DNA of 63,562 nucleotides, taken from Nitrososphaerota archaeon. GTDB lineage: Archaea > Thermoproteota > EX4484-205 > JAAOZP01. The notes beneath the pieces were generated by a model. It made no database searches and was not told the origin of the DNA. It saw nothing but the letters and a program-made list of their open reading frames with translations. The position numbers and the translations under genes are program-made. This document shows positions 1 through 63,562 of this stretch, piece after piece. Location of the stretch: NCBI GenBank assembly GCA_011605725.1, contig JAAOZP010000016.1, forward strand, positions 1-63,562. The letters run 5' to 3'. The number at the start of each line of letters is the position of its first letter. Positions within the stretch are counted from its first letter, which is position 1.

Positions 1-306
1 GGCAATGTCTCTATGACGAAAGGGGGCAAGCGTAAAATTCGTATCTATTCGAAGTACAAAGAGGGTTTGAGTGAGCTGAGGGAGCTCTTTATAGATCTGG
101 GGTTTCATCCCGGTGAAATTAAAATGCGTAACAGAGGAACAGTTCCAGGAAGGTATTCAGGACCTGAATACTCTTTTACCATTCCTGAAGAAGACCGTCT
201 GAGATTTATAGAGGAGATAGGATCTGAAAGAGAGGAGCACAAGAGAAGGCTCCAGCTAATAAAAGCAATAGATGAGGAAAAGAAAAGGAGGAAGGGGGAG
301 GGATGA
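1..306 (+). CDS. C-terminal part of a protein ending in a LAGLIDADG-like domain (5' truncated by window edge)
   Basis: Frame open from base 1 (GNVSMTK...). KIRIYS...LSELRELFIDLGF...YSFTI...RFIEEIG resembles the end of a LAGLIDADG domain. No intein C-terminal HN. Stop overlaps the next start (ATGA). Confidence 0.55.
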   Translation, partial: GNVSMTKGGKRKIRIYSKYKEGLSELRELFIDLGFHPGEIKMRNRGTVPGRYSGPEYSFTIPEEDRLRFIEEIGSEREEHKRRLQLIKAIDEEKKRRKGEG

Positions 307-965
307 CGATGGCAAGGAGCGCTACTGTTTGGGTATGGGGTGACAGGTTTGAAGATGTTAGGACGAATTGTGAAAAATACACTAGTAAGAAGTGGAGAGA
401 GACTACGAAAGAATGTCTCGTATACTTCTCTGGCAGGGAGAGGGATGATGGCATTGGTTTGGATATAGCTGCTTACGTAAGCGATAAGGGGAAAGTTGGA
501 GAATTAACTGAGAGCCTGTTTTACTCAATGGTCTTCGCTGGAAACGCTAAGGTGTATTCAATCGTTATCCAATTATTCGAAGATATCTTCTCTAGCAAAG
601 AAGCATACCCGGATTCGTTAGAAGAAGTAGAGAAAAAGCTTAGGGAGCAAGAAGAGATAATCGCAAAGAAGTTCATTAACGATCCTAAAGTAAAGGGGGT
701 AGCACGGGTAAGAAAGGTGAATTTCATCCAGCAGATTAACCTGCTTTGCGAAATGGAATCAGAGTACGCCAACAAGATAGTTGTAGAACTCATTCACGAG
801 GATTTTGAGAAAATTAAAGACTTGCTAAACAACCTGTGTGAAGAACTGATTGAGAAAGGCTTAGTGAAACGCATCACGGGCTACAAGTTGGGGAGAAGTG
901 TTGACGAGCTTGAAGTTGGAGAGGTAGACATTTGGGGAGACGAGGTTCTGGTGTGGCTTGTCTGA
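303..965 (+). CDS. hypothetical protein, translationally coupled to upstream gene (immunity-like candidate)
   Basis: 220-aa charged ORF, ATGA overlap, GGGGGAGG upstream; stop lies 5 bp from the tRNA-Leu 3' end. Confidence 0.7.
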   Translation: MTMARSATVWVWGDRFEDVRTNCEKYTSKKWRETTKECLVYFSGRERDDGIGLDIAAYVSDKGKVGELTESLFYSMVFAGNAKVYSIVIQLFEDIFSSKEAYPDSLEEVEKKLREQEEIIAKKFINDPKVKGVARVRKVNFIQQINLLCEMESEYANKIVVELIHEDFEKIKDLLNNLCEELIEKGLVKRITGYKLGRSVDELEVGEVDIWGDEVLVWLV

Positions 966-970
966 AAAAG

Positions 971-1068
971 TGCGGGGGGTGGGATTTGAACCCACGAACC
1001 CCTTCGGGAAGAGGTTCCTCCCCGAGGTCTTGAGCCTCCCGCCTTTAACCTGGCTTGGCGACCCCCGC
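971..1068 (-). tRNA. tRNA-Leu(CAA) with 13-nt intron at 37/38 (1016-1028)
   Basis: GCGGGGG/CCCCCGC-A acceptor, CT-CAA-G loop, long variable arm, GTTCAAATC T-loop. Confidence 0.93.
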
Positions 1069-1120
1069 CTTTCTTCCCTGCAGTAAGACATATTATTTTG
1101 GATTGTTTTTAAGTTTTAGG

Positions 1121-1405
1121 ATGAGGCTGAGTGAGGTTTTCGCTAGTAGGGTTCAGGCGAGGGTTTTAGAGGAGCTTTTAAACTCTCCTCATACTATTTT
1201 TACTCAGGTTGAGCTGGCTAGGAGGGCTGGATGCTCCTCTTCAAGTGTGGACAGGGCTCTTAAAAATCTTATGAGGCTTGGGCTTATTAGGACTGAGAAG
1301 CTTTCAGTCAACAAGATTGTCGCGTTAAATCTTAATAGTAGGGTTGTGTCTCTTCTTATCCAGTTTAACAGGGATGTGAAGAAGGCTGATAGAGATACTG
1401 CTTAA
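1121..1405 (+). CDS. winged-HTH transcriptional regulator
   Basis: FTQVELARRAGCSSSSVDRALKNLMRLGLI HTH; start moved to ATG 1121 because the track start overlaps the tRNA. Confidence 0.8.
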   Translation: MRLSEVFASRVQARVLEELLNSPHTIFTQVELARRAGCSSSSVDRALKNLMRLGLIRTEKLSVNKIVALNLNSRVVSLLIQFNRDVKKADRDTA

Positions 1406-1460
1406 GGAGAGGATAAGCGGAAGGGGGTTAACGTTCCTCGGCTTAGAGGGTTCCAGCGGT

Positions 1461-2039
1461 ATGGGTGTTATTCAGGCGGGTAATCTAGTGAGGCTCTTCG
1501 ACATGAAGCCGGTTGGCGAGATCGTTTTCTACGGTTTTCCAGACAACTTGATAGTGGACTCTATGGGTGTTGGAAAGATCCCTACGGTTAATATTTACCA
1601 TGCTAGAACTGGGGGTTTCAACATAAGTGTTTTCACGACGATGGTTAGGCAGCAGTATATTGACTCTCTCGGCAACAGGGAGCGCAACATGTTTTTCTCC
1701 TCGCTCCTCTACGCTATGAGGCTAGTCGGGTCCAGTTTCCTCTTAACAATCGACTGTGTGAATGTTTCAAGCAAGAATAGGAAGGCGTATTTAATAGCTA
1801 ATTCTTCAAAGCTTGTTGAGAGGTTTAAGGATAAGGAGGATTATGTTCTTGTAAAAGGAAGACGTTTAAGGAGCTCTTTGACGCTTGCAGTCGCCATGGC
1901 GAGGTTTCAAAAGATCCCTGCTTTGCAGCTAGTGCTTCCAATTAGAGAGCTTACTGAAAGCAGGGTTCAGCATGGTTTTCAAATCCTAGCCAGCATTATT
2001 AATGATGTGTTGCCCTTCATAGCTGAATCTGGAGGGTAG
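1461..2039 (+). CDS. hypothetical protein, weakly PAC2 (proteasome assembly chaperone)-like
   Basis: 192-aa ORF; N-terminal VFYGFP and C-terminal IPALQLV loosely resemble PAC2. Confidence 0.45.
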   Translation: MGVIQAGNLVRLFDMKPVGEIVFYGFPDNLIVDSMGVGKIPTVNIYHARTGGFNISVFTTMVRQQYIDSLGNRERNMFFSSLLYAMRLVGSSFLLTIDCVNVSSKNRKAYLIANSSKLVERFKDKEDYVLVKGRRLRSSLTLAVAMARFQKIPALQLVLPIRELTESRVQHGFQILASIINDVLPFIAESGG

Positions 2040-2048
2040 TTGAATCGT

Positions 2049-3380
2049 CTACGGATAGTGCCAGGGGTTTATGAAACCATAGTCTTCAGCAAGCCTGTTT
2101 TTCTCACGACCATATCTTTTCAACGGCTTAGTTAAATGCCTGTGGGATCTTTCAGGCGGAAGATACGGGTGATTCGTTATTAACCCTCGTTCAATTATTA
2201 TTGTTTGAGGTCCCTCGACTGTCTCGCCGCATTTCTCGCAGGCAAAACCTTGGCGTAGACCAAGGCTCTTACATTTTCTTCCACATTTTGGGCATGATGG
2301 CGATATTCTCCGAGTTTTCTCGCACAGCTTTAAAACCTCCATTTTTTCAGCGTTAATAACCAGCTTCCCCGAGTGTTCCTTAACCCCGCCGTACACCCTT
2401 ATATAGTCTCCGGGTTCAAGCATAGATGCTGCTTTCTTCAGGCCTCCTGTCGGATAGTAGAATGCGCATGAAATTGTCTCCCCGTTTTCAATAGTCACTA
2501 TAACGTGTCCACCCTGAATAATCTTCTTGTCAACCACGCTTCCCTCGACGCATGTTGAATCATATTTTTTAACCTGGCTGATTGCAACAGGCTGGTCTGG
2601 GAAATGCACGTCAGTTCCTTGGTTGGTTTTGAAAATACACCAACATTCCATCTCCTCCTCAGCCTTTACAAGTCTGAATGCGTTGTAGACTGCTTCAGGC
2701 GTTTCCCCCCTTATTCCGAAGAGCACCGGGTCCCTGCCGTGAGGAGTTATCAGGATGCGTTTAGTCTCCGGATCAATATTATTAAAAGTGTGTTTCGAAG
2801 TCAATTCATCCATGAGCATGACGCTGTCCCTATCTATTCTACGAGGCTTCCCATAGTTTTCCTTGACCCTATAGGAGAGAAGCTCGAAAGTATAGTCTTC
2901 GAAGACAGCTCCGACTGCTGCAAGCGCTCCTACAACTCCAACCTTAGAAGTCTTCAGAAACCTGCATGACACACCTGTTTCCTCAGCAATCTTCAAAGCC
3001 TCAACAGGGGAAACCATGCTTCTCAACACCCTGAGGTAGAACTGGTGAAGCACATCTCCCCTCTGGGGGAGACTGTTGGCGAAGACTATCGCTGGCTCCG
3101 ATCTGGGACTGTTTAAATCCGAAAGCTCCTCCACAATTCCCACGACTGAGCCTGCTACCTCATCGTAAACCTCCCGACTATCAATACTTATTCTTATGCT
3201 TACCGCCCCGTTACCCCTTGTCTTCCAAGGAATATTCGGGTTAAGCCTGACGAGAAGAGGATAATCTATAAACCGGACGCCTCTCAAGCTGTCTAGTTTA
3301 GAAACTATTTTTGCGGCCACATATGTGGTGCAGCCGAACACTTCTGAGTCAGTGTCGTCTATACCTATGTTAAGCAGCAT
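2049..3380 (-). CDS. tiaS: tRNA(Ile2) agmatinylcytidine synthase
   Basis: IGIDDTDS..GCTTY, LVRLNPNIPWKTRGNGA, OB fold, Zn ribbon, RHLTKPLKRYG. Confidence 0.95.
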   Translation of the reverse strand: MLLNIGIDDTDSEVFGCTTYVAAKIVSKLDSLRGVRFIDYPLLVRLNPNIPWKTRGNGAVSIRISIDSREVYDEVAGSVVGIVEELSDLNSPRSEPAIVFANSLPQRGDVLHQFYLRVLRSMVSPVEALKIAEETGVSCRFLKTSKVGVVGALAAVGAVFEDYTFELLSYRVKENYGKPRRIDRDSVMLMDELTSKHTFNNIDPETKRILITPHGRDPVLFGIRGETPEAVYNAFRLVKAEEEMECWCIFKTNQGTDVHFPDQPVAISQVKKYDSTCVEGSVVDKKIIQGGHVIVTIENGETISCAFYYPTGGLKKAASMLEPGDYIRVYGGVKEHSGKLVINAEKMEVLKLCEKTRRISPSCPKCGRKCKSLGLRQGFACEKCGETVEGPQTIIIERGLITNHPYLPPERSHRHLTKPLKRYGREKNRLAEDYGFINPWHYP

Positions 3381-3490
3381 TTTGACTCAACGCTGAACAA
3401 GCCTTAAACAGGAACCCTGGCTTTTAAACATAGCCTTAAAAAGCCTACCGCTGATAAACCGAGCTGTTTTTCAGAGAAGACCTTACAGAA

Positions 3491-3582
3491 AGCCTCGGGA
3501 GGGATTTGAACCCTCGGCTAACAGCTTCCCCGGCTTTTTCTGCTTACGAGGCTGCCACTCTACCAGGCTGAGTTACCGAGGC
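3491..3582 (-). tRNA. tRNA-Thr(CGT) with 18-nt intron at 37/38 (3527-3544)
   Basis: GCCTCGG/CCGAGGC acceptor, CT-CGT-A loop; CTCG pairs intron CGGG (BHB helix). Confidence 0.93.
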
Positions 3583-3679
3583 TCACTGGCATTTTTGAAA
3601 AAAGGGGCTTAAAACGTTTTCGCTTTTTTTAAAACCAGGGTTTAAATGTTAAACTAGCTTAGACGGGTCTTGGAAAGGG

Positions 3680-4651
3680 ATGGCGCGAAAAGCGTTCAGC
3701 GAGTATTCGATAATAGATTTCATAAAAAAGATGTTTCCCCAAACTGGGAACATTCTTCCCGATTATGATGATGCTTGGGGCTGTGTGCTTAACAGGAAGC
3801 ATCTTGTCTTCGCAGGAGACATGTTGGTTGAAACAACCGATATCCCGCCTTTCATGACGATTAGGCAAATGGGTTTTAAAAGCTTCACGGTAAGCGTGAG
3901 CGACATAGCCTCTAAGGGATTAGCCCCTACCTATTACTATCTGATTCTTGGGCTTCCACGAGGATTCGGCTGGGGGAGGTTTAAGAAACTGGTAGAGGGA
4001 TGGAGGGATGCTGTCAGCTTTTACGGGGGGACACTTATGGGTGGGGATACAAACGAGTCTTCTTGTGTCACTATCAGCGTGATTGTTTTATCTCTTTCAA
4101 ATAAGCTTCCGATTCCCAGGTCAGGAGGTAAATTGGGAGATATTGTTGCTGTCACCGGGACATTTGGAGAAACATATGTAGGCTTCAGGCTGATGAGAAG
4201 CCTTGATAGACTGCCTGGATTTCTTAGGAAACGCGTATTGAGAAAAATATGCAGGCCCGTAGCAAGGCTTAGAGAAGGCATAGCGCTTAACGGTGTCGCA
4301 GCAGCATGCACCGATTCAAGCGATGGTCTAGCAGTATCCTTGTACAATCTTATTCATGGAACTGGGAAAGGAATCCTGGTGGAGAGGCTGCCGGTCGCTG
4401 AAGGTCTTGAGGAAGCCTCTAGAATACTTAGAGCCCCCTTTTCCCAAATGGTTTTCTACGGTGGGGAAGAGTTTGAGCTTGTGACGGTGATCCCTAAAGA
4501 AAAATGGGGGACGGCTGTTAAAAGAGTTGAGCATGCAGGAGGATCTTTAATACCTATTGGGAGAATCATAAAGCGTAAGGGAGTTTGGTACCGTAGGGAG
4601 GACGGTAGGACAGTTAGGGTCTTAAGAAGAGGCTGGGAACATTTAAAATAG
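3680..4651 (+). CDS. thiL: thiamine-monophosphate kinase
   Basis: DDA, DMLVE, SDIASKG, GGDT, DSSDGL, GGEEFEL, GWEH motifs. Confidence 0.92.
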   Translation: MARKAFSEYSIIDFIKKMFPQTGNILPDYDDAWGCVLNRKHLVFAGDMLVETTDIPPFMTIRQMGFKSFTVSVSDIASKGLAPTYYYLILGLPRGFGWGRFKKLVEGWRDAVSFYGGTLMGGDTNESSCVTISVIVLSLSNKLPIPRSGGKLGDIVAVTGTFGETYVGFRLMRSLDRLPGFLRKRVLRKICRPVARLREGIALNGVAAACTDSSDGLAVSLYNLIHGTGKGILVERLPVAEGLEEASRILRAPFSQMVFYGGEEFELVTVIPKEKWGTAVKRVEHAGGSLIPIGRIIKRKGVWYRREDGRTVRVLRRGWEHLK

Positions 4652-4658
4652 CCTGTCT

Positions 4659-4883
4659 TCAGCTTGCAACCAGTGTCTCAGTCTTCTCAACACCCTCGAT
4701 CGAGTTTATCTCTGCAGTAAGCAGGGCGAGTTCAGAAATGTCGTTCGCCTGAAGAATAGCGACTATGTCAAACCTGCCGAAGCATTCGAAAGCATCGATT
4801 ACGCCTTCGATCTTTCTGATTCTTTCAAGAACCTGCGCCATTTTCCCATTGTCAACGCTTATAAGGACGCAGCTGTAGGTCAT
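4659..4883 (-). CDS. stand-alone Lrp/AsnC ligand-binding (RAM) domain protein
   Basis: FGRFDIVAIL...IEGVEKTETLV. Confidence 0.85.
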   Translation of the reverse strand: MTYSCVLISVDNGKMAQVLERIRKIEGVIDAFECFGRFDIVAILQANDISELALLTAEINSIEGVEKTETLVAS

Positions 4884-5120
4884 TTACGATCCCCCCTCAA
4901 CCTCGACAAGTGTTTCAGTGGCGCTGACGTTTTTGAAAGACCTTATTGCGCGAACCACCTTAGCTATTTCAGACAAGCTTCCCGCCTCTATCTTGGAGAC
5001 AACGTCGTACGCGCCTAGACTTGAAAAAACAAGCTTAACGTTCTCTAATTCTTTAAGCCTTCTAACAACATCCTTGTAGGTTCCAGCCCTACACCTTATT
5101 AAGACTATGGCTTTAACCAT
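4884..5120 (-). CDS. stand-alone Lrp/AsnC ligand-binding (RAM) domain protein
   Basis: GAYDVVSKIEA...NVSATETLV; tandem paralog of neighbour. Confidence 0.85.
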   Translation of the reverse strand: MVKAIVLIRCRAGTYKDVVRRLKELENVKLVFSSLGAYDVVSKIEAGSLSEIAKVVRAIRSFKNVSATETLVEVEGGS

Positions 5121-6856
5121 CGCGAGGAAAAACCGTTATCGCTTTGATTTAACCTTTTCCAGGGAGAAAACATGTAGATTGCACCGTTCTGAACGTCCTC
5201 CAGCCTATCTATCCCCGGAGAGTTATTCAGATAATCTATGGCTTCCTTCCGAAGCGGGCCTGAGGGCTTAGTTATCAAGTTGACGACTCTGCCACTGTAC
5301 GCTTCCATCATAGCATTGGAGATAACTATTAAAACATCTTTTTCAACCGGATATGTTTCTCCGGAAACAGACACGTTTACAAGCCAAGAATTCGACGGTA
5401 GAAACCATGAAGTCAAGTTTCCCGTCCAAAAAGCGTTTCTGCGGGATACGAACATTAGAAGAGCACCAAGCCTAGTATCAGTATCTATTTTAGAGTTGAA
5501 AAGCAGCGAATAACTGTAAGCATCTTCAGCAAGCTTAAGCTCAGAATAACTGATTGACTCTTTAATACCGTATGTGAACTCCGGTTTAGGATAGGATGTG
5601 GATGCGAGTGAAAATATGAAGTAGGCAATCATCATTCCAGCCAGATACTCTTTCTCCATGCTTCTCAACTCGCTGCTGAAACAGCTCAGCCCGTAACCGG
5701 CTAGAGGAGCTGCAAAAAACATGATGAATGTTGGAATCCTATGGATGAGCACACGGTAGTCTCCTAACGAGAGCAGGGCGGAAGCCTCAATCATGAAAAC
5801 TATTAATGGAGCCGTGAAGAACAGTGAGTCATACTGTGAACTTTTCTTACAGTATTGTATAAAGCCGTGGATCGTGAAAGGCAGGAAGCCCAGTGAAATA
5901 GGCACAGTGAACCAAAGGATTGTTGGCAAAGCATCTGGATGAAGCATGAGTGTTAATGCGACGGGGATTAGCATGCCGACCAGCAGTACTGACATAAAAG
6001 TCTTTATGAACGTGAACTTCGGATATTTCTTCACGAATCCTGCTGTTTTGACCGTGACGATTGGAAACAGAAACATTATGACCATTATCAGAAGCAGGAG
6101 AAATGGTTTTTCAAGAACCATGTTTAGGATTAGCCTCAGCATGTTTTCCTCCTCTCCCGCCAAGCTCCAAACATATGCGGATGAAGCAAGCAGGAGAACT
6201 ATGGTTGAAAACATTAGGACTAGTAGTCGCAATAGGCTATCAGTCTTCTCCTGTTTTAAATAATAGTACAAGTAGGAGAGGAATAGTGAGGAGAAGAACA
6301 GGGTGAGTTGAAACGCGGAAAGATGGTGACTCATAGCGGTTAAAAAGCTGGAGAGCATTGCAGGCAGCATCCATCTCCAACTCCTGGTTAAAGCCCTCAT
6401 TGAGAACAGTATAGACAGCCCGTAGAACAGTATCCCAAGCCCCTCCGGTATTACCACACCCCCAACCTGATGCACAAACAGATTAGTCACCGCTAGGTAT
6501 AGAAGCGTGTAAACAGGCTTATTGCCTTCAGTCTTCAACTGTTTTGAAACAAAGTAGGGCGGGAGGATGAAAAAAGCAAATACTAAGGGTTCAACGAAGA
6601 TGAGGATCTTCATGAACATATCGTAGCTAACAGTTTTGAGAACCACTAGTTGAAGATAGTAGAAAAGCGGGCCGTGAGGCATGGAGACGGACCCCTCCTC
6701 GTTCAGCACAAATACTCTTGAAACAAACTCGTAAACGTCAAACCCGTATGGTAACCCATATTTTAACGGTGGAATCATCCTTAACAGTAATGCGATTGAA
6801 AACACTGAAATCAAATACCAGTCCTGATGCTTCAACCTATCCAGGTTTGAACCCAT
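5105..6856 (-). CDS. polytopic membrane protein, possibly GT-C-fold glycosyltransferase-like
   Basis: Many TM segments, early P-YGFD loop, SHHLS motif, soluble C-terminus, glycosylation context. Confidence 0.6.
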   Translation of the reverse strand: MGSNLDRLKHQDWYLISVFSIALLLRMIPPLKYGLPYGFDVYEFVSRVFVLNEEGSVSMPHGPLFYYLQLVVLKTVSYDMFMKILIFVEPLVFAFFILPPYFVSKQLKTEGNKPVYTLLYLAVTNLFVHQVGGVVIPEGLGILFYGLSILFSMRALTRSWRWMLPAMLSSFLTAMSHHLSAFQLTLFFSSLFLSYLYYYLKQEKTDSLLRLLVLMFSTIVLLLASSAYVWSLAGEEENMLRLILNMVLEKPFLLLLIMVIMFLFPIVTVKTAGFVKKYPKFTFIKTFMSVLLVGMLIPVALTLMLHPDALPTILWFTVPISLGFLPFTIHGFIQYCKKSSQYDSLFFTAPLIVFMIEASALLSLGDYRVLIHRIPTFIMFFAAPLAGYGLSCFSSELRSMEKEYLAGMMIAYFIFSLASTSYPKPEFTYGIKESISYSELKLAEDAYSYSLLFNSKIDTDTRLGALLMFVSRRNAFWTGNLTSWFLPSNSWLVNVSVSGETYPVEKDVLIVISNAMMEAYSGRVVNLITKPSGPLRKEAIDYLNNSPGIDRLEDVQNGAIYMFSPWKRLNQSDNGFSSRWLKP

Positions 6857-7323
6857 ACTGTGTCATCCCTCCTTAGTAAAACCGGGCTATAATAGCCTGT
6901 TTGAACAGTTTCACTTGCATCCCAGCAGTATGCTATAATGATCCTCTCAGCCTCAGGATCCATAGGCAGTTTTACGTTAAGCTTTACACCTTCGCCAGGG
7001 TTAAGCGTGACTGTTCTGAAGCCTAACGTTCTAAAATTTGTAAAACAGTAAAAAGCATTGTCCTCCGAGACCCTGCTGCCCTCATAACCGATTAAAAATA
7101 TCAGATGCCCCTCGTGTTTCCCGCTAGAATTATTCTTTAAAAAAAGAGCTATAGAAAAACAGTCATCTTCCCGCTTGAAACCAATTATTTTAACCGCTAT
7201 GAAGTCTTTCGGCGGCGTCTCAAGAAGCTCGTATGATGTGAAGAGAAGAACCAGAAACAGACTCATTAAAAACACGGTTCTCTGGAAAAAGACTCCGTTC
7301 CCGCTGCCTCTGTTTCGGCTCAA
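6832..7323 (-). CDS. membrane-anchored beta-rich hypothetical protein
   Basis: N-terminal TM, VTLNPGE Ig-like motif; overlaps downstream gene. Confidence 0.6.
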   Translation of the reverse strand: MSRNRGSGNGVFFQRTVFLMSLFLVLLFTSYELLETPPKDFIAVKIIGFKREDDCFSIALFLKNNSSGKHEGHLIFLIGYEGSRVSEDNAFYCFTNFRTLGFRTVTLNPGEGVKLNVKLPMDPEAERIIIAYCWDASETVQTGYYSPVLLRRDDTVWVQTWIG

Positions 7324-7419
7324 AGGACACCGTTAGCCATGAAAACAGGCTTATTTTAAACTATTGCCTCCGAGCCTGGAAAACTTATTAAACAACATTA
7401 ACTCCCGTTCGGGGAGAAA

Positions 7420-8433
7420 ATGCTGGAAAAACCTATACTCATCATAACTGCTTCAACAGCGATTGGCCTCGCCTCATCCATGTTAATCTTAAGATACATA
7501 ACTAGGAGCTTCGTTAAACTCGGCATCTCCGGATTAGATCATCATAAGCCGGGGAAGCCCCGAATTCCAGAGATGGGTGGCTTAGCATTCGTCATAGGGG
7601 TTGCAGCAGCCTCGATGCCAGCGGTTCTGCTGGATTTTCATGTTTCTGAAGTAGTAGGGATGATGCTTACGGTGCTTGCAACAGGAGCCGTGGGAATCAT
7701 AGATGATTTGAAAAAACTGGGAGCAGTGGAGAAGCCTCTTCTCACAGCCGCAGCAGGTTTACCGTTAATCCTTTTACATCCTTACTCTGGTAAACTGTTT
7801 TTAACATTTGGAATAGTTTTTCGAATCCCCTTAATATACATGGTGATGATACCAGGCTTGCTTGCAGTAGTGTCTAACTCGGTCAACATGTTTGACACTA
7901 TGAACGGTACCGCCACCGGCTCCTCCCTTATGGTTTTAACAACACTGTTTCTAGTGACGGTTTTGAAACACTTTACTGGAGGAGGTTTCGACATACTTCT
8001 GGCAAGTCTATTGTTCAGCATTGTTTTCCCCCCTATGCTAATATTGTTCGCTTATAACAAGTATCCGGCTAGGGTTTTCGTCGGCGACACTGGCACTCTC
8101 TCCATAGGGGGAGCACTCCTAGCCTTCTCGATCATCCAGGGTTGCGAAATACCTTTGATAATAAGTCTACTGCCTCATTTGACCAACGGCTTCTTCAATC
8201 TTTCAAGCGTTGGGAGGCTTTTCGAAAGATCAGAGTTGAAAGAGAGACCCATAGTTGTTTCAGAGGACGGCACCATATATGCAAACAGGGATTTGAAAGC
8301 ACCAATAACCCTGACGAGGTTCATCGCTGCACTGGGCTTCAGAAACGAGAAGGAGATCATAAAGGCAATCATGATTCTATGCATCATATCGAACGGGCTG
8401 ACTATTTTGACGGTTCTACTAGGATTATGGTGA
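7420..8433 (+). CDS. UDP-GlcNAc:dolichyl-phosphate GlcNAc-1-P transferase (MraY/Alg7/AglH family)
   Basis: DHHKP..PEMGG, GIIDD, NSVNMFDTMNG, YPARVFVGDTG. Confidence 0.88.
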   Translation: MLEKPILIITASTAIGLASSMLILRYITRSFVKLGISGLDHHKPGKPRIPEMGGLAFVIGVAAASMPAVLLDFHVSEVVGMMLTVLATGAVGIIDDLKKLGAVEKPLLTAAAGLPLILLHPYSGKLFLTFGIVFRIPLIYMVMIPGLLAVVSNSVNMFDTMNGTATGSSLMVLTTLFLVTVLKHFTGGGFDILLASLLFSIVFPPMLILFAYNKYPARVFVGDTGTLSIGGALLAFSIIQGCEIPLIISLLPHLTNGFFNLSSVGRLFERSELKERPIVVSEDGTIYANRDLKAPITLTRFIAALGFRNEKEIIKAIMILCIISNGLTILTVLLGLW

Positions 8434-8437
8434 GAAC

Positions 8438-8713
8438 ATGAGTAGGCTTCTCAACCTTAAACCTTTGATCCTCCTAATCCTGTTTAACTATGTTGTGATC
8501 ATATTCGGCTCATACGTCTTCTACACTATTCAAGTAAACATAGAGAGAACCCTTAGGGCCTTGCCGAGGCTGTTAGTAGGATTTATTCAGGCTTCAGTCG
8601 GGTTGCTACTAATACTACTATGGATATTCGTCTGGCTCAGTATGTATAAACACCTATTCACAAGAGAGATACGTAAAGATGCTGGGGAAAATGCTTCTTC
8701 AAATCAGGCTTAA
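8438..8713 (+). CDS. small two-TM membrane protein
   Basis: Two hydrophobic helices; GGTGA RBS upstream. Confidence 0.65.
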   Translation: MSRLLNLKPLILLILFNYVVIIFGSYVFYTIQVNIERTLRALPRLLVGFIQASVGLLLILLWIFVWLSMYKHLFTREIRKDAGENASSNQA

Positions 8714-9757
8714 ACATGTTTCAGAGATTTTTTCGGCAGGGTCTTCCATTTTTCCGAGACTCTTCAAAGACAAAAGCCTTTCATGCTCCCGGAATTCCTG
8801 CGAAACGGTTTTCCTCAACCAGCTACGCAAATCTTTTTCCCCGGTTGATTTAACCAGTAATCCTTTTTTCACAAGATATTCTTCAACGATTGTTGAGGAA
8901 GGATATATTGATACTGCTGGAACTCCCATGAGAACGGCTTCAACACTCATCGTTCCCCCCGCGCCGATGAAACCTTTCGAGTAAAACAGGATTGAACGAG
9001 TATCTTCGCCATGCTTAAGCACAACTATATCATGTTTTTTAAAAAACCTTCTATACGTTTCAATTTCATACCTGGGTACGATAACGATTCTTAGCCCCGC
9101 TAGATGCTTATCTTTCAGGAAAACTTTAGAAACAGTTTCAAGCGTAAGCCTCCTCACGTTTAAATAGGATGCTCTGTACTCCTCAGGCCTGTATACGACG
9201 TATTCTCCCTCAATCAACCCGTATTTTCTAAGAATTCTTTTCGAGGGATTAAAGCCCTTCAGCCATGCGACAGGATCTAGCGATCCGTAGGTAACTATGT
9301 CTTTTCCACTTATGCCGTATTTCAACCAGGCTTTTTTACCAACAACCCTGGGAGTGAGAAGCTTACGGCTGAGCGGTACAGTTAGTCTTGCAACGTGCGT
9401 TGAATGCGGAGAATCGTTTACAGAAACATGAGGAATGCCCAGTCCAAACGCAACCCTAGCTGCCTCCGGTGAGCTGAAGCTTAAAACAAGGTCTGGAGAA
9501 ATCTTTCTCACAAGTTTTAAAAGACGAGTCATCCTGTCGAGCGACGAAGCAAGCTTCCCGTAGAGGCTCCCGCCCCCGTGTCTACCTACGATAACAGGTT
9601 TGATACGCGACAATTTGAAAATATTGGCTAGCTCAACATATTTGCGTGAAGTAATAAGCACTTCACACCCTTTCTCCTCAAGCTTCTCTTTAACCTTGCC
9701 GAATAGAAGAGCTTGCTTAGGCGTGAGCACGTCTATCATTATCTTTTTCTCGGACAA
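8699..9757 (-). CDS. DUF354 family (GT-B-like) protein
   Basis: IDVLTPKQ, GRHGG, SPEAARVAFGLGIP, GAGGTM.EA. Confidence 0.85.
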   Translation of the reverse strand: MSEKKIMIDVLTPKQALLFGKVKEKLEEKGCEVLITSRKYVELANIFKLSRIKPVIVGRHGGGSLYGKLASSLDRMTRLLKLVRKISPDLVLSFSSPEAARVAFGLGIPHVSVNDSPHSTHVARLTVPLSRKLLTPRVVGKKAWLKYGISGKDIVTYGSLDPVAWLKGFNPSKRILRKYGLIEGEYVVYRPEEYRASYLNVRRLTLETVSKVFLKDKHLAGLRIVIVPRYEIETYRRFFKKHDIVVLKHGEDTRSILFYSKGFIGAGGTMSVEAVLMGVPAVSIYPSSTIVEEYLVKKGLLVKSTGEKDLRSWLRKTVSQEFREHERLLSLKSLGKMEDPAEKISETCLSLI

Positions 9758-9847
9758 TGTTCAGGCTAAACACGTCTGGAACCAGCTATTATTCTTTTAA
9801 CTTCAGGCTCAGTTAATCTTAAAAAACGCTTTCGCTGAGCTATTCGG

Positions 9848-11263
9848 ATGAAGCCGTTCCTAGTAGCACCTGAAGAAGCTGTTGAAAACCTGAGGAAGAG
9901 CAGGTATAGGGTTGGAGTATTTGGCTTTGGCCATGTGGGCTTGACCATCGGAGTCGGATGGGGATTAGCCGGAGCAAAGGTGATAGGAATGACTCTAGAC
10001 AAGCAGGCGATAAGGCTGTTGGAATCAGGCTTATCACCTTTTCCCGAAGAAGCCTACTTATCCAAGTACATAGAGAATTTGAGAACCAGAGGATTACTGG
10101 AGGTTACGGATGACTACTCTTATGGGGCGCGTGAGACAGACATAAAAATAATTGCAGTCCCAGTATATCTTTCGAGCGAAAAGAAGCCGGATTTAACCCC
10201 GATTATTAGAGTCTCTGAGGAAATAGGCAGAAGCCTGATAAAGGGGGATGTGGTCATCATAGAGACGTCGATACCCCCGGGGACGACGCGCAACGTGGTT
10301 AGGCCTATTCTAGAGGAGAAGAGCGGTTTAAAAGCGGATGAGGATTTCGCCCTAGCCTATAGCCCTGAAAGAATCTCGGCTGGAACAGTTTTAGCAGACT
10401 ATTTAGAGAAGTACCCGAAGATAATCGGCTGTGATTCCCCGGGAAGCCTGAACCTGGTTGCAAAACTGTATTCAGCAGTCGTCAAGACAGGCGTGATCAA
10501 AATGTCCAGCACTGTTGCAGCTGAAACTGAGAAACTGTTCGAAGGAGTCTACCGTGACGTCAACATAGCGTTAGCCAACGAGCTTGCTCTCCTCTGCGAA
10601 AAGATGGGTGTAGCGTATGATGAAGTGAGAGCAGCAGCCAACTCCCAGCCTTTCTCACACCTACATAAGCCGGGTATCGGCGTAGGTGGCGCCTGCATAC
10701 CAGTATACCCTTATTTCATAATTGAGACAGCGCTCAACCAGGGAGTGCAGCTTCAAATCACGCAGCTTGCAAGAAGCATTAATGAAAAAGCAACGGAACT
10801 ATTCATAGAAAAGATTGTTAAGGCAGTCCATTTTCTAAACATAGATCCGTCTAAATGCAGATTCGCACTCCTCGGATTATCCTTCCGGGGAGGAACTTCA
10901 GACACTAGGCTTTCCCCAGCCCTGAGAATACTCGAGTTCATTGAAAAAACCGGGGCGGAGGTTAAGGTCTGCGACCCACTCGTTGAAAAAGTCGAGGGTA
11001 AAGACATTGAGATACTCAGGGACTGGAGGAAGGCGGCCCAGGGCGCTGATGCAATCGTGATAGCTAGCGACCATAAGGAATTCTACCAGATAGAGATAGA
11101 GGAGGCATCCAGCTTAGCCGGGAGAGAAACCGCAATACTCGATGGAAAAAACGTTATCAGTAATTTAAACGGTAAACCCAGGTACCGTGTTCTTTACGTA
11201 GGAGTTGGAAGACCAGCATACTTGCTTGAACCTGACGGGTCTAAAAAGAAGGTTGAGCTGTAA
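9848..11263 (+). CDS. nucleotide-sugar dehydrogenase (UDP-ManNAc/GlcNAc dehydrogenase family)
   Basis: GFGHVG, YSPER, RDVNIALANE, PGIGVGGACIP. Confidence 0.9.
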   Translation: MKPFLVAPEEAVENLRKSRYRVGVFGFGHVGLTIGVGWGLAGAKVIGMTLDKQAIRLLESGLSPFPEEAYLSKYIENLRTRGLLEVTDDYSYGARETDIKIIAVPVYLSSEKKPDLTPIIRVSEEIGRSLIKGDVVIIETSIPPGTTRNVVRPILEEKSGLKADEDFALAYSPERISAGTVLADYLEKYPKIIGCDSPGSLNLVAKLYSAVVKTGVIKMSSTVAAETEKLFEGVYRDVNIALANELALLCEKMGVAYDEVRAAANSQPFSHLHKPGIGVGGACIPVYPYFIIETALNQGVQLQITQLARSINEKATELFIEKIVKAVHFLNIDPSKCRFALLGLSFRGGTSDTRLSPALRILEFIEKTGAEVKVCDPLVEKVEGKDIEILRDWRKAAQGADAIVIASDHKEFYQIEIEEASSLAGRETAILDGKNVISNLNGKPRYRVLYVGVGRPAYLLEPDGSKKKVEL

Positions 11264-11411
11264 AGTTTAACGGTGCTCAAAGCCATGCTTACTGCTTCAT
11301 TTCATCTTTTGTTTTGACGAACCATCAGAGAAAGTAGATTCCTATGTTACTATTCACAGAACATATGCTTCCAATAAACTTCTTTTCACAGCACAGCAAT
11401 TTCCTGTAGGT

Positions 11412-11455
11412 AAAAGTTATTAAATCCCTGTAAGCAGATTTTCAACAAGCCCGGT
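11412..11455 (+). repeat. degenerate copy of the tRNA-Gln promoter and first 8 nt (partner 11822-11872)
   Basis: AAAAGTTATTAAATCCCTGTAAGCAGATTT..AAGCCCGGT vs AAAAGTTAATTAATCTCTGTAGGCGGGTTT..AAGCCCGGT. Confidence 0.65.
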
Positions 11456-11545
11456 AACACGCACTCGCTCACAACTTTTTCATGTTATTCTATTAACATA
11501 GCCCCTCTATGCTTCTCTTTATCCTTATTCATAGCCCCAGCCTCT

Positions 11546-11678
11546 TTAAACCCGTCGTCTGCGCCTTGACCTCTCAACCTCTATCCCCTTGCTGGATAGG
11601 AATTCGTTCATCAATTCCTCGCTCAGATACGTCTCCCTAGCTTCGGCGATTGCGTTTACTCTCTTCATGATCTCGTTG
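11546..11678 (-). pseudogene. 3' fragment of immunity-like gene family (paralog of 37551-38210)
   Basis: NEIMKRVNAIAEARETYLSEELMNEFLSSKGIEVERSRRRRRV* vs [44 protein letters not shown]. Confidence 0.85.
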
Positions 11679-11864
11679 CTGAAGAGGTTGAGCCTGAGCT
11701 TAACGTCGCCCACCCATGAAGCCCAGGGAAGCGGGCTTCGTTACAATCAAAATCTTTAGACGAGGACTTGCTTAATATACGGTGGAAAACCTTCCGGCCT
11801 TGTTCGTCTGTCCCTTAAGGGAAAAGTTAATTAATCTCTGTAGGCGGGTTTAACGTGCCCGGGA

Positions 11865-11996
11865 AGCCCGGTGGAACCAGATAGGGGTGCCGATTGCAAT
11901 GGCAAGCATGGGGGGCTTTGGATCAGGATGATATAAATATATGGATATGTGAGGAGAAACCCCTTGATGAGAGTTCGAGTCTCTCCCGGGCTACCA
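11865..11996 (+). tRNA. tRNA-Gln(TTG) with introns at 10/11 (11875-11894) and 37/38 (11922-11958); CCA encoded
   Basis: Spliced: AGCCCGG TG GTGC AATGGCAA GCAT G GGGGG CT TTG GA CCCCT TGAT GAGAG TTCGAGT CTCTC CCGGGCT A CCA; CGGT pairs intron GCCG. Confidence 0.88.
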
Positions 11997-12196
11997 TTAT
12001 GTCCTAGTCGGTTCAGGCATTTAAATTGTAGTTTTAGTTAGCACGCGCCATGGCTTAATCTTCCCAATATGAGTTGAAAGCCAGAAATGGAAAACATGTT
12101 CTTAGGCTTCTGCCTGAATATTCGAAAACTGCATAAATACGGGTTCTGTAGCTGTAGCTTGGATTTATCTTGAATACACGATTAGAATTTAAGCGT

Positions 12197-13945
12197 TTAC
12201 GACAGTAGTTTTTCCGCGGCAGAATACACGTCGTTCGCAGCCGTCTCCCTTCTCTTCTTATTCTCTTTCAAGTATTTTCCAGCCAGGTTTTCGAAAACGC
12301 TTCTCGTAATGCGTCCTCCTTTAAATCTTTCAATAGTGCTGTTAATCATGTTTCTAGAGTCGCTGTTTATTTCGTCAAAGACCCTGTATCGCCTGTCAAC
12401 CTCCCCGCCAATTCTGATGTTTACCTGAGAGATCTCGTTGATTGTTTTCAAGATTTTTTTCTCAGCCCTTGATGTTCTCCGCTCGTATTCTCCAATCCTC
12501 TCTCTATATTCTTTAGGAGAAATCTTTCCAACGGCGTTTTTGACTTTAATTTCCTCCATAAGGGTTTCGCAATCGATTTTCTCGCGGAGAGCCTCTACGA
12601 GATCATTCACAAGTCTCTCAACCTCTTTCCCTGCCTTAGCTTCAACAGGCTTAGCAGCTTCCTCTTCCCTAAAGATCTCAGCCACCATCAGTATGAGTAA
12701 TGTTAATAGGCCGAGGAATATTGAAATGCTTTTGCCAGCCTCCAACTGTACTGGAGAGAAGCTGACTTGAAGCGGCTGGGCAAGCATATCTGGCATAGCG
12801 TTGCTCATCGTGATAGAGAATACTTCGCTTTTTTCAATGCTTGTAACGGTTGATCCCGTCGCTATCTTCCAGTCCTTCTTACCCTCTACTTTAACGTTTA
12901 AAGAATACGTGTTAACAATATCCGTATAGTTGGGTAGGCCTATGAGCCGGATGGTGGTTAGGCCTCCGCTTGAGCTCACGAGCATGTTTTTAACGGGAAC
13001 ACTGTATTCGACTATTGCTTCATACTCCTGGCCTGGTCTCAACGAGTATCTTGAATAAACCGTTATAGTGCTCATGTTAGCTATTGTCGACGCACTCGTG
13101 TAGATTTGAAGCATTCCCAGCGCGTCCTTTACCCTTACTGATTGACTAATATTAGTGGGAACGTTTATCTTCAGTATTTCACTTTTAAAGGAATTTCCCA
13201 CGTATCTCAGCTTCAACAGGTCCTTTACATGAACCTGAAGCTGCTCCGTCACGGTTATCTCCCTAGCTAGGTTTTTTATCACGCACCTGTCGAACGATTT
13301 AGAGAAAACAACTCTACCAGTCACATTACCCACGGTCTTCGTCCTGAAATACTGGTTCCACAATCCTATTACAGTATTGTTCAGGAAAATAGGGTTGAAA
13401 TACTGCAAAGAATATCCCTTAATCGCGCCCGTGGTTAAGAAGGTGAAGTTAACGTATTCAGGCATGATGCTGAAGCCCGTTAAAACAGGTAGCTTAAATC
13501 CCACGTAGTCTTCAGTTATATTGTCGCGTTGAACCAGGCCGAATCTGACTGTAGCGTTCAGCCGTTCACCCTGGAAAGGAGGCATCTCTGCAACAAGGTA
13601 GTCATAGTCCTGGGCCTCCTCGAGTTTCATGGTTACCGCCGTTTCATTCTCTAGAAATAGTTTAGGCATGTCTATGGATGAAACAAGGTTTGGAGCTGCC
13701 CATTTCGGGAGCTGAATCTTGAAAGTCCAGTTTGCCTCGCGTAATGCCCTTATCGTCTTAGGGCCCATCGTCAGGTTAACGTTGAAAACAGCAATCGCCT
13801 CCTCATTCATGTTTACCTTCACATGCACGTAGAGGTCTGAAGACTCAAACTGCCCTGAGGTCTTTACACTCGAGAGAAGGCTGGAAACCAGTATTAAAAC
13901 AAGTATAGGAATGAGCGTACATCCGGTTTTTCCACGCGGTTGCAT
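12197..13945 (-). CDS. signal-peptide, single-TM protein with ribophorin I-like luminal domain and coiled-coil tail
   Basis: REITV...VHVKD.LKLRY.G, VKDALGML, RYSLRPG..YEAIVEYSVP resemble ribophorin I/Ost1; TM near aa 410-425. Confidence 0.6.
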   Translation of the reverse strand: MQPRGKTGCTLIPILVLILVSSLLSSVKTSGQFESSDLYVHVKVNMNEEAIAVFNVNLTMGPKTIRALREANWTFKIQLPKWAAPNLVSSIDMPKLFLENETAVTMKLEEAQDYDYLVAEMPPFQGERLNATVRFGLVQRDNITEDYVGFKLPVLTGFSIMPEYVNFTFLTTGAIKGYSLQYFNPIFLNNTVIGLWNQYFRTKTVGNVTGRVVFSKSFDRCVIKNLAREITVTEQLQVHVKDLLKLRYVGNSFKSEILKINVPTNISQSVRVKDALGMLQIYTSASTIANMSTITVYSRYSLRPGQEYEAIVEYSVPVKNMLVSSSGGLTTIRLIGLPNYTDIVNTYSLNVKVEGKKDWKIATGSTVTSIEKSEVFSITMSNAMPDMLAQPLQVSFSPVQLEAGKSISIFLGLLTLLILMVAEIFREEEAAKPVEAKAGKEVERLVNDLVEALREKIDCETLMEEIKVKNAVGKISPKEYRERIGEYERRTSRAEKKILKTINEISQVNIRIGGEVDRRYRVFDEINSDSRNMINSTIERFKGGRITRSVFENLAGKYLKENKKRRETAANDVYSAAEKLLS

Positions 13946-14007
13946 CGTTTGCCGTATTTACACGAGGGTTAAAAATCTTTATTTTAAAGTCTGCTAGAGC
14001 TTAAGCG

Positions 14008-14721
14008 ATGCTTCAAAACTATGTTTCGAAGAAGGCGGTTATCCATAGAACAGTCAGGTTTGAAGGAAACAGTCTGGTTCTTGGGGGAAGCGAGATAAGT
14101 GAGGGAACATACATTGGTTTCAACACGATAATAGGGTATCCTTCTAAGAAGAGCTTTTCAAGCTTAAGAGCCATGCCGGAGGACCTCAGCATTCTCGACG
14201 AACTGTCTAGCGGGGCTAAGATAGGTTCTAACAGCCTAATAAGGTCTGGAAGCGTGATTTACGAGCAGGTTACTATTGGCAGGAATCTAGTAACTGGCCA
14301 CAATATTTTGGTAAGAGAAGGAAGTAGGATTGGAGATAACTGTCTAATAGGAACCGGATCAATGCTTGACGGAAGCGTTTCAATAGGCAATAACGTTAGA
14401 ATACAGTCAGGCGTATACCTTCCGCACGGAACCGTTGTCGGCGAAAACGTTTTCATAGGACCCTACGCGTGTGTCACTAATGACCGCTACCCTGTTTCAG
14501 GCAGGCTGACCCCTGTTGTGATAGGTAACGGCTGCATTATAGGGGCGAACTCGACACTCATATCTGGAATACGCGTCGGCGATAATTCTGTGGTGGCAGC
14601 GGGCTCCGTTGTGACTAGGGATGTTCCTCCAAACACTGTTGTCCTAGGCGTACCGGCAAGAATATATATTACTAGGGAGGAATACGAGGCTAGGAGGAAG
14701 AAGCATGAGCAAGGAGTCTGA
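14008..14721 (+). CDS. hexapeptide-repeat (LbH) sugar N-acyltransferase
   Basis: IGxN repeats, [30 protein letters not shown]. Confidence 0.88.
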
Positions 14722-14998
14722 CGTGCTTACAGAGGTTAAGAAGGCTGTTTCCAACGTTGTTGACCCAGAGATAGGGCTAAGCCTTGGAGAACTCAACCTT
14801 ATTAAAGACGTTAGAAGAGAAGACGGCAAGATAGTTGTAGAGTTCGTCGCGACAACACCGTTCTGTCCTCTGGCGGAGATCCTGGCCCTGATGGTTAAAG
14901 ACGCGGCGAATGCGGTCGTTAAAGACGAGAAGATCCTGGTTTACATTAGGAAGCACATTAACGAGGAAAGCATTAACGAGCGGGTAAATAGGGATTAA
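14705..14998 (+). CDS. DUF59/SufT-like Fe-S cluster assembly protein
   Basis: [24 protein letters not shown]. Confidence 0.88.
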
Positions 14999-15232
14999 CA
15001 AGAATCATGCTGGAGACATTCTGTTTAAACCTAAGCTTGCTCCGATCGTATTTTCTGCCTGTTATTCCTGTATTCTTTAATCAGGCTGTAAACACCACCC
15101 GCGTAAAATGGGAGTATCAGCATCATTGAAACCGTTATGTAGATCGCTTGGGAAAGCAGTGCAAAACGAGTTTAAAAATCTTTTTGAAGGGTTAATCCCC
15201 CTTATTTTTCCAATCCGGTGACACCAGGATTT

Positions 15233-16306
15233 CTAATATACTTTATACCTTAGTATTCCACCTATGCCGCCAATCCTCCTGAATTTTTCCGCGGACTCAT
15301 GTCTTCCGCTCACTATGGTTACCTCCCCACCGTACTGTTCGACAAGCCTTATCATCTCCATCACCCTCTCCCTCAGGGAGCCCGACTGAGAAGCCTGCTT
15401 AACATGTATTATCAGCTGGCTGACCGCTCCTTTTTCAACAGCCTTCCAGGTCTCCTCCAAACCGTAGACAGCCTTCTCCTCAACCAGGTTTTCAAAGAAG
15501 CTTTCTATAGCAGTTATCTCGTCAACAGCCTTCAACTCCCTCGCCACAATCCTCATCTCGTTGCTCCTTAGAAACTCGTTTACTGCTGATATTGTTCCCC
15601 CGGAGGAGTGGAAGCTACCGGCTATGGAGTCTTGAAGATCCCTATAATTGTTCTCCATGAATCTTAAAAGAGCTTCACGTATGACACTGGGGCCTATCAG
15701 GATTATCCTCGGCTTACCTTCTTTAATCCAGATGCTTCTAAGAGTCTTCGACACGTCGTGGAAAAACCTTACGGCTAAGGCTTCACGCTCCTCGGGAAAG
15801 TTTTTACCAGGAATATCCTGCTCAACCCCTAGGCTTTCAACAACCCCGTAATCCTTAACGACGGCTAGCGTAGCGGTTCCGAGCTCAACCGCCACTACAA
15901 TATACTTCTTCGTGGCCACGTCTCGATTTAGAATCCTCCTGTGAATCGGGGAAAGCTCCTGCTTCTCAACCACAACCCTGTCCCCGACGCCTATAGTCAG
16001 AGTGTGATAATGGCCTAGAACACCCTCCATGTCCTCCGGACATTCTAAAACCCTGCCCCTGAGGTGAATAGTTTCTGAAGAAACTTCAAACTCAACCTTC
16101 TCAACCACTATTTTCAGAAGAGCCTTACGCCTGCTTTTCTCGCCTTCATCAATCTTCAGTATTCGCATGGTTTCCGCTGAAGCCAAGTCACCCTCGTCAA
16201 TAAGGTGGTAAACCTTCCACAATTCCTCGCCAGAGAACGGCCTTATTTCTAAGATACCCTTATCGTAATCCACTTTAATCATGGAAGACTCTTCTACCTC
16301 GTTCAA
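15233..16306 (-). CDS. pelA: archaeal Pelota (Dom34) ribosome rescue factor
   Basis: ELWKVYHLIDEGD, GHYHTL, IPGK, AVYGLEE, GGIGGILRY; no GGQ. Confidence 0.9.
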   Translation of the reverse strand: MNEVEESSMIKVDYDKGILEIRPFSGEELWKVYHLIDEGDLASAETMRILKIDEGEKSRRKALLKIVVEKVEFEVSSETIHLRGRVLECPEDMEGVLGHYHTLTIGVGDRVVVEKQELSPIHRRILNRDVATKKYIVVAVELGTATLAVVKDYGVVESLGVEQDIPGKNFPEEREALAVRFFHDVSKTLRSIWIKEGKPRIILIGPSVIREALLRFMENNYRDLQDSIAGSFHSSGGTISAVNEFLRSNEMRIVARELKAVDEITAIESFFENLVEEKAVYGLEETWKAVEKGAVSQLIIHVKQASQSGSLRERVMEMIRLVEQYGGEVTIVSGRHESAEKFRRIGGIGGILRYKVY

Positions 16307-16384
16307 ACAATAGAGACACTGTTACCCAGCTGTAAATGGAGGTGAAATATAAGTATTTTTTATTTCAATCGAGATGCAAACCGC

Positions 16385-16396
16385 TAGCGCGCGCTA
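16385..16396. repeat. palindromic TAGCGCGCGCTA, member of a dispersed (GC)n motif family
   Basis: Same 12-mer at 33930-33941 and inside 62019-62032; variants at 17321, 17419, 38328, 58762. Confidence 0.7.
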
Positions 16397-16576
16397 AGAG
16401 TTAAGAGAAGTAAGCGAATAGACACCTCATGACGCTGTCTCACACTTAGATGCAACAGCCCTATCGGAAAAATCCTGGTTTGGAGAATTATAACGATGCT
16501 GCTTCTAAAACTAAAAACTACGTTGACTCTCAAAAAATAAAGACAACCGTTAAGGACGCCGGAGGAAATCTACGCA

Positions 16577-16906
16577 TCACTCGATTTTAAGTAACAGTGA
16601 GCCTCCCTCATTAATCACTTGGTAAGATGGATCATCATTGATCTTGGTTTTAAAAAATGGAACCCTCGGTCCTGAAACAACCTTACCAGTGGCCACGTCA
16701 AACTTCGCTTTGTGCCTCGGGCAGGTTACAACACTACCCTCCAGAGAACCCTGTGAAAGATCGCCGCCAGCATGAGTACATCTAGCTCCAATAGCGTAGT
16801 ATTTTCCGTCAACGTTAATTATTAAGAACTCCTTATCCCCAACGGTGACCTTCTTCATCTTGCCCGGAGCAAGCTCGGATAACTCGCCAATCTTTACGAT
16901 GACCAT
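16577..16906 (-). CDS. Rieske-type [2Fe-2S] ferredoxin
   Basis: CTHAG...CPRH ligand motifs. Confidence 0.92.
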   Translation of the reverse strand: MVIVKIGELSELAPGKMKKVTVGDKEFLIINVDGKYYAIGARCTHAGGDLSQGSLEGSVVTCPRHKAKFDVATGKVVSGPRVPFFKTKINDDPSYQVINEGGSLLLKIE

Positions 16907-17061
16907 GGCTACCCCTCTGCTTCTTATCACCAGACTATCTTTATCTGCTTTTCCCTATCGTAAGCTCGACGATATATAAATGATGATAACAGGGACGAAG
17001 GCTCTTACGCGCGCCTCGTGTTCCTTTAAGTGCGCACAGTCCTCTCTCAAAATTCAGGAAG

Positions 17062-17076
17062 AGAAAGATTTTTAAT
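17062..17076 (+). promoter_or_regulatory. BRE-TATA promoter of tRNA-Asn
   Basis: AGAAAGA-TTTTTAAT about 25 nt before 17101. Confidence 0.55.
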
Positions 17077-17108
17077 CACCCATTATTCAAAACTAGTCTA
17101 GCCGGCGG

Positions 17109-17242
17109 GCCGGCGTAGTGCGCGTGCGCGTAGCTCAGCAGGTAGTTCAACAGCCTAGAGCAGCGGGCTGTTAACCTAATTGGACAGATACCCGTTGGTC
17201 GGAATCGCTTGGACGCCGAAAGTTCGAGTCTTCCCGCCGGCG
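17109..17242 (+). tRNA. tRNA-Asn(GTT) with four introns: 10/11 (17119-17133), 22/23 (17146-17158), 37/38 (17174-17189), 52/53 (17205-17221)
   Basis: Spliced: GCCGGCG TA GCTC AGCAGGTA GAGC A GCGGG CT GTT AA CCCGT TGGTC GGAAG TTCGAGT CTTCC CGCCGGC G; each intron forms a 4-bp BHB helix. Confidence 0.87.
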
Positions 17243-17462
17243 CTAGTGTATATTTATATTTTTTAAAACTAAGACAGGAAGATGTTCATAAGCTATGACG
17301 ATTTCTTTTAGAGGATTATTTAGCGCACACGCTAACCGTCCGAGGGAATTTCTTGGAAAGATATTGATGTAGAAACCGATTATAACCTTTTTTTGAGGCT
17401 AAGAGAGTTTTGTAGGAACTAGCGCACGCTAGAAGGTTAAAGAAAGGAGTAAAAGATAGTAG

Positions 17463-18044
17463 CTAAAGGAGATTCGCCGCTTCTTCAACGATATCTATCG
17501 CCTTATCAATCATCGTAATCTTCTCTTCATCATTCATACCCTTGGAATCAAAGGACGCAATAAAATGGAACCTGTCTCCTTCGCTTCTGAGCGGGATATA
17601 AAAGATTATCTTGATCCCGCTCTTTCTGGTTAACTCCTCCGCGATCTCGTCGGCGTGTCTCAGCCAGTCGACTAATTTCTTCGAAGCCTTTTCAACCTCT
17701 TTCCATTTCTTCCTATCGCATATCATGTCCCACAGCTGGAAGGTGTCGAACATCCAGCGCTTCCGGCGGGACTCCCGCTCTAAGTAACCGTCAATAACTT
17801 CGGAGGGATCTCCTCGTGTTGGAGACCAGATGAAGATTCTGCCTTCAACGTCCTCATGCACCTCAGGGTATGCCCCACTACCTCTTACACACCATTTAAG
17901 CTTGGTTCCTTCGGGGAATTTGAAGTGAGGTTCCTTCTCTATATAATAGTCCGGTGGACTTAACCTCTCTCTTATAACCTCTGGGATATCGTACCGCTTG
18001 CGCAGGTGTTCCTTCACCCTCACTGCAAACTCATCCTCATTCAA
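17463..18044 (-). CDS. putative immunity protein for the upstream nuclease toxin
   Basis: TTGA overlap with giant ORF; C-half (DEIAEELTRKSGIKI..FIASFDSKGMNDEE) homologous to 37551-38210. Confidence 0.7.
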   Translation of the reverse strand: MNEDEFAVRVKEHLRKRYDIPEVIRERLSPPDYYIEKEPHFKFPEGTKLKWCVRGSGAYPEVHEDVEGRIFIWSPTRGDPSEVIDGYLERESRRKRWMFDTFQLWDMICDRKKWKEVEKASKKLVDWLRHADEIAEELTRKSGIKIIFYIPLRSEGDRFHFIASFDSKGMNDEEKITMIDKAIDIVEEAANLL

Positions 18045-28550: not shown

Positions 28551-28735
28551 GCCCGATTAGGTGAGTTACAATGCCGCTGTTTGGGAAGAAGAAGGAGCCT
28601 CCCTTCGGATAAATCGTGAAAGCGCGCGCGCTCCCTGTGAAACCTCGTGGTTTAAGGGGACTTGATGTTAAAATCGCGTGTTTGAGCTAAAGCGTTGTTT
28701 CCTTCTCTGTAACTCCCATGTAGAGAAGGTTGTCT

Positions 28736-29776
28736 TTAACCCCTATGGTAGACTTCAGGGTTTAACAGGTGCACCGGCTTGTCGCCGTCTAGGAACCTGA
28801 ACAGGTCCTCAACAATCATGTTTGACTGTCGCTCTACAGTCTCCTCAGTATTCCCCCCGATGTGCGGCGTCACGATAACGTTATCAAGTGCTAAAAAGGG
28901 GTTTGAAGAGTCTACCGGCTCGTTCTCCTGCACGTCCAAAGCCGCACCCGCAATTCTGCCTTGTCTCAAGGCTTCTAGAAGAGCCGAGTCGTCAACCGTG
29001 CCGGGAGACGAGGTGTTGATTATGATGGCTGCCGGCTTCATCAAGGATATCTTCTCCCTCCCGATTATGTGGTATGTTTCATCTGTAAGCCTCACGTGAA
29101 GCGTGATAATATCCGCCTGCTCGACAAGTTCATTTAGGCTAACTCTCTTCCCTCCAACCGAAGCTATCTTCTCATCGGGAACGTATGGGTCGTAGACCAT
29201 TATTGAGGCTCCGAAGGCCAGAAGGATTTTCGCAACCCTTGTCCCTATATCTCCAAGCCCAATTATCCCTACTTTTTTACCATGTATCTCCCTGCCCTGC
29301 AAAGCGTTGTAAACCTCTTGAAAATCCCTATCCGCCTCATATCTTACACCCTTCTCCAGCCTGCGCTGAGCATAAACTATTTTCCTCAGAAGCGCCAGCA
29401 TCAGGCCCACCGTGAATTCAGCAACGGCCTGTGAATTCCTCATGGGTGCGTGCACCACCGGTATTCCCTTCATGGTTGCTGCAGCCACGTCAACTGCATA
29501 CGGGGTTCCTCTGCAGGCTCCGATAAACCTAAGATTAGTATTGTTTATGATGTCAGCCGTCACCTGGTCCGCTTCCACAACCAGTATTTCAACCCCGTTT
29601 TCATTAATCTTCTCTATCAGTTCGTCTCCGAGGTAAATCCTCCCTGTTTTCCTCCAGTCTTCATATATTACTTCAACCCGCTGCGAGAGCTTTGCTAGAG
29701 CCTCCCGTGTGAAGGATGCGGTTATCAAACATCTAGGCCTTTCAGAAGTCAACCATGCTTCAACCATCGTTTTCAA
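28736..29776 (-). CDS. D-2-hydroxyacid dehydrogenase (PGDH-like)
   Basis: GIIGLGDIG, NSQAVAE, AGAALDV..EP, TPHIGG. Confidence 0.9.
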   Translation of the reverse strand: MKTMVEAWLTSERPRCLITASFTREALAKLSQRVEVIYEDWRKTGRIYLGDELIEKINENGVEILVVEADQVTADIINNTNLRFIGACRGTPYAVDVAAATMKGIPVVHAPMRNSQAVAEFTVGLMLALLRKIVYAQRRLEKGVRYEADRDFQEVYNALQGREIHGKKVGIIGLGDIGTRVAKILLAFGASIMVYDPYVPDEKIASVGGKRVSLNELVEQADIITLHVRLTDETYHIIGREKISLMKPAAIIINTSSPGTVDDSALLEALRQGRIAGAALDVQENEPVDSSNPFLALDNVIVTPHIGGNTEETVERQSNMIVEDLFRFLDGDKPVHLLNPEVYHRG

Positions 29777-31257
29777 CCCTTAGAGTAGGGAAGCCACCAC
29801 ATCCTAGTCGGCTCCCTCATCTTGTTTATGCAGATCTGCCTAATGTTCACCATTTCTAGGAGCCCGTACCTCGATGAGTGTCTCCCGACTCCGCTCTGCT
29901 TAACTCCTCCCCATGGGGCATGCGGAAATGTCACCGCGACGTCGTTAACCCAGACTATTCCAGACTCTATTTCTCTAGACAGCCTGACCGCCTTCTCCTC
30001 ATCCACCGTCCATATGGAGGCCCCTAAGCCGTACTTAGTGGAGTTAGCAATCAAAATCGCTTGTTTTTCGTCACGAAAAGGAATCACGGGTGCTACTGGC
30101 CCGAATATTTCTTCAGACATTACTTTCATCGAGAGACTGACGTCTGTGAGAACCGTAGGACTATAAAAGAATCCTTTCTTGAATTCTCTAGGCAGAGATC
30201 CTCCACACATGACTCTTGCTCCTGCTGAAACAGCCTGCTTAACGGCACGCGAAACATATGCGCGTTGCTCCCTGCTTATTAACGGCCCGATATCTGTTGA
30301 CGGTTCAAAGCCGTTTCCAACCTTCAGCGATGAAGCCTTTTCCACAAACATTTTCACGAAATCGTTGAAAACATTCTCCTGCACCAGTATTCTCTTAGCG
30401 GAGACGCATATCTGGCCTGCTCCGAAAAACCTGCCGTAAACTGCTCCGTTAACCGCCTCCTCCATGTTTGCGTCATCGAAAACTACGAAGGGGTCGCTGC
30501 CCCCCAGTTCCAGCACCGTCCTCTTAAACTCTTTCGCACAGTTCAAGGCAACTTGAACCCCAGCCTTGCTACCGCCCGTGAACACCACGGCTTTCACATC
30601 TGTTCCGACCAGCATTTCGCCAACCCTCCCACCGCCCTGCACAAGATTAAGCACGCCACGTGGCAATCCCGCTTTTTCGAACAGCTCAACTATCTTCTCG
30701 CCAACCATGGCTGTCAGGGAAGAGGGCTTGAAGACCACAGAGTTCCCGGCTGCTAATGCGGGCATGATTGTCTGAATAGGGATTAAGAAGGGCCAGTTCC
30801 AAGGAGATATGACCGCCACAACGCCCAGGGGTTCGAACGTGATCCTGAACTCGTAGTTCCCGGGTTGAGGGAAATCCACAGTCCTAGTCTCATCCCTCAG
30901 CATTTGCGCAGCCTCCGCCCCATAGTACTCAGCGTACATCTGAGCCCCCGTAACCTCCATGTTGGATTCAACCAGAGGCTTCCCGTTCTCCAGGGTTATT
31001 ACGCTTGAAATCTCATCCATCCTATCCATTATAAGCTGCCCCACCTTCTTCAGCAGCTCAGCCCTCTGCTCCACCGGTGTACGACTCCATTCATAGAAGC
31101 CTTTCTTAGCTGAATCAAGGGCGTTTTTTAAATCAGACGCTCTGACGCTCGCCACTTTATGTATTAATTCCTCAGTGGCCGGGTTTAACTTCGGGATTCT
31201 CTCTCCACTTGGAACCACCCATTCCCCGTTGATAAAAGAGCGGATTATGTTCAACAC
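29773..31257 (-). CDS. NAD(P)-dependent aldehyde dehydrogenase
   Basis: PWNWP, FTGG, LELGGSDP, GQICVS, EEIFGP. Confidence 0.93.
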   Translation of the reverse strand: MLNIIRSFINGEWVVPSGERIPKLNPATEELIHKVASVRASDLKNALDSAKKGFYEWSRTPVEQRAELLKKVGQLIMDRMDEISSVITLENGKPLVESNMEVTGAQMYAEYYGAEAAQMLRDETRTVDFPQPGNYEFRITFEPLGVVAVISPWNWPFLIPIQTIMPALAAGNSVVFKPSSLTAMVGEKIVELFEKAGLPRGVLNLVQGGGRVGEMLVGTDVKAVVFTGGSKAGVQVALNCAKEFKRTVLELGGSDPFVVFDDANMEEAVNGAVYGRFFGAGQICVSAKRILVQENVFNDFVKMFVEKASSLKVGNGFEPSTDIGPLISREQRAYVSRAVKQAVSAGARVMCGGSLPREFKKGFFYSPTVLTDVSLSMKVMSEEIFGPVAPVIPFRDEKQAILIANSTKYGLGASIWTVDEEKAVRLSREIESGIVWVNDVAVTFPHAPWGGVKQSGVGRHSSRYGLLEMVNIRQICINKMREPTRMWWLPYSKG

Positions 31258-31309
31258 TTGGAAGAAGCCGTTACGATATTTAAGTTTTTAAGATTGGGGT
31301 GTTTCATGA

Positions 31310-31687
31310 TTGACACAAGAGTTAAATATCGGGAAACAAAAATATGAGGCTATGCCGACTAAGGAGCAAGTATTCGAGTCCCTAGAGGAAATAAGGAGAA
31401 AGTTTGAAGATCCAAGCGTTAAGGAGAAATTTAAAGGCTTCAAGAGAGATATACAGTTTAAATTCCCCGATCTGAATGCCCAATATGTTCTCAGCATCAG
31501 CGAGGACGCTACCGCAACCCTTAAAGAGGGCTTTTTAGAAAAGCCTCACGTGACGGTTGAAACAGATAGTGCAACATTCCTCGGTATAAGGAGCAAGACG
31601 ATAAGTGCAACGCAGGCCTACATGTCTGGAAGGTTAAAAGTGAAAGGCTCTATGCCCGATCTTCTGAAGCTTCAAAAACTCATGTAG
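31310..31687 (+). CDS. SCP2 sterol/lipid-binding domain protein
   Basis: ATQAYMSGRLKVKGSMPDLLKL; true start may be ATG 31352. Confidence 0.88.
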   Translation: MTQELNIGKQKYEAMPTKEQVFESLEEIRRKFEDPSVKEKFKGFKRDIQFKFPDLNAQYVLSISEDATATLKEGFLEKPHVTVETDSATFLGIRSKTISATQAYMSGRLKVKGSMPDLLKLQKLM

Positions 31688-31691
31688 TTTT

Positions 31692-32336
31692 TCAAAGCAT
31701 CATCGTCCTGAACAATTCCCGCCCGATTTCAACAGCCGATTCCGGCAGGCTTATAGGTGAACCAACCGCCTTCGCGAGCAGAAATATGGTTGAAGCCTTC
31801 TCGAGGAGCAGAGCCTTATGAAAAGCATCTTTAAGATCCTTGCCACACACAACTGCACCGTGATTCGCGAGCAGAACAGCGTTTCTCTGCATCAAGCCGT
31901 CAGCAACATTTGACGCTAATTCCTCAGTCCCAGCCATAGCGTATTTGACAGTCGGAATGTTCTCTCCAAGAAAGGGGATTAGCTCCTCCAGAAAAGGAGG
32001 TATTGTCTCATGGAGAGAAGCAAGTGCCGTCGCGTGCACCGAGTGAAAGTGGATCACGGCATTTACATCAGGCCTCTTAGAGTATATCAGGAGGTGCATT
32101 CCAGTTTCAACCGACGGGTTTCGACTCCCCTTAATCACGTCGCCAACCCCGTTCACGACAAGTGTATCTCTGGCCTTTATCTCGAAACGCGGGATCTGAC
32201 TCGGAGTGATTACATACCTGTCGGCAACCCTGCTCCTAGCGCTGACGTTTCCCTCGTGGTCTAACACATACCCGATCTTGTAGAGGGTCCTTATGGTCCT
32301 CGCAACCTCCTCCCTCACAAGCTTGAAAGGGTCCAT
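31692..32336 (-). CDS. class II aldolase (FucA-like)
   Basis: GNVSAR, ITPS, PSVETGMH, HFHS, LANHG. Confidence 0.9.
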   Translation of the reverse strand: MDPFKLVREEVARTIRTLYKIGYVLDHEGNVSARSRVADRYVITPSQIPRFEIKARDTLVVNGVGDVIKGSRNPSVETGMHLLIYSKRPDVNAVIHFHSVHATALASLHETIPPFLEELIPFLGENIPTVKYAMAGTEELASNVADGLMQRNAVLLANHGAVVCGKDLKDAFHKALLLEKASTIFLLAKAVGSPISLPESAVEIGRELFRTMML

Positions 32337-32338
32337 CT

Positions 32339-33832
32339 TCAAAGGAGGCCTTGCAGCTTGTCGTATATAAGTCTCCACCTCCTGTAATCAGCCTGGTAAC
32401 CTTCAGAATCAGAAGCCGGGTTCCTGGTTTTTAACTCAACCATCCTTTCAACTATGCTCCTCGGGCTCTCAGACCTTAGGAAAGACCAGCATGCGACGGA
32501 AGCACCGATGGGGCTTGCCCTGCGCTCCGAAGGCGTTGCAACAGGCATTGCCAATACGTCGGCCAGAATCTGGATGAGAACATCGCTGTTCGACAGCCCG
32601 CCTGAGGCAATAATGGGCGTACAGGCCTCGGGAAAAACCTCCTTCATCTGATCCATGTTGCCCCTGCATGCAAATGCAATATTCTCGTAGTATGCTCTCG
32701 CGATATCGCCTGCCCCAGGTCTTTCCCCCACCATTAATGAGGGCAGGATCATCACAGCCGGAGATACTTCCATGAACCTTTTAGCATCCATTATCCACGG
32801 GCCCAGGAATGCTAGGATGTTCCGACTACCCCTTACAGATGAAGCGGCAAGCTCATCAAAGCGGCGGTAGTCAACACCGTCTTCATTCCTAAGCATAAGC
32901 ACTGAGGAGGCGAGCCAGTCGAAAATGCTTCCACACATTCCAGAGTTGCTCTCCAATATCCATAGACCGTCGAGCGGAAAACACCCTGTCCACATCCGTT
33001 TCTGCTTATCGACGCGTGGCTCTGACATTACGATTTGTAATGGAGCAGTTGAGCCCAGCGAGATATAGGCTTGGCCGTTTGAAAGAGCCATCGACCCGAT
33101 GCCTGCGCATTGCGTATCGCCTGCCCCCATAATAACAGGAGTCTCTGAAGATATTTGAGCGGCCTTCCGGAACTCCTCAGTCGGGTAACCTATAAGCTGG
33201 CCGAAACCACGGACCTCAGGCAGTTGTTCAGGCTTCACACCGACGGCTTCACATATTTCCTCACTCCATCTCCGCCTGCTTATGTCGAACAAATAGGTTC
33301 CCGCTGCTTGCGACGGTTCTTCAGCAGGATTGCCCGTCAGCATGAAATAAACCCAGCCTTCTATTGTGGTGAAAAACTTCGCGGCGCTAAACACCTTGGG
33401 ATCGTTCTCGATGAACCACCTTATTCTGCTTCCGGAGAAGAGGAAAGGCGGATGGAGACCTGTGGTTAGATATGCATCCTCGCCGAAAGAATCGGTGAAA
33501 ACATCTTCAACCTCAGCACCCCTCGCGTCTACGTTGGGGCAGAGCGCCAGCGTCCTCCCGTCGCGCCCTATGACGGCTGTTGAAAACCTCTGCCCCGTAG
33601 TCGTAACCGCGGAAATCCTTGCTTCAGCCTGCCTCGCACAGTCTGCTGCTGTACTGCAAATGGAGGACCACAGCTCCCCGGAGTCCAATTCGACTATGTA
33701 GGGACGGTTCGGAAAGGGCAGCAGCTTCTTCAGCAGGCGAGTGGAGGAACTTACTATATGTCCTGATTCAGATATCAACCTGGAGTGGACCGCGCGCGTA
33801 GTTAGTTCTATGACCAGAACGTATTCCTCCAT
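32339..33832 (-). CDS. FGGY-family carbohydrate kinase
   Basis: TGQR, DARG, SQAAGT, GDTQ, SLGST, SGGLSNS. Confidence 0.88.
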   Translation of the reverse strand: MEEYVLVIELTTRAVHSRLISESGHIVSSSTRLLKKLLPFPNRPYIVELDSGELWSSICSTAADCARQAEARISAVTTTGQRFSTAVIGRDGRTLALCPNVDARGAEVEDVFTDSFGEDAYLTTGLHPPFLFSGSRIRWFIENDPKVFSAAKFFTTIEGWVYFMLTGNPAEEPSQAAGTYLFDISRRRWSEEICEAVGVKPEQLPEVRGFGQLIGYPTEEFRKAAQISSETPVIMGAGDTQCAGIGSMALSNGQAYISLGSTAPLQIVMSEPRVDKQKRMWTGCFPLDGLWILESNSGMCGSIFDWLASSVLMLRNEDGVDYRRFDELAASSVRGSRNILAFLGPWIMDAKRFMEVSPAVMILPSLMVGERPGAGDIARAYYENIAFACRGNMDQMKEVFPEACTPIIASGGLSNSDVLIQILADVLAMPVATPSERRASPIGASVACWSFLRSESPRSIVERMVELKTRNPASDSEGYQADYRRWRLIYDKLQGLL

Positions 33833-33939
33833 GATTTACTCTATGCACCCCCCCTTTAAAATCCTTATTTTATAAGGTAAGCGAAAAGAAGCGCGCTAAG
33901 ACTTACGGGGGGCCACGCTTCTACCGATCTAGCGCGCGC

Positions 33940-34900
33940 TACACGATGTACGACACGATGCCTGCTGACGAACCCGGGTGGAAAGCGGACCCTTTCGCAG
34001 GAGAGATACTTAGGGTGGGCCCTTCGTGGAGACGCTGGTAGCCAGAGGCGCGCGCGACCCTGGGAGTTAAGGGAATAATCTATTTTGAGCTTGAGCTCGA
34101 CGGCAAGGAATGGGGGAAAGGCCCTACGGAGTTCGGCATACACGGCAGCAACAAGGCTTGGGTAGACAGCCCTGCTTGGAGAATGGTGAAGGCTCTTTCA
34201 ACAATGGTTGACGAAACCGGTAACAGGGTTCTTATCCAAGGCTTCTACGACGACGTTAGGGTTCCAAGCGAGGAGGACGAGGCTCTCCTCAGCAGGCTGG
34301 CTGGAACCTTCGACGAAAATGAGGTTAAGGAAAGGATGAAGGTGGGGGCGCTTCATAGACGATCTGCACGGAGTCGAGGCTCTTAAGAAGCACTTGTTCT
34401 CACCAACCCTTAATATTGACGGATTATGGTCCGGATACACTGGGCCAGGCTCAAAGACACTCCTGCCTCACAGGATGACTGTGAAGATGGATATTAGGCT
34501 AGTGCCAGAGATGCAGGTTGAGAAGACGAGCCTGGTTAGAGAACACTTGGATAAGCATGGGTTCAGCGAGATAAAGATAAGGAGGCTTGAAGAAGGCTAC
34601 GGCTGGACTAGGATGAGCGTCAACTCACCATACTCGAAGGCCATGTTGAAAGCACTTGGCGAGTTTAAAGTGGAGGTTGAAGTCTGGCCCACAATAGCTG
34701 GAAGCACACCTTTCTCAATGTTTGCAGCACCACCCCTTAAGCTGCCTTTCATAGTTGGAGGAATGGGGCACGGCGGCCCAGCGCACTCGCCCAACGAGTA
34801 CCTGGTTATAAGCGAGAGAGGACCAACCGGGGGTCTTATGACGATGGAGAAGTCTTTCGCCGCAATACTCGACCATGTTTCAACGATAAGGAAGCAGTAA
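33940..34900 (+). pseudogene. M20-family metallopeptidase pseudogene (truncated, internally deleted, frameshifted)
   Basis: MYDTMPADEPGWKADPF..LVARGA / TLGVKGIIYFELE..HGS..PAWRMV / PTLNIDG..YTGPGSKT..AHSPNEY spread over several frames. Confidence 0.85.
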
Positions 34901-35256
34901 TAATTTGAGAGCCGCTAGCACCTGGGTTGCAGGATAGTTACGCATGCCGCGCGCTTGAGTTAGGAAGGCCGTCTATGCTTATTCAGCTAATTTCCTCTTT
35001 AAAACGCTACTGATTCTTAACAGGCACGCTAAATCCCTGAGCCTCCCGCTTTCCAGGTATAGCCCGAAGCATCATTCTTCGGATAAAAATAGAGTACTAT
35101 GATTCGAGACGCTTTTTACCTTCATTCGATTGGAGAGTGTAGCCTGAGGCATTAACACGCGTTTTCAAAACCATTTCTCCGCCTTTTAATGGGTAAAGCT
35201 TGATCTGAAAAACGGCTTGAAAAATTTTATTAACTTTGTAGGAAACCTGTTTAAAC

Positions 35257-36378
35257 ATGAGGAGCACCCTAGCTTTTTCGAAGAAACTTCTTATAGTCGG
35301 CTTACTGATTGGAATCGTAGTCGGATATGCGGTGGGCTTCATGACCAGGGGAAGAGAAGTGGAGGAGTTGCAACAACAGGTTTCAAGGCTTAATGCTCAA
35401 ATAGAACAGTTAAGGGGAGTGGTGCAGCCTTTAAGAGTGCTCGCCGAGAAACACGGTATTTATATTGGTGCAGCAGTAGGTGCTGACCAGCTTAGAATCA
35501 AAGAATATGCTGAGACACTTAGCAGGGAATTCAACATTTTAACCACGGAAAACGCTTTAAAATTTGAAAGAGTTCACCCTGAGCGAAACGTCTATTCTTT
35601 TTCAGAAGCCGATGCAATCATCAGTTTTGCAGAGGCAAACGGTATGAAGGTTCGCGGGCACACGCTCGTCTGGCATAACCAGCTGCCTGAATGGATTACG
35701 CGTGGAAACTATAGTCGTGAGGAATGGATACGCATTCTCCACGACCATGTTACTACGGTTGTTAACCGTTATAGAGGGAGGGTTTACGCGTGGGACGTGG
35801 TTAACGAGGCTGTTGACGAAGACGGGTCTTTAAGAGAAACCATCTGGCTGCGAAACATAGGGCCGGAATATATTGAGCTGGCTTTCAAGTGGGCGCATGA
35901 AGCAGACCCGGAGGCGCTCCTCTTCTACAACGATTACGGTGCTGAAGGCATGGGTGTGAAGTCGGATGCTGTCTACAATCTTGTTAAAACACTCTTGGAG
36001 AAAGGTGTGCCAATACATGGCGTCGGCCTACAGATGCATGTAAGCACAGAGCACTATCCGGCGCCGCAAGAAGTTGTAGCCAACATTAAACGCCTAGGCG
36101 ACCTAGGCCTGGAGGTTCACATTACTGAAATCGACGTCCGCATAAGGCTGCCCGCGGATTCTAAAAGCCTAGTTAAGCAGGCGGAAATATACCGCGACAT
36201 GCTTAAGGCATGTCTTTCCTCCAAGAAATGCACAGCCTTCGTGATGTGGGGTTTCACAGACCGCTACTCCTGGATCCCCGGGTTTTTCAACGGATATGGT
36301 TCAGCCCTAATCTTCGACGAGAATTATAATCCTAAGCCAGCATACTACTACATTCTTAGAACCCTGATGGAGCCTTAA
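35257..36378 (+). CDS. membrane-anchored GH10 endo-1,4-beta-xylanase
   Basis: TENALK, RGHTLVWH, WDVVNEA, YNDY, GLQMH, ITEID; N-terminal TM plus coiled coil. Confidence 0.93.
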   Translation: MRSTLAFSKKLLIVGLLIGIVVGYAVGFMTRGREVEELQQQVSRLNAQIEQLRGVVQPLRVLAEKHGIYIGAAVGADQLRIKEYAETLSREFNILTTENALKFERVHPERNVYSFSEADAIISFAEANGMKVRGHTLVWHNQLPEWITRGNYSREEWIRILHDHVTTVVNRYRGRVYAWDVVNEAVDEDGSLRETIWLRNIGPEYIELAFKWAHEADPEALLFYNDYGAEGMGVKSDAVYNLVKTLLEKGVPIHGVGLQMHVSTEHYPAPQEVVANIKRLGDLGLEVHITEIDVRIRLPADSKSLVKQAEIYRDMLKACLSSKKCTAFVMWGFTDRYSWIPGFFNGYGSALIFDENYNPKPAYYYILRTLMEP

Positions 36379-36752
36379 ACCAGTCTGAGCCTTAGCACGC
36401 GCCTTTAGTTTTCATCTTGCCAATCCCGCTTACCAGTATGAACTGGGATGAGAAAATCGTTTTTAACGCGTGCTAAGCTCTTGCCTAACGATGTTTAAAC
36501 CGTTCGATGCCGGGTTATTTTCACCCAGTCCTCTCCCACAAGCATCTGCCTACTCCAGATTTTAGAGGGTTTTCACGGGGATTTTGGACGAGTGCTTGCT
36601 GAGGATGTTGACACGTTTAGCCTGCTACTGTAAGGAGGCTCAGGAAAAATCTCAATTCAGTCTTGTCGTCTATGTTAAGAGTATCGAGAACAAGATAACA
36701 GGATTCTACTCGTCGATTCTAATTTCCGATGCTCAGCTTGCAAACGCGCGCG

Positions 36753-36836
36753 AGATCTCAGTCTCTCGTTTCTTAGCTTCTCCTCCTCTGAGAGCATGAT
36801 GTAAGCCTTACCCCCGGGTTCAATCCTGTAATACTG
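36753..36836 (-). pseudogene. 84-bp diverged copy of part of 27585-28067, bounded by (GC)n tracts
   Basis: QYYRIEPGGKAYIMLSEEEKLRNER vs QYYSIGPEGKAYIMLSGEDAERLRNER. Confidence 0.85.
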
Positions 36837-37554
36837 GCGCGCGCTACTGGGCTGCGATGCATTAAAGGAGCTGGAAGAAGGCGTTGGAAGCAAGTACGGG
36901 ATCCTCGTTGGATTCGACGGTGGAAAGAAGGCATATTGCGGCGCCAAGGAGCTCAAGATTGATATACCTGAGGGCGCGAGCAAGATAGAGTGGATAAAAG
37001 TAGTCTCTATTGAGGATGAGGTAACTCTTCTCCTCCACGAGATAATAGAGATGCGGGCGGGGGGAAATCTGGGAGAAAGGGAACTGGGAGAAATGAATTA
37101 TAAAGTGGGAGTGGCCAGCGAACATATCGTGATTGAAGGATATGGGAAGATAAACTATCAGAGAGATATCCTCAAAGCTTTCTCGGAGAAGTCCGGGATC
37201 CCTATGGATGCGCTCGAGGGCAAGGTGAAATTTATCCGTCGCGGCGGAGGCGGAGAAGTCGATGGCGAGATCTTAGCTCTAGAGGACATTATAGTCGATG
37301 GTGAAGTGGTATTTAAGAAGGACGATGTAATAGCTATAATAGAGATGAAGTCGACGATAACCGGGAAAAGCTTTGAGGAGCTACTTGGCGGTGCAATGGA
37401 GGATCTTAAGAACCACCTTCAGTTCGATAAGTATAAGAACGTTAAATATGGTATAGCCATAGGTTTCTCATACGATCCAAAAGAGGTGCTTGCGGAAGAG
37501 CCGGGCGTGCCCCCGCTCATAAAGGTGTATACGAGGGGTGAACTCGAGGGATGA
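36832..37554 (+). CDS. orphan toxin C-terminal cassette (pre-toxin segment + PD-(D/E)XK-like nuclease), 5' truncated
   Basis: Frame open 73 codons upstream of ATG 37051, with FDGGKKAYCGAKELKIDIPEGASKIEWI matching the giant protein; EVDG..IIEMKS motif. Confidence 0.75.
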   Translation, partial: YWRALLGCDALKELEEGVGSKYGILVGFDGGKKAYCGAKELKIDIPEGASKIEWIKVVSIEDEVTLLLHEIIEMRAGGNLGERELGEMNYKVGVASEHIVIEGYGKINYQRDILKAFSEKSGIPMDALEGKVKFIRRGGGGEVDGEILALEDIIVDGEVVFKKDDVIAIIEMKSTITGKSFEELLGGAMEDLKNHLQFDKYKNVKYGIAIGFSYDPKEVLAEEPGVPPLIKVYTRGELEG

Positions 37555-38210
37555 GCGTGGTTGAGAGGCTGAGGGCTTTGCTAGCTGAGAAGTTCGAGCG
37601 CAGGCCGTGGGAGAAGGTTGAGCTACTGCCTCCTCACCCTCCTGAGAAGTGGGTGATAGCTGTTAGGATATTCTTCGAAATCTTCATCACAGCGTACGAG
37701 AATGGAAAGATAAAAGTCGATGCCGGCCCAGAGCGGACCTGGGACGGAATATCCGAGTTCTACCTCTGGAGGAAATACAAGCGGAAGTACGAGAAGGCGG
37801 TGACCGAGGAGGAAAAGAAAAGGATCTTACAAAAGGAGAAGGAGGAGGAAGACAGGATCATCGAGGACTTCAAGCAGAGGAGGTTCGAGGATTACATCAA
37901 GAAAGGGAGAACCATCGCGTACTTCGCTGGGCGTCATATGTGGGGCGACGAGGTAGCTAGGAGGGTTAGCGAAAAGCATGGCATCGAGGTCAAGTTCGAG
38001 ATAGACACTGAATCGGGCTTCATCACGACCTTCGACTCAACAGGTATGGGCGACGAGCAGTTAATCAACGAGACCATGAAGAGGGTTGACGCTATTAACG
38101 AAGCCAGGGAGATGTTTTTCAATAAGGAATTGGAGAACGAATTCTTGGCTAGCAAGGGGATAGAGGTTAAGAGGAAGCGTAGCAGGCGAAGACGAGTTTC
38201 GAGAGGCTGA
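37551..38210 (+). CDS. putative immunity protein
   Basis: ATGA overlap with nuclease cassette; homologous to 17463-18044. Confidence 0.75.
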
Positions 38211-38677
38211 AGCTAAGCGCGCACGAAAAGGCTGGCGTCGAAACTTGGCGCGCTAGCGCGCGCGCTGGCTCGATCCTCCTTGCCCCCTGGAAAACCGGAG
38301 TAGCACGACAGCTTCACCGAGACTTTTTAGCGCACGCGCTTAACATAACGTTTGTCGCAAACTTTACTTCCCTTTTACACCATGATTTCTGGGGCGTAAT
38401 AAACGTCCTAAATTCTACAAGTGGTAGTACGTTAGCTCATGGGGTTTTCTCCGCTTTCAACTTCCCAAAACTCGCGATAAGCAAAATAGACGTAAGCGGA
38501 AATCCAGCCGCATACAATGTGACAGAAGTCTTGGGTAACAGCACTATTACTTCCGGCTTTTTAGTGTGGCGCGCGCGCTCGCTAATTGAAACCGGGAGTA
38601 GACCCAGAAAAAGCTCAAATTTTACGTTAAAACATTAACAAAAGATATAAAAAAGAGGCCTAATAGAATTCTCTTTG

Positions 38678-38780
38678 GCCGTGGTGGCAGAGTGGCAATG
38701 CGCCGGGCTCGAGACCCGGTTCCCCTCTACGGGGAGCGCAGGTTCAAAAGGCGTTAGGCCGGAAACTCCTGCCCACGGCG
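38678..38780 (+). tRNA. tRNA-Ser(CGA) with 18-nt intron at 59/60 (38749-38766)
   Basis: GCCGTGG/CCACGGC-G, CCGGG CT CGA GA CCCGG, long variable arm, interrupted T-loop. Confidence 0.9.
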
Positions 38781-38862
38781 CATGTTTTACTTGTCACTCT
38801 TGGATAGGATAGATTCTACCATTCCGCAAAATAGCTAAACCGATTCCAGGATGCGGCTTGTC

Positions 38863-39642
38863 CTAAAGCCCCTGCTCTTCTAACAGTCTATTCACATGCT
38901 TGTAGTAATCTTTTCTCTTTAGTTTTGATGCTGCAGCCTCATCAACAATAATTGTTGCATCAGGATGCATTTGCAGTATCGAAGCAGTTATTTGAGACGT
39001 TATAGGTCCCTCTACTGTGGCTGCAATAGCATCCGCTTTCCCCTCACCATTGGCTAGGAGTATTATTTTTCTAGCCTCCATAATTGTTCCGCAACCCATT
39101 GTTATGGCAAGCCTTGGAACCTCTTCCTCGCTCTTAAAGAAACGTGCATTATCCTTTATTGTTTCCTCCGCAAGCGCTACTAGCGTGGTTCTCCCCATCA
39201 AGGGAGAGCCTGGCTCGTTAAAGGCTATATGGCCGTCTCTGCCTATTCCTAAGAGTTGCAAGTCGATTCCTCCCGCTTTCCTGATCTCCTCTTCGTATTT
39301 TTTACAGAAGGCTTTGACATCCTTAGCAAGACCGTCAGGTATGTGAACATTCCTAGGATTAATATTAATATGGTTGAACAGATTCTCGAACATAAAGTAA
39401 TGGTAACTTTGAGGATGAGTTGGGGCCAGCCCATAGTATTCATCTAGGTTAAAAGTCACTACCCTAGAGAAATCTAGGCCTTCCTCCCTATGCATTCTGA
39501 TCAGCTCCTTATAGGTGCCGAGCGGCGTGCTGCCAGTAGCCAAGCCAAGAACAGAATCAGGCTTCCTCCTTATCTGCTCAGCTATTATTTTCGCTGCTTT
39601 CTTACTCATCTCCTCATAGTCTTTTGTGATTATTACTCTCAT
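38863..39642 (-). CDS. nagB: glucosamine-6-phosphate deaminase
   Basis: [29 protein letters not shown]. Confidence 0.95.
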
Positions 39643-39730
39643 CCTGCCTTTTGGGTTGAAAGGGTTTATATAAGGCTAACTCTTCTAAACTCTTTTAAGC
39701 TAATGGTCCGTAATAAGTTTCAGATGATGT

Positions 39731-40807
39731 TTGAGGATAGTTGCAACAGGGATAAGCGGTAGTGGCAGAGAGACGCATCTCCGGAGATTCGTTGAGTTTG
39801 CGGAAGCTAGGAATATCGAGGTTAAGCTTTTCTCAGTTGGCAGCATGATGTTCGAGGCAGCAAGGAAACTTGGTGTCGAGATAGAGGAAGATAAGATACT
39901 TGACTTATCTCCCTCCTCCTTAAACTTTCTTAGGGCAACGGTTTTCGAGCAAATCATTAGGGAGGCAGAAAACTATGAGAACATAATCATAAGTACACAT
40001 GCCTGCTTCAGGTGGAAGAAACATGTTTTCCAAGCATTCGACTTTCATTATCTTAACGAGCTCTCTCCAGATGCATTCATAACAATCTCCGACTCCGCGT
40101 TACCCATTAAAATGAGGCTTGAATCCTCCGCGCAGTGGAGAGGTCGTCTAACGCTTAAAGAAATACTTGTTTGGAGAGACGAGGAAATCCTCTTGACGAA
40201 GAGTATTGCTAATTATAGGAGAAAGCCTTTTTACATCATTCCGTTCTCATCTCCCCCGGAAACCCTTTTTAACCTCATGTTTAAACAGTATTCGAAGAAA
40301 GCATACCTTAGCTATCCCATAACGCATATAGAGGACCGGGAGGCTAAGCTCGCTGATAAAGACCGATTTAAAAATAGGCTTAGAACACTTGGCCTAACCG
40401 TGTTCGACCCGGGTGAAATAGAAGATTCCTTCTTGCTTTACAAGCTTAAGGAGCTAAAGGATATCGGCTGGGAAAAACTGGTAATTGAGGAGAACGGTGT
40501 AAAGATAGAGGTTCATATAAGTGAAATCGAAGATGTTGTTGAAGATCTGCTCGACCAGATTGTTGCAAGGGACTACCAGCTTATAGACCAGAGTGATTTC
40601 CTCATCGTCTACTATTTCTCGCAAGTAATGTCCCCTGGCGTGCTCTCTGAAATGACATACGGTTTCAGCAATAACAAGAAGGTGTTTGTAGTTTACAAGG
40701 GTCCTGAAAGCCCGTTTTTTAACTATTATTCAACAAGAATATTTGAGTCTGAAGGAGCTCTGATAGACTTTATGCATAAAGAAGGAATAATTAATGGGAA
40801 ACCCTAA
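39731..40807 (+). CDS. adenylate-kinase-like P-loop domain fused to nucleoside 2-deoxyribosyltransferase-like domain
   Basis: TGISGSGRE and IISTHA at N-terminus; AYLSYP..VFDP..RDYQLIDQSD..SPGVLSE at C-terminus. Confidence 0.7.
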   Translation: MRIVATGISGSGRETHLRRFVEFAEARNIEVKLFSVGSMMFEAARKLGVEIEEDKILDLSPSSLNFLRATVFEQIIREAENYENIIISTHACFRWKKHVFQAFDFHYLNELSPDAFITISDSALPIKMRLESSAQWRGRLTLKEILVWRDEEILLTKSIANYRRKPFYIIPFSSPPETLFNLMFKQYSKKAYLSYPITHIEDREAKLADKDRFKNRLRTLGLTVFDPGEIEDSFLLYKLKELKDIGWEKLVIEENGVKIEVHISEIEDVVEDLLDQIVARDYQLIDQSDFLIVYYFSQVMSPGVLSEMTYGFSNNKKVFVVYKGPESPFFNYYSTRIFESEGALIDFMHKEGIINGKP

Positions 40808-40875
40808 AACGACAAAATTTATTAAGACTGGAAGCAAAATATGCTTGAAACCGCCCTGTAAAAACTGGGCGGCTT

Positions 40876-40993
40876 GCGGAGGTCGCCAAAGCCAGGAAGC
40901 GGCAAAGCCTGGTCAAATAAGTATGAGGCTAGAGGCGCGAGGCTCAGGACCTCGTCCCGAAGGGGTTCGTGGGTTCAAATCCCACCCTCCGCA
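40876..40993 (+). tRNA. tRNA-Leu(CAG) with two D-arm introns (40890-40906, 40917-40932)
   Basis: Spliced D-arm GCC AAGCCTGGTCAAA GGC matches Leu(CAA); CGAGG CT CAG GA CCTCG. Confidence 0.88.
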
Positions 40994-41241
40994 CTTTTCA
41001 TAAGCTAAGGCTCGCTAAGGCTTTAGTAGCCTTCTCAAGAGTTGTTGCATTAATGCACAGCTATCTAGCACACGGTCTACTTGGTAGTCGGTGATGCGCA
41101 GATATATCGGCTGTACAGGTTTTTGCCGGATAACTATGAGGTCCCAAGGTCCTTAATGACAGTAAGGGGACGCAGTTGCTAATGCTGCCCTAGATCATAC
41201 CGGGCTACTGTATTCTGAGTATTAAATAGTTTAAATAGGGT

Positions 41242-43665
41242 TTGAGAAACTGTTTAACCATACAGGTGAGAGAATTGGAAAGGGGTTCCTCGGCTGTAAA
41301 CAAAATACTCTTGGCGTCATGCATGATTTCCTTGATGCTCCAAGTAGTTACCCCGCTTGACATGGAAACAGGCCTAAATCAGAGAAAGATTGAAACAGCA
41401 CTCTTGATTATTTTACTTCCAATAGGATTCCTGACAGTATTGCCTCAAGCCCCGGAGGAAACAGATACGTCTAGAAAGATTATAGCAGGAGTCATTATTC
41501 TGGTTGTAACAATAATGTGCGTTTACTTAATGACGGTTTTCGTAGCCAAGTCTTCCCAGAAGCAAGCTCCTCCTTCAACCGCGCCATACCGCAACCCGAA
41601 TCTCTCGCCTGAGGAAAGGGCTGCCGACCTTCTTTCCAGAATGACACTTGATGAGAAAATCGGCCAGATGACGCTAGTAGACCGGCAATCCATAAGCAGC
41701 ATTTCAGACATATCTACCTACAATTTAGGTGGGCTTTTGAGTGGCGGAGGATCCTGCCCGGATCCAAATACTCCCCATAACTGGGCTAGAATGTACAACA
41801 GGTATCAGAAACAAGCGGTTGAAGGAACACGCCTAGGGATCCCGATTCTTTACGGTATTGATGCTGTCCACGGGCATAACAATGTCTATGGAGCCGTGAT
41901 TTTTCCCCACAATGTCGGGATGGGTGCGACGTGGAATCCTGAACTAGTTGAGAAGTGCGCTCACATCACGGCGGTTGAAGTAAGGGCTACAGGTATTCGT
42001 TGGACCTTCTCACCATGCATCGACGTTGCCAGGGATGACCGTTGGGGTAGAACATACGAGTCGTTCGGCGAAGACCCGTATCTGGTTAAAACCATGGCGA
42101 TAAGCGCGGTTAAAGGGTACCAGGGGGCTGGGCTTGACCGGGATGATACTGTTCTGGCTACGGCTAAGCATTTCATGGGTTCGGGTGGGACTAAGGATGG
42201 CAAGGATCAGGGGGACTTTCAAGGTCCGCTTAGAATACTTCGGGAACAGCATCTCGAGCCTTTCATAGGCGCAGTTAGTGCTGGAGTAGGATCAGTGATG
42301 GCGTCTTACTGCAGTATTAATGGGCAAAAGATACATGGCATCAAGTTCTTCCTGACTGATGTTTTAAAGGTGGAACTGGGGTTTAAAGGCCTGCTCGTGT
42401 CCGACTGGGAGGCAATAGGCCAAGTGGACTCCTCATACAGGAACGCGGTTAAGAAATGCGTTGAGGCGGGGATAGATATGGCGATGGTGCCAAGCACTTG
42501 GAAAATGTTCCAAGAGAATCTTAAAGACCTTGTTAATAGTGGCGAGATCCCGGTGAGCAGAATAGACGAGGCTGTTTATAGGATTCTGCTGGTAAAATTC
42601 CGTCTAGGCCTCTTCGAAAATCCTTACGTGGATGAAAGCCTTTCCTCGGTTGTTGGCAGTGCCGTGCACAGAGAAGTTGCCCGCCAAGCAGTCAGGGAAA
42701 GCATAGTGCTGCTGAAGAACAACGGTATTCTTCCAATACCTAAAAACGTAAGCACGATCTTTGTTGCAGGCCCTAATGCTAACGACATTGGAAACCAGTG
42801 CGGCGGCTGGACAATAACCTGGCAAGGAAGCAGTGGTGACATAACGATCGGGACAACTATTCTCGAAGCCATTAGGAAAACAGTTTCTCCGAGCACAGTG
42901 ATTATATTTGATGAAAATGCTAGTAACGTAGCCGGGCCATACGACGTGGGGATAGTTGTAGTAGGAGAAACTCCCTACGCGGAATTCCTCGGCGACAGAG
43001 AGAGCCTAGACCTGCCTGAGGAACAGCTTAAAATAATAGACAGGGTGGTTGCATCCGGGACCCCGACAGTCGTCATAATGGTTGCCGGCAGACCTCTAAC
43101 AGGCATAGAAAACAGGCTGTCCCAGTGGGATGCTTTTCTGATGGCTTGGCTTCCAGGTACAGAAGGCCAGGGTGTGGCGGATGTTTTATTCGGCAACTAT
43201 AATCCTAGTGGCAAGCTGCCGCGCTCATGGCCTAGATCTACTGCTCAAGAACCAATAAACTATGATCACCGGCCTGGTGAAGAGTACGATCCTCTTTTCG
43301 AATTTGGGTATGGGTTAAGCTACACGACGTTTGAATACAGCTGCCTAAACGTTACCCCGGCTGAGCCGCATTTAACAGGCAATATTTCAATTAGCGTAAA
43401 CGTCAGGAACACGGGGCCTTACAGCGGTAGCGAGGTAGTCCAAGTTTATGTGAGCGATGTTGAAAGCAGTTTATCGACGCCAGTGAAAAAACTGTATCGA
43501 TTCCGAAAGATAACTCTTCAGCCGGGTGAGATGCAAACGGTAAGCTTCACTATCCCTGTTTCCGAGCTTGGATTCTACACCGACGGTCCGGGGAAAACTA
43601 TCGAGGAAGGAGTGTTTATAGTGACCGTAGGAGGTTTAACTGCAAGCTTTACGGCAAGGAAATAG
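41242..43665 (+). CDS. membrane-anchored GH3 beta-glucosidase/xylosidase with Fn3-like domain
   Basis: MTLDEKIGQM, DAVHG, RWGRTYE, AKHF, SDW, FGYGLSYT; start uncertain. Confidence 0.92.
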   Translation: MRNCLTIQVRELERGSSAVNKILLASCMISLMLQVVTPLDMETGLNQRKIETALLIILLPIGFLTVLPQAPEETDTSRKIIAGVIILVVTIMCVYLMTVFVAKSSQKQAPPSTAPYRNPNLSPEERAADLLSRMTLDEKIGQMTLVDRQSISSISDISTYNLGGLLSGGGSCPDPNTPHNWARMYNRYQKQAVEGTRLGIPILYGIDAVHGHNNVYGAVIFPHNVGMGATWNPELVEKCAHITAVEVRATGIRWTFSPCIDVARDDRWGRTYESFGEDPYLVKTMAISAVKGYQGAGLDRDDTVLATAKHFMGSGGTKDGKDQGDFQGPLRILREQHLEPFIGAVSAGVGSVMASYCSINGQKIHGIKFFLTDVLKVELGFKGLLVSDWEAIGQVDSSYRNAVKKCVEAGIDMAMVPSTWKMFQENLKDLVNSGEIPVSRIDEAVYRILLVKFRLGLFENPYVDESLSSVVGSAVHREVARQAVRESIVLLKNNGILPIPKNVSTIFVAGPNANDIGNQCGGWTITWQGSSGDITIGTTILEAIRKTVSPSTVIIFDENASNVAGPYDVGIVVVGETPYAEFLGDRESLDLPEEQLKIIDRVVASGTPTVVIMVAGRPLTGIENRLSQWDAFLMAWLPGTEGQGVADVLFGNYNPSGKLPRSWPRSTAQEPINYDHRPGEEYDPLFEFGYGLSYTTFEYSCLNVTPAEPHLTGNISISVNVRNTGPYSGSEVVQVYVSDVESSLSTPVKKLYRFRKITLQPGEMQTVSFTIPVSELGFYTDGPGKTIEEGVFIVTVGGLTASFTARK

Positions 43666-43730
43666 ACTCTTTCATGCGCATTCCTTAAATATAGGGTTTT
43701 AGCCCACTTTCAGTCACAGAGTGTCGCTGG

Positions 43731-44552
43731 TTGACTCGTAAACCAGAGGTAGTGGTTAAAATCGGAACAAGCGTGCTGACAAACTCTAAAGGATGGATCA
43801 GTGAGGCAAGAGTCAAGGAAATAGTGAGGCAGATCGCGGAAAACAGGAGCAGGATGGAGTCAGTAGTTATAGTTACCTCGGGTGCTATTGCAACAGGCTT
43901 GTCTAAGCTTAGAATAGAATCGTCTCCAAGCAATTTGAAGCTTACGATGAAACAGGTTTGCGCAGCTATAGGGCAGCCAACCCTAATGGCACTATACACG
44001 AAATATTTCAATAAGTATGGTATAAACACTGCGCAAATACTTCTTACTGAGGAGGACTTAGCAAACAAGTATCGTTACAAGAATTTTTGGAGAACATTAT
44101 CCGCCCTTATGGAGCAGGGTGTTGTCCCAATCATAAATGAGAACGATGCCATCTCTGTTAAAGAGCTTGTCCCGATAAACCCTTATGTGCCGGACTCCGT
44201 TAGGTTCGGTGACAACGATAGGCTTTCTGCCATCATAGCTTCTAGAATAGGTGCTGACCTACTCATAATGCTGACTGACGTCGACGGATTCATGATGCCT
44301 ACTAGAAACGGTGTAAAAATTGTTAAGGAGCTTAAGAGGATTAACAGGAAGATTCTCTCTTTCGCAGGGTCTGCAGGTGCTCTAGGTAGAGGCGGCATGC
44401 TCTCTAAGCTTCAGGCGGCAGCAATAGCCTCCAGATCAGGGGTTACGACGGTAATAGCCAACGGTTTAAAAAGAAACATTATAGCTAAAATACTCAACGG
44501 TGAAAACGCTGGCACCATAGTCCGCCCGCTACGGAAAAGGTTTAAGTCTTAA
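43731..44552 (+). CDS. proB: glutamate 5-kinase (no PUA domain)
   Basis: VVKIGTS, VTSGAI, INEND, FGDNDRL, GGMLSK. Confidence 0.93.
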   Translation: MTRKPEVVVKIGTSVLTNSKGWISEARVKEIVRQIAENRSRMESVVIVTSGAIATGLSKLRIESSPSNLKLTMKQVCAAIGQPTLMALYTKYFNKYGINTAQILLTEEDLANKYRYKNFWRTLSALMEQGVVPIINENDAISVKELVPINPYVPDSVRFGDNDRLSAIIASRIGADLLIMLTDVDGFMMPTRNGVKIVKELKRINRKILSFAGSAGALGRGGMLSKLQAAAIASRSGVTTVIANGLKRNIIAKILNGENAGTIVRPLRKRFKS

Positions 44553-44573
44553 AAAAGGCTTCTCAAGATCGCG

Positions 44574-45827
44574 TTGGGCATGGAGGAGGTCGTTGAAAAA
44601 TCCAGAAAAGCTAAAGAGGCTTCTCTAAAGCTCGGGGTGGCTTCAACACCTGTTAAAAACGCTGCGTTAGAAAAGATGGCTGAACATATTGAGAGGCGCA
44701 TGGAGGAAATAATACGGGAGAACAGGAAGGATGTTGAAGCGGCGGAAAGTAGAGGAGTGCCTGCATCTCTGATAGACAGGCTGCTGTTAAACGAAAAACG
44801 TGTAAGGGAAATGGCTGAAGGGCTTCGCCAAGTTGCCTCACTACCAGACCCTATTGGGGAAATAGTTGAAGGATGGAGAACCAGGCATGGCTTAGAGATA
44901 AGAAAGATTCGTGTACCGCTCGGGGTTATTGGAGTAATATACGAGGCTAGGCCCAACGTTACAGTAGACATCACCGGATTAGCGTTAAAGGCTGGTAACG
45001 CTGTCGTCCTCAGAGGAGGCTCGGAAGCGTTAAACTCAAACAAAACACTGGTGGAAATAATGAGGGGTGCTGTGAAAACCCTTATCGACCCTGAGGCGAT
45101 ACAACTGATAGAGGATCCCAGCAGGGAGCTTGTCGGCTTACTCTTGAAACAGGACAAGTACATAGATGTTATAATTCCGAGGGGGAGTGCCCAGCTAATA
45201 AGGTTCGTCCGGGAAAACTCGCTTATACCTGTGATCGAAACCGGAGCTGGCAACTGCCATATTTTTGTGAACTGGGATGCTGATTTAGAGATGGCTACGA
45301 GGGTAATAGTGAACGCTAAGGTTCAAAGACCCGCGGTATGTAACGCGGTTAGAAAAGTCCTGATACATAGTAAGGTCGCAGAGAAGTATCTTCCAAGACT
45401 GGTTGACACCTTAAGGGGATACAATGTTGCGATCAAGGGATGTAGGAGAAGTAGGATGATTGTTCCAACTCTGGTTGAAGCCACTGAGGAAGACTGGTAC
45501 GAAGAATACATGGATCTAACACTTGCTGTCAAAATAGTGGACAGCGTAGAGGAAGCTATACAGCATATAAACAAATATGGTTCAAAACATTCTGATGCAA
45601 TAATAACGAACAACCTGCAGGATGCTGAATTATTCACGAGGCTAGTTGACTCGTCAACAGTATACGTTAACGCTTCAACCAGGTTCACCGACGGTGGTCA
45701 ATTCGGCTTCGGCGCTGAAGTAGGAATAAGCACGCAGAAGCTTCATGCAAGGGGGCCAATGGGTCTGAGGGAAATAACTACGACGAAATACGTGGTTTAC
45801 GGCTCTGGACAGATAAGAGAGTTATAG
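44574..45827 (+). CDS. proA: gamma-glutamyl phosphate reductase
   Basis: YEARPNVT, CNA, NASTRFTDG, STQKLHARGPMG. Confidence 0.95.
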   Translation: MGMEEVVEKSRKAKEASLKLGVASTPVKNAALEKMAEHIERRMEEIIRENRKDVEAAESRGVPASLIDRLLLNEKRVREMAEGLRQVASLPDPIGEIVEGWRTRHGLEIRKIRVPLGVIGVIYEARPNVTVDITGLALKAGNAVVLRGGSEALNSNKTLVEIMRGAVKTLIDPEAIQLIEDPSRELVGLLLKQDKYIDVIIPRGSAQLIRFVRENSLIPVIETGAGNCHIFVNWDADLEMATRVIVNAKVQRPAVCNAVRKVLIHSKVAEKYLPRLVDTLRGYNVAIKGCRRSRMIVPTLVEATEEDWYEEYMDLTLAVKIVDSVEEAIQHINKYGSKHSDAIITNNLQDAELFTRLVDSSTVYVNASTRFTDGGQFGFGAEVGISTQKLHARGPMGLREITTTKYVVYGSGQIREL

Positions 45828-46011
45828 GCAGAGCCAAACGCATGTCTTTAAAAGAATTGGTGGCTTACCAACTCGGCCTCTTATAGACTGTTAGAGCCTC
45901 GGGTCTAGGGTATTCAAAGTCAAATCAGCATCGTCTCTTCTGAAGCACACGAACAATATAAGGCTAGGAGAAAAGAATATAAGGGCTTCACATATATATC
46001 TTGAAAAGCTA

Positions 46012-46083
46012 GGGTCGATCGTCTAATGGTTAGGATGCCGCTCTTACAAGGCGGAGGCCCCGGTTCGAATCCGGGTCGACCCA
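46012..46083 (+). tRNA. tRNA-Val(TAC), intronless
   Basis: GGGTCGA/TCGACCC-A, CCGCT CT TAC AA GGCGG. Confidence 0.93.
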
Positions 46084-46174
46084 TCCTAAGCGCGTCCTTC
46101 TTGCGTTTCATCACGTGTTAAGGGTTTCTTGCAAATCTTCTACGTTTCCGCCCTAACCGTTTTTTGTGAGTTTA

Positions 46175-47242
46175 TCACGCCTCAATTATTTGGTTTACAT
46201 TTAGATTCAAAACTATTTCGGCGATATCGCTAGCGTACTCCACAGTTCTACGTATGCTTTCTATAATCATTCTTAAACTAGATATTTCGGCAACATCCGT
46301 TTTTCTGAACATAGTTCTAGTAAGCGCGCTTTCCATAAACGATATGTTTTTTGCTCTTGAAATCGTATTGTCTGCTAATGAATAGTTTCTTTCAAATAAT
46401 GATCTTACGGCATCATTAAAGATTGAAACGGATAACAGACTCATTTCAGAAATCCTTTTTAAAACAGGGTCGTTAAGCTTCTCATTTATCATCATGACGT
46501 TTTCAGCTATCTTAACCGCATGATCAGCTATCCTCTCGACGAATTTTGTTACTACTCTATATCCTAAGCAGTCCCTAGGGTTAGAGAGGCCTATGTCTTT
46601 GAGTATTCGCTCGTTTTGCACTGCCATCTTCAATTGCCGTATTACGTAAAGGCTGAAACGATCAACCTCATCGTCAAGAGCAATTACGTCTTGGGCAAGC
46701 TTCTTGTCATAATCTTTTAACGCTTTTAACGCATCGTTATGCATCGAAGCTGTTATAAGGCACATGCGTCTCAGAGCGTTCTCGACAGAAAGCTCAGGGT
46801 AACTGACCAGTATTTGAAGCATGATCTCGCTCTCAGAATCTGAGATTATTTCGACGCCGACAAGTTTTCTTCTAGCCAAGTCTTTAACTAGGTTTCTCTG
46901 AAGAGAAGTTATATTCTCGCCTATTGTTTTAATTCTGATTAGACTATATCCTACTAGATAAAGTGCGATTATTTTTCGCACTATAGAATCCGGATTGTCT
47001 TTTTGAGATATTTTAATTGTTGCTTCCATCAGTTTTTCCGGCTTAACAAATGCTCTGGGAGTAAGAATAAGCGAGGAATCGCCTTCAGAAATCACGAGCT
47101 GATCTCCAACACCTAGCCTCATCCTCTCTATCCATTTCTTGGGAAGAGAAACTATGTATGTCGACCTGCCCGTTAGCTGAATTTTCCTTATTTCTTCGCC
47201 TTTCTTAACAGTTGGTTCTTGCCTATTCAACGTGTTTTTCAC
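46175..47242 (-). CDS. AbrB-PhoU phosphate uptake regulator
   Basis: RKIQLTGRSTYIVSLPKKW plus PhoU repeats (DDEVDR, ERIADH). Confidence 0.9.
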   Translation of the reverse strand: MKNTLNRQEPTVKKGEEIRKIQLTGRSTYIVSLPKKWIERMRLGVGDQLVISEGDSSLILTPRAFVKPEKLMEATIKISQKDNPDSIVRKIIALYLVGYSLIRIKTIGENITSLQRNLVKDLARRKLVGVEIISDSESEIMLQILVSYPELSVENALRRMCLITASMHNDALKALKDYDKKLAQDVIALDDEVDRFSLYVIRQLKMAVQNERILKDIGLSNPRDCLGYRVVTKFVERIADHAVKIAENVMMINEKLNDPVLKRISEMSLLSVSIFNDAVRSLFERNYSLADNTISRAKNISFMESALTRTMFRKTDVAEISSLRMIIESIRRTVEYASDIAEIVLNLNVNQIIEA

Positions 47243-47330
47243 ATGTTCTATATAGATTATTGAAGGTTATATATTTTATTTTGCAAAGGTATATGTGGCC
47301 TTCAGATACCCACTTGTCCGGTGAGATAAG

Positions 47331-48452
47331 ATGGGCCTGAATCGAAATCGTAAAATCCTCTTGGTCGCTGTGGTCGCAACTATAACGATAGCATTAGTAA
47401 TTGTATACCAGTACCTAATTCACTCTGAATCCGAAAGGGAGATAACTATTAATGGTGCCGGAGCATCCTTCCCGTTTCCTCTGATCGATAAGTGGATAGC
47501 AGAATACAACAAACTCAAAAAGAATGTTAAGATAAACTACCAGTCAATCGGAAGCGGTGGAGGAATAAGGCAGCATACGGAGAAAACAGTTTATTTCGCT
47601 GCTTCCGATGCTCCTCTAACCCCGAGCCAGGCTGCTAATGCTTCCAACACGTTACACATACCGTTTACTATAGGAGGTGTTGCAATAATATATAATTTAC
47701 CGGGAGTATCAAAAGGCATTAAATTCTCGGGAGAAGTATTGGCAGACATATTTATGGGAAAGATCTCTAAGTGGAACGACCCTAAGCTTGTAGAGCTCAA
47801 TCCTAATGTTGACCTGCCGGATAAGGACATAATTGTGGTTCATAGGTCTGATGGAAGTGGCACGACATTTGTGTTCACCAGCTATCTCTCAGAGGTTAGT
47901 GAAGAATGGAAGGCAAATATTGGAAGGGGTACTGTGGTTAACTGGCCGAAAGGTCTAGGGGGGAAAGGTAACGAGGGAGTAGCTGGGCTTGTTTCTCAAA
48001 ACCCGTATTCTATAGGCTACGTTGAGTTTATTTACGCTAAGAAAAACAATATAGCATGGGGATACTTAAAGAACGCTGCGGGAAGGTTCGTTGAACCGAG
48101 TTTAGAATCATTCAAAGCTGCTGCAGCAGCTGCGGCGGTAACGCTCCCTAAGGGGGATGAAAGTTGGGCGGAAGTTTCAATAATAAGAGGCGTGGTGAGA
48201 AATCCTCAAGCAGCCGACGCGTATCCGATCACAAGCTTCTCGTACTTCTTGGTTTACAGGGAATTGAACGTGCTTCCCAACATGGATGAGTACACTGCAA
48301 GACAGCTGGTAGAATTCCTATGGTGGACTATACATGACGGGCAAAATTACTCCGCTGAATTAGACTATGTACCGTTACCGTCTAACGTCGTGGCTCATAA
48401 CGAAGAGACCATTAGGATGATAACTTTCAATGGAAAGCAACTTAAAGGATAG
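47331..48452 (+). CDS. pstS: phosphate ABC transporter substrate-binding protein
   Basis: GAGASFP, SIGSGGG, RSDGSGTT. Confidence 0.95.
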   Translation: MGLNRNRKILLVAVVATITIALVIVYQYLIHSESEREITINGAGASFPFPLIDKWIAEYNKLKKNVKINYQSIGSGGGIRQHTEKTVYFAASDAPLTPSQAANASNTLHIPFTIGGVAIIYNLPGVSKGIKFSGEVLADIFMGKISKWNDPKLVELNPNVDLPDKDIIVVHRSDGSGTTFVFTSYLSEVSEEWKANIGRGTVVNWPKGLGGKGNEGVAGLVSQNPYSIGYVEFIYAKKNNIAWGYLKNAAGRFVEPSLESFKAAAAAAAVTLPKGDESWAEVSIIRGVVRNPQAADAYPITSFSYFLVYRELNVLPNMDEYTARQLVEFLWWTIHDGQNYSAELDYVPLPSNVVAHNEETIRMITFNGKQLKG

Positions 48453-48459
48453 ACGAAGC

Positions 48460-49428
48460 ATGAAATCTACAGCCTCTTTTTCTAAAATTGCTTATCTTAA
48501 GGCGAAAATAAAAGGCGATGAAATCTTTAGGCTTGTAAGTGCCTTCTTTGCTCTAACTACTTTGTTAATAGTCGTATTGATGGTTTACGAGTTAACAAGG
48601 GGTTCTTGGCTTTCCTTGCAAAAATTCGGCTTAGGGTTCATAACGGGTACAACATGGGACCCGGTTTTCACCCTAAACTTCGGAGCTCTCCCACTAATAC
48701 TCGGAACCCTCACGACTTCTGCGATAGCCCTCGCCATAAGTGTGCCAATAAGTATTGGAATAGGCTTGCTGCTTTCAGAATATATTTCAAAGCGTCTCGA
48801 ATTCTTTGTTTCTTTTATAGTAGAGCTCTTGGCCGCGATTCCAAGTGTTGTCTACGGTCTATGGGGTATATTCGTATTGATCCCGTTTCTTAGGAACAAC
48901 GTGTATCCGTACATCCAAGCTGTTTTAGGATCCCTACCTTTATTTTCCGGACCAATATATGGAGGTGGAGTGCTAACAGCAGGAATAGTCCTCGCCATAA
49001 TGATTATTCCTATTATTTCCTCTGTTTCAAGGGAAGTTTTTTCAGCAGTACCGCTTTCCCAGCGTGAAGCAATAATTTCTTTAGGCGCGACGAAATGGGA
49101 GACATGTAAGATTGTTATGAGTTACGCCAAGTCCGGGGTCATAGGAGCAATAACCCTTGGTTTAGGGCGTGCAATAGGAGAAACAATGGCCGTAACTATG
49201 CTGATAGGAAACAAGTTTAAGGTTCTTCCGAGCTCGCTTTTCGACGCTTGGTATACAATGGCAGCTATTATCGCTAATGAATTTACTGAAGCTACCTCCG
49301 ATATTTACGTAAGTGCCCTTATCAATGTCGGCTTAACGCTTTTCTTGATCTCTCTAATGGTTAACGTGATTGCGAGACTAATCGTCTGGAGGACCCTAAG
49401 GCTTGTTAAAGGAGTGTCTAGGGGATGA
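48460..49428 (+). CDS. pstC: phosphate ABC transporter permease
   Basis: ELLAAIPSVVYGLWG, GRAIGETMAV. Confidence 0.93.
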   Translation: MKSTASFSKIAYLKAKIKGDEIFRLVSAFFALTTLLIVVLMVYELTRGSWLSLQKFGLGFITGTTWDPVFTLNFGALPLILGTLTTSAIALAISVPISIGIGLLLSEYISKRLEFFVSFIVELLAAIPSVVYGLWGIFVLIPFLRNNVYPYIQAVLGSLPLFSGPIYGGGVLTAGIVLAIMIIPIISSVSREVFSAVPLSQREAIISLGATKWETCKIVMSYAKSGVIGAITLGLGRAIGETMAVTMLIGNKFKVLPSSLFDAWYTMAAIIANEFTEATSDIYVSALINVGLTLFLISLMVNVIARLIVWRTLRLVKGVSRG

Positions 49429-50258
49429 TGGACAATTACAGGATTAGGAAAATTAAAGACCGGCTTATGCGTATCCTTCTCTGGTCATCCCTAATAATTG
49501 CTATGATACCGTTGTTCAGCATACTTTTAGACGTTTTCATAAATGGGGCGAGAGCTATAAACATAGATTTCTTCCTTCTTCCAACACCTACTGTCGGGGA
49601 AAAGGGAGGAATTGCCAATGCGATTCAGGGAACCCTTATTACACTAGGGTTAGCATCGATAATCGGTGTTCCAATAGGCATAATGTCAGGCATATTCCTA
49701 AGCGAGTACCATGATTCAAAACTCTCACAACCAGTCAGATTTATTAACGATGTTCTAAGCGGGTTTCCCTCAATAGTAGTCGGAATTTTTGGATACGTGC
49801 TGATAGCCTCCGTAATAGGCTTCTCAGTAATTGCGGCAGCCTTCTCCCTAGCCATAATAATGATCCCCATAGTTACTAGAACAACCGAAGAATCTTTGAG
49901 GATGGTGCCTGTGGCTATCAGGGAAGCAGCGCTTGCCCTTGGAATCAGAAGGTGGAAAACAATCATCTTCATCGTCCTAAAAGGCGGGAGGAAAGGGATA
50001 GTTACAGGAGTGTTGTTAGCTCTTGCTAGAATAGCTGGAGAATCTGCACCAGTTTTAGTCACGATGGGTTATTGGCGATGGTGGTTCTCAGGGTTAAATA
50101 GACCGGCTTCAAATCTTGCCTTAAACATATACCTCTTCGCAATATCCCCATTTGAAAACTGGAGAACTCTCGCATGGGGCTCTGCGCTTTTCCTAATATT
50201 GATGATATTGGGGATAAGCATACTTATAAGGGTGCTTACGAGGGGGAAGTATGAGTGA
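49425..50258 (+). CDS. pstA: phosphate ABC transporter permease
   Basis: [25 protein letters not shown]. Confidence 0.93.
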
Positions 50259-51043
50259 TGAATCGGCAAAAACTTGAAGCAGAATTGTCGTACAAGTTTG
50301 AGATTGAAAACCTGAATGCTTGGTTCGGCTCTAAACAAGTGTTGAAGAATATCAACATGAAGATTAAGGAAAAAGCTATTACAGCAATAATAGGCCCATC
50401 AGGCTGTGGGAAAACTACTTTAATCAGGTGTTTAAACAGAATGCATGAGACTGTTCCTGATGCAAAGGTTACCGGGAGGGTTTTGTTTAACGGAGTCGAT
50501 GTATACGGTAGGGATATAGATCCTGTTCAGATAAGGCGTAAGATAGGTATGATTTTTCAAAAACCCAATCCTTTTCCAATGATGTCAATATATGATAATG
50601 TTGCAATAGGTTTGAAGTTGAACGGTGTTAAGGATAAGAGGAAGGTAGATTCAATTGTTGAAAAAAGCCTGAGAATGGTTGGGCTCTGGGACGAGGTAAA
50701 AGATGAGCTGAACAAATCTGGAGCCAGCCTATCAGGAGGGCAACAGCAGAGACTATGCATAGCTAGAGCGCTAGCGGTTGAGCCTGAAGTGCTTCTCATG
50801 GACGAGCCCACATCTGCATTAGACCCAATATCATCCGCAAAAATAGAGCTTCTTATTAGAGAATTGGCCGAGGACTATACGATAATCATAGTTACTCACA
50901 ATATGCAGCAGGCTGCACGAGTTTCTGACTACACGGCTTTCCTATATCTTGGAGAATTGATAGAGTATGGTCCTACTAGGCAGATTTTTGAGAACCCCAA
51001 GAACGAGTTGACTGAAAAGTACCTCACAGGAGGATTTGGCTAG
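50255..51043 (+). CDS. pstB: phosphate ABC transporter ATPase
   Basis: [32 protein letters not shown]. Confidence 0.95.
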
Positions 51044-51697
51044 GTGGTGAAAATGACAAGATTAATAGATGCAGGTTTAGAGCAGGTTAAGAATATACTT
51101 CTCCGAATGGGGAACATTGCCCATGAGGCAATCTCCATTTCTCTTAAAGGATATATCGAGGGGCTTAGCACTTATTCAGAAGTTCAGAAAATTTCAGATA
51201 TTTTAATCATAACCGAGGAAGAGGCAAATGATAAAATATTCGAGCTAATTGCAAGATTCCAGCCAGTTGCATCAGACTTAAGGTTATTAAAATCATGCAT
51301 GAAGATATCCTATAGCCTGGCTAGGTACGGGAGATATGCCCTAGATATATCGCAGATATATGAGAAAATTGACGGGTTAGCATTGTGTGAAGATTGGATT
51401 AGAAATCACATAATAGAGATGAGTGAAAAAGTCCTGAAAATGATCCAAATAAGCGTTGAATTGCTTAATAACCGTGACATCAATGAGGCCAGAAACCTCT
51501 CTGAAATAGAAAAACAGGTCGATGAAATGTACTTCAAATATTTAGACAACTTGATGGATAAACCGTCAACCGTAAACAAATGCATAATCTCCAGCGTACT
51601 AGTTGTGAGATACCTTGAAAGAATAGCTGACCACGCAACCTATATAGGCGAATCGATATTTTATATTGTTACTGGAGAAAAGATTATACTCAGATGA
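51044..51697 (+). CDS. phoU: phosphate transport regulator PhoU
   Basis: QPVASDLR, LERIADHA. Confidence 0.9.
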   Translation: MVKMTRLIDAGLEQVKNILLRMGNIAHEAISISLKGYIEGLSTYSEVQKISDILIITEEEANDKIFELIARFQPVASDLRLLKSCMKISYSLARYGRYALDISQIYEKIDGLALCEDWIRNHIIEMSEKVLKMIQISVELLNNRDINEARNLSEIEKQVDEMYFKYLDNLMDKPSTVNKCIISSVLVVRYLERIADHATYIGESIFYIVTGEKIILR

Positions 51698-51835
51698 TCC
51701 TTTAATAACCTAATTAGCGGGCCTCCTGTTTTGAGGATTAATAATTAATCTATGTAATTTTCGAATCATTTTTTATCAAGTTATTTTACATTCATAGATA
51801 AGCTTATAACTAACTGTAAGTATTTCACGAGAGGG

Positions 51836-52066
51836 TTGGCAAAGATCTGCGATGCTGTTACTGCACCTCTTAGGAGTCTTGACAAACGGTTTAAGGTTGT
51901 TCTTACTGTCATCGGCATGTATAGCAGGGCAAATAGCCTTACGCTAAACTGTAACCAGCTTTATGCTGTTACCTTAGAGGCTAACCCCGTTAGCTGGGCT
52001 CAATGGTTTAGGCAGCGTGATTTCCTCAGCAGTCTCTGTTCTTGCAGGGCGGTTAATCGATAAGTA
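51836..52066 (+). pseudogene. probable 5' remnant of an MFS transporter
   Basis: RFKVVL..NQLYAVTLEANPV then frameshift; resembles an MFS N-terminus. Confidence 0.4.
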
Positions 52067-52069
52067 CAC

Positions 52070-52510
52070 CTATTTAAACTCAGATATAACCTGAAGTTCC
52101 AACAGGAGTTTGAATACGGTGCTCAAGGCGTATCTGGCGTCGGATAATGCTTTTTCAGCATCGTTCCTGTCGAAGATGTCGCTCGGAGCCTTGTTTAGGG
52201 ACTCGATGCCGTAGAGGCTCGGAGCCCTCTTATCCGCAAGGTCCCTAGAAACCTCGCTCAGCCTTTCAACCTCTCCTCTAAACCATTCTGGAAACCTCTC
52301 TTTAACCGCCCTTAGAATCCTCCCCATGTCATGCTCCTTAGGGTATTCCACGCCCACGGCTCTTAACGCAGCCTTAAGGGAGAGTTCGACGCATTCCTGA
52401 CTGTACCTGACTACATCAGGATAGGATTCTTCAGAAAAGGCGAGTTCCGCGCTTTTAATCCTGATCCTCGCTCTCTTGAAATAGTCTTCAGCCAGTTTCG
52501 CCAGCCTCAT
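52070..52510 (-). CDS. HEPN domain protein (toxin of HEPN-MNT pair)
   Basis: SQECVELSLKA, PKEHD, RAPSLYG. Confidence 0.88.
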   Translation of the reverse strand: MRLAKLAEDYFKRARIRIKSAELAFSEESYPDVVRYSQECVELSLKAALRAVGVEYPKEHDMGRILRAVKERFPEWFRGEVERLSEVSRDLADKRAPSLYGIESLNKAPSDIFDRNDAEKALSDARYALSTVFKLLLELQVISEFK

Positions 52511-53250
52511 AGTTCCAGCCTCTCAGCTGCTTCAGCTTCAGGTGTTAGAATCCAATACCAGCTGCCATCCGGCTCCTCGAATCTTTTTGCACCTATTTTT
52601 TCAAGCCTATCTCTAACCTCTGAAATCTTCCTAGTCATCAAACCGTTTCTATCATATATGATTACGCAATCCCTGGTGAGGTCCAGGTAAAACGGGTGAG
52701 TCGCGCCGGCCTCCTTAACGTCTGTCAGCAGTATGTCGAGATCCGAGTACACGCCTCTATTCTTCCAATTGTGAAGTATGATTTCATCCATCAGCCTGGA
52801 GGACACGACTTCTCGAATGATGCTTGTCCTCTCGCTATACTTTTCAGGCAGGTCTCTCGCCACAACCAGCAGGTCGATATCACTCTCAGGCTTAACCCTT
52901 CCAGCGGGCAAGGAGCCGAATAAAACTATTGATTCCAGCCTTGACCCCAGGGCTTCGAAAAGCTTGGCGACAGCCAGCTCCAATACTGGTAGTCTCTCTC
53001 TGTCCCTCACCTTATTCCTCCAGGCTAATCCTGAGGACTCCATCAGAGCTATCAAAGGATGCACGATTCTATACGTGCCTCTTTCAACCTTGTCAACCCA
53101 ACCGTAAGAGTACATTTTATGCAGGAATAACGGTGCTTTCTCAGAGTGTAAAACCGTTCTTGCATCTCCCGTCGTGAAAGGCAGGAGGCTGAAGTGTGAG
53201 AGGAGAGTGAAATATTTGGATGCTAGCCAACTGGGTATGGTTTTCGGCAT
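52507..53250 (-). CDS. minimal nucleotidyltransferase (MNT) antitoxin with N-terminal wHTH
   Basis: LFGS..SDIDLLVV, C-terminal WYWIL; N-terminal GWVDKVERGTY. Confidence 0.85.
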   Translation of the reverse strand: MPKTIPSWLASKYFTLLSHFSLLPFTTGDARTVLHSEKAPLFLHKMYSYGWVDKVERGTYRIVHPLIALMESSGLAWRNKVRDRERLPVLELAVAKLFEALGSRLESIVLFGSLPAGRVKPESDIDLLVVARDLPEKYSERTSIIREVVSSRLMDEIILHNWKNRGVYSDLDILLTDVKEAGATHPFYLDLTRDCVIIYDRNGLMTRKISEVRDRLEKIGAKRFEEPDGSWYWILTPEAEAAERLEL

Positions 53251-53613
53251 GAATTAACCGTGCTGGAAAACACTTATTAAGCTTTACCTTATAGTTAATT
53301 TTTACCTAATAAGTAATGTTTTCCCAAGCATTCGTGCAAGGCACGCTTCATATCTTAAAACGCCTTTCCATGCCGTTATTCTCGAGCCCATCTGAAGCCG
53401 GCAGGCGCGAGCCGGCTCAGCATTTTGAAACAGTTTATTAGGAGTAAGCAGGGTGTTTACAATAGTGACGGTGGAGAAAAACGGCTGAAAGTTCCTCAGG
53501 AGGACCATGCTGCGCGTGCTCCCGAGGCGTATGCTAATCCGGTTTGTACAACATCATTGGAAGTAGCATTGTCTTGGGAAGCCGGCAGCGTCAATAACCT
53601 GCTCTAAAGAAGC

Positions 53614-53929
53614 GGGCGGCAGCCCCATGAGGGTCGAGCGCTTCTGACGCAACCAGCATGCAGCAGGTTTCTCCTCCAGCCGTCTCTTACCAACGCAGGT
53701 AGCTTGCCTTACCGCTGCTCCCTCCCGGGCCTAGCGGGTTCGGCAATTAGGCAGACGCACCCGCCCTACAGCGGGCGAGCCTGCTACTCCTGCCCAGTAA
53801 GGATGGCTTTCACAGACCTGCTGCAGCCGGATGCGTGTAGGCAGCCCTGTCCTCACGGTTATCGGCTCCCCGCGTATCGCCAGTTTCGGGAATAGGGAAT
53901 GGCGAGCTCCCCGAGCCTACCTGCCGCCC
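53614..53929 (-). ncRNA. archaeal SRP (7S) RNA
   Basis: Terminal helix GGGCGGCAG/CTGCCGCCC; helix 8 CCGCTAGGCCCGGGAGGGAGCAGCGG; about 316 nt. Confidence 0.9.
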
Positions 53930-54050
53930 AGAGAAGGATCGCGGAGGCTTCATAAATATGTTTCCATCGGTGTTAGCGTCCTTTCTAACGGTAAGCTTGT
54001 GGTCTAGATGAATACTTTAATAAGCATGTTTCCACTCTTGCTCAAGAGCG

Positions 54051-55103
54051 ATGAAAAAGGAGTCTAAGGCTCGTAAGAACATAGTTAGTCTGGCTCTTGA
54101 AATACTTAAGCAGGTGGAGAATAGGCAGCCTCCCTCGCTGGAGCTTCCTCTCAGGACTGTTGACAACATTATTTTCGACGAGAAGAAGGGGCATTACGTG
54201 CTGGGGCCTAAGAAGATGGTTCGCACTTCGCGTAACGTGAAACACTTGAAGCCTTTAACCCAGCTAATATGGGTTGCAAGCCTAGCTAGGAAGCTTATCG
54301 ACGAGGATAAGACAAGTACGCTGAGGGATGTTTTCTACATGGCTGAAGGTGTGGATCTTGGTTTTGAGGATCAGAGCGAGTCGGACAGGGTAATAACTGA
54401 GCTTGAATCCGTAGTTGGCTCACCCAGGGAGGATTTCAACATTTATCCTGAGGAGAGGAGCGCCATATTTGCAGACTTAACCGTCGAGTATACTGTGAAA
54501 GGCTATGAGGGGAAGAGGATCAATCTGACTTCGCACCCCGACGGGTTGATGATAGGCCCGGCGCTAGCCACAGCCAGGTTTGTGAAAACCCCGGCTGACA
54601 AGGTTCTCTGCATTGAGAAGGGTGCCATGTTCACAAGGTTCGTTGAGGAGAAGGCTTGGAAAAAGTATAACGCTATCCTGATCCATACTGCCGGCCAGGC
54701 TCCTCGAGCTACACGACGCCTCATAAGAAGGCTTAACGTGGAGCTGGACCTACCTGTATACATATTTACCGACGCAGATCCCTGGGGGCTGCATATTGCG
54801 CAAGTCATAATCTCAGGCTCAGCCAATGCTGCGCACGTTCCAGAACTAGCTACTCCGAGGGCAAAGTGGATGGGTGTCTATGCTTCAGACATTGAGGAGT
54901 ATAGGCTTCCAAGCACCAAGCTTCTAGACGTGGACATTAAAAGGCTGAACGAGCTTAAGAAGGATAAGAGGTATGCTAAGGACCCGTGGAAGAGGGAGAT
55001 AGACGTGTTTTTCGAGATAAAAAAGAAGGCGGAGCAGGAGGCGTTCAGCAAATACGGCTTGTCCTACATGGTTGACGTTTATCTTAAGAAGAGGCTGGCG
55101 TAG
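54051..55103 (+). CDS. top6A: DNA topoisomerase VI subunit A
   Basis: STLRDVFY, CIEK, FTDADPWG, KKKAEQEA. Confidence 0.93.
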   Translation: MKKESKARKNIVSLALEILKQVENRQPPSLELPLRTVDNIIFDEKKGHYVLGPKKMVRTSRNVKHLKPLTQLIWVASLARKLIDEDKTSTLRDVFYMAEGVDLGFEDQSESDRVITELESVVGSPREDFNIYPEERSAIFADLTVEYTVKGYEGKRINLTSHPDGLMIGPALATARFVKTPADKVLCIEKGAMFTRFVEEKAWKKYNAILIHTAGQAPRATRRLIRRLNVELDLPVYIFTDADPWGLHIAQVIISGSANAAHVPELATPRAKWMGVYASDIEEYRLPSTKLLDVDIKRLNELKKDKRYAKDPWKREIDVFFEIKKKAEQEAFSKYGLSYMVDVYLKKRLA

Positions 55104-55201
55104 AGGAAAACTGATCTAGCTTAGCCGCGAAAAGAAGGTCTGAAAAACAAGAAGGGCTTTAAGGAAAGATTTATCTTAGGGATTTCGAGCTTAAAGATGG
55201 T

Positions 55202-55387
55202 TTGAAAGCAAACATCGTTGCGGCAAAACTATTCGCGACCCTTCTCGTCTGCTGCGGAGCCATACTGCTATACTACACCGTGAACACAGGGGAAGCCTTA
55301 GGCATAACATTCCCGTTCTTCCTTTTCACCGGCGCGACGATAACGATTCTAGGCTTAGTCGGCCTATTATTCAGGCTTAGAGAGTAG
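55202..55387 (+). CDS. small two-TM membrane protein
   Basis: Two hydrophobic helices; TATA-like TTTATC upstream. Confidence 0.55.
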   Translation: MKANIVAAKLFATLLVCCGAILLYYTVNTGEALGITFPFFLFTGATITILGLVGLLFRLRE

Positions 55388-55491
55388 AAAAATAGTAGTT
55401 GCGACGCGCGCGCTCTTTTTTAATGTAGTGCACACTAGAATAGGAAAGACTAGCAGCTTCATATTGAAGTATCAAAATATTTAATAAACAG

Positions 55492-55578
55492 CGCCCTGGC
55501 CGGGATTTGAACCCGGGTCGGGAGGGTGACAGCCTCCAATGCTAACCTTTGTGCTCCTCCGATCTACACCACCAGGGC
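55492..55578 (-). tRNA. tRNA-Asp(GTC) with 15-nt intron at 15/16 (55549-55563)
   Basis: GCCCTGG/CCAGGGC-G, GGAGG CT GTC AC CCTCC; GTGT pairs intron GCAC. Confidence 0.9.
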
Positions 55579-55663
55579 CTTCTTGCGTCCTTTGACCCAC
55601 AGGCGTGCCTGGGTAAAATAAATCTTTCGCTTAAACTCGTGACACTTGAAAACACTGGTTGCT

Positions 55664-56317
55664 TTATGGTTTCACGGGCTTCATGCTGGCGCAGATTTCT
55701 ATGATCTCTTCCTCTGTCAGGACGGGTGCGAACCCGAAGAGATAGTTTAAGGAGCCGATCTTAATGACTACACAGTATGAGTATTCTGTACCGTATTTCA
55801 AACGGTATTCTTCATGACCGACTGGCATTTTGCTGAGATGAATGCCGTCCACTCGCCCACCTTGTCGAACCTGTCGGTTGTTTGTGCTGTTGCGCACAGA
55901 GAAGGGTATTTCTGGCATGGGTGTTATTTCTATACCGATTTCCGCGGTTGCAATGGCGGTGTCTCCGGTGTTGCTGTAAAGCACTATTATGGGGAAGCTA
56001 ACCTGCCCGTCGAGAACCTCAGCCCATATGGCTGTGAGCTCCATCCCCTTCACCATTTTCGTGGGAAGATAGAGGGTAAGCCCTCTCTTTGCCAACTGGT
56101 TAACCACAGTATCCAGAGTGACGATCTCGCCGGGAAATGGTGCAATGCCACGTTTCGAAGCATTCTGCACAGTAGAGTCTGGGGCTGGGCCCGGGAGCTG
56201 CTTTGACACAACGTAGTTCCCTACGATTATGCTCATAGTCATGGCTGCTAAAAGCACCGTGAGGGGCATATTTTCAATTCGAGCCATCAGCCACCACCCC
56301 AAGCGCGCGCTCTCCAC
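55664..56317 (-). CDS. membrane-anchored hypothetical protein (DUF4367-like ends)
   Basis: N-terminal TM, LYLPT..G, LTEEEIIEICASM. Confidence 0.55.
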   Translation of the reverse strand: MESARLGWWLMARIENMPLTVLLAAMTMSIIVGNYVVSKQLPGPAPDSTVQNASKRGIAPFPGEIVTLDTVVNQLAKRGLTLYLPTKMVKGMELTAIWAEVLDGQVSFPIIVLYSNTGDTAIATAEIGIEITPMPEIPFSVRNSTNNRQVRQGGRVDGIHLSKMPVGHEEYRLKYGTEYSYCVVIKIGSLNYLFGFAPVLTEEEIIEICASMKPVKP

Positions 56318-56731
56318 TGATTAGATCACTATTGCTTCCTTTTATATTTTTCTTTAACAATAATCAAACATCCTGAAGGTGTAAATTAAATAAATATGCA
56401 TAATTCTTGGGTTTAGCTGCGCATTCCTTTGGCATGCTTAAAAGCTATGGATCCTGAAGGAGTTTTGAACCAGTGTGTCTTCAGGCTTGTTTTTGGAAGT
56501 TTTTCATATGGTGGTACATTGCCGCTAGGGCTTCTACAGGCAACATGTTTTTCACGGCCGGATGGAAAACAAGCTCTTGTAAAGATTTTTTCACGTTGCG
56601 TCGACGTTTAACAATTCGAAGCGACGTAGTGTGTCTTGGCAAATAAGTAGAACCCATGTTCAAAGTTGCTGATTAGTATCACAGTTTCTCTTTTTTCCAA
56701 CGATGGAGAGCTATGTTTATTAAGCCAAGCC

Positions 56732-58018
56732 CTATTTGAGTATGCCAACTACTCCGCCGAAGCCCTTTTGGAGCATCATCCCCTCTTCCGTCGCCGTAGA
56801 TATTAGCTCGAGCTGAACGTTTTTCTGAGAAGCGATTTCGATGAAACGGTCAAGCAGGCTTTCTTTCTCGGCGACATACAGGCTTGTTGAACCGCATTTT
56901 GGACATGGTGTTGAAGATACTTTCGCCGGAAGAGCGATCAGCTCTTGGAACGGATGTTGCTCAACAGCCGCGTAGTCGCATTTTCCGCATTTAATCTTGA
57001 CCCTGAATATGTCGAGAGCTTCTGAGAAAAGTATGAGCTTGACCTTTCCGCTTTGAACCGCGTTCTCAACTTCTTTAAGCCCGTAGACAACCTTGTCCGG
57101 CTCAGTGCTCACGAGCTTAAGGAAGCTGCCCACCAGGTTCCTCTCCTTTATTAGGTCGAGCTCCTGAAGCTTTTCAGACGCTTTCCCCAGTATCTCCTTT
57201 ATGCCCTGGTGACCCGTGTATGAAGTGTCCACCACTGCCAGTATCTTTCTCCTAAGCTCGTAGTGAATGAAATCTTTTTCGAGGAACATTTCCTTCGTTG
57301 GCCCAGGTCCACCAACTATCAATCCTTTAACATCAGTGTTCTGAAGGTAAATCTCGTTCAGACGCTCGGCGACACGCCTGTAGAAATCGTTAAGCTCCAT
57401 CTCCCTGAGTCTTTCAAATCTTCTGGCTGACTGGCCTCCCTTGCTAGTCTTACCAGGGACGCCGGAGGTCAACTCGTCTTTCACGTCGATATTTCTACCA
57501 GATGCGAGGGCAATCGTCGCCTCAGAATTATCAATAGACAGAATTAAATACTTATCCTTCTTCTCAAGCATCTCTTTAAGAGGTTCAACGTAAAACTTGT
57601 CGTCGCAGCCATAGTATGAGAGGGTTATTTTTTCAGGAGGCTCTATTACGTGGATCTCAATATTTTCTGAACCAGGGGTCTCCCCCGGAATGGCTCCGCA
57701 GAATATGACTAGCCCGTTTTCAGGAGCCTCGTCATAAAGCTTAAGCCTCTGCTGAACCTTGACAATAGCGTCCTGAACATTTTTCCTCGTCGTTCTAGAC
57801 TTAATGTTTGACGCTTTCCCATACTCCTCCCTCAGGTTCGTCATCACCTCGCTTATCCTTCTCCCCGGAGGAATGTAGAGGCTGATCAGCTCAGTTCCAC
57901 GCCCCCTTTTTTCAGAGAGCTCTCTAAGAGTCCTTCTCGAAATATACTCCTTCACCGATGTTGCAAGCGTTTTTTCACTCAAAACAGGGTTCTCCGGGGA
58001 GACCTCGCTAAACCCCAT
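56732..58018 (-). CDS. prf1: peptide chain release factor aRF1 with Zn-ribbon insertion
   Basis: GTELISLYIP, NIKS, GGQSARRF, CxxC..CxxC. Confidence 0.96.
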   Translation of the reverse strand: MGFSEVSPENPVLSEKTLATSVKEYISRRTLRELSEKRGRGTELISLYIPPGRRISEVMTNLREEYGKASNIKSRTTRKNVQDAIVKVQQRLKLYDEAPENGLVIFCGAIPGETPGSENIEIHVIEPPEKITLSYYGCDDKFYVEPLKEMLEKKDKYLILSIDNSEATIALASGRNIDVKDELTSGVPGKTSKGGQSARRFERLREMELNDFYRRVAERLNEIYLQNTDVKGLIVGGPGPTKEMFLEKDFIHYELRRKILAVVDTSYTGHQGIKEILGKASEKLQELDLIKERNLVGSFLKLVSTEPDKVVYGLKEVENAVQSGKVKLILFSEALDIFRVKIKCGKCDYAAVEQHPFQELIALPAKVSSTPCPKCGSTSLYVAEKESLLDRFIEIASQKNVQLELISTATEEGMMLQKGFGGVVGILK

Positions 58019-58054
58019 ATATTAATATTTCACTTCCTAGGGGGTAAGAGGTAA

Positions 58055-58747
58055 ATGAAGATAGTGTTGAAAATAGGGCACGCCCTCTTCAAGGGGCATT
58101 CGATAGACTTGGAGAGGATTCGGGGAACTGTTGACGCGGTTCTAAGGCTGTATAACGCGGGGCATAAGGTGGTTGTTGTAGTCGGCGGCGGTGAGCCCAG
58201 TAGGACCTACATAAAGGCGGCCAGAAGCCTTGGGGCGGACCATGCTACTTGCGACGAGATGGGGATAATGGTCACCCGGCTGAACGCCCTCCTGCTCTCC
58301 ATAGCTTTTGGAGAGGCTGCGAGCAGAAGTATTATAGGCAGTTTTGAAGATCTTGAGAAACAGCTGGATGCAGCTGGGAGTAAAATAATTGTCGGAGGAG
58401 GGTTTACTCCCGCTCAGTCTACAGACGCTGTTGCAGCACTCATAGCTGAAAGAATGAAAGCCGATCTCCTGATAAAGACTACTGATGTCGACGGTGTTTA
58501 CAGCTCCGATCCAGATAAAAACCCGGATGCGAAACTGCTTAGAGAAGTAAGCATTAGAAGACTCAGGAAAATACTTAGCAAGGGGGAATCGAAACCAGGG
58601 GAATACCGGCTTCTAGACCAGGTTTCCCTCTCGATACTTGAGAGGTCAAGAATACCGGTTGTAATCGTAAACGGCTCAGACCCTGAAAACATCGTTAGAG
58701 CAGCCTCAGGGGAGAAAGTAGGCACGAGAATAACCTATTCTGGGTAA
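58055..58747 (+). CDS. pyrH: uridylate kinase
   Basis: VVGGG, DEMGI..TRLNA, STDAVAA, DVDGVYSSDP. Confidence 0.93.
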   Translation: MKIVLKIGHALFKGHSIDLERIRGTVDAVLRLYNAGHKVVVVVGGGEPSRTYIKAARSLGADHATCDEMGIMVTRLNALLLSIAFGEAASRSIIGSFEDLEKQLDAAGSKIIVGGGFTPAQSTDAVAALIAERMKADLLIKTTDVDGVYSSDPDKNPDAKLLREVSIRRLRKILSKGESKPGEYRLLDQVSLSILERSRIPVVIVNGSDPENIVRAASGEKVGTRITYSG

Positions 58748-58784
58748 ACGCTGCTAGCCAAAGCGCACGCTAACTCCGCTGCTC

Positions 58785-59030
58785 GCATTCCTCTTGCCAA
58801 CTACTCTCGCTGAGCTGGGAATAAGACCTAGCTGGCTATTGTAAGCCTGTCATCCTGCTTTAATACTCTTACAGTCTTCACTTGCGCGATGCTCGCTTTC
58901 ATCCTTGTTTTCTGCAATAGGCGTTTCTATAATGCTTCAAGCATGATAGTGCCACCACAAGCGGTAAGCCTTGTATCTGTAGTCTTATTCTTAGTCTTCG
59001 GCATCTATATGATTCTAACAAGGGGAAAAG
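58785..59030 (+). pseudogene. degraded UPF0016/GDT1-family membrane protein
   Basis: LAELG-(fs)-KT*LAIVSLS matches the ELGDKTQL motif; later LFLVFGIYMIL. Confidence 0.55.
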
Positions 59031-59188
59031 AGGGGTGTTTAGAGAAAACGATTCTGTAGCACGAGAGAGATGCATTTTTCATTCAAGAAGATTGAACAGC
59101 AGTTGCATCATCATCAAGCTGAATTAATAAATCTTGGAAGACAAGGCCAATGACAAGAGTTATGAAATAAAGCGGGAAGATGCTACTT

Positions 59189-61627
59189 TTACATTATACC
59201 GTATCTTCTGAATACTCGCACTTTTACAGGATCTATGCTTAATGTAAATATCGCTGAATATGTTAATGCTACAATGGTTTTATCCAATCCTATTGGTGTT
59301 AGCACGAACCTGCTCGTTCCTAAAACAATAAACACTGCTAAAACGCCTGCAATAGACAGAGTCAATTCTTTTCCTGGTCTGGATTTCCAGAATTCTCTTC
59401 TTTCTCTTACAATCATGATTCTAAATTGACTTGTAAATACCATTATAAGTAAAATGAAAGTTTGCATCTGTTGTAACGTAAATCGATATATTGCTGATCC
59501 GACAAGTATTGCTATAAGGCCCTCTACTAAAAGTAAAGAACCGAGAATAGATGATGCATACACAATATCCTTTACCCTCCATTTGCTTGGATTTGTTGCC
59601 GGTGTTGCGTTGTCTGTTGCAAGAGACATTGTTGCAAAGTCATTTGAAAATACGAGCAACGTCATGCCTAAAAGCGAGATTATATCATATCTCAATATGA
59701 AGAATCCTATTGCGAGCAGTAGCGTGAACTGCACCGTCTTCGTAATCTTGTTTATGATCCATGTCAGAGCTCTTTGATAAACCTCTCTACCTGTCGCTAG
59801 AATATCTACAACACCTTCTAATCCAAACTTAAGTAAAACAGCGCCTGCAGAAGCCTTCGCAACGTCAGTTGCATTTGCAACAGCTATACCGAGTTCAGCT
59901 TGTTTTAATGCTGGCGCATCGTTAACACCATCACCCATAACACCAACTATGTGTCCTTTGGCCTGAAGGCTCTTGACAATTATATACTTATCCTCCGGAT
60001 AGACTTCTGCAAAGACACTGGCTTCCTCAATAACTTTGCCTTTATCATCTTCACCCGCCTTCCTAAGATATTCTCCTTTAACGATTTTTTTGCCAATGCC
60101 AACCTGCCTGGCTATTTCCTTAGCGATAAGCGCATTATCCCCTGTAACCATCTTGGGTTCTACGCCCAGTCTCTTAATGTTTTCTATAAGCTCTCTAGCA
60201 TTAGGCCTTGGAGAATCCACTAACGCTAATAATCCAGTAAATCTAAAACTAGCATCTTCTTTAACTGCTACGGCTAGAGATCTGTAGCCTTTCTCAGCCA
60301 GCTCCTCAGAAATCCTCATGGCTTCGGCTTTCTCGCTATCACTGGTCACAAGCTCCGCAACTATTTGCGGAGCACCTTTAACAACCACGAGCCTTTTACC
60401 ATTGGCTTCAACCATGGCTTCAGTCCTTTTTATCGATGGGTCGAATGGCTTGAACTCGATAAGTTCGTGTTTCCTCCTAGGTAACCCTTTAGATTTCGCG
60501 TATTCTACGACAATTTGGTCTATTAAATCCTTGCCATCTTGGCTAGAGGAGTAGAAAGCATGTTCTATAACATCGTCTACCGAATAGTTGTTAAAGGGTA
60601 TAACATTTACTATAGAAGACCTATTCTCCGTTATTGTACCGGTCTTATCAAGACACATAACGTCGATTGAGGCAGCATCCTCTATAGAGCCCAGTTTAGT
60701 TACTAGAACCTCCTTGGAGGCAAGCCTCATTGCACCTACAGCCTGCATAATGGTTAACACAGCAGGTAAAGCAACAGGAACAGCTCCCATTAGAATAGTT
60801 ACAGCAAACGTGACCAACGCTACAGGAGTATTTTTTAAACCCATCATAATAGCGAATACTAACGCTGCCACTATTGCCGCTACACCTATATACATGCTGT
60901 ACTTCGTTATTTGAAGCATGACTTCTTGTTGATGAGACTTTGGCTGAGCTGTTTTAACGAGCTCAACAGTCCTACCGAAATATGTGTTTTTACCAATATT
61001 GGTGATTACAGTCTTAACTTGTCCTCTTTTGAGAATTGACCCAGCATAGATCACGTTACCCACTGAAACTTCAACAGGGAGAGATTCCCCTGTCAACATA
61101 GACTGATCCACAAGAGCATTGCCCTCAATAATCTTGCAGTCAGCTGGAACGATATCGCCGAGACCCAGAGCAGCTATGTCCCCAGGAACGATAAACTTTG
61201 CATCCATAGTGATCCATTTACCATCTCTCAAAACCCTAGCCCCTATGGCCAGCTTGGACCTTAAAAGCCTCAGAACTCTCTCGCTCGTTCGAGTGTGACG
61301 GAAACCTATAAATGCATTAACAACTATTAGAGTAGCTATTATCAAAGCCTCAACATAATGCTCAATGATAATGGATAACACTATAGCCACTTCTAAAAGC
61401 CATGGCATAGGTCCCCACAGCCTTTTCAAAAAGTCATTTAGGAGACTCTTCCTCTCTTCTTCAACGTAGTTATAGCCGTAAATACGAAGCCTCCTTCCAG
61501 CTTCATCACTAGAAAGACCATCCACATCTGACTCAAGATACTTCAAAGTTTCACTTATACTCATCTTTTCGAATTCTTTGGACGGGATGAGTTTCATCAT
61601 GATAGCCTTCAGCTGTTGATTAACCAA
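59189..61627 (-). CDS. P-type ATPase, proton-efflux (IIIA) type
   Basis: WGPMPWLLE, TGES, PVALPAV, DKTGT, KGAP, TGD, GDGVNDAP, ND in TM6. Confidence 0.92.
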   Translation of the reverse strand: MVNQQLKAIMMKLIPSKEFEKMSISETLKYLESDVDGLSSDEAGRRLRIYGYNYVEEERKSLLNDFLKRLWGPMPWLLEVAIVLSIIIEHYVEALIIATLIVVNAFIGFRHTRTSERVLRLLRSKLAIGARVLRDGKWITMDAKFIVPGDIAALGLGDIVPADCKIIEGNALVDQSMLTGESLPVEVSVGNVIYAGSILKRGQVKTVITNIGKNTYFGRTVELVKTAQPKSHQQEVMLQITKYSMYIGVAAIVAALVFAIMMGLKNTPVALVTFAVTILMGAVPVALPAVLTIMQAVGAMRLASKEVLVTKLGSIEDAASIDVMCLDKTGTITENRSSIVNVIPFNNYSVDDVIEHAFYSSSQDGKDLIDQIVVEYAKSKGLPRRKHELIEFKPFDPSIKRTEAMVEANGKRLVVVKGAPQIVAELVTSDSEKAEAMRISEELAEKGYRSLAVAVKEDASFRFTGLLALVDSPRPNARELIENIKRLGVEPKMVTGDNALIAKEIARQVGIGKKIVKGEYLRKAGEDDKGKVIEEASVFAEVYPEDKYIIVKSLQAKGHIVGVMGDGVNDAPALKQAELGIAVANATDVAKASAGAVLLKFGLEGVVDILATGREVYQRALTWIINKITKTVQFTLLLAIGFFILRYDIISLLGMTLLVFSNDFATMSLATDNATPATNPSKWRVKDIVYASSILGSLLLVEGLIAILVGSAIYRFTLQQMQTFILLIMVFTSQFRIMIVRERREFWKSRPGKELTLSIAGVLAVFIVLGTSRFVLTPIGLDKTIVALTYSAIFTLSIDPVKVRVFRRYGIM

Positions 61628-61841
61628 ACGCTCGATTAAATACTTATTGCATAATAGTACATCAATAGATCATCCAGAAATTCGTTAGGATATAATGCTC
61701 TTAACATCATCTATTACCACGAGTTCGTCCTTATGGTGGGCGTAAAGGTCGTGTTCCTTTAGTATGATCCTCATCTCGACCTCTGCGGGAACCTCAAAAA
61801 CCTTAGATGCAAAGACAGTAAGCTTGTAGTATCGAGAAGAT

Positions 61842-62020
61842 TTTCTGCCCACTAAGCTGCCAAGGGGTGAAAGACAAAGAGTTGCTATCGCAAGGGCCTC
61901 GCCAACGACCCAAAGAACATCTTAGCAGATGAGCCAACTGGAAATCTCGATTCAGTTTCAAAGGCCTAACAAAAAAATGGAAGAACAATCGTCCTAGGGA
62001 CGCATGGCGAAGAAGTAGCT
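61842..62020 (+). pseudogene. LolD/MacB-type ABC ATPase fragment
   Basis: GERQRVAIARA-(fs)-LANDPKNILADEPTGNLDS..GRTIVLGTH, ending at CTAGCGCGCGCTAG. Confidence 0.8.
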
Positions 62021-62634
62021 AGCGCGCGCTAGGAACTGGACGTTTTACAATGAGCATGATCCTGTTAAGAGCTATGAGGACCACCATAGCGTGTGCAAAA
62101 TATTCAGAAAATGCGGAAATGCAAAAATGGCTCTGCTGAAGTATCGGGAAGAAGAAATAGTAAAAAGAATGCGCCATCCTGTGTTCATTAAGAAATTAGT
62201 GGGGAAACCTTCAATGAAGGAATAAACAACTTGTTGAGCAAACTGTTAATGCTAAAAGAAAAAGATACAAGTTGGTTGGTAATAAAGAATGAATTTGAGA
62301 GTTTAAAGCAGTTACCCTTGATTTATTCTTATCCTTATCTAAATAGGCAGAATGAACAGGATAGAGTCCTTATATGGAAAGGAGAGAATTTCAGGTTAAC
62401 AATTTGCAAGTTTTAAGAAAAATATCAGGTTATTAGAGGATTCATGAAACTAGGATCAGTACGCTAAGAACTAAGCTAATCTATGACCTGTAATATTTGC
62501 AACCGGTGCATATGCCAAGCCTTACGGCAAAGAAAAGAAGTGAACTATTCGGACAAGAAAAACACTATTAGGCACATTAGATATCCGTAAATCTTAAAAG
62601 CGGCTTCAAGACCCTATACTTGCACAGAAAACAG

Positions 62635-62767
62635 GCGGGGGTTGCCGAGCCAGGTCAACGGGACTAGACTAGAGGCGCTGGACTTAAGATCCAGTCCCGT
62701 AGAAAAATGCGGAAAGATTTAAATATATGCGCGGAAGGGTTCGTGGGTTCAAATCCCACCCCCCGCA
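62635..62767 (+). tRNA. tRNA-Leu(TAA) with D-loop intron (62659-62672) and variable-arm intron (62703-62736)
   Basis: GCGGGGG/CCCCCGC-A, CTGGA CT TAA GA TCCAG; BHB helices GGTC/GACT and CCGT/GCGG. Confidence 0.88.
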
Positions 62768-62810
62768 CTTCATTTGAAATATTCATATTAGCAATTCTTC
62801 AAAGTAATTA

Positions 62811-63213
62811 TTACTTGACTTTTATTCCTCTACTGACTAGGAATTCGTTCTCAAATTCCTTATTGAAAAACATCTCCCTGGCTTCGTTAATAGCGTCAAC
62901 CCTCTTCATGGTCTCGTTGATTAACTGCTCATCATCCATACCTGTTGAGTCGAAGGTCGTGAAGAATCCTGATTCGGTATCTATTCTGAACTCGACTTCT
63001 AAGCCATGTTTTTCGCTAACCCTCCTAGCTACCTCGATTCCCCACATATGTTTCTTAGCGAAGTACGCGATGGTCCCCCCTTCTTAATGTAATCCTCGAA
63101 CCTCCTCTGCTTGAAATCCTCGATGATCCTGTCTTCCTCCTCATCCTCCTTTTGTAAGATCCTTTTCTTTTCCTCCTCGGTCTTCGCCCCCTTGTACTTC
63201 TGCTTGTACTTCC
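62811..63213 (-). pseudogene. 5'-truncated, frameshifted paralog of immunity gene 37551-38210
   Basis: Near-identical protein ([51 protein letters not shown]); similarity begins at the (GC)n tract 63213-63220. Confidence 0.88.
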
Positions 63214-63309
63214 GCGCGCTTACAAGAAGCTTGGTTTAAAACGCGTCGTCTAGGTGGTTTAGTAAGGTTTTTAACGTCTTACCGTATTTTCCTGCATAGA
63301 CGTAATGGC

Positions 63310-63562
63310 ATGAAGTGTTTGATTTCTGTTTCCAGCGCTCCGGTTGCTAGGCTTGGAGATAAGGAGTATTACGATTTAATCGGCACTGTAGGCGTGATGA
63401 AGAAGATTCTATCCGAGTCGATTGTGGATGGTTTTGAGCTGCAGCTTGAGCCGGAATGGGATAGTGAGAATCCTCCTTTGACTGACGGGGATCTTGCAGA
63501 TTGGACCAAGACCCCTAAGTATACGGCTAGGGAAATACTGGATGTTTTGAAAAAGGAGGCAC
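63310..63562 (+). CDS. N-terminus of a protein, possibly xylose-isomerase-like TIM barrel (3' truncated)
   Basis: Open frame MKCLISVSSAP..VDGFELQL to window end. Confidence 0.5.
   Translation, partial: MKCLISVSSAPVARLGDKEYYDLIGTVGVMKKILSESIVDGFELQLEPEWDSENPPLTDGDLADWTKTPKYTAREILDVLKKEA

Follow-up and report, generated by a model that had tools for sequence, protein, structure and literature searches.

Non-canonical and multiple tRNA introns of the BHB/HBh' kind are described, in the accessible parts of the literature, from Thermoproteales, Thaumarchaeota and Asgard archaea (PMC4090602; PMC8450103; bioRxiv 10.64898/2026.10.13.758758), and introns within or close to the acceptor stem have also been recorded, at 3/4 in Thermoproteales (PMC4090602) and as "few" in the Asgard census (bioRxiv 10.64898/2026.10.13.758758). 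Split tRNAs (Nanoarchaeum equitans, Caldivirga) and permuted tRNAs (Cyanidioschyzon, Thermofilum) have leader or trailer helices, according to the available portions of two sources (PMC4090602; PMC4033280), and in bacterial pre-tRNAs a 5' leader pairing with the 3' end inhibits RNase P binding, as given in the accessible part of that report (PMC9433436). Here we describe two tRNA genes, in a window of 63,562 nucleotides (the whole stretch of DNA analysed) from a hot-spring archaeon, a Ca. Brockarchaeota genome (G000), whose 5' leaders probably act in cis as stand-ins for the acceptor 5' strand and let an early intron be spliced, a reading drawn from sequence comparison and folding models. The chemistry of tRNA splicing is already established: excision of an intron at n/n+1 requires pairing between that intron and exon nucleotides n-5 to n-2, and for that reason every intron as far as 12/13 draws on bases of nt 1-7, whose usual partners are nt 66-72. 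Most likely, the spare strand holds the tRNA 3' end aside during intron removal. This would explain how introns persist where splice motif and acceptor stem need the same bases, a clash that the BHB literature searched, in its accessible parts, does not address.

Among the roughly 45 tRNA genes surveyed in the source genome (a count that may be one short, a third CAU tRNA not having been found there), only tRNA-Gln(UUG) and tRNA-Asn(GUU) have an intron at 10/11 (table 1). ARAGORN and Rfam at default settings detected neither gene; both were modelled with a custom spliced aligner, and a sigma-70 promoter scan was set aside as inapplicable to archaea. [quoted passage not shown] The original prediction held that tRNAs with a 10/11 intron carry a leader and that the 10/11 BHB helix uses nt 5-8: the two genes are indeed the two strong-leader genes of the genome, and both introns are real HBh' motifs with that 4-bp central helix, h being only 1 bp in each. 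For Asn, the full helix forms at 10/11 only, out of seven equivalent registers. In the gene models, removing the introns restores a cloverleaf with stems of 7/4/5/5 in tRNA-Gln and yields a tRNA-Asn that matches orthologs in relatives without the 10/11 intron; among the relatives compared, this intron was seen in the source genome only and is probably a recent gain there.

Table 1. Features of the two tRNA loci, in window positions.
Feature	Position	Strand	Basis
BRE and TATA box, tRNA-Gln(UUG)	11820..11834 (TATA 11827-11834)	+	Sequence; strongest TATA-like match, 38 nt ahead of nt 1; conserved in relatives
Putative decoy leader of tRNA-Gln, the complement of nt 64-71 at 11984-11991	11857..11864	+	Pairing; conserved in all genus relatives having the gene
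tRNA-Gln(UUG) exon 1, nt 1-10; nt 5-8 enter the splice helix	11865..11874	+	Spliced gene model
Gln 10/11 intron, 20 nt, HBh' (H 4 bp, h' 3 bp)	11875..11894	+	127 genes have homologous introns
Gln exon 2, nt 11-37	11895..11921	+	
Gln canonical 37/38 intron, 37 nt	11922..11958	+	
Gln exon 3 (nt 38-73) and encoded CCA; contains leader target 11984-11991	11959..11996	+	
BRE and TATA box, tRNA-Asn(GUU)	17063..17076 (TATA 17069-17076)	+	Sequence; 40 nt before nt 1
Putative Asn decoy leader, complementary to nt 65-72 (17234-17241)	17101..17108	+	Pairing; present also in G002, G003
tRNA-Asn(GUU) exon 1, nt 1-10	17109..17118	+	
Asn 10/11 intron, 15 nt, HBh' (H 4 bp including two G-U, h' 2 bp)	17119..17133	+	Register test
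Asn 22/23 intron, 13 nt	17146..17158	+	
Asn 37/38 intron, 16 nt	17174..17189	+	
Asn 52/53 intron, 17 nt	17205..17221	+	
Asn last exon, nt 53-73; contains leader target 17234-17241	17222..17242	+	

The leader had been described as an 8-nt duplicate of the acceptor 5' strand; its coordinates and letters are right, and "complement of the 3' strand" is a better description of it than "duplicate" (table 1). The Gln leader, directly followed by nt 1, copies nt 2-7 only, and the last one or two leader bases match the T-stem 3' strand rather than nt 8-9; the Asn leader helix can be extended to C64 by G1. Both leaders start at a pyrimidine-purine step, 30 nt (Gln) and 32 nt (Asn) from the first T of the TATA box; for the other tRNAs of the genome the median distance from TATA to mature 5' end is 32 nt, most lying where the leaders start, and this spacing suggests that the leaders are transcribed. 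The duplexes between leader and 3' strand reach -18.1 (Gln) and -19.1 kcal/mol (Asn), the next best of the 44 genes scored in the genome being -8.9, and just 1 of 1806 swapped leader/tRNA pairs reaches -15 kcal/mol; such strong pairing is therefore not chance. An integrase attachment-site duplication was rejected, the copy being 8 nt long, directly next to the gene and downstream of its promoter, and conserved from class to class. A different view takes the upstream copy as the authentic 5' exon and the sequence separating the two copies as a further acceptor-stem intron. In many relatives the copy does reach as far as the position opposite nt 72, with A there in 69 of 124 Gln genes; against this, A1-U72 is an identity element of tRNA-Gln, and the base facing U72 is T in the Gln gene of the source genome and C or T in 39 of 124 genes. 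Precedent exists in the published 3/4 introns of Thermoproteales (PMC4090602), yet the implied length of 8-9 nt is below the reported 11-nt minimum (PMC4090602), and no earlier Asn register yields a 4-bp helix; we consider this view highly improbable. No Thermoproteales 3/4-intron gene was found in the two groups searched.

The proposal that the leader serves early splicing was exposed to the chance that other 10/11-intron tRNAs lack one, and in a leader-blind search of 401 Thermoproteota genomes, with metagenome hits added and a leader scored as present at a duplex energy of -9 kcal/mol or better, leaders are nearly always there. They occur in 124 of 127 distinct Gln 10/11 genes (genomes and metagenome hits together), spanning Brockarchaeia, Nitrososphaeria, Bathyarchaeia and Methanomethylicia; in the other three the leader is weak and G-U-rich, and one of these sits on a Nanoarchaeota-like contig. 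Within the Thermoproteota genomes, those outside the order contribute 14 Gln 10/11 genes, each with a leader, and family f4 contributes 8, again each with one; among the matches listed a full copy is found in 3 of 150 Gln genes without the intron, all from one genus. Beyond Gln, the leader is present in 8 of 8 genes with introns from 7/8 to 12/13, all found leader-blind (Leu-GAG 7/8, CAU 8/9, Met-CAU 12/13, Phe 8/9, Asn 8/9, two Phe 8/9 and the Asn 10/11 gene described here). From 14/15 onward it is mostly absent, median duplex energies going from -16.9 at 10/11 to -5.1 at 14/15 and -4.0 at 15/16 (kcal/mol), and the background of 34 of 219 in this comparison is inflated by leader-bearing controls that were included deliberately. 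The rule thus ends where the central helix no longer overlaps nt 1-7, and the decoy part of the original prediction is well supported by this survey. The Gln 10/11 genes may share one origin, in which case only about 9-10 events would count as independent rather than 130.

The leader also co-varies with the 3' strand: pairs opposite G68-G70 comprise 351 G-C, 20 G-U and 1 mismatch, and 7 genes with G at nt 67 and 14 with G at nt 65 carry C in the leader, counts biased by the choice of the best register and by C-to-T transition bias. These patterns bear on a neutral explanation, by which intron insertion duplicated the first bases of the gene and left a functionless copy, splicing being co-transcriptional, before the 3' strand exists. 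The leader does look like a tandem duplication of period 8-9, a few intron-bearing genes have weak leaders, and leaders have decayed in genes that lack the intron (G019, Asn of G008 and G012, Calditenuaceae). However, four classes retain the core facing nt 66-71 despite divergence of the DNA around it, leader changes preserve pairing and track changes at nt 65 and 67, and the spacing from leader to nt 1 ranges from 7 to more than 15 nt; moreover, leaders have decayed chiefly in genes without the intron, a pattern indicative of selection on the leader as long as the intron is there. A neutral by-product seems to us unlikely.

Leaders are also found where the early intron is absent, in Asn of G002 and G003, in Gln-UUG of G021 and G018 and in Calditenuaceae Gln; judged from these genes, a leader is close to necessary for an early intron but no sign of one, since it also occurs without any. 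In the Asn genes of G002 and G003 and the intronless Gln gene of G021 the leader is even perfect, as might be expected of a regulatory brake that hides the RNase P site and slows 5' maturation of certain tRNAs, such as Gln and Asn, independently of splicing, early introns merely accumulating there. In the source genome the leader lies on exactly Gln and Asn, the two tRNAs made by transamidation in archaea, and its duplex is predicted to persist after splicing. Nonetheless, about 147 of 150 Gln genes without the early intron (among the matches listed) have no full leader, Gln-CUG has one only in lineages where it has the intron, and Leu, Phe and CAU genes have one only together with early introns, which leaves such a brake a quite unlikely explanation. 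A tie of the Asn leader to the 52/53 intron is likewise unsupported: G003 carries the leader but lacks this intron, and most introns at 52/53 or 53/54 come without a leader.

Returning to the stand-in role, precursors were folded with and without the leader, as originally suggested; in the models, formation of the splice helix is blocked by the acceptor stem when the leader is missing, and the energetic cost of this block falls by about 5 kcal/mol when it is present. The median over 127 genes is 5.9 kcal/mol without leader, 0.6 with it and 3.6 with a shuffled leader; in the source genome the cost falls from 6.9 to 0.7 (Gln) and from 9.8 to 4.8 kcal/mol (Asn), the Asn splice helix staying improbable in the models even with the leader. 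After splicing, the leader-bound state is still favoured in secondary-structure models, the margin being about 1.3 kcal/mol for Gln and about 4 for Asn, so that a hold lasting only "until splicing" would need tertiary folding or RNase P capture.

We suggest the following course. Transcription would begin at about the first leader base, as promoter spacing indicates; the leader would then pair with nt 64/65-72, as comparison and folding models suggest, freeing nt 1-7 for the splice helix, and the splicing endonuclease would excise the intron. With the D-arm intact, tertiary folding could favour the native acceptor stem, the leader being displaced by branch migration and irreversibly removed by RNase P. 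As a side effect, RNase P would rarely meet its site in the unspliced precursor, a possible way of ordering splicing before RNase P cleavage. Once an intron is lost, the leader would linger and then decay, meanwhile tolerating a new early intron, and the tRNA-Asn gene probably gained its early intron under such a lingering leader. We give about even chances to the fuller proposition that, for introns up to 12/13, the leader is a strand-displacement switch, one that occupies the 3' strand of the acceptor stem, permits splicing, masks the RNase P site up to that point and is then displaced, and a pre-adaptation deciding where early introns arise. If true, this would be an undescribed function of tRNA 5' leaders across several archaeal classes: leaders, usually treated as disposable, would gain a sequence-specific folding role, and sites where early introns can be gained would become predictable. 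The decoy copy is also an annotation hazard, the spliced aligner having placed two such gene starts at or near it. The leader is found in the cultured ammonia oxidisers Ca. Nitrosocosmicus franklandus and Ca. Nitrosocaldus cavascurensis, which makes the decoy role testable.

A leader that resolves the acceptor-stem clash is undescribed in the accessible parts of the BHB literature searched (PMC4090602; PMC8450103; bioRxiv 10.64898/2026.10.13.758758), and neither PMC8450103 nor PMC11291895 nor the Asgard preprint (bioRxiv 10.64898/2026.10.13.758758) uses the word "leader"; within the literature searched, we found no paper describing the helper strand. The splice motif, enzyme family and multi-intron genes are otherwise like those of known BHB/HBh' introns, the tRNA-Asn gene having four introns against a maximum of three in the available portions of PMC8450103 and PMC4033280. 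With split and permuted tRNAs the two loci share a discarded flank that base-pairs so that the splice motif can form. In those systems, however, the leader forms part of the BHB, and the splicing endonuclease cuts it off, whereas the leaders described here lie outside it, pair mature tRNA sequence in cis, compete with the acceptor stem and are presumably removed by RNase P. Neither system fits the loci themselves: both genes are contiguous, with the leader pairing nt 64/65-72 outside the BHB, and run in linear order from nt 1 to 73 with no 3' half upstream of the 5' half. Bacterial leader pairing, as far as the accessible part of the report goes, is alike in that base pairing joins the leader to the 3' end of the tRNA and can slow 5' maturation (PMC9433436); yet there the pairing extends the acceptor stem onto RCCA (PMC9433436), whereas the archaeal leaders appear to replace the acceptor 5' strand and are tied to intron position.

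We judge it probable that the 8-nt leaders preceding tRNA-Gln(UUG) and tRNA-Asn(GUU) of the source genome (G000) act as decoys for the acceptor strand. The clash originally claimed between the 10/11 splice helix and the acceptor stem is real, since the central helix of the 10/11 intron takes nt 5-8. The Gln leader is the exact complement of nt 64-71 and the Asn leader of nt 65-72, and no other leader in G000 pairs as strongly with its 3' strand (-18.1 for Gln and -19.1 kcal/mol for Asn; next -8.9); when leaders and tRNAs were swapped, 1 of 1806 pairs reached -15 kcal/mol. Counted from the first T of its TATA box, the Gln leader begins at 30 nt and the Asn leader at 32 nt; the mature 5' ends of most other G000 tRNAs sit at that distance (median 32), and thus both leaders are likely transcribed. 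G000 (2.23 Mb, 93% complete), whose nearest genomes, judged by a pelota-like gene nearby, bear the label of Ca. Brockarchaeota or Thermoproteota MAGs, encodes an RNase P RNA of ordinary archaeal type and two splicing-endonuclease genes. Standard scanners missed both tRNA genes; a spliced aligner with bulge-helix-bulge (BHB) scoring, plus manual parsing, recovered about 45, none of the others with an intron earlier than 14/15. Only two CAU genes came to light; a third, for elongator Met or Ile2, is either absent from the assembly or interrupted too heavily for the spliced aligner. A two-intron tRNA, probably Arg(UCU), at G000:C12:28418 was cleanly parsed by neither ARAGORN nor the spliced aligner, and a near-identical multi-intron tRNA-Pro-like pair, each with a 15/16 intron, lies on separate contigs (G000:C8:37521 and C18:9211).

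Features of the window and their coordinates
Feature	Position	Strand	Details
Gln leader	11857-11864		8 nt
tRNA-Gln(UUG)	nt 1 at 11865		introns 10/11 (20 nt), 37/38 (37 nt)
Asn leader	17101-17108		8 nt
tRNA-Asn(GUU)	17109-17242, nt 1 at 17109		BHB introns 10/11 (15 nt), 22/23 (13 nt), 37/38 (16 nt), 52/53 (17 nt)
11-mer, Asn 10/11 intron	17120-17130		GC tract
193-aa ORF	17463-18044		follows the 2445-aa ORF
2445-aa ORF	18041-25378	-	N-terminal membrane segments; directly downstream of tRNA-Asn
11-mer, Ile-GAU 59/60 intron	27078-27088		GC tract
SRP RNA gene	53614-53929	-	archaeal, ordinary

Among relatives, intron and leader occur together in every Gln-UUG gene recovered from the genus, as well as in genomes G022 and G023; for Gln-CUG, both are absent from the genus and present in family f4. 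When low-scoring tRNA loci were fetched regardless of leaders, early introns appeared in four more tRNA types, Leu-GAG 7/8 (G023), CAU 8/9 (G019), Met-CAU 12/13 (G018) and Phe 8/9 (G020), and each has a leader that complements the 3' strand of the same tRNA. Genes with introns at 14/15, 15/16 and later are mostly leaderless (median duplex -16.9 kcal/mol at 10/11, -5.1 at 14/15 and -4.0 at 15/16), and no 13/14 intron was found among the tRNA genes surveyed. This limit coincides with that predicted from BHB geometry, because a 13/14 intron would have its helix entirely clear of nt 1-7. Upstream of a tRNA-Gln(CUG) that lacks an early intron but has one at 53/54 (L193; G058:C10:72382, - strand), about 10 bp can form with nt 62-71, extending into the T-stem; possibly the same decoy trick serves a T-stem intron here, and other 52/53 and 53/54 intron genes are without such pairing.

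Beyond the order, a leader-blind search of 401 Thermoproteota genomes for the Gln 10/11 pattern returned 14 genes in 10 genomes, including Ca. Nitrosocosmicus franklandus, Ca. Nitrosocaldus cavascurensis, one Nitrosopumilaceae, one Bathyarchaeia and one Methanomethylicia, all 14 with a leader; a second leader-blind pattern added three non-Gln genes (Asn 8/9, two Phe 8/9), again all with leaders, one spanning nearly all of nt 60-72. Adding a metagenome scan gave 127 distinct Gln genes with the 10/11 intron. Other 10/11-intron tRNAs devoid of a leader would have spoken against the original prediction, and nearly all of these genes proved to have one: a duplex of -9 kcal/mol is attained within 25 nt upstream in 124 genes, and is weak in three, one of them on a Nanoarchaeota-like contig. 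On metagenome contigs, L206 (Nanoarchaeota-like), L223, L253, L258 and L305 are Gln genes in which a 10/11 intron accompanies a different acceptor variant; their leaders are G-U-rich and either weak or more distant, and long intron hairpins are frequent. They offer a natural test set for the amount of decoy required. In a control set of 150 listed Gln genes lacking the 10/11 intron, counted by eye, three carry a full copy, all from one Calditenuaceae genus, and about seven a partial one, mostly from that family.

Leader bases also track the 3' strand across the 10/11-intron Gln genes. Opposite G68-G70 there are 351 G-C pairs, 20 G-U pairs and one mismatch. In seven of the eight genes with G rather than C at nt 67 the leader has C, and a G at nt 65 is frequently matched by a leader C (14 genes). 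Choice of register, transition bias and kinship all inflate these counts. Judged from sequence, leaders thus appear to keep pairing with the 3' strand, beyond mere copying of the acceptor strand. The Gln 10/11 genes may descend from a single event, and the independent evidence therefore amounts to about nine or ten tRNA lineages.

In folding models without the leader, the acceptor stem has probability 1.00 and the splice helix 0.00; with it, the 3' strand is taken by the leader at 0.97-1.00 and the Gln splice helix reaches 0.35 at 37 C and 0.04 at 70 C. Over the 127 genes the median splice-helix cost is 5.9 kcal/mol without a leader, 3.6 with a shuffled one and 0.6 with the native leader; for Asn in G000 the leader lowers it from 9.8 to 4.8. 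Release of the leader after splicing is not seen in the models, where fully spliced precursors still favour the leader duplex; tertiary folding and capture by RNase P, both of which the models omit, would have to bring it about. We give strict ordering, with splicing before RNase P cleavage, roughly even chances.

The implied tie of leaders to intron-bearing genes did not hold throughout. The Asn genes of G002 and G003 have a perfect leader and no 10/11 intron, as do the Gln-UUG genes of G021 (intronless) and G018, and decayed leaders occur in further genes; most simply, these leaders have outlasted the loss of an intron. In the Calditenuaceae family (f31), Gln genes L185-L192, with full to decayed leaders and no early intron, form a graded decay series following probable intron loss. 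The Asn 10/11 intron, found only in G000 among the genomes seen, is probably a recent gain, and was probably tolerated because the leader was already present. It resembles a repeated exon end plus GC-rich filler, and the 11-mer that it has in common with the Ile-GAU 59/60 intron has no further copy in G000. Both introns are missing from G002, whose identity to G000 near the Asn locus is about 89%. TA-flanked (GC)n tracts of similar kind occur dispersed through the genome, and one sits inside the Ile intron of G006; the pattern suggests that a scar-like process seeds introns. As the sole tRNA-Asn found in G000, Asn(GUU) should be spliced, barring assembly error. The two ORFs are laid out in a way that recalls a polymorphic toxin/immunity pair inserted between tRNA-Asn and tRNA-Ile.

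Published tallies of archaeal tRNA introns give a maximum of three per gene (PMC8450103; PMC4033280), whereas Asn(GUU) of G000 has four BHB introns. In G017, one CAU gene (L151, - strand 7600) yielded five on parsing. Introns at non-canonical positions are on record, among them those at 3/4 in Thermoproteales (PMC4090602), and splicing-related leaders are described only for split and permuted tRNAs, as part of the BHB (PMC4090602; PMC4033280). No description of a decoy leader turned up in the papers searched. Overall, the leader is a real, conserved and co-varying helper element joined to a known splicing system.

Follow-up and report, generated by a model that had tools for sequence, protein, structure and literature searches.

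The window and its features

The window, a stretch of 63,562 nucleotides, corresponds to contig C20 of a metagenome-assembled genome (MAG) of 2.23 Mb and 93% completeness, from a hot-spring archaeon of Ca. Brockarchaeota, a label also carried by its close homologs. It contains (Table 1) a large polymorphic-toxin-like module, a smaller orphan cassette, a relic of a primase gene and numerous short alternating GC tracts, here called linkers, all 18 of those listed in the initial annotation being at or no more than 3 nt from the positions it gave. An additional tract at 33791, absent from that listing, belongs to the ancestral coding sequence rather than to the filler. The large carrier with a variable tip, the immunity gene and the orphan tip-immunity pair fit a polymorphic-toxin architecture, and from this architecture the cassettes look like inter-microbial toxins; the module has no family match (no Pfam or PADLOC hit). 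The orphan tip at 36847 resembles by tblastn residues 895-1101 of a 1139-aa protein of contig C19. The ORF at 27432-28067 remains in frame across the linker at 27666.

Table 1. Linkers, captured pieces and genes of the window (linker lengths as (GC)n; G and L numbers denote compared genomes and contigs)
Feature	Position	Strand	Basis
Complete TA(GC)4TA linker, recent junction	16385..16396		Same-species contigs L414/L416 run on without tract at 16383
Decayed (GC)5 linker, two G>A changes	17321..17334		Tract listing and decay analysis
Decayed (GC)4 linker, 98 nt from 17321 linker	17419..17432		Tract listing and decay analysis
Polymorphic-toxin-like module: 503 aa, 2445 aa with nuclease-like tip, 193-aa immunity-like gene	17463..26886	-	Architecture
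19-nt filler in T-loop of tRNA-like copy, zero deletion	27074..27092		L414 allele uninterrupted
Linker in place of 227 bp	27666..27677		L414:16680-16906 absent from window
Linker where G002 homology stops, followed by ~75-nt foreign piece	28537..28545		G002 comparison
Linker at far end of ~75-nt foreign piece; (GC)4 in other strains	28621..28632		Strain comparison
Complete linker; M20 peptidase homology begins; 3 nt common with donor	33930..33941		G002 L020:6841
Linker for 230 bp of peptidase gene; 1 nt common each side	34048..34056		G002 L020:6950-7179
Left linker of captured fragment	36745..36752		Paralog comparison
Captured 84-nt piece, 85% identity to 27974-27881	36753..36836	-	Paralog comparison
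Right linker of captured fragment; orphan toxin-tip-like frame begins 2 nt on	36837..36846		Paralog comparison
Orphan C-terminal tip and 219-aa immunity-like gene	36847..38210	+	tblastn; putative function
Compound double linker	38248..38266		Tract listing and strain comparison
Decayed (GC)5 linker	38328..38341		Tract listing
Linker, (GC)5 in window, (GC)4 in L017	38569..38579		Strain comparison
Older linker, in part common to G002	55405..55414		G002 comparison
Linker, (GC)4 in window, (GC)3 in three other contigs	56302..56311		Strain comparison
Decayed linker, fixed across all strains seen	58762..58771		Strain comparison
Complete linker; candidate-primase gene relic begins at it	62020..62031		Paralog comparison
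Relic of accessory PriS-like primase, ~17 codons	62030..62081	+	blastn to C12 relic; family HMM
Linker cutting short a copy of the 219-aa gene	63213..63220		Paralog comparison

A fixed word that avoids genes

The most over-represented 8-mer of the genome is GCGCGCGC, with 458 copies on both strands against 14.9-15.9 expected from order-2/3 Markov models, an excess that bears out what was suspected from the window. The lengths of alternating runs genome-wide (223 of length 6, 108 of 7, 131 of 8, 35 of 9 and 31 of 10) have a reported peak at 8. ORFs of at least 200 aa make up 76% of the genome and contain 53 of 72 control words of the same composition, but just 25 of the 308 tracts, in agreement with the near absence from intact housekeeping genes that had been noted by eye.

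Upstream of runs that start with G, position -1 is A in 287 of 342 cases (84%), position -2 is T in 168 of 342 (49%) and position -3 is unbiased, so that every tract can be read as a nested piece of the 12-mer TA(GC)4TA. Among 153 G-to-C tracts, the form with TA at both ends is the most frequent (32 cases). The TA flanks of the initial annotation therefore stand as a consensus but its CTAG flanks do not, since position -3 is unbiased. One-mismatch variants around 88 perfect A(GC)4T sequences have 61 internal transitions versus 15 transversions, which explains the GC/AC forms; i.e. the variants at 17321, 17419, 38328 and 58762 are C>T/G>A decay of the linker. Tracts are clustered along the DNA and differ by 2-nt slips between strains.

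Junctions, empty alleles and captured pieces

Empty alleles are available from same-species contigs and from the sister species G002. At 34048 nine bases are found where the intact G002 gene has 230 bp, and at 27666 eight bases where the L414 allele has 227 bp. In two other strains (L415 and L418) position 17861 is joined to 35053 through (GC)5, cutting the 2445-aa toxin-like module, while both partners are intact in the window. Alleles at 94-99% identity have neither a tract nor a precursor at 16385, 27074, 27666, C7:381934 and 17861/35053; alignment with intact alleles thus identifies the tract as filler. The six sites where homology had been said to start or stop at a tract all hold, 33930 and 34048 against G002 and 36745, 36837, 62019 and 63213 against paralogs, and further tract-edge breaks are found at 16385, 27074, 27666 and 28537.

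Homology ends number 32 in the 16 positions at tract edges versus 61 in the 262 positions located 20-150 nt away, an 8.6-fold higher density (p = 6e-17). Only 32 of 480 homology ends are located at a tract, and roughly half the recent junctions within the species lack one, using 5-7-bp repeats or showing nothing, so that this route of end joining serves a subset of breaks. By a hand tally ~36 of 59 junction halves have 1-4 nt in common with the linker, about a quarter being expected by chance. Deletions at tract junctions range from 0 to kilobases, donor alleles are mostly without TA at the break, and a minority of junctions re-use an old tract (e.g. L414:18144 vs C19:31417).

Gene pieces captured from elsewhere and bounded by linkers are 55-170 bp in length. 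A 69-bp copy of window positions 865-933 (97% identity) lies between two linkers on contig C9, and contig L340 has a chain of 54-68-nt pieces among linkers. The sizes of captured fragments display only a broad 30-130-nt excess; a 30-bp histone ladder was considered and rejected, a histone being present but no period near 30 being found (p = 0.69). The ends that the linker connects are variously deleted, inverted, uninterrupted or foreign, and the linker later undergoes 2-nt slippage and transition decay. It is very likely that broken DNA in this archaeon and in scattered distant relatives is often rejoined through the palindrome TA-GCGCGCGC-TA, which is new at the break and constitutes a fixed filler at the joints. 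End joining with non-templated GC filler, one of the processes first proposed, is the best reading of the junctions, with the amendment that the filler is one fixed sequence rather than random GC. Toxin-cassette shuffling, also proposed, is borne out in part by the orphan tip/immunity-like cassette that begins 2 nt past the 36837 linker, but toxin cassettes are one substrate class among many.

Range among archaea

Among 17 genomes of the genus, nine species (the source genome included) have 13-224 copies of TA(GC)4; the count is 5 in one other and 0-1 in the remaining seven. The tract-rich Brockarchaeota share 82-85% DNA identity with one another versus 71-74% otherwise, and since they are apparently one clade they count as about one contrast. 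In the Bathyarchaeia 25 of 221 sampled genomes (~11%) have at least 25 (GC)5/(CG)5 sites, the cut-off for tract-rich, and most have none; because the (GC)5 count overlooks genomes with mostly 8-nt tracts (G006-G009 score 0-2), some "tract-poor" Bathyarchaeia may be misclassed. The same TA-flanked word is found in G043, G044, G067 and G119, and the tracts of G045 are T-flanked. Almost all of 301 genomes sampled across the phylum are without tracts, G519 being a case from a third family. The occurrence of the same 12-mer in about a tenth of the sampled Bathyarchaeia and in one further family contradicts the earlier supposition of a lineage-specific process. Four genomes rich in (GC)5 but without an excess of TA (G294, G449, G501 and G461, the last identical to G173) were excluded from support, and G042 and G023, of 50-55% GC, are ambiguous.

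An accessory PriS-like primase

The hunt for an unusual primase-polymerase, also suggested by the initial annotation, yielded a second archaeo-eukaryotic-type primase (AEP) besides PriS. A full-length copy is located at C7:379008-379796 of the source genome (G000), overlapping the end of a second radA, and relics are found on C12 and in the window at 62030, the latter directly behind a linker. Members of the family are 260-280 aa long, with complete DxD, SGxxGxH and third Asp catalytic motifs and a conserved CxxC; the invariant residues are D112, D114, S162-G163-G166-H168 and D220, and motif IV (as defined in PMC5862659) has R223, replaced by K in the source genome's copy. These motifs, together with the motif-IV Arg/Lys and a PriS-like fold, are the features of an AEP proper. 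The predicted model (pLDDT 82) is closest to PriS (1v33, Z 20.8, rmsd 3.0, 229 aligned) and next to the NHEJ polymerases (5dmu, Z 13.4). In the tree the family forms a clade of its own apart from replicative PriS, its score against the PriS equivalog being 36.6 bits, below the cut-off of 143.5. No priL was found at the AEP loci examined, and the true PriS of the genome is encoded on C11. Adjacency to radA is confined to Brockarchaeota and adjacency to dinB to the source genome. The family is patchily distributed, and fragments far outnumber whole copies. The source-genome copy differs from the family consensus in 6 conserved columns and, judged by its sequence, may be weak or dead. A query of IMG/VR for a viral origin gave no relative.

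All 10 well-assembled genomes with an intact AEP are tract-rich. Within the genus at least 13 linkers are found in 7 of 7 AEP carriers vs 2 of 10 non-carriers, a match that is probably one event. In the Bathyarchaeia 6 of 13 AEP carriers are tract-rich vs 19 of 208 others (p = 0.001), and the four intact copies (G043-G046) all reside in tract-rich genomes; no significant link to tracts is seen there for Ku (p = 0.10, weak) or DinB (p = 0.83). A deeper search recovered AEP relics in 3 of 18 tract-rich vs 0 of 21 tract-free genomes. The 72 AEP loci from metagenomes contain 103 tracts vs 3.3 expected, and PriS control loci 17 vs 22 expected, these controls being core regions that tracts avoid anyway. 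When AEPs are clustered at 80% identity, a tract is present in 9 of the 11 clusters having a contig of at least 4 kb.

The flank type, A(GC)nT or T(GC)nA, requires 13 changes on the AEP tree vs 23.1 when shuffled, with 0 of 200 shuffles as low. Three groups are A-type and three T-type, although AEP clades may simply follow host clades, so that the pattern may be due to host ancestry. A basic residue occupies position 141 in every A-type group and in no T-type group, the sole such column among the ten possible splits; as a post hoc observation with about a one-in-ten chance of arising at random, it is only a lead to a possible flank determinant.

The correspondence is incomplete in both directions. 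No trace of the family is found in 16 of the 25 tract-rich Bathyarchaeia, two of which have a 440-aa sister AEP; the 16 include G119, the richest Bathyarchaeia genome, whose assembly has N stretches, and the family was also not found in G519, G009 and G010. Conversely, G149 and G181 have a truncated AEP and are tract-poor, and G041 has an AEP with few tracts, its neighbouring genes on the contig being 76% identical to Brockarchaeota genes, so that this contig may be mis-binned. That such genomes lost the AEP after it had been active is plausible, given the large excess of fragments over whole copies. When tracts were dated by their decay, G119 was indistinguishable from the AEP carriers.

Proposed mechanism and alternative explanations

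The reading adopted here, held with about even confidence, is that the tracts are scars of a Ku-independent end joining, and the case for the accessory PriS-like primase as writer of the linker is likewise evenly poised. The stand-alone AEP of ~260-280 aa would make a short (GC)n-TA oligomer, whose 3' end would pair with 0-4 nt of a resected DNA end; fill-in would then leave an identical sticky GC tail on each end, and this shared tail would allow any two ends to anneal and be ligated. Alternatively each end may be tailed directly, which would leave identical scars that present data do not distinguish. The joining of non-complementary ends in vitro by the Sulfolobus primase SsoPriSL (PMC3333859) is a precedent. 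Such a route would delete genes, capture fragments and often destroy its own gene, and for the last reason old scars would be expected in genomes that have lost the AEP.

The foremost alternative, that the fixed filler is real but is made by a core enzyme, most likely the replicative PriSL bridging discontinuous templates, is unlikely but carries some weight. Some other repair change would expose the activity, with the AEP a passenger or helper persisting in rearrangement-prone genomes. PriS is present in every tract-rich genome, G119 and G519 have many linkers and PriS only, and SsoPriSL is capable of terminal transfer, strand annealing and end bridging (PMC3333859). However, ~89% of the Bathyarchaeia and nearly all other sampled Thermoproteota have PriS without tracts, the Sulfolobus activity favours dC stretches over alternating GC (PMC3333859), and it is the tree of the accessory AEP that matches flank type; DinB is not enriched, and Ku only weakly and non-significantly so.

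Unlikely also is a different mobile enzyme (a nucleotidyltransferase, divergent polymerase or resolvase) that makes or captures the 12-mer while the AEP shares its gene pool. The lack of the AEP in most tract-rich Bathyarchaeia favours such an enzyme, but genes shared by G000 and G119 near tracts gave no DNA-processing candidate (62% of G119 being covered), nor did searches for RVT_1, Ku, PolX and PolB. The RVT_1 profile matched none of the 17 genus genomes, a search that a very divergent reverse transcriptase would escape; Ku was not found in five tract-rich Brockarchaeota (G000, G002, G007, G008 and G016, 89-94% complete); in G000 nothing scored over the cut-off for PolX, and PolB is represented by two proteins only. 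Reverse transcriptase, PolX, extra PolB, Ku, IS630 and DinB were accordingly rejected as writers, either not having been found or having no link to the tracts.

Two further readings, that the tracts are left behind by a cut-and-paste transposon having GC ends and targeting TA, or that a site-specific recombinase acts on them, are improbable and already largely refuted. TA on both sides is indeed the commonest form and some junctions re-use an existing tract, but the excision footprint with TA/CTAG duplication that had been envisaged is unsupported because donors mostly lack TA and neither an IS630 transposase (IS630/DDE_3 in 0 of 5 tract-rich genomes) nor a multi-copy element with tract boundaries was found; no inner flank is repeated, and the deletions of 0 to kilobases also argue against it. 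The recombinase site proposed alongside it fails because the breaks fall at arbitrary positions and intact alleles have no site, whereas site-specific recombination as in integrons and shufflons has the site in both partners beforehand.

That tracts come first, by HIP1-like mutational growth, Z-DNA fragility or as a protein-binding site, and then attract breaks, is very improbable. Slippage of 2 nt between strains, clustering and a few ancestral tracts such as 33791 are compatible with it, but it is refuted at the sites with empty alleles, which have no tract or precursor. HIP1 resides mostly within coding DNA, which the tracts avoid. Least probable are amplification or assembly chimeras, for which the MAG source is the ground for suspicion. 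The same tracts, some of them one GC unit off, and identical junctions recur in JGI and ENA metagenome contigs that were assembled independently and match the window at 99% identity. The tracts are therefore not an assembly artefact, which disposes of the objection raised at the outset; they are, moreover, decayed and common to more than one species, and large-contig MAGs of unrelated studies have the same word.

Relation to known systems

Ku/LigD NHEJ, IS630 footprints, site-specific recombination, reverse transcriptase-based addition and HIP1 each differ from the tracts in at least one tested feature. Telomerase-type chromosome healing places a fixed sequence onto a broken end with a few bases of pairing. 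The Streptomyces primase Tap restores a set telomere sequence (PMC5449611). Both of these cap ends, whereas the tract route joins them, and no reverse transcriptase (RVT_1, 17 genus genomes) or terminal protein was seen. Inserts of the Pol theta or TdT type are copies of local flanks or random. Synthesis-dependent MMEJ (SD-MMEJ; PMC2943611), Pol theta and TdT N- and P-nucleotides share with the tract junctions a deletion plus insertion and 1-4 nt of microhomology, but the tract word is constant whatever the flank, in two archaeal classes. A further difference concerns the cyanobacterial HIP1, a likewise over-represented GC-rich 8-bp palindrome (PMC3025956, PMC6604393): the tract word is scarce within genes and is seen at newly formed junctions. 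For its part, Ku/LigD NHEJ resembles the tract route in having an AEP-fold polymerase at the ends (the LigD polymerase domain; Methanocella 5dmu), short microhomology and filler. Its known filler is variable, unlike the one fixed palindrome of the tracts; Ku was not found in the five tract-rich Brockarchaeota tested, and the candidate AEP is nearer PriS than the LigD domain. HIP1 is, moreover, distributed through genes and linked to a methyltransferase.

A likeness in enzymology is the activity of Sulfolobus PriSL on discontinuous templates (PMC3333859): this archaeal primase can add nucleotides, anneal strands and span ends that are not complementary. That enzyme is a core heterodimer studied in vitro that favours dC stretches and gives no fixed product; the candidate AEP, in contrast, is patchy, mobile and without an adjacent PriL. 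Synthesis of an alternating dinucleotide without a nucleic-acid template has a precedent in DRT3b, which makes poly(dCdA) by protein templating (PMC13174585); it differs in being an anti-phage reverse transcriptase rather than an AEP, and in producing long free DNA with no junction insertion.

Significance

Literature searches found no fixed-sequence filler at junctions, and the accessory ~270-aa PriS-like primase is new here as a candidate linker writer. The rejoining of broken DNA and the homology-free capture of foreign DNA in Ku-less archaea are poorly known. Because the signature is legible in about a tenth of the sampled Bathyarchaeia and in one Brockarchaeota clade, rearrangement and gene-capture events in these organisms become countable and datable, and since the candidate named is small and single-subunit the question can be tested in the tube.

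More tentatively, a mobile archaeal primase might make a fixed self-complementary linker under protein control, a universal adaptor for any two ends, with AEP clades writing A-type or T-type flanks, possibly via residue 141. If this is true, these archaea would have a self-destroying system of genome shuffling and fragment capture, independent of both Ku and any template. An enzyme that itself sets the sequence would give DRT3b its first counterpart in the primase family, and would provide a natural tool for adaptor ligation.

Linkers beside the radA2-AEP pair

The 4.1 kb stretch L340:767-4843 (Ga0080004_1134381) holds 18 linkers, and includes a series of 54-68-nt gene pieces whose sources are different loci; the canonical pair of the second radA (radA2) and the accessory PriS-like primase (AEP) lies immediately downstream of this cluster. 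In the genome of the window, G000, the genes run dinB-radA2-AEP (contig C7:376638-379796, the same as L038:10639-13797), with a decayed linker immediately ahead of dinB; dinB adjoins the pair in this genome and not in other species. A Brockarchaeota-like contig with AEP and a frameshifted radA2 (L105) occurs in a MAG labelled Nitrososphaeria (G041), and is possibly mis-binned.

tRNA copies and the right end of the window

GC filler cuts or precedes each of two tRNA 3'-end copies in the window (27060-27110 and 62727-62770), the break in the former falling within the T-loop, the usual place of integrase crossover. In the region 61650-62700 the window has gene debris at the place where other strains (L013, L015 and L016) have a feoAB iron-uptake operon, which follows the P-type ATPase behind a decayed linker. 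Since the final 141 nt (63422-63562) are identical to the end of contig C12 of G000, and L014 runs across the join, the window and C12 are adjacent.

Other PriS-like families and end-joining genes

A 440-aa family with an additional C-terminal domain is sister to the short AEP family, and two tract-rich genomes lack the short family yet carry this sister.

Locations of the 440-aa sister AEP
Locus	Positions	Genome
L193	1429-2748	G206
L198	901-2223	G185

A second small PriS-like family of 260-290 aa (L120, L124, L145, L221-L228) is common in Archaeoglobi and Bathyarchaeia, its hosts including tract-rich and tract-free genomes alike. Genes for Ku and a LigD polymerase domain have GC tracts beside and between them in L209 (G218). 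Among the 25 tract-rich Bathyarchaeia the ratio of (CG)5 to (GC)5 is higher in Ku carriers than in Ku-free genomes (Mann-Whitney p 0.0009, with kin that are not independent), as if the filler phase were shifted by Ku or by lineage.

Follow-up and report, generated by a model that had tools for sequence, protein, structure and literature searches.

A tRNA-Asn gene with four predicted bulge-helix-bulge introns in a Brockarchaeota-like archaeon

Archaeal tRNA genes are stated to contain up to three introns in the paper describing tRNAscan-SE 2.0 (PMC8450103), and multi-intron tRNA genes have been described in the Thermoproteales, namely in Pyrobaculum, Thermofilum, and Caldivirga (Sugahara et al., 2008, as cited in PMC11291895). 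For the Asgard archaea, a supplementary compilation of tRNAs includes an "intron 4" column, in which one row carries four tRNAscan calls and is counted by R2DT as having three introns (PMC11291895), and a preprint of October 2026 puts the number of intervening sequences in a gene at up to five (10.64898/2026.10.13.758758). Apart from these Asgard reports, no paper on four introns in a single tRNA gene was found in a literature search. Outside the archaea, RT-PCR intermediates from the red alga Cyanidioschyzon merolae revealed that several bulge-helix-bulge (BHB) introns of one precursor are removed stepwise (PMC3728597). In archaea, a Crenarchaea-specific loop of the splicing endonuclease EndA, together with its lysine, has been demonstrated to enable the enzyme to cut non-canonical sites (PMC3241643).

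The gene described here lies on the plus strand at positions 17109-17242 of the window, by which we mean the whole analysed stretch of 63,562 nucleotides, and is a tRNA-Asn(GTT) gene with four introns of 15, 13, 16 and 17 nt at sites 10/11, 22/23, 37/38 and 52/53. As in the Thermoproteales, short BHB introns at canonical and non-canonical sites occur within one gene, the endonuclease is (here by prediction) of the crenarchaeal (alpha-beta)2 type and has the specificity loop, and introns are gained and lost rapidly among close relatives, whereas the maximum there is three introns per gene (PMC8450103) and four are found here, in a Brockarchaeota-like genus. The overall intron load is lower than in P. 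calidifontis, with about 41 introns in 39 resolved genes as opposed to 1.54 per tRNA gene (10.64898/2026.10.13.758758). The resemblance to the Asgard archaea extends to the many non-canonical BHB introns, to the failure of standard annotators to find introns and genes, and to repeated intron gain on terminal branches; the Asgard archaea belong to another phylum, however, and the counts there are census or annotator calls, while the introns described here are also backed by their presence and absence among 17 congeners. In C. merolae, a single nuclear tRNA gene can likewise be interrupted in the D stem, at 37/38 and in the T arm, but this organism is a eukaryote with at most three introns per gene, and splicing was established experimentally there and is inferred here (PMC3728597). 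The sequence-only reading of this DNA had stated that archaeal multi-intron tRNAs (Thermoproteales) were described with up to three introns and considered that four may be exceptional. This maximum agrees with the tRNAscan-SE 2.0 paper (PMC8450103) and is overtaken by the five reported for Asgard archaea (10.64898/2026.10.13.758758), hence four is exceptional among Thermoproteota-type archaea and not a record for archaea overall. It is the highest count found for a Thermoproteota-type archaeon, and the tRNA introns of this lineage were previously undescribed.

When joined, the exons give a sequence of 73 nt, which ARAGORN calls as tRNA-Asn(gtt) with a standard cloverleaf. The spliced product has a 7-bp acceptor stem, a 4-bp D stem, anticodon and T stems of 5 bp each, a 5-nt variable loop and a discriminator G; it carries U33 and the anticodon GUU and reaches the maximum score in our own cloverleaf scoring. 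Since the D loop contains eight bases and the variable loop five, linear numbering coincides with standard numbering, which places the introns at 10/11, 22/23, 37/38 and 52/53. Exon 1 (positions 17109-17118; tRNA positions 1-10) is supported by ARAGORN on the spliced product, by register scoring and by spliced alignment, while exon 2 (17134-17145; tRNA positions 11-22), exon 3 (17159-17173; tRNA positions 23-37, with the anticodon GTT at 17170-17172) and exon 4 (17190-17204; tRNA positions 38-52) are supported by ARAGORN on the spliced product and by spliced alignment. Exon 5 (17222-17242; tRNA positions 53-73), which follows from the sequence and ARAGORN, includes the discriminator G73, and CCA is not encoded. 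Upstream, a TATA-like box (TTTTTAAT, 17069-17076, plus strand) is the probable promoter, and congeners have a similar A/T box at the same distance. Judged from the usual archaeal spacing to this box, transcription would start near position 17100, and the probable 5' leader (AGCCGGCGG, 17100-17108, plus strand) repeats 7 nt of the acceptor 5' strand (GCCGGCG). A T-run at 17259-17264 on the same strand is a probable transcription terminator.

The boundaries of the introns were assigned by the published BHB rule, according to which exon bases -6 to -3 of the 5' cut form a 4-bp helix with intron bases -6 to -3 of the 3' cut, the helix is flanked by 3-nt bulges that are cut after the second base, and at least one of the adjoining helices (h or h') measures 2 bp or longer. 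All four introns conform to this rule with a 4-bp helix between 3-nt bulges. Intron 1 (TGCGCGTGCGCGTAG, 17119-17133, 15 nt, at 10/11) has the form HBh', with the helix GCGU/GCGU, which consists of two Watson-Crick and two G-U pairs, and the bulges AG|U and AG|C. Intron 2 (17146-17158, 13 nt, at 22/23) has the form hBH with the helix AGGU/GCCU. Intron 3 (17174-17189, 16 nt) occupies the canonical 37/38 site as a full hBHBh' motif with the helix CUGU/ACAG and is part of the predicted minimum-energy fold, and intron 4 (17205-17221, 17 nt, at 52/53 in the T stem) is likewise hBHBh', with the helix UCGG/CCGA. The flanking helices h and h' comprise 1 and 2 bp in intron 1, 2 and 1 bp in intron 2, 7 and 2 bp in intron 3, and 2 and 2 bp in intron 4.

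Owing to short repeats at the junctions, several registers of each intron yield one and the same mature sequence, and every register was scored, namely 7, 4, 4 and 3 for introns 1 to 4. For each intron, the sole register with all four helix pairs and a flanking helix is the one given by the sequence-only reading, so that its helices and 3-nt bulges are borne out by register scoring, just as its assignment of the gene, the intron lengths and the sites agrees with the sequence, ARAGORN and the spliced alignment. When the introns were shuffled at the same sites, the full motif class was reached in 2.5%, 3.1%, 3.2% and 4.5% of cases, respectively, the product being about 1e-6, and each real intron fits only 1-3 of the 64 possible insertion positions in the tRNA. 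In a de novo search that was seeded on the T loop and acceptor pairing only and then went through every combination of BHB inserts, the best solution consisted of exactly these four introns and had the top cloverleaf score; the same search also proposed multi-intron genes of low score that extended over long spans, and these were rejected as false. The same four insertions were obtained by a motif-free spliced alignment to mature tRNA-Asn. In the predicted fold with the leader engaged, the four BHB motifs coexist in one structure without overlap, and the modelled structure would dictate no obligatory order in which the introns are removed.

As the sequence-only reading had anticipated, standard annotation can miss this gene. 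ARAGORN gave no match to the unspliced gene at 17109-17242, with or without its intron mode, and neither did the Rfam model RF00005 at this locus, even at E ≤ 1, the 29-bit gathering threshold not being reached. The Rfam miss on the genomic sequence is expected, because four inserts break the model, and it says nothing on whether the spliced RNA is a tRNA. No second tRNA-Asn gene was found by ARAGORN, Rfam, a short-word BLAST search with the mature sequence or a census of tRNA genes in the assembly, which is of metagenome type and comprises 2.23 Mb in 20 contigs with 46% G+C and an estimated completeness of 93%. The question raised by the sequence-only reading, whether this is the only tRNA-Asn gene of the genome, is thus answered to the extent that four methods find it alone in a 93%-complete assembly, and the locus is probably the functional and only tRNA-Asn(GUU) gene of the organism. 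The census resolved 39 tRNA genes with about 41 introns, and some 7-10 expected anticodons lie outside the resolved set (e.g., Ile-GAT, Phe, Lys-CTT, Arg-TCT/CCT, and Gly-CCC). Within the 39 genes, the four introns of tRNA-Asn are the most, followed by three in tRNA-Tyr (C10:30821-30974) and two in eight other genes. Recurrent non-canonical intron sites in the genome are 15/16 (three Pro genes, Lys and Asp), 22/23, 32/33, 43/44 (two Ala genes) and 59/60, and several tRNA genes are misnamed by ARAGORN because of their introns.

The history of the introns can be followed in tRNA-Asn orthologues, which were recovered from all 16 other genomes of the genus, from two genomes of a second family within the order and from several families of the phylum. 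Uninterrupted Asn genes from other families in the phylum are 90-96% identical to the spliced product, and the identity runs across the junctions (positions 1-49/61). Within the genus (17 genomes), the exons are almost invariant and the introns differ. Six intron sites are used, namely 10/11, 22/23, 30/31, 37/38 (with two unrelated sequences), 52/53 and 59/60, and the number of introns per species ranges from one to four, with three in five species and four in the genome of the window only. The introns are variously present or absent among the 17 congeners and the two order-level relatives, and where an intron is absent, the exon junction is exactly restored. The 22/23 intron occurs in all 17 genomes of the genus, with its helix strand GCCT kept in 15 of the 17 and its last base, which is part of the bulge, varying between G, A, C, and T; intron 2 is therefore, as judged from these alignments, old and genus-wide. 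The 30/31 intron was found in the Asn genes of five congener species (loci L002-L020), a 29-30-nt 37/38 intron with a GC-alternating hairpin in those of four, and an AT-rich 59/60 intron in those of eight as well as in the two order-level relatives. The genome of the window and its sister species (G000 and G002) have the 52/53 intron in place of the 59/60 intron.

In the sister species, whose flanking sequence is 88.7% identical, introns 2, 3 and 4 are present and intron 1 is absent. The exons of its tRNA-Asn gene are identical to those of the window, and the two substitutions in the gene both fall on unpaired intron positions; one is located in the loop of intron 3, and intron 4 is identical. 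Because intron 1 differs between the two sister species, it would date to after their split, and by parsimony it was gained on the branch leading to the genome of the window. In this species, the three-intron gene is present twice in full length, on contigs C10 and C55 (loci L079 and L078), in different contexts. The copy on C55 is surrounded by a mosaic whose segments occur at separate places in the window (16614-16974, 17061-17307, 17716-18140, and 27679-27945), which suggests that the Asn locus is a hot spot of recombination or integration.

A search of the 16 other genomes of the genus did not turn up intron 1. When JGI metagenomes were scanned by pattern for inserts of 5-35 nt at the 10/11 junction of tRNA-Asn, 20 loci were returned, of which 19 are unrelated GC-rich coding sequences, leaving a single locus (L050) as the gene. 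This contig, Ga0272449_1002053, carries an identical 134-nt gene with all four introns, and its flanks differ from the window by 15 mismatches in 2,569 nt (99.4% identity) and have a different continuation downstream. The flank differences and the other downstream junction mark it as an independent assembly from a different strain, hence intron 1 is not an assembly error. The identity of the gene itself between the two strains is uninformative, since a divergence of 0.6% would lead to less than one difference over 134 nt. The match between Ga0272449_1002053 and the window runs to 17861, after which the contig continues with 35053-34964 in reverse orientation; by this comparison, about 17 kb adjoining tRNA-Asn (17862-35053) is rearranged or inserted in one of the strains. 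This segment includes a 2445-aa open reading frame (18041-25378, minus strand) and a tRNA-Ile gene, and no Pfam match was obtained for the downstream reading frames of 2445 aa and 193 aa.

An 11-mer within intron 1 (GCGCGTGCGCG) occurs just twice in the 2.23-Mb genome, at 17120-17130 and at 27078-27088, in both cases inside a tRNA intron. The hosts are the Asn 10/11 intron and the 59/60 intron of a tRNA-Ile gene on the minus strand, and the two occurrences are reverse-complemented relative to their genes. Copying of intron 1 from the tRNA-Ile intron at the level of RNA is ruled out by this orientation, so that an origin at the level of DNA or convergence would be the only fits. Related GC palindromes (GCGCGC-TA/TTA-GCGCGC) are present in AT-rich spacers on contigs C1, C2, C5, and C20 (38248).

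A second gene with an intron at 10/11 is located in the same window. The tRNA-Gln(TTG) gene (11856-11993, plus strand) contains a 20-nt intron at 10/11 (11875-11894) and a 37-nt intron at 37/38. Its 10/11 intron is of the form HBh', with the helix CGGU/GCCG drawn from tRNA bases 5-8, and has the same geometry as intron 1 of tRNA-Asn; reading the insert as 13-15 nt gives no BHB motif, the correct length being 20 nt here and 18 nt in a congener (G007). The leader of tRNA-Gln(TTG) copies 6 nt of the acceptor 5' strand, and at least 13 congeners retain both this copy and the 10/11 intron. From this conservation within the genus it follows that the lineage probably does splice at 10/11. Neither the 10/11 intron nor the leader copy was found in Gln(CTG) genes, which have the same acceptor stem. 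Among the 39 resolved genes, a 10/11 intron occurs in Asn and Gln(TTG) only, and leader copies of 6-7 nt are likewise confined to these two, the copies in all others measuring 4 nt or less. According to the predicted fold, the Asn leader copy is base-paired with the 3' acceptor strand. When the leader is included, formation of the 10/11 motif is predicted to cost 4.2 instead of 9.7 kcal/mol in Asn and 0.3 instead of 6.6 kcal/mol in Gln, a saving of 5-6 kcal/mol. Six congeners without intron 1 have the Asn leader copy as well, so that the leader predates the intron and may have made the 10/11 site permissive, a putative role suggested by folding and association.

The enzymes expected to act on such a precursor are encoded in the genome. 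A 582-aa protein from the neighbourhood is 76-83% identical to proteins of hot-spring MAGs labelled as Candidatus Brockarchaeota, Crenarchaeota or Thermoproteota archaeon, which points to a Brockarchaeota-like hot-spring archaeon as the host. Two genes of the EndA family (PF01974) were identified, for the alpha subunit in the region 31645-31902 of contig C10 and for the beta subunit in the region 31140-31397 of contig C12. The predicted alpha subunit aligns end to end with that of Aeropyrum pernix (PMC3241643; PDB 3P1Z, 3AJV), with 3P1Z_B as the closest match over the full length (E 1e-46), and it retains the catalytic His and the Crenarchaea-specific loop; the K44 position is Lys as in A. pernix, whereas R46 is replaced by Lys (K/K). 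The second paralog has Pro where the catalytic His of M. jannaschii aligns, as expected of a structural beta subunit, which it would accordingly represent. A gene for the ligase RtcB is present on contig C9 (4894-7695, plus strand); its two Pfam parts lie about 1.5 kb apart within one open frame of 985 aa, the interruption being probably an intein. The predicted crenarchaeal-type alpha/beta EndA and RtcB together make up the enzyme set for non-canonical BHB introns.

In the pathway proposed here, transcription from the TATA box about 30 nt upstream would give a precursor of roughly 150 nt, in which the four BHB motifs would form side by side without overlapping. The (alpha-beta)2 heterotetrameric endonuclease would cleave all eight bulges, in each case behind the second base, RtcB would ligate the five exons of 10, 12, 15, 15 and 21 nt, and end trimming and CCA addition would lead to the finished 73-nt tRNA. 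The helix of intron 1 would occupy tRNA bases 5-8, which are also used by the acceptor stem, and the leader copy would probably hold the 3' strand in the meantime. Historically, intron 2 would be the old one, introns 3 and 4 would be common to the sister species, and intron 1 would have been added later. As an overall explanation, a real tRNA-Asn gene with four spliced introns is very probable, with splicing, the order of events, the transcription start and the role of the leader as its inferred parts, and the remaining doubt concerns whether the young insert at 10/11 is spliced.

This doubt takes the form of a three-intron gene that was crippled by a recent, unspliced 15-nt insertion and is thus a fresh pseudogene, with another tRNA-Asn gene hidden in the unassembled 7% of the genome. 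Intron 1 is indeed restricted to this species and is flanked by a 6-nt direct repeat (GCGTAG), like the scar of an insertion, and it is the weakest of the four motifs, with two G-U pairs out of four, a 1-bp outer helix and competition with acceptor pairs 5-7, the equilibrium probability of its BHB conformation being about 3e-4 in the folding model even when the leader is included. A second tRNA-Asn gene would also find a precedent in the two copies of the sister species and room in an assembly that is 93% complete. However, an arbitrary insertion would have to present a complete helix and 3-nt bulges in one of the seven registers that restore the tRNA, which shuffled sequences do in 2.5% of cases only, at a site where tRNA-Gln has kept this geometry throughout the genus and in a gene that already contained a leader copy lowering the folding cost. 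As four methods found no second Asn gene and the insert is unchanged in two strains, the pseudogene is regarded as unlikely, albeit as the strongest competitor of a functional four-intron gene.

Two further explanations appear far less probable. An artefact of assembly or binning could in principle have produced the four-intron arrangement or the first insert of 15 nt, as the genome is a 20-contig assembly of metagenome type and the insert is a short GC-rich repeat, yet the separately assembled JGI contig has the identical 134-nt gene together with 15 flank differences and another downstream junction, which leaves an artefact with next to no probability. Some of the inserts might instead be removed without EndA or be retained in a structurally tolerant tRNA, a possibility prompted only by the 1-bp inner helix of intron 2 and the 1-bp outer helix of intron 1. 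Retention is at odds with the positions of the inserts inside the D stem, at its end and inside the T stem, with which the unspliced tRNA could not fold, and inserts of 13-17 nt are far too short for self-splicing introns. With the BHB rule obeyed by all four and an enzyme of predicted broad specificity encoded, such a scenario is considered very improbable, and EndA-dependent removal of all four introns is by far the favored reading.

If the gene is spliced as proposed, a more specific reading is conceivable, in which the 10/11 intron is newly born and is seen here soon after it was gained, with a cis-acting leader as the element that allows introns at this site; this is put forward tentatively. 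The birth could have consisted of a 15-bp insertion made up of 9 nt of GC filler and a 6-nt duplicate of the exon bases GCGTAG, a scenario that is speculative at present. Such an insertion could have been spliced from the outset, since GCGU and its copy can pair with each other and both bulges are provided by the duplicated AG. The leader copy would possibly act as a decoy that occupies the 3' acceptor strand and leaves bases 5-8 available for the splice helix. It would then be a cis element dedicated to permitting introns that overlap with the acceptor stem, which is likewise offered as a conjecture rather than as the expected outcome.

The four-intron count alone is incremental, and value is added by the dated intron gain and the leader association. 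With four BHB introns in one tRNA gene of a TACK/Thermoproteota-type archaeon, the quoted limit is raised outside the Asgard archaea. Since such genes escape the common tRNA finders, tRNA-Asn will seem to be missing from genomes of this lineage. The tRNA-Asn genes of the genus, with six intron sites in one 73-nt gene, form a well-resolved natural series for intron gain and loss, and the link between the 10/11 intron and the leader copy suggests a testable idea of how introns that clash with the acceptor stem could be spliced.
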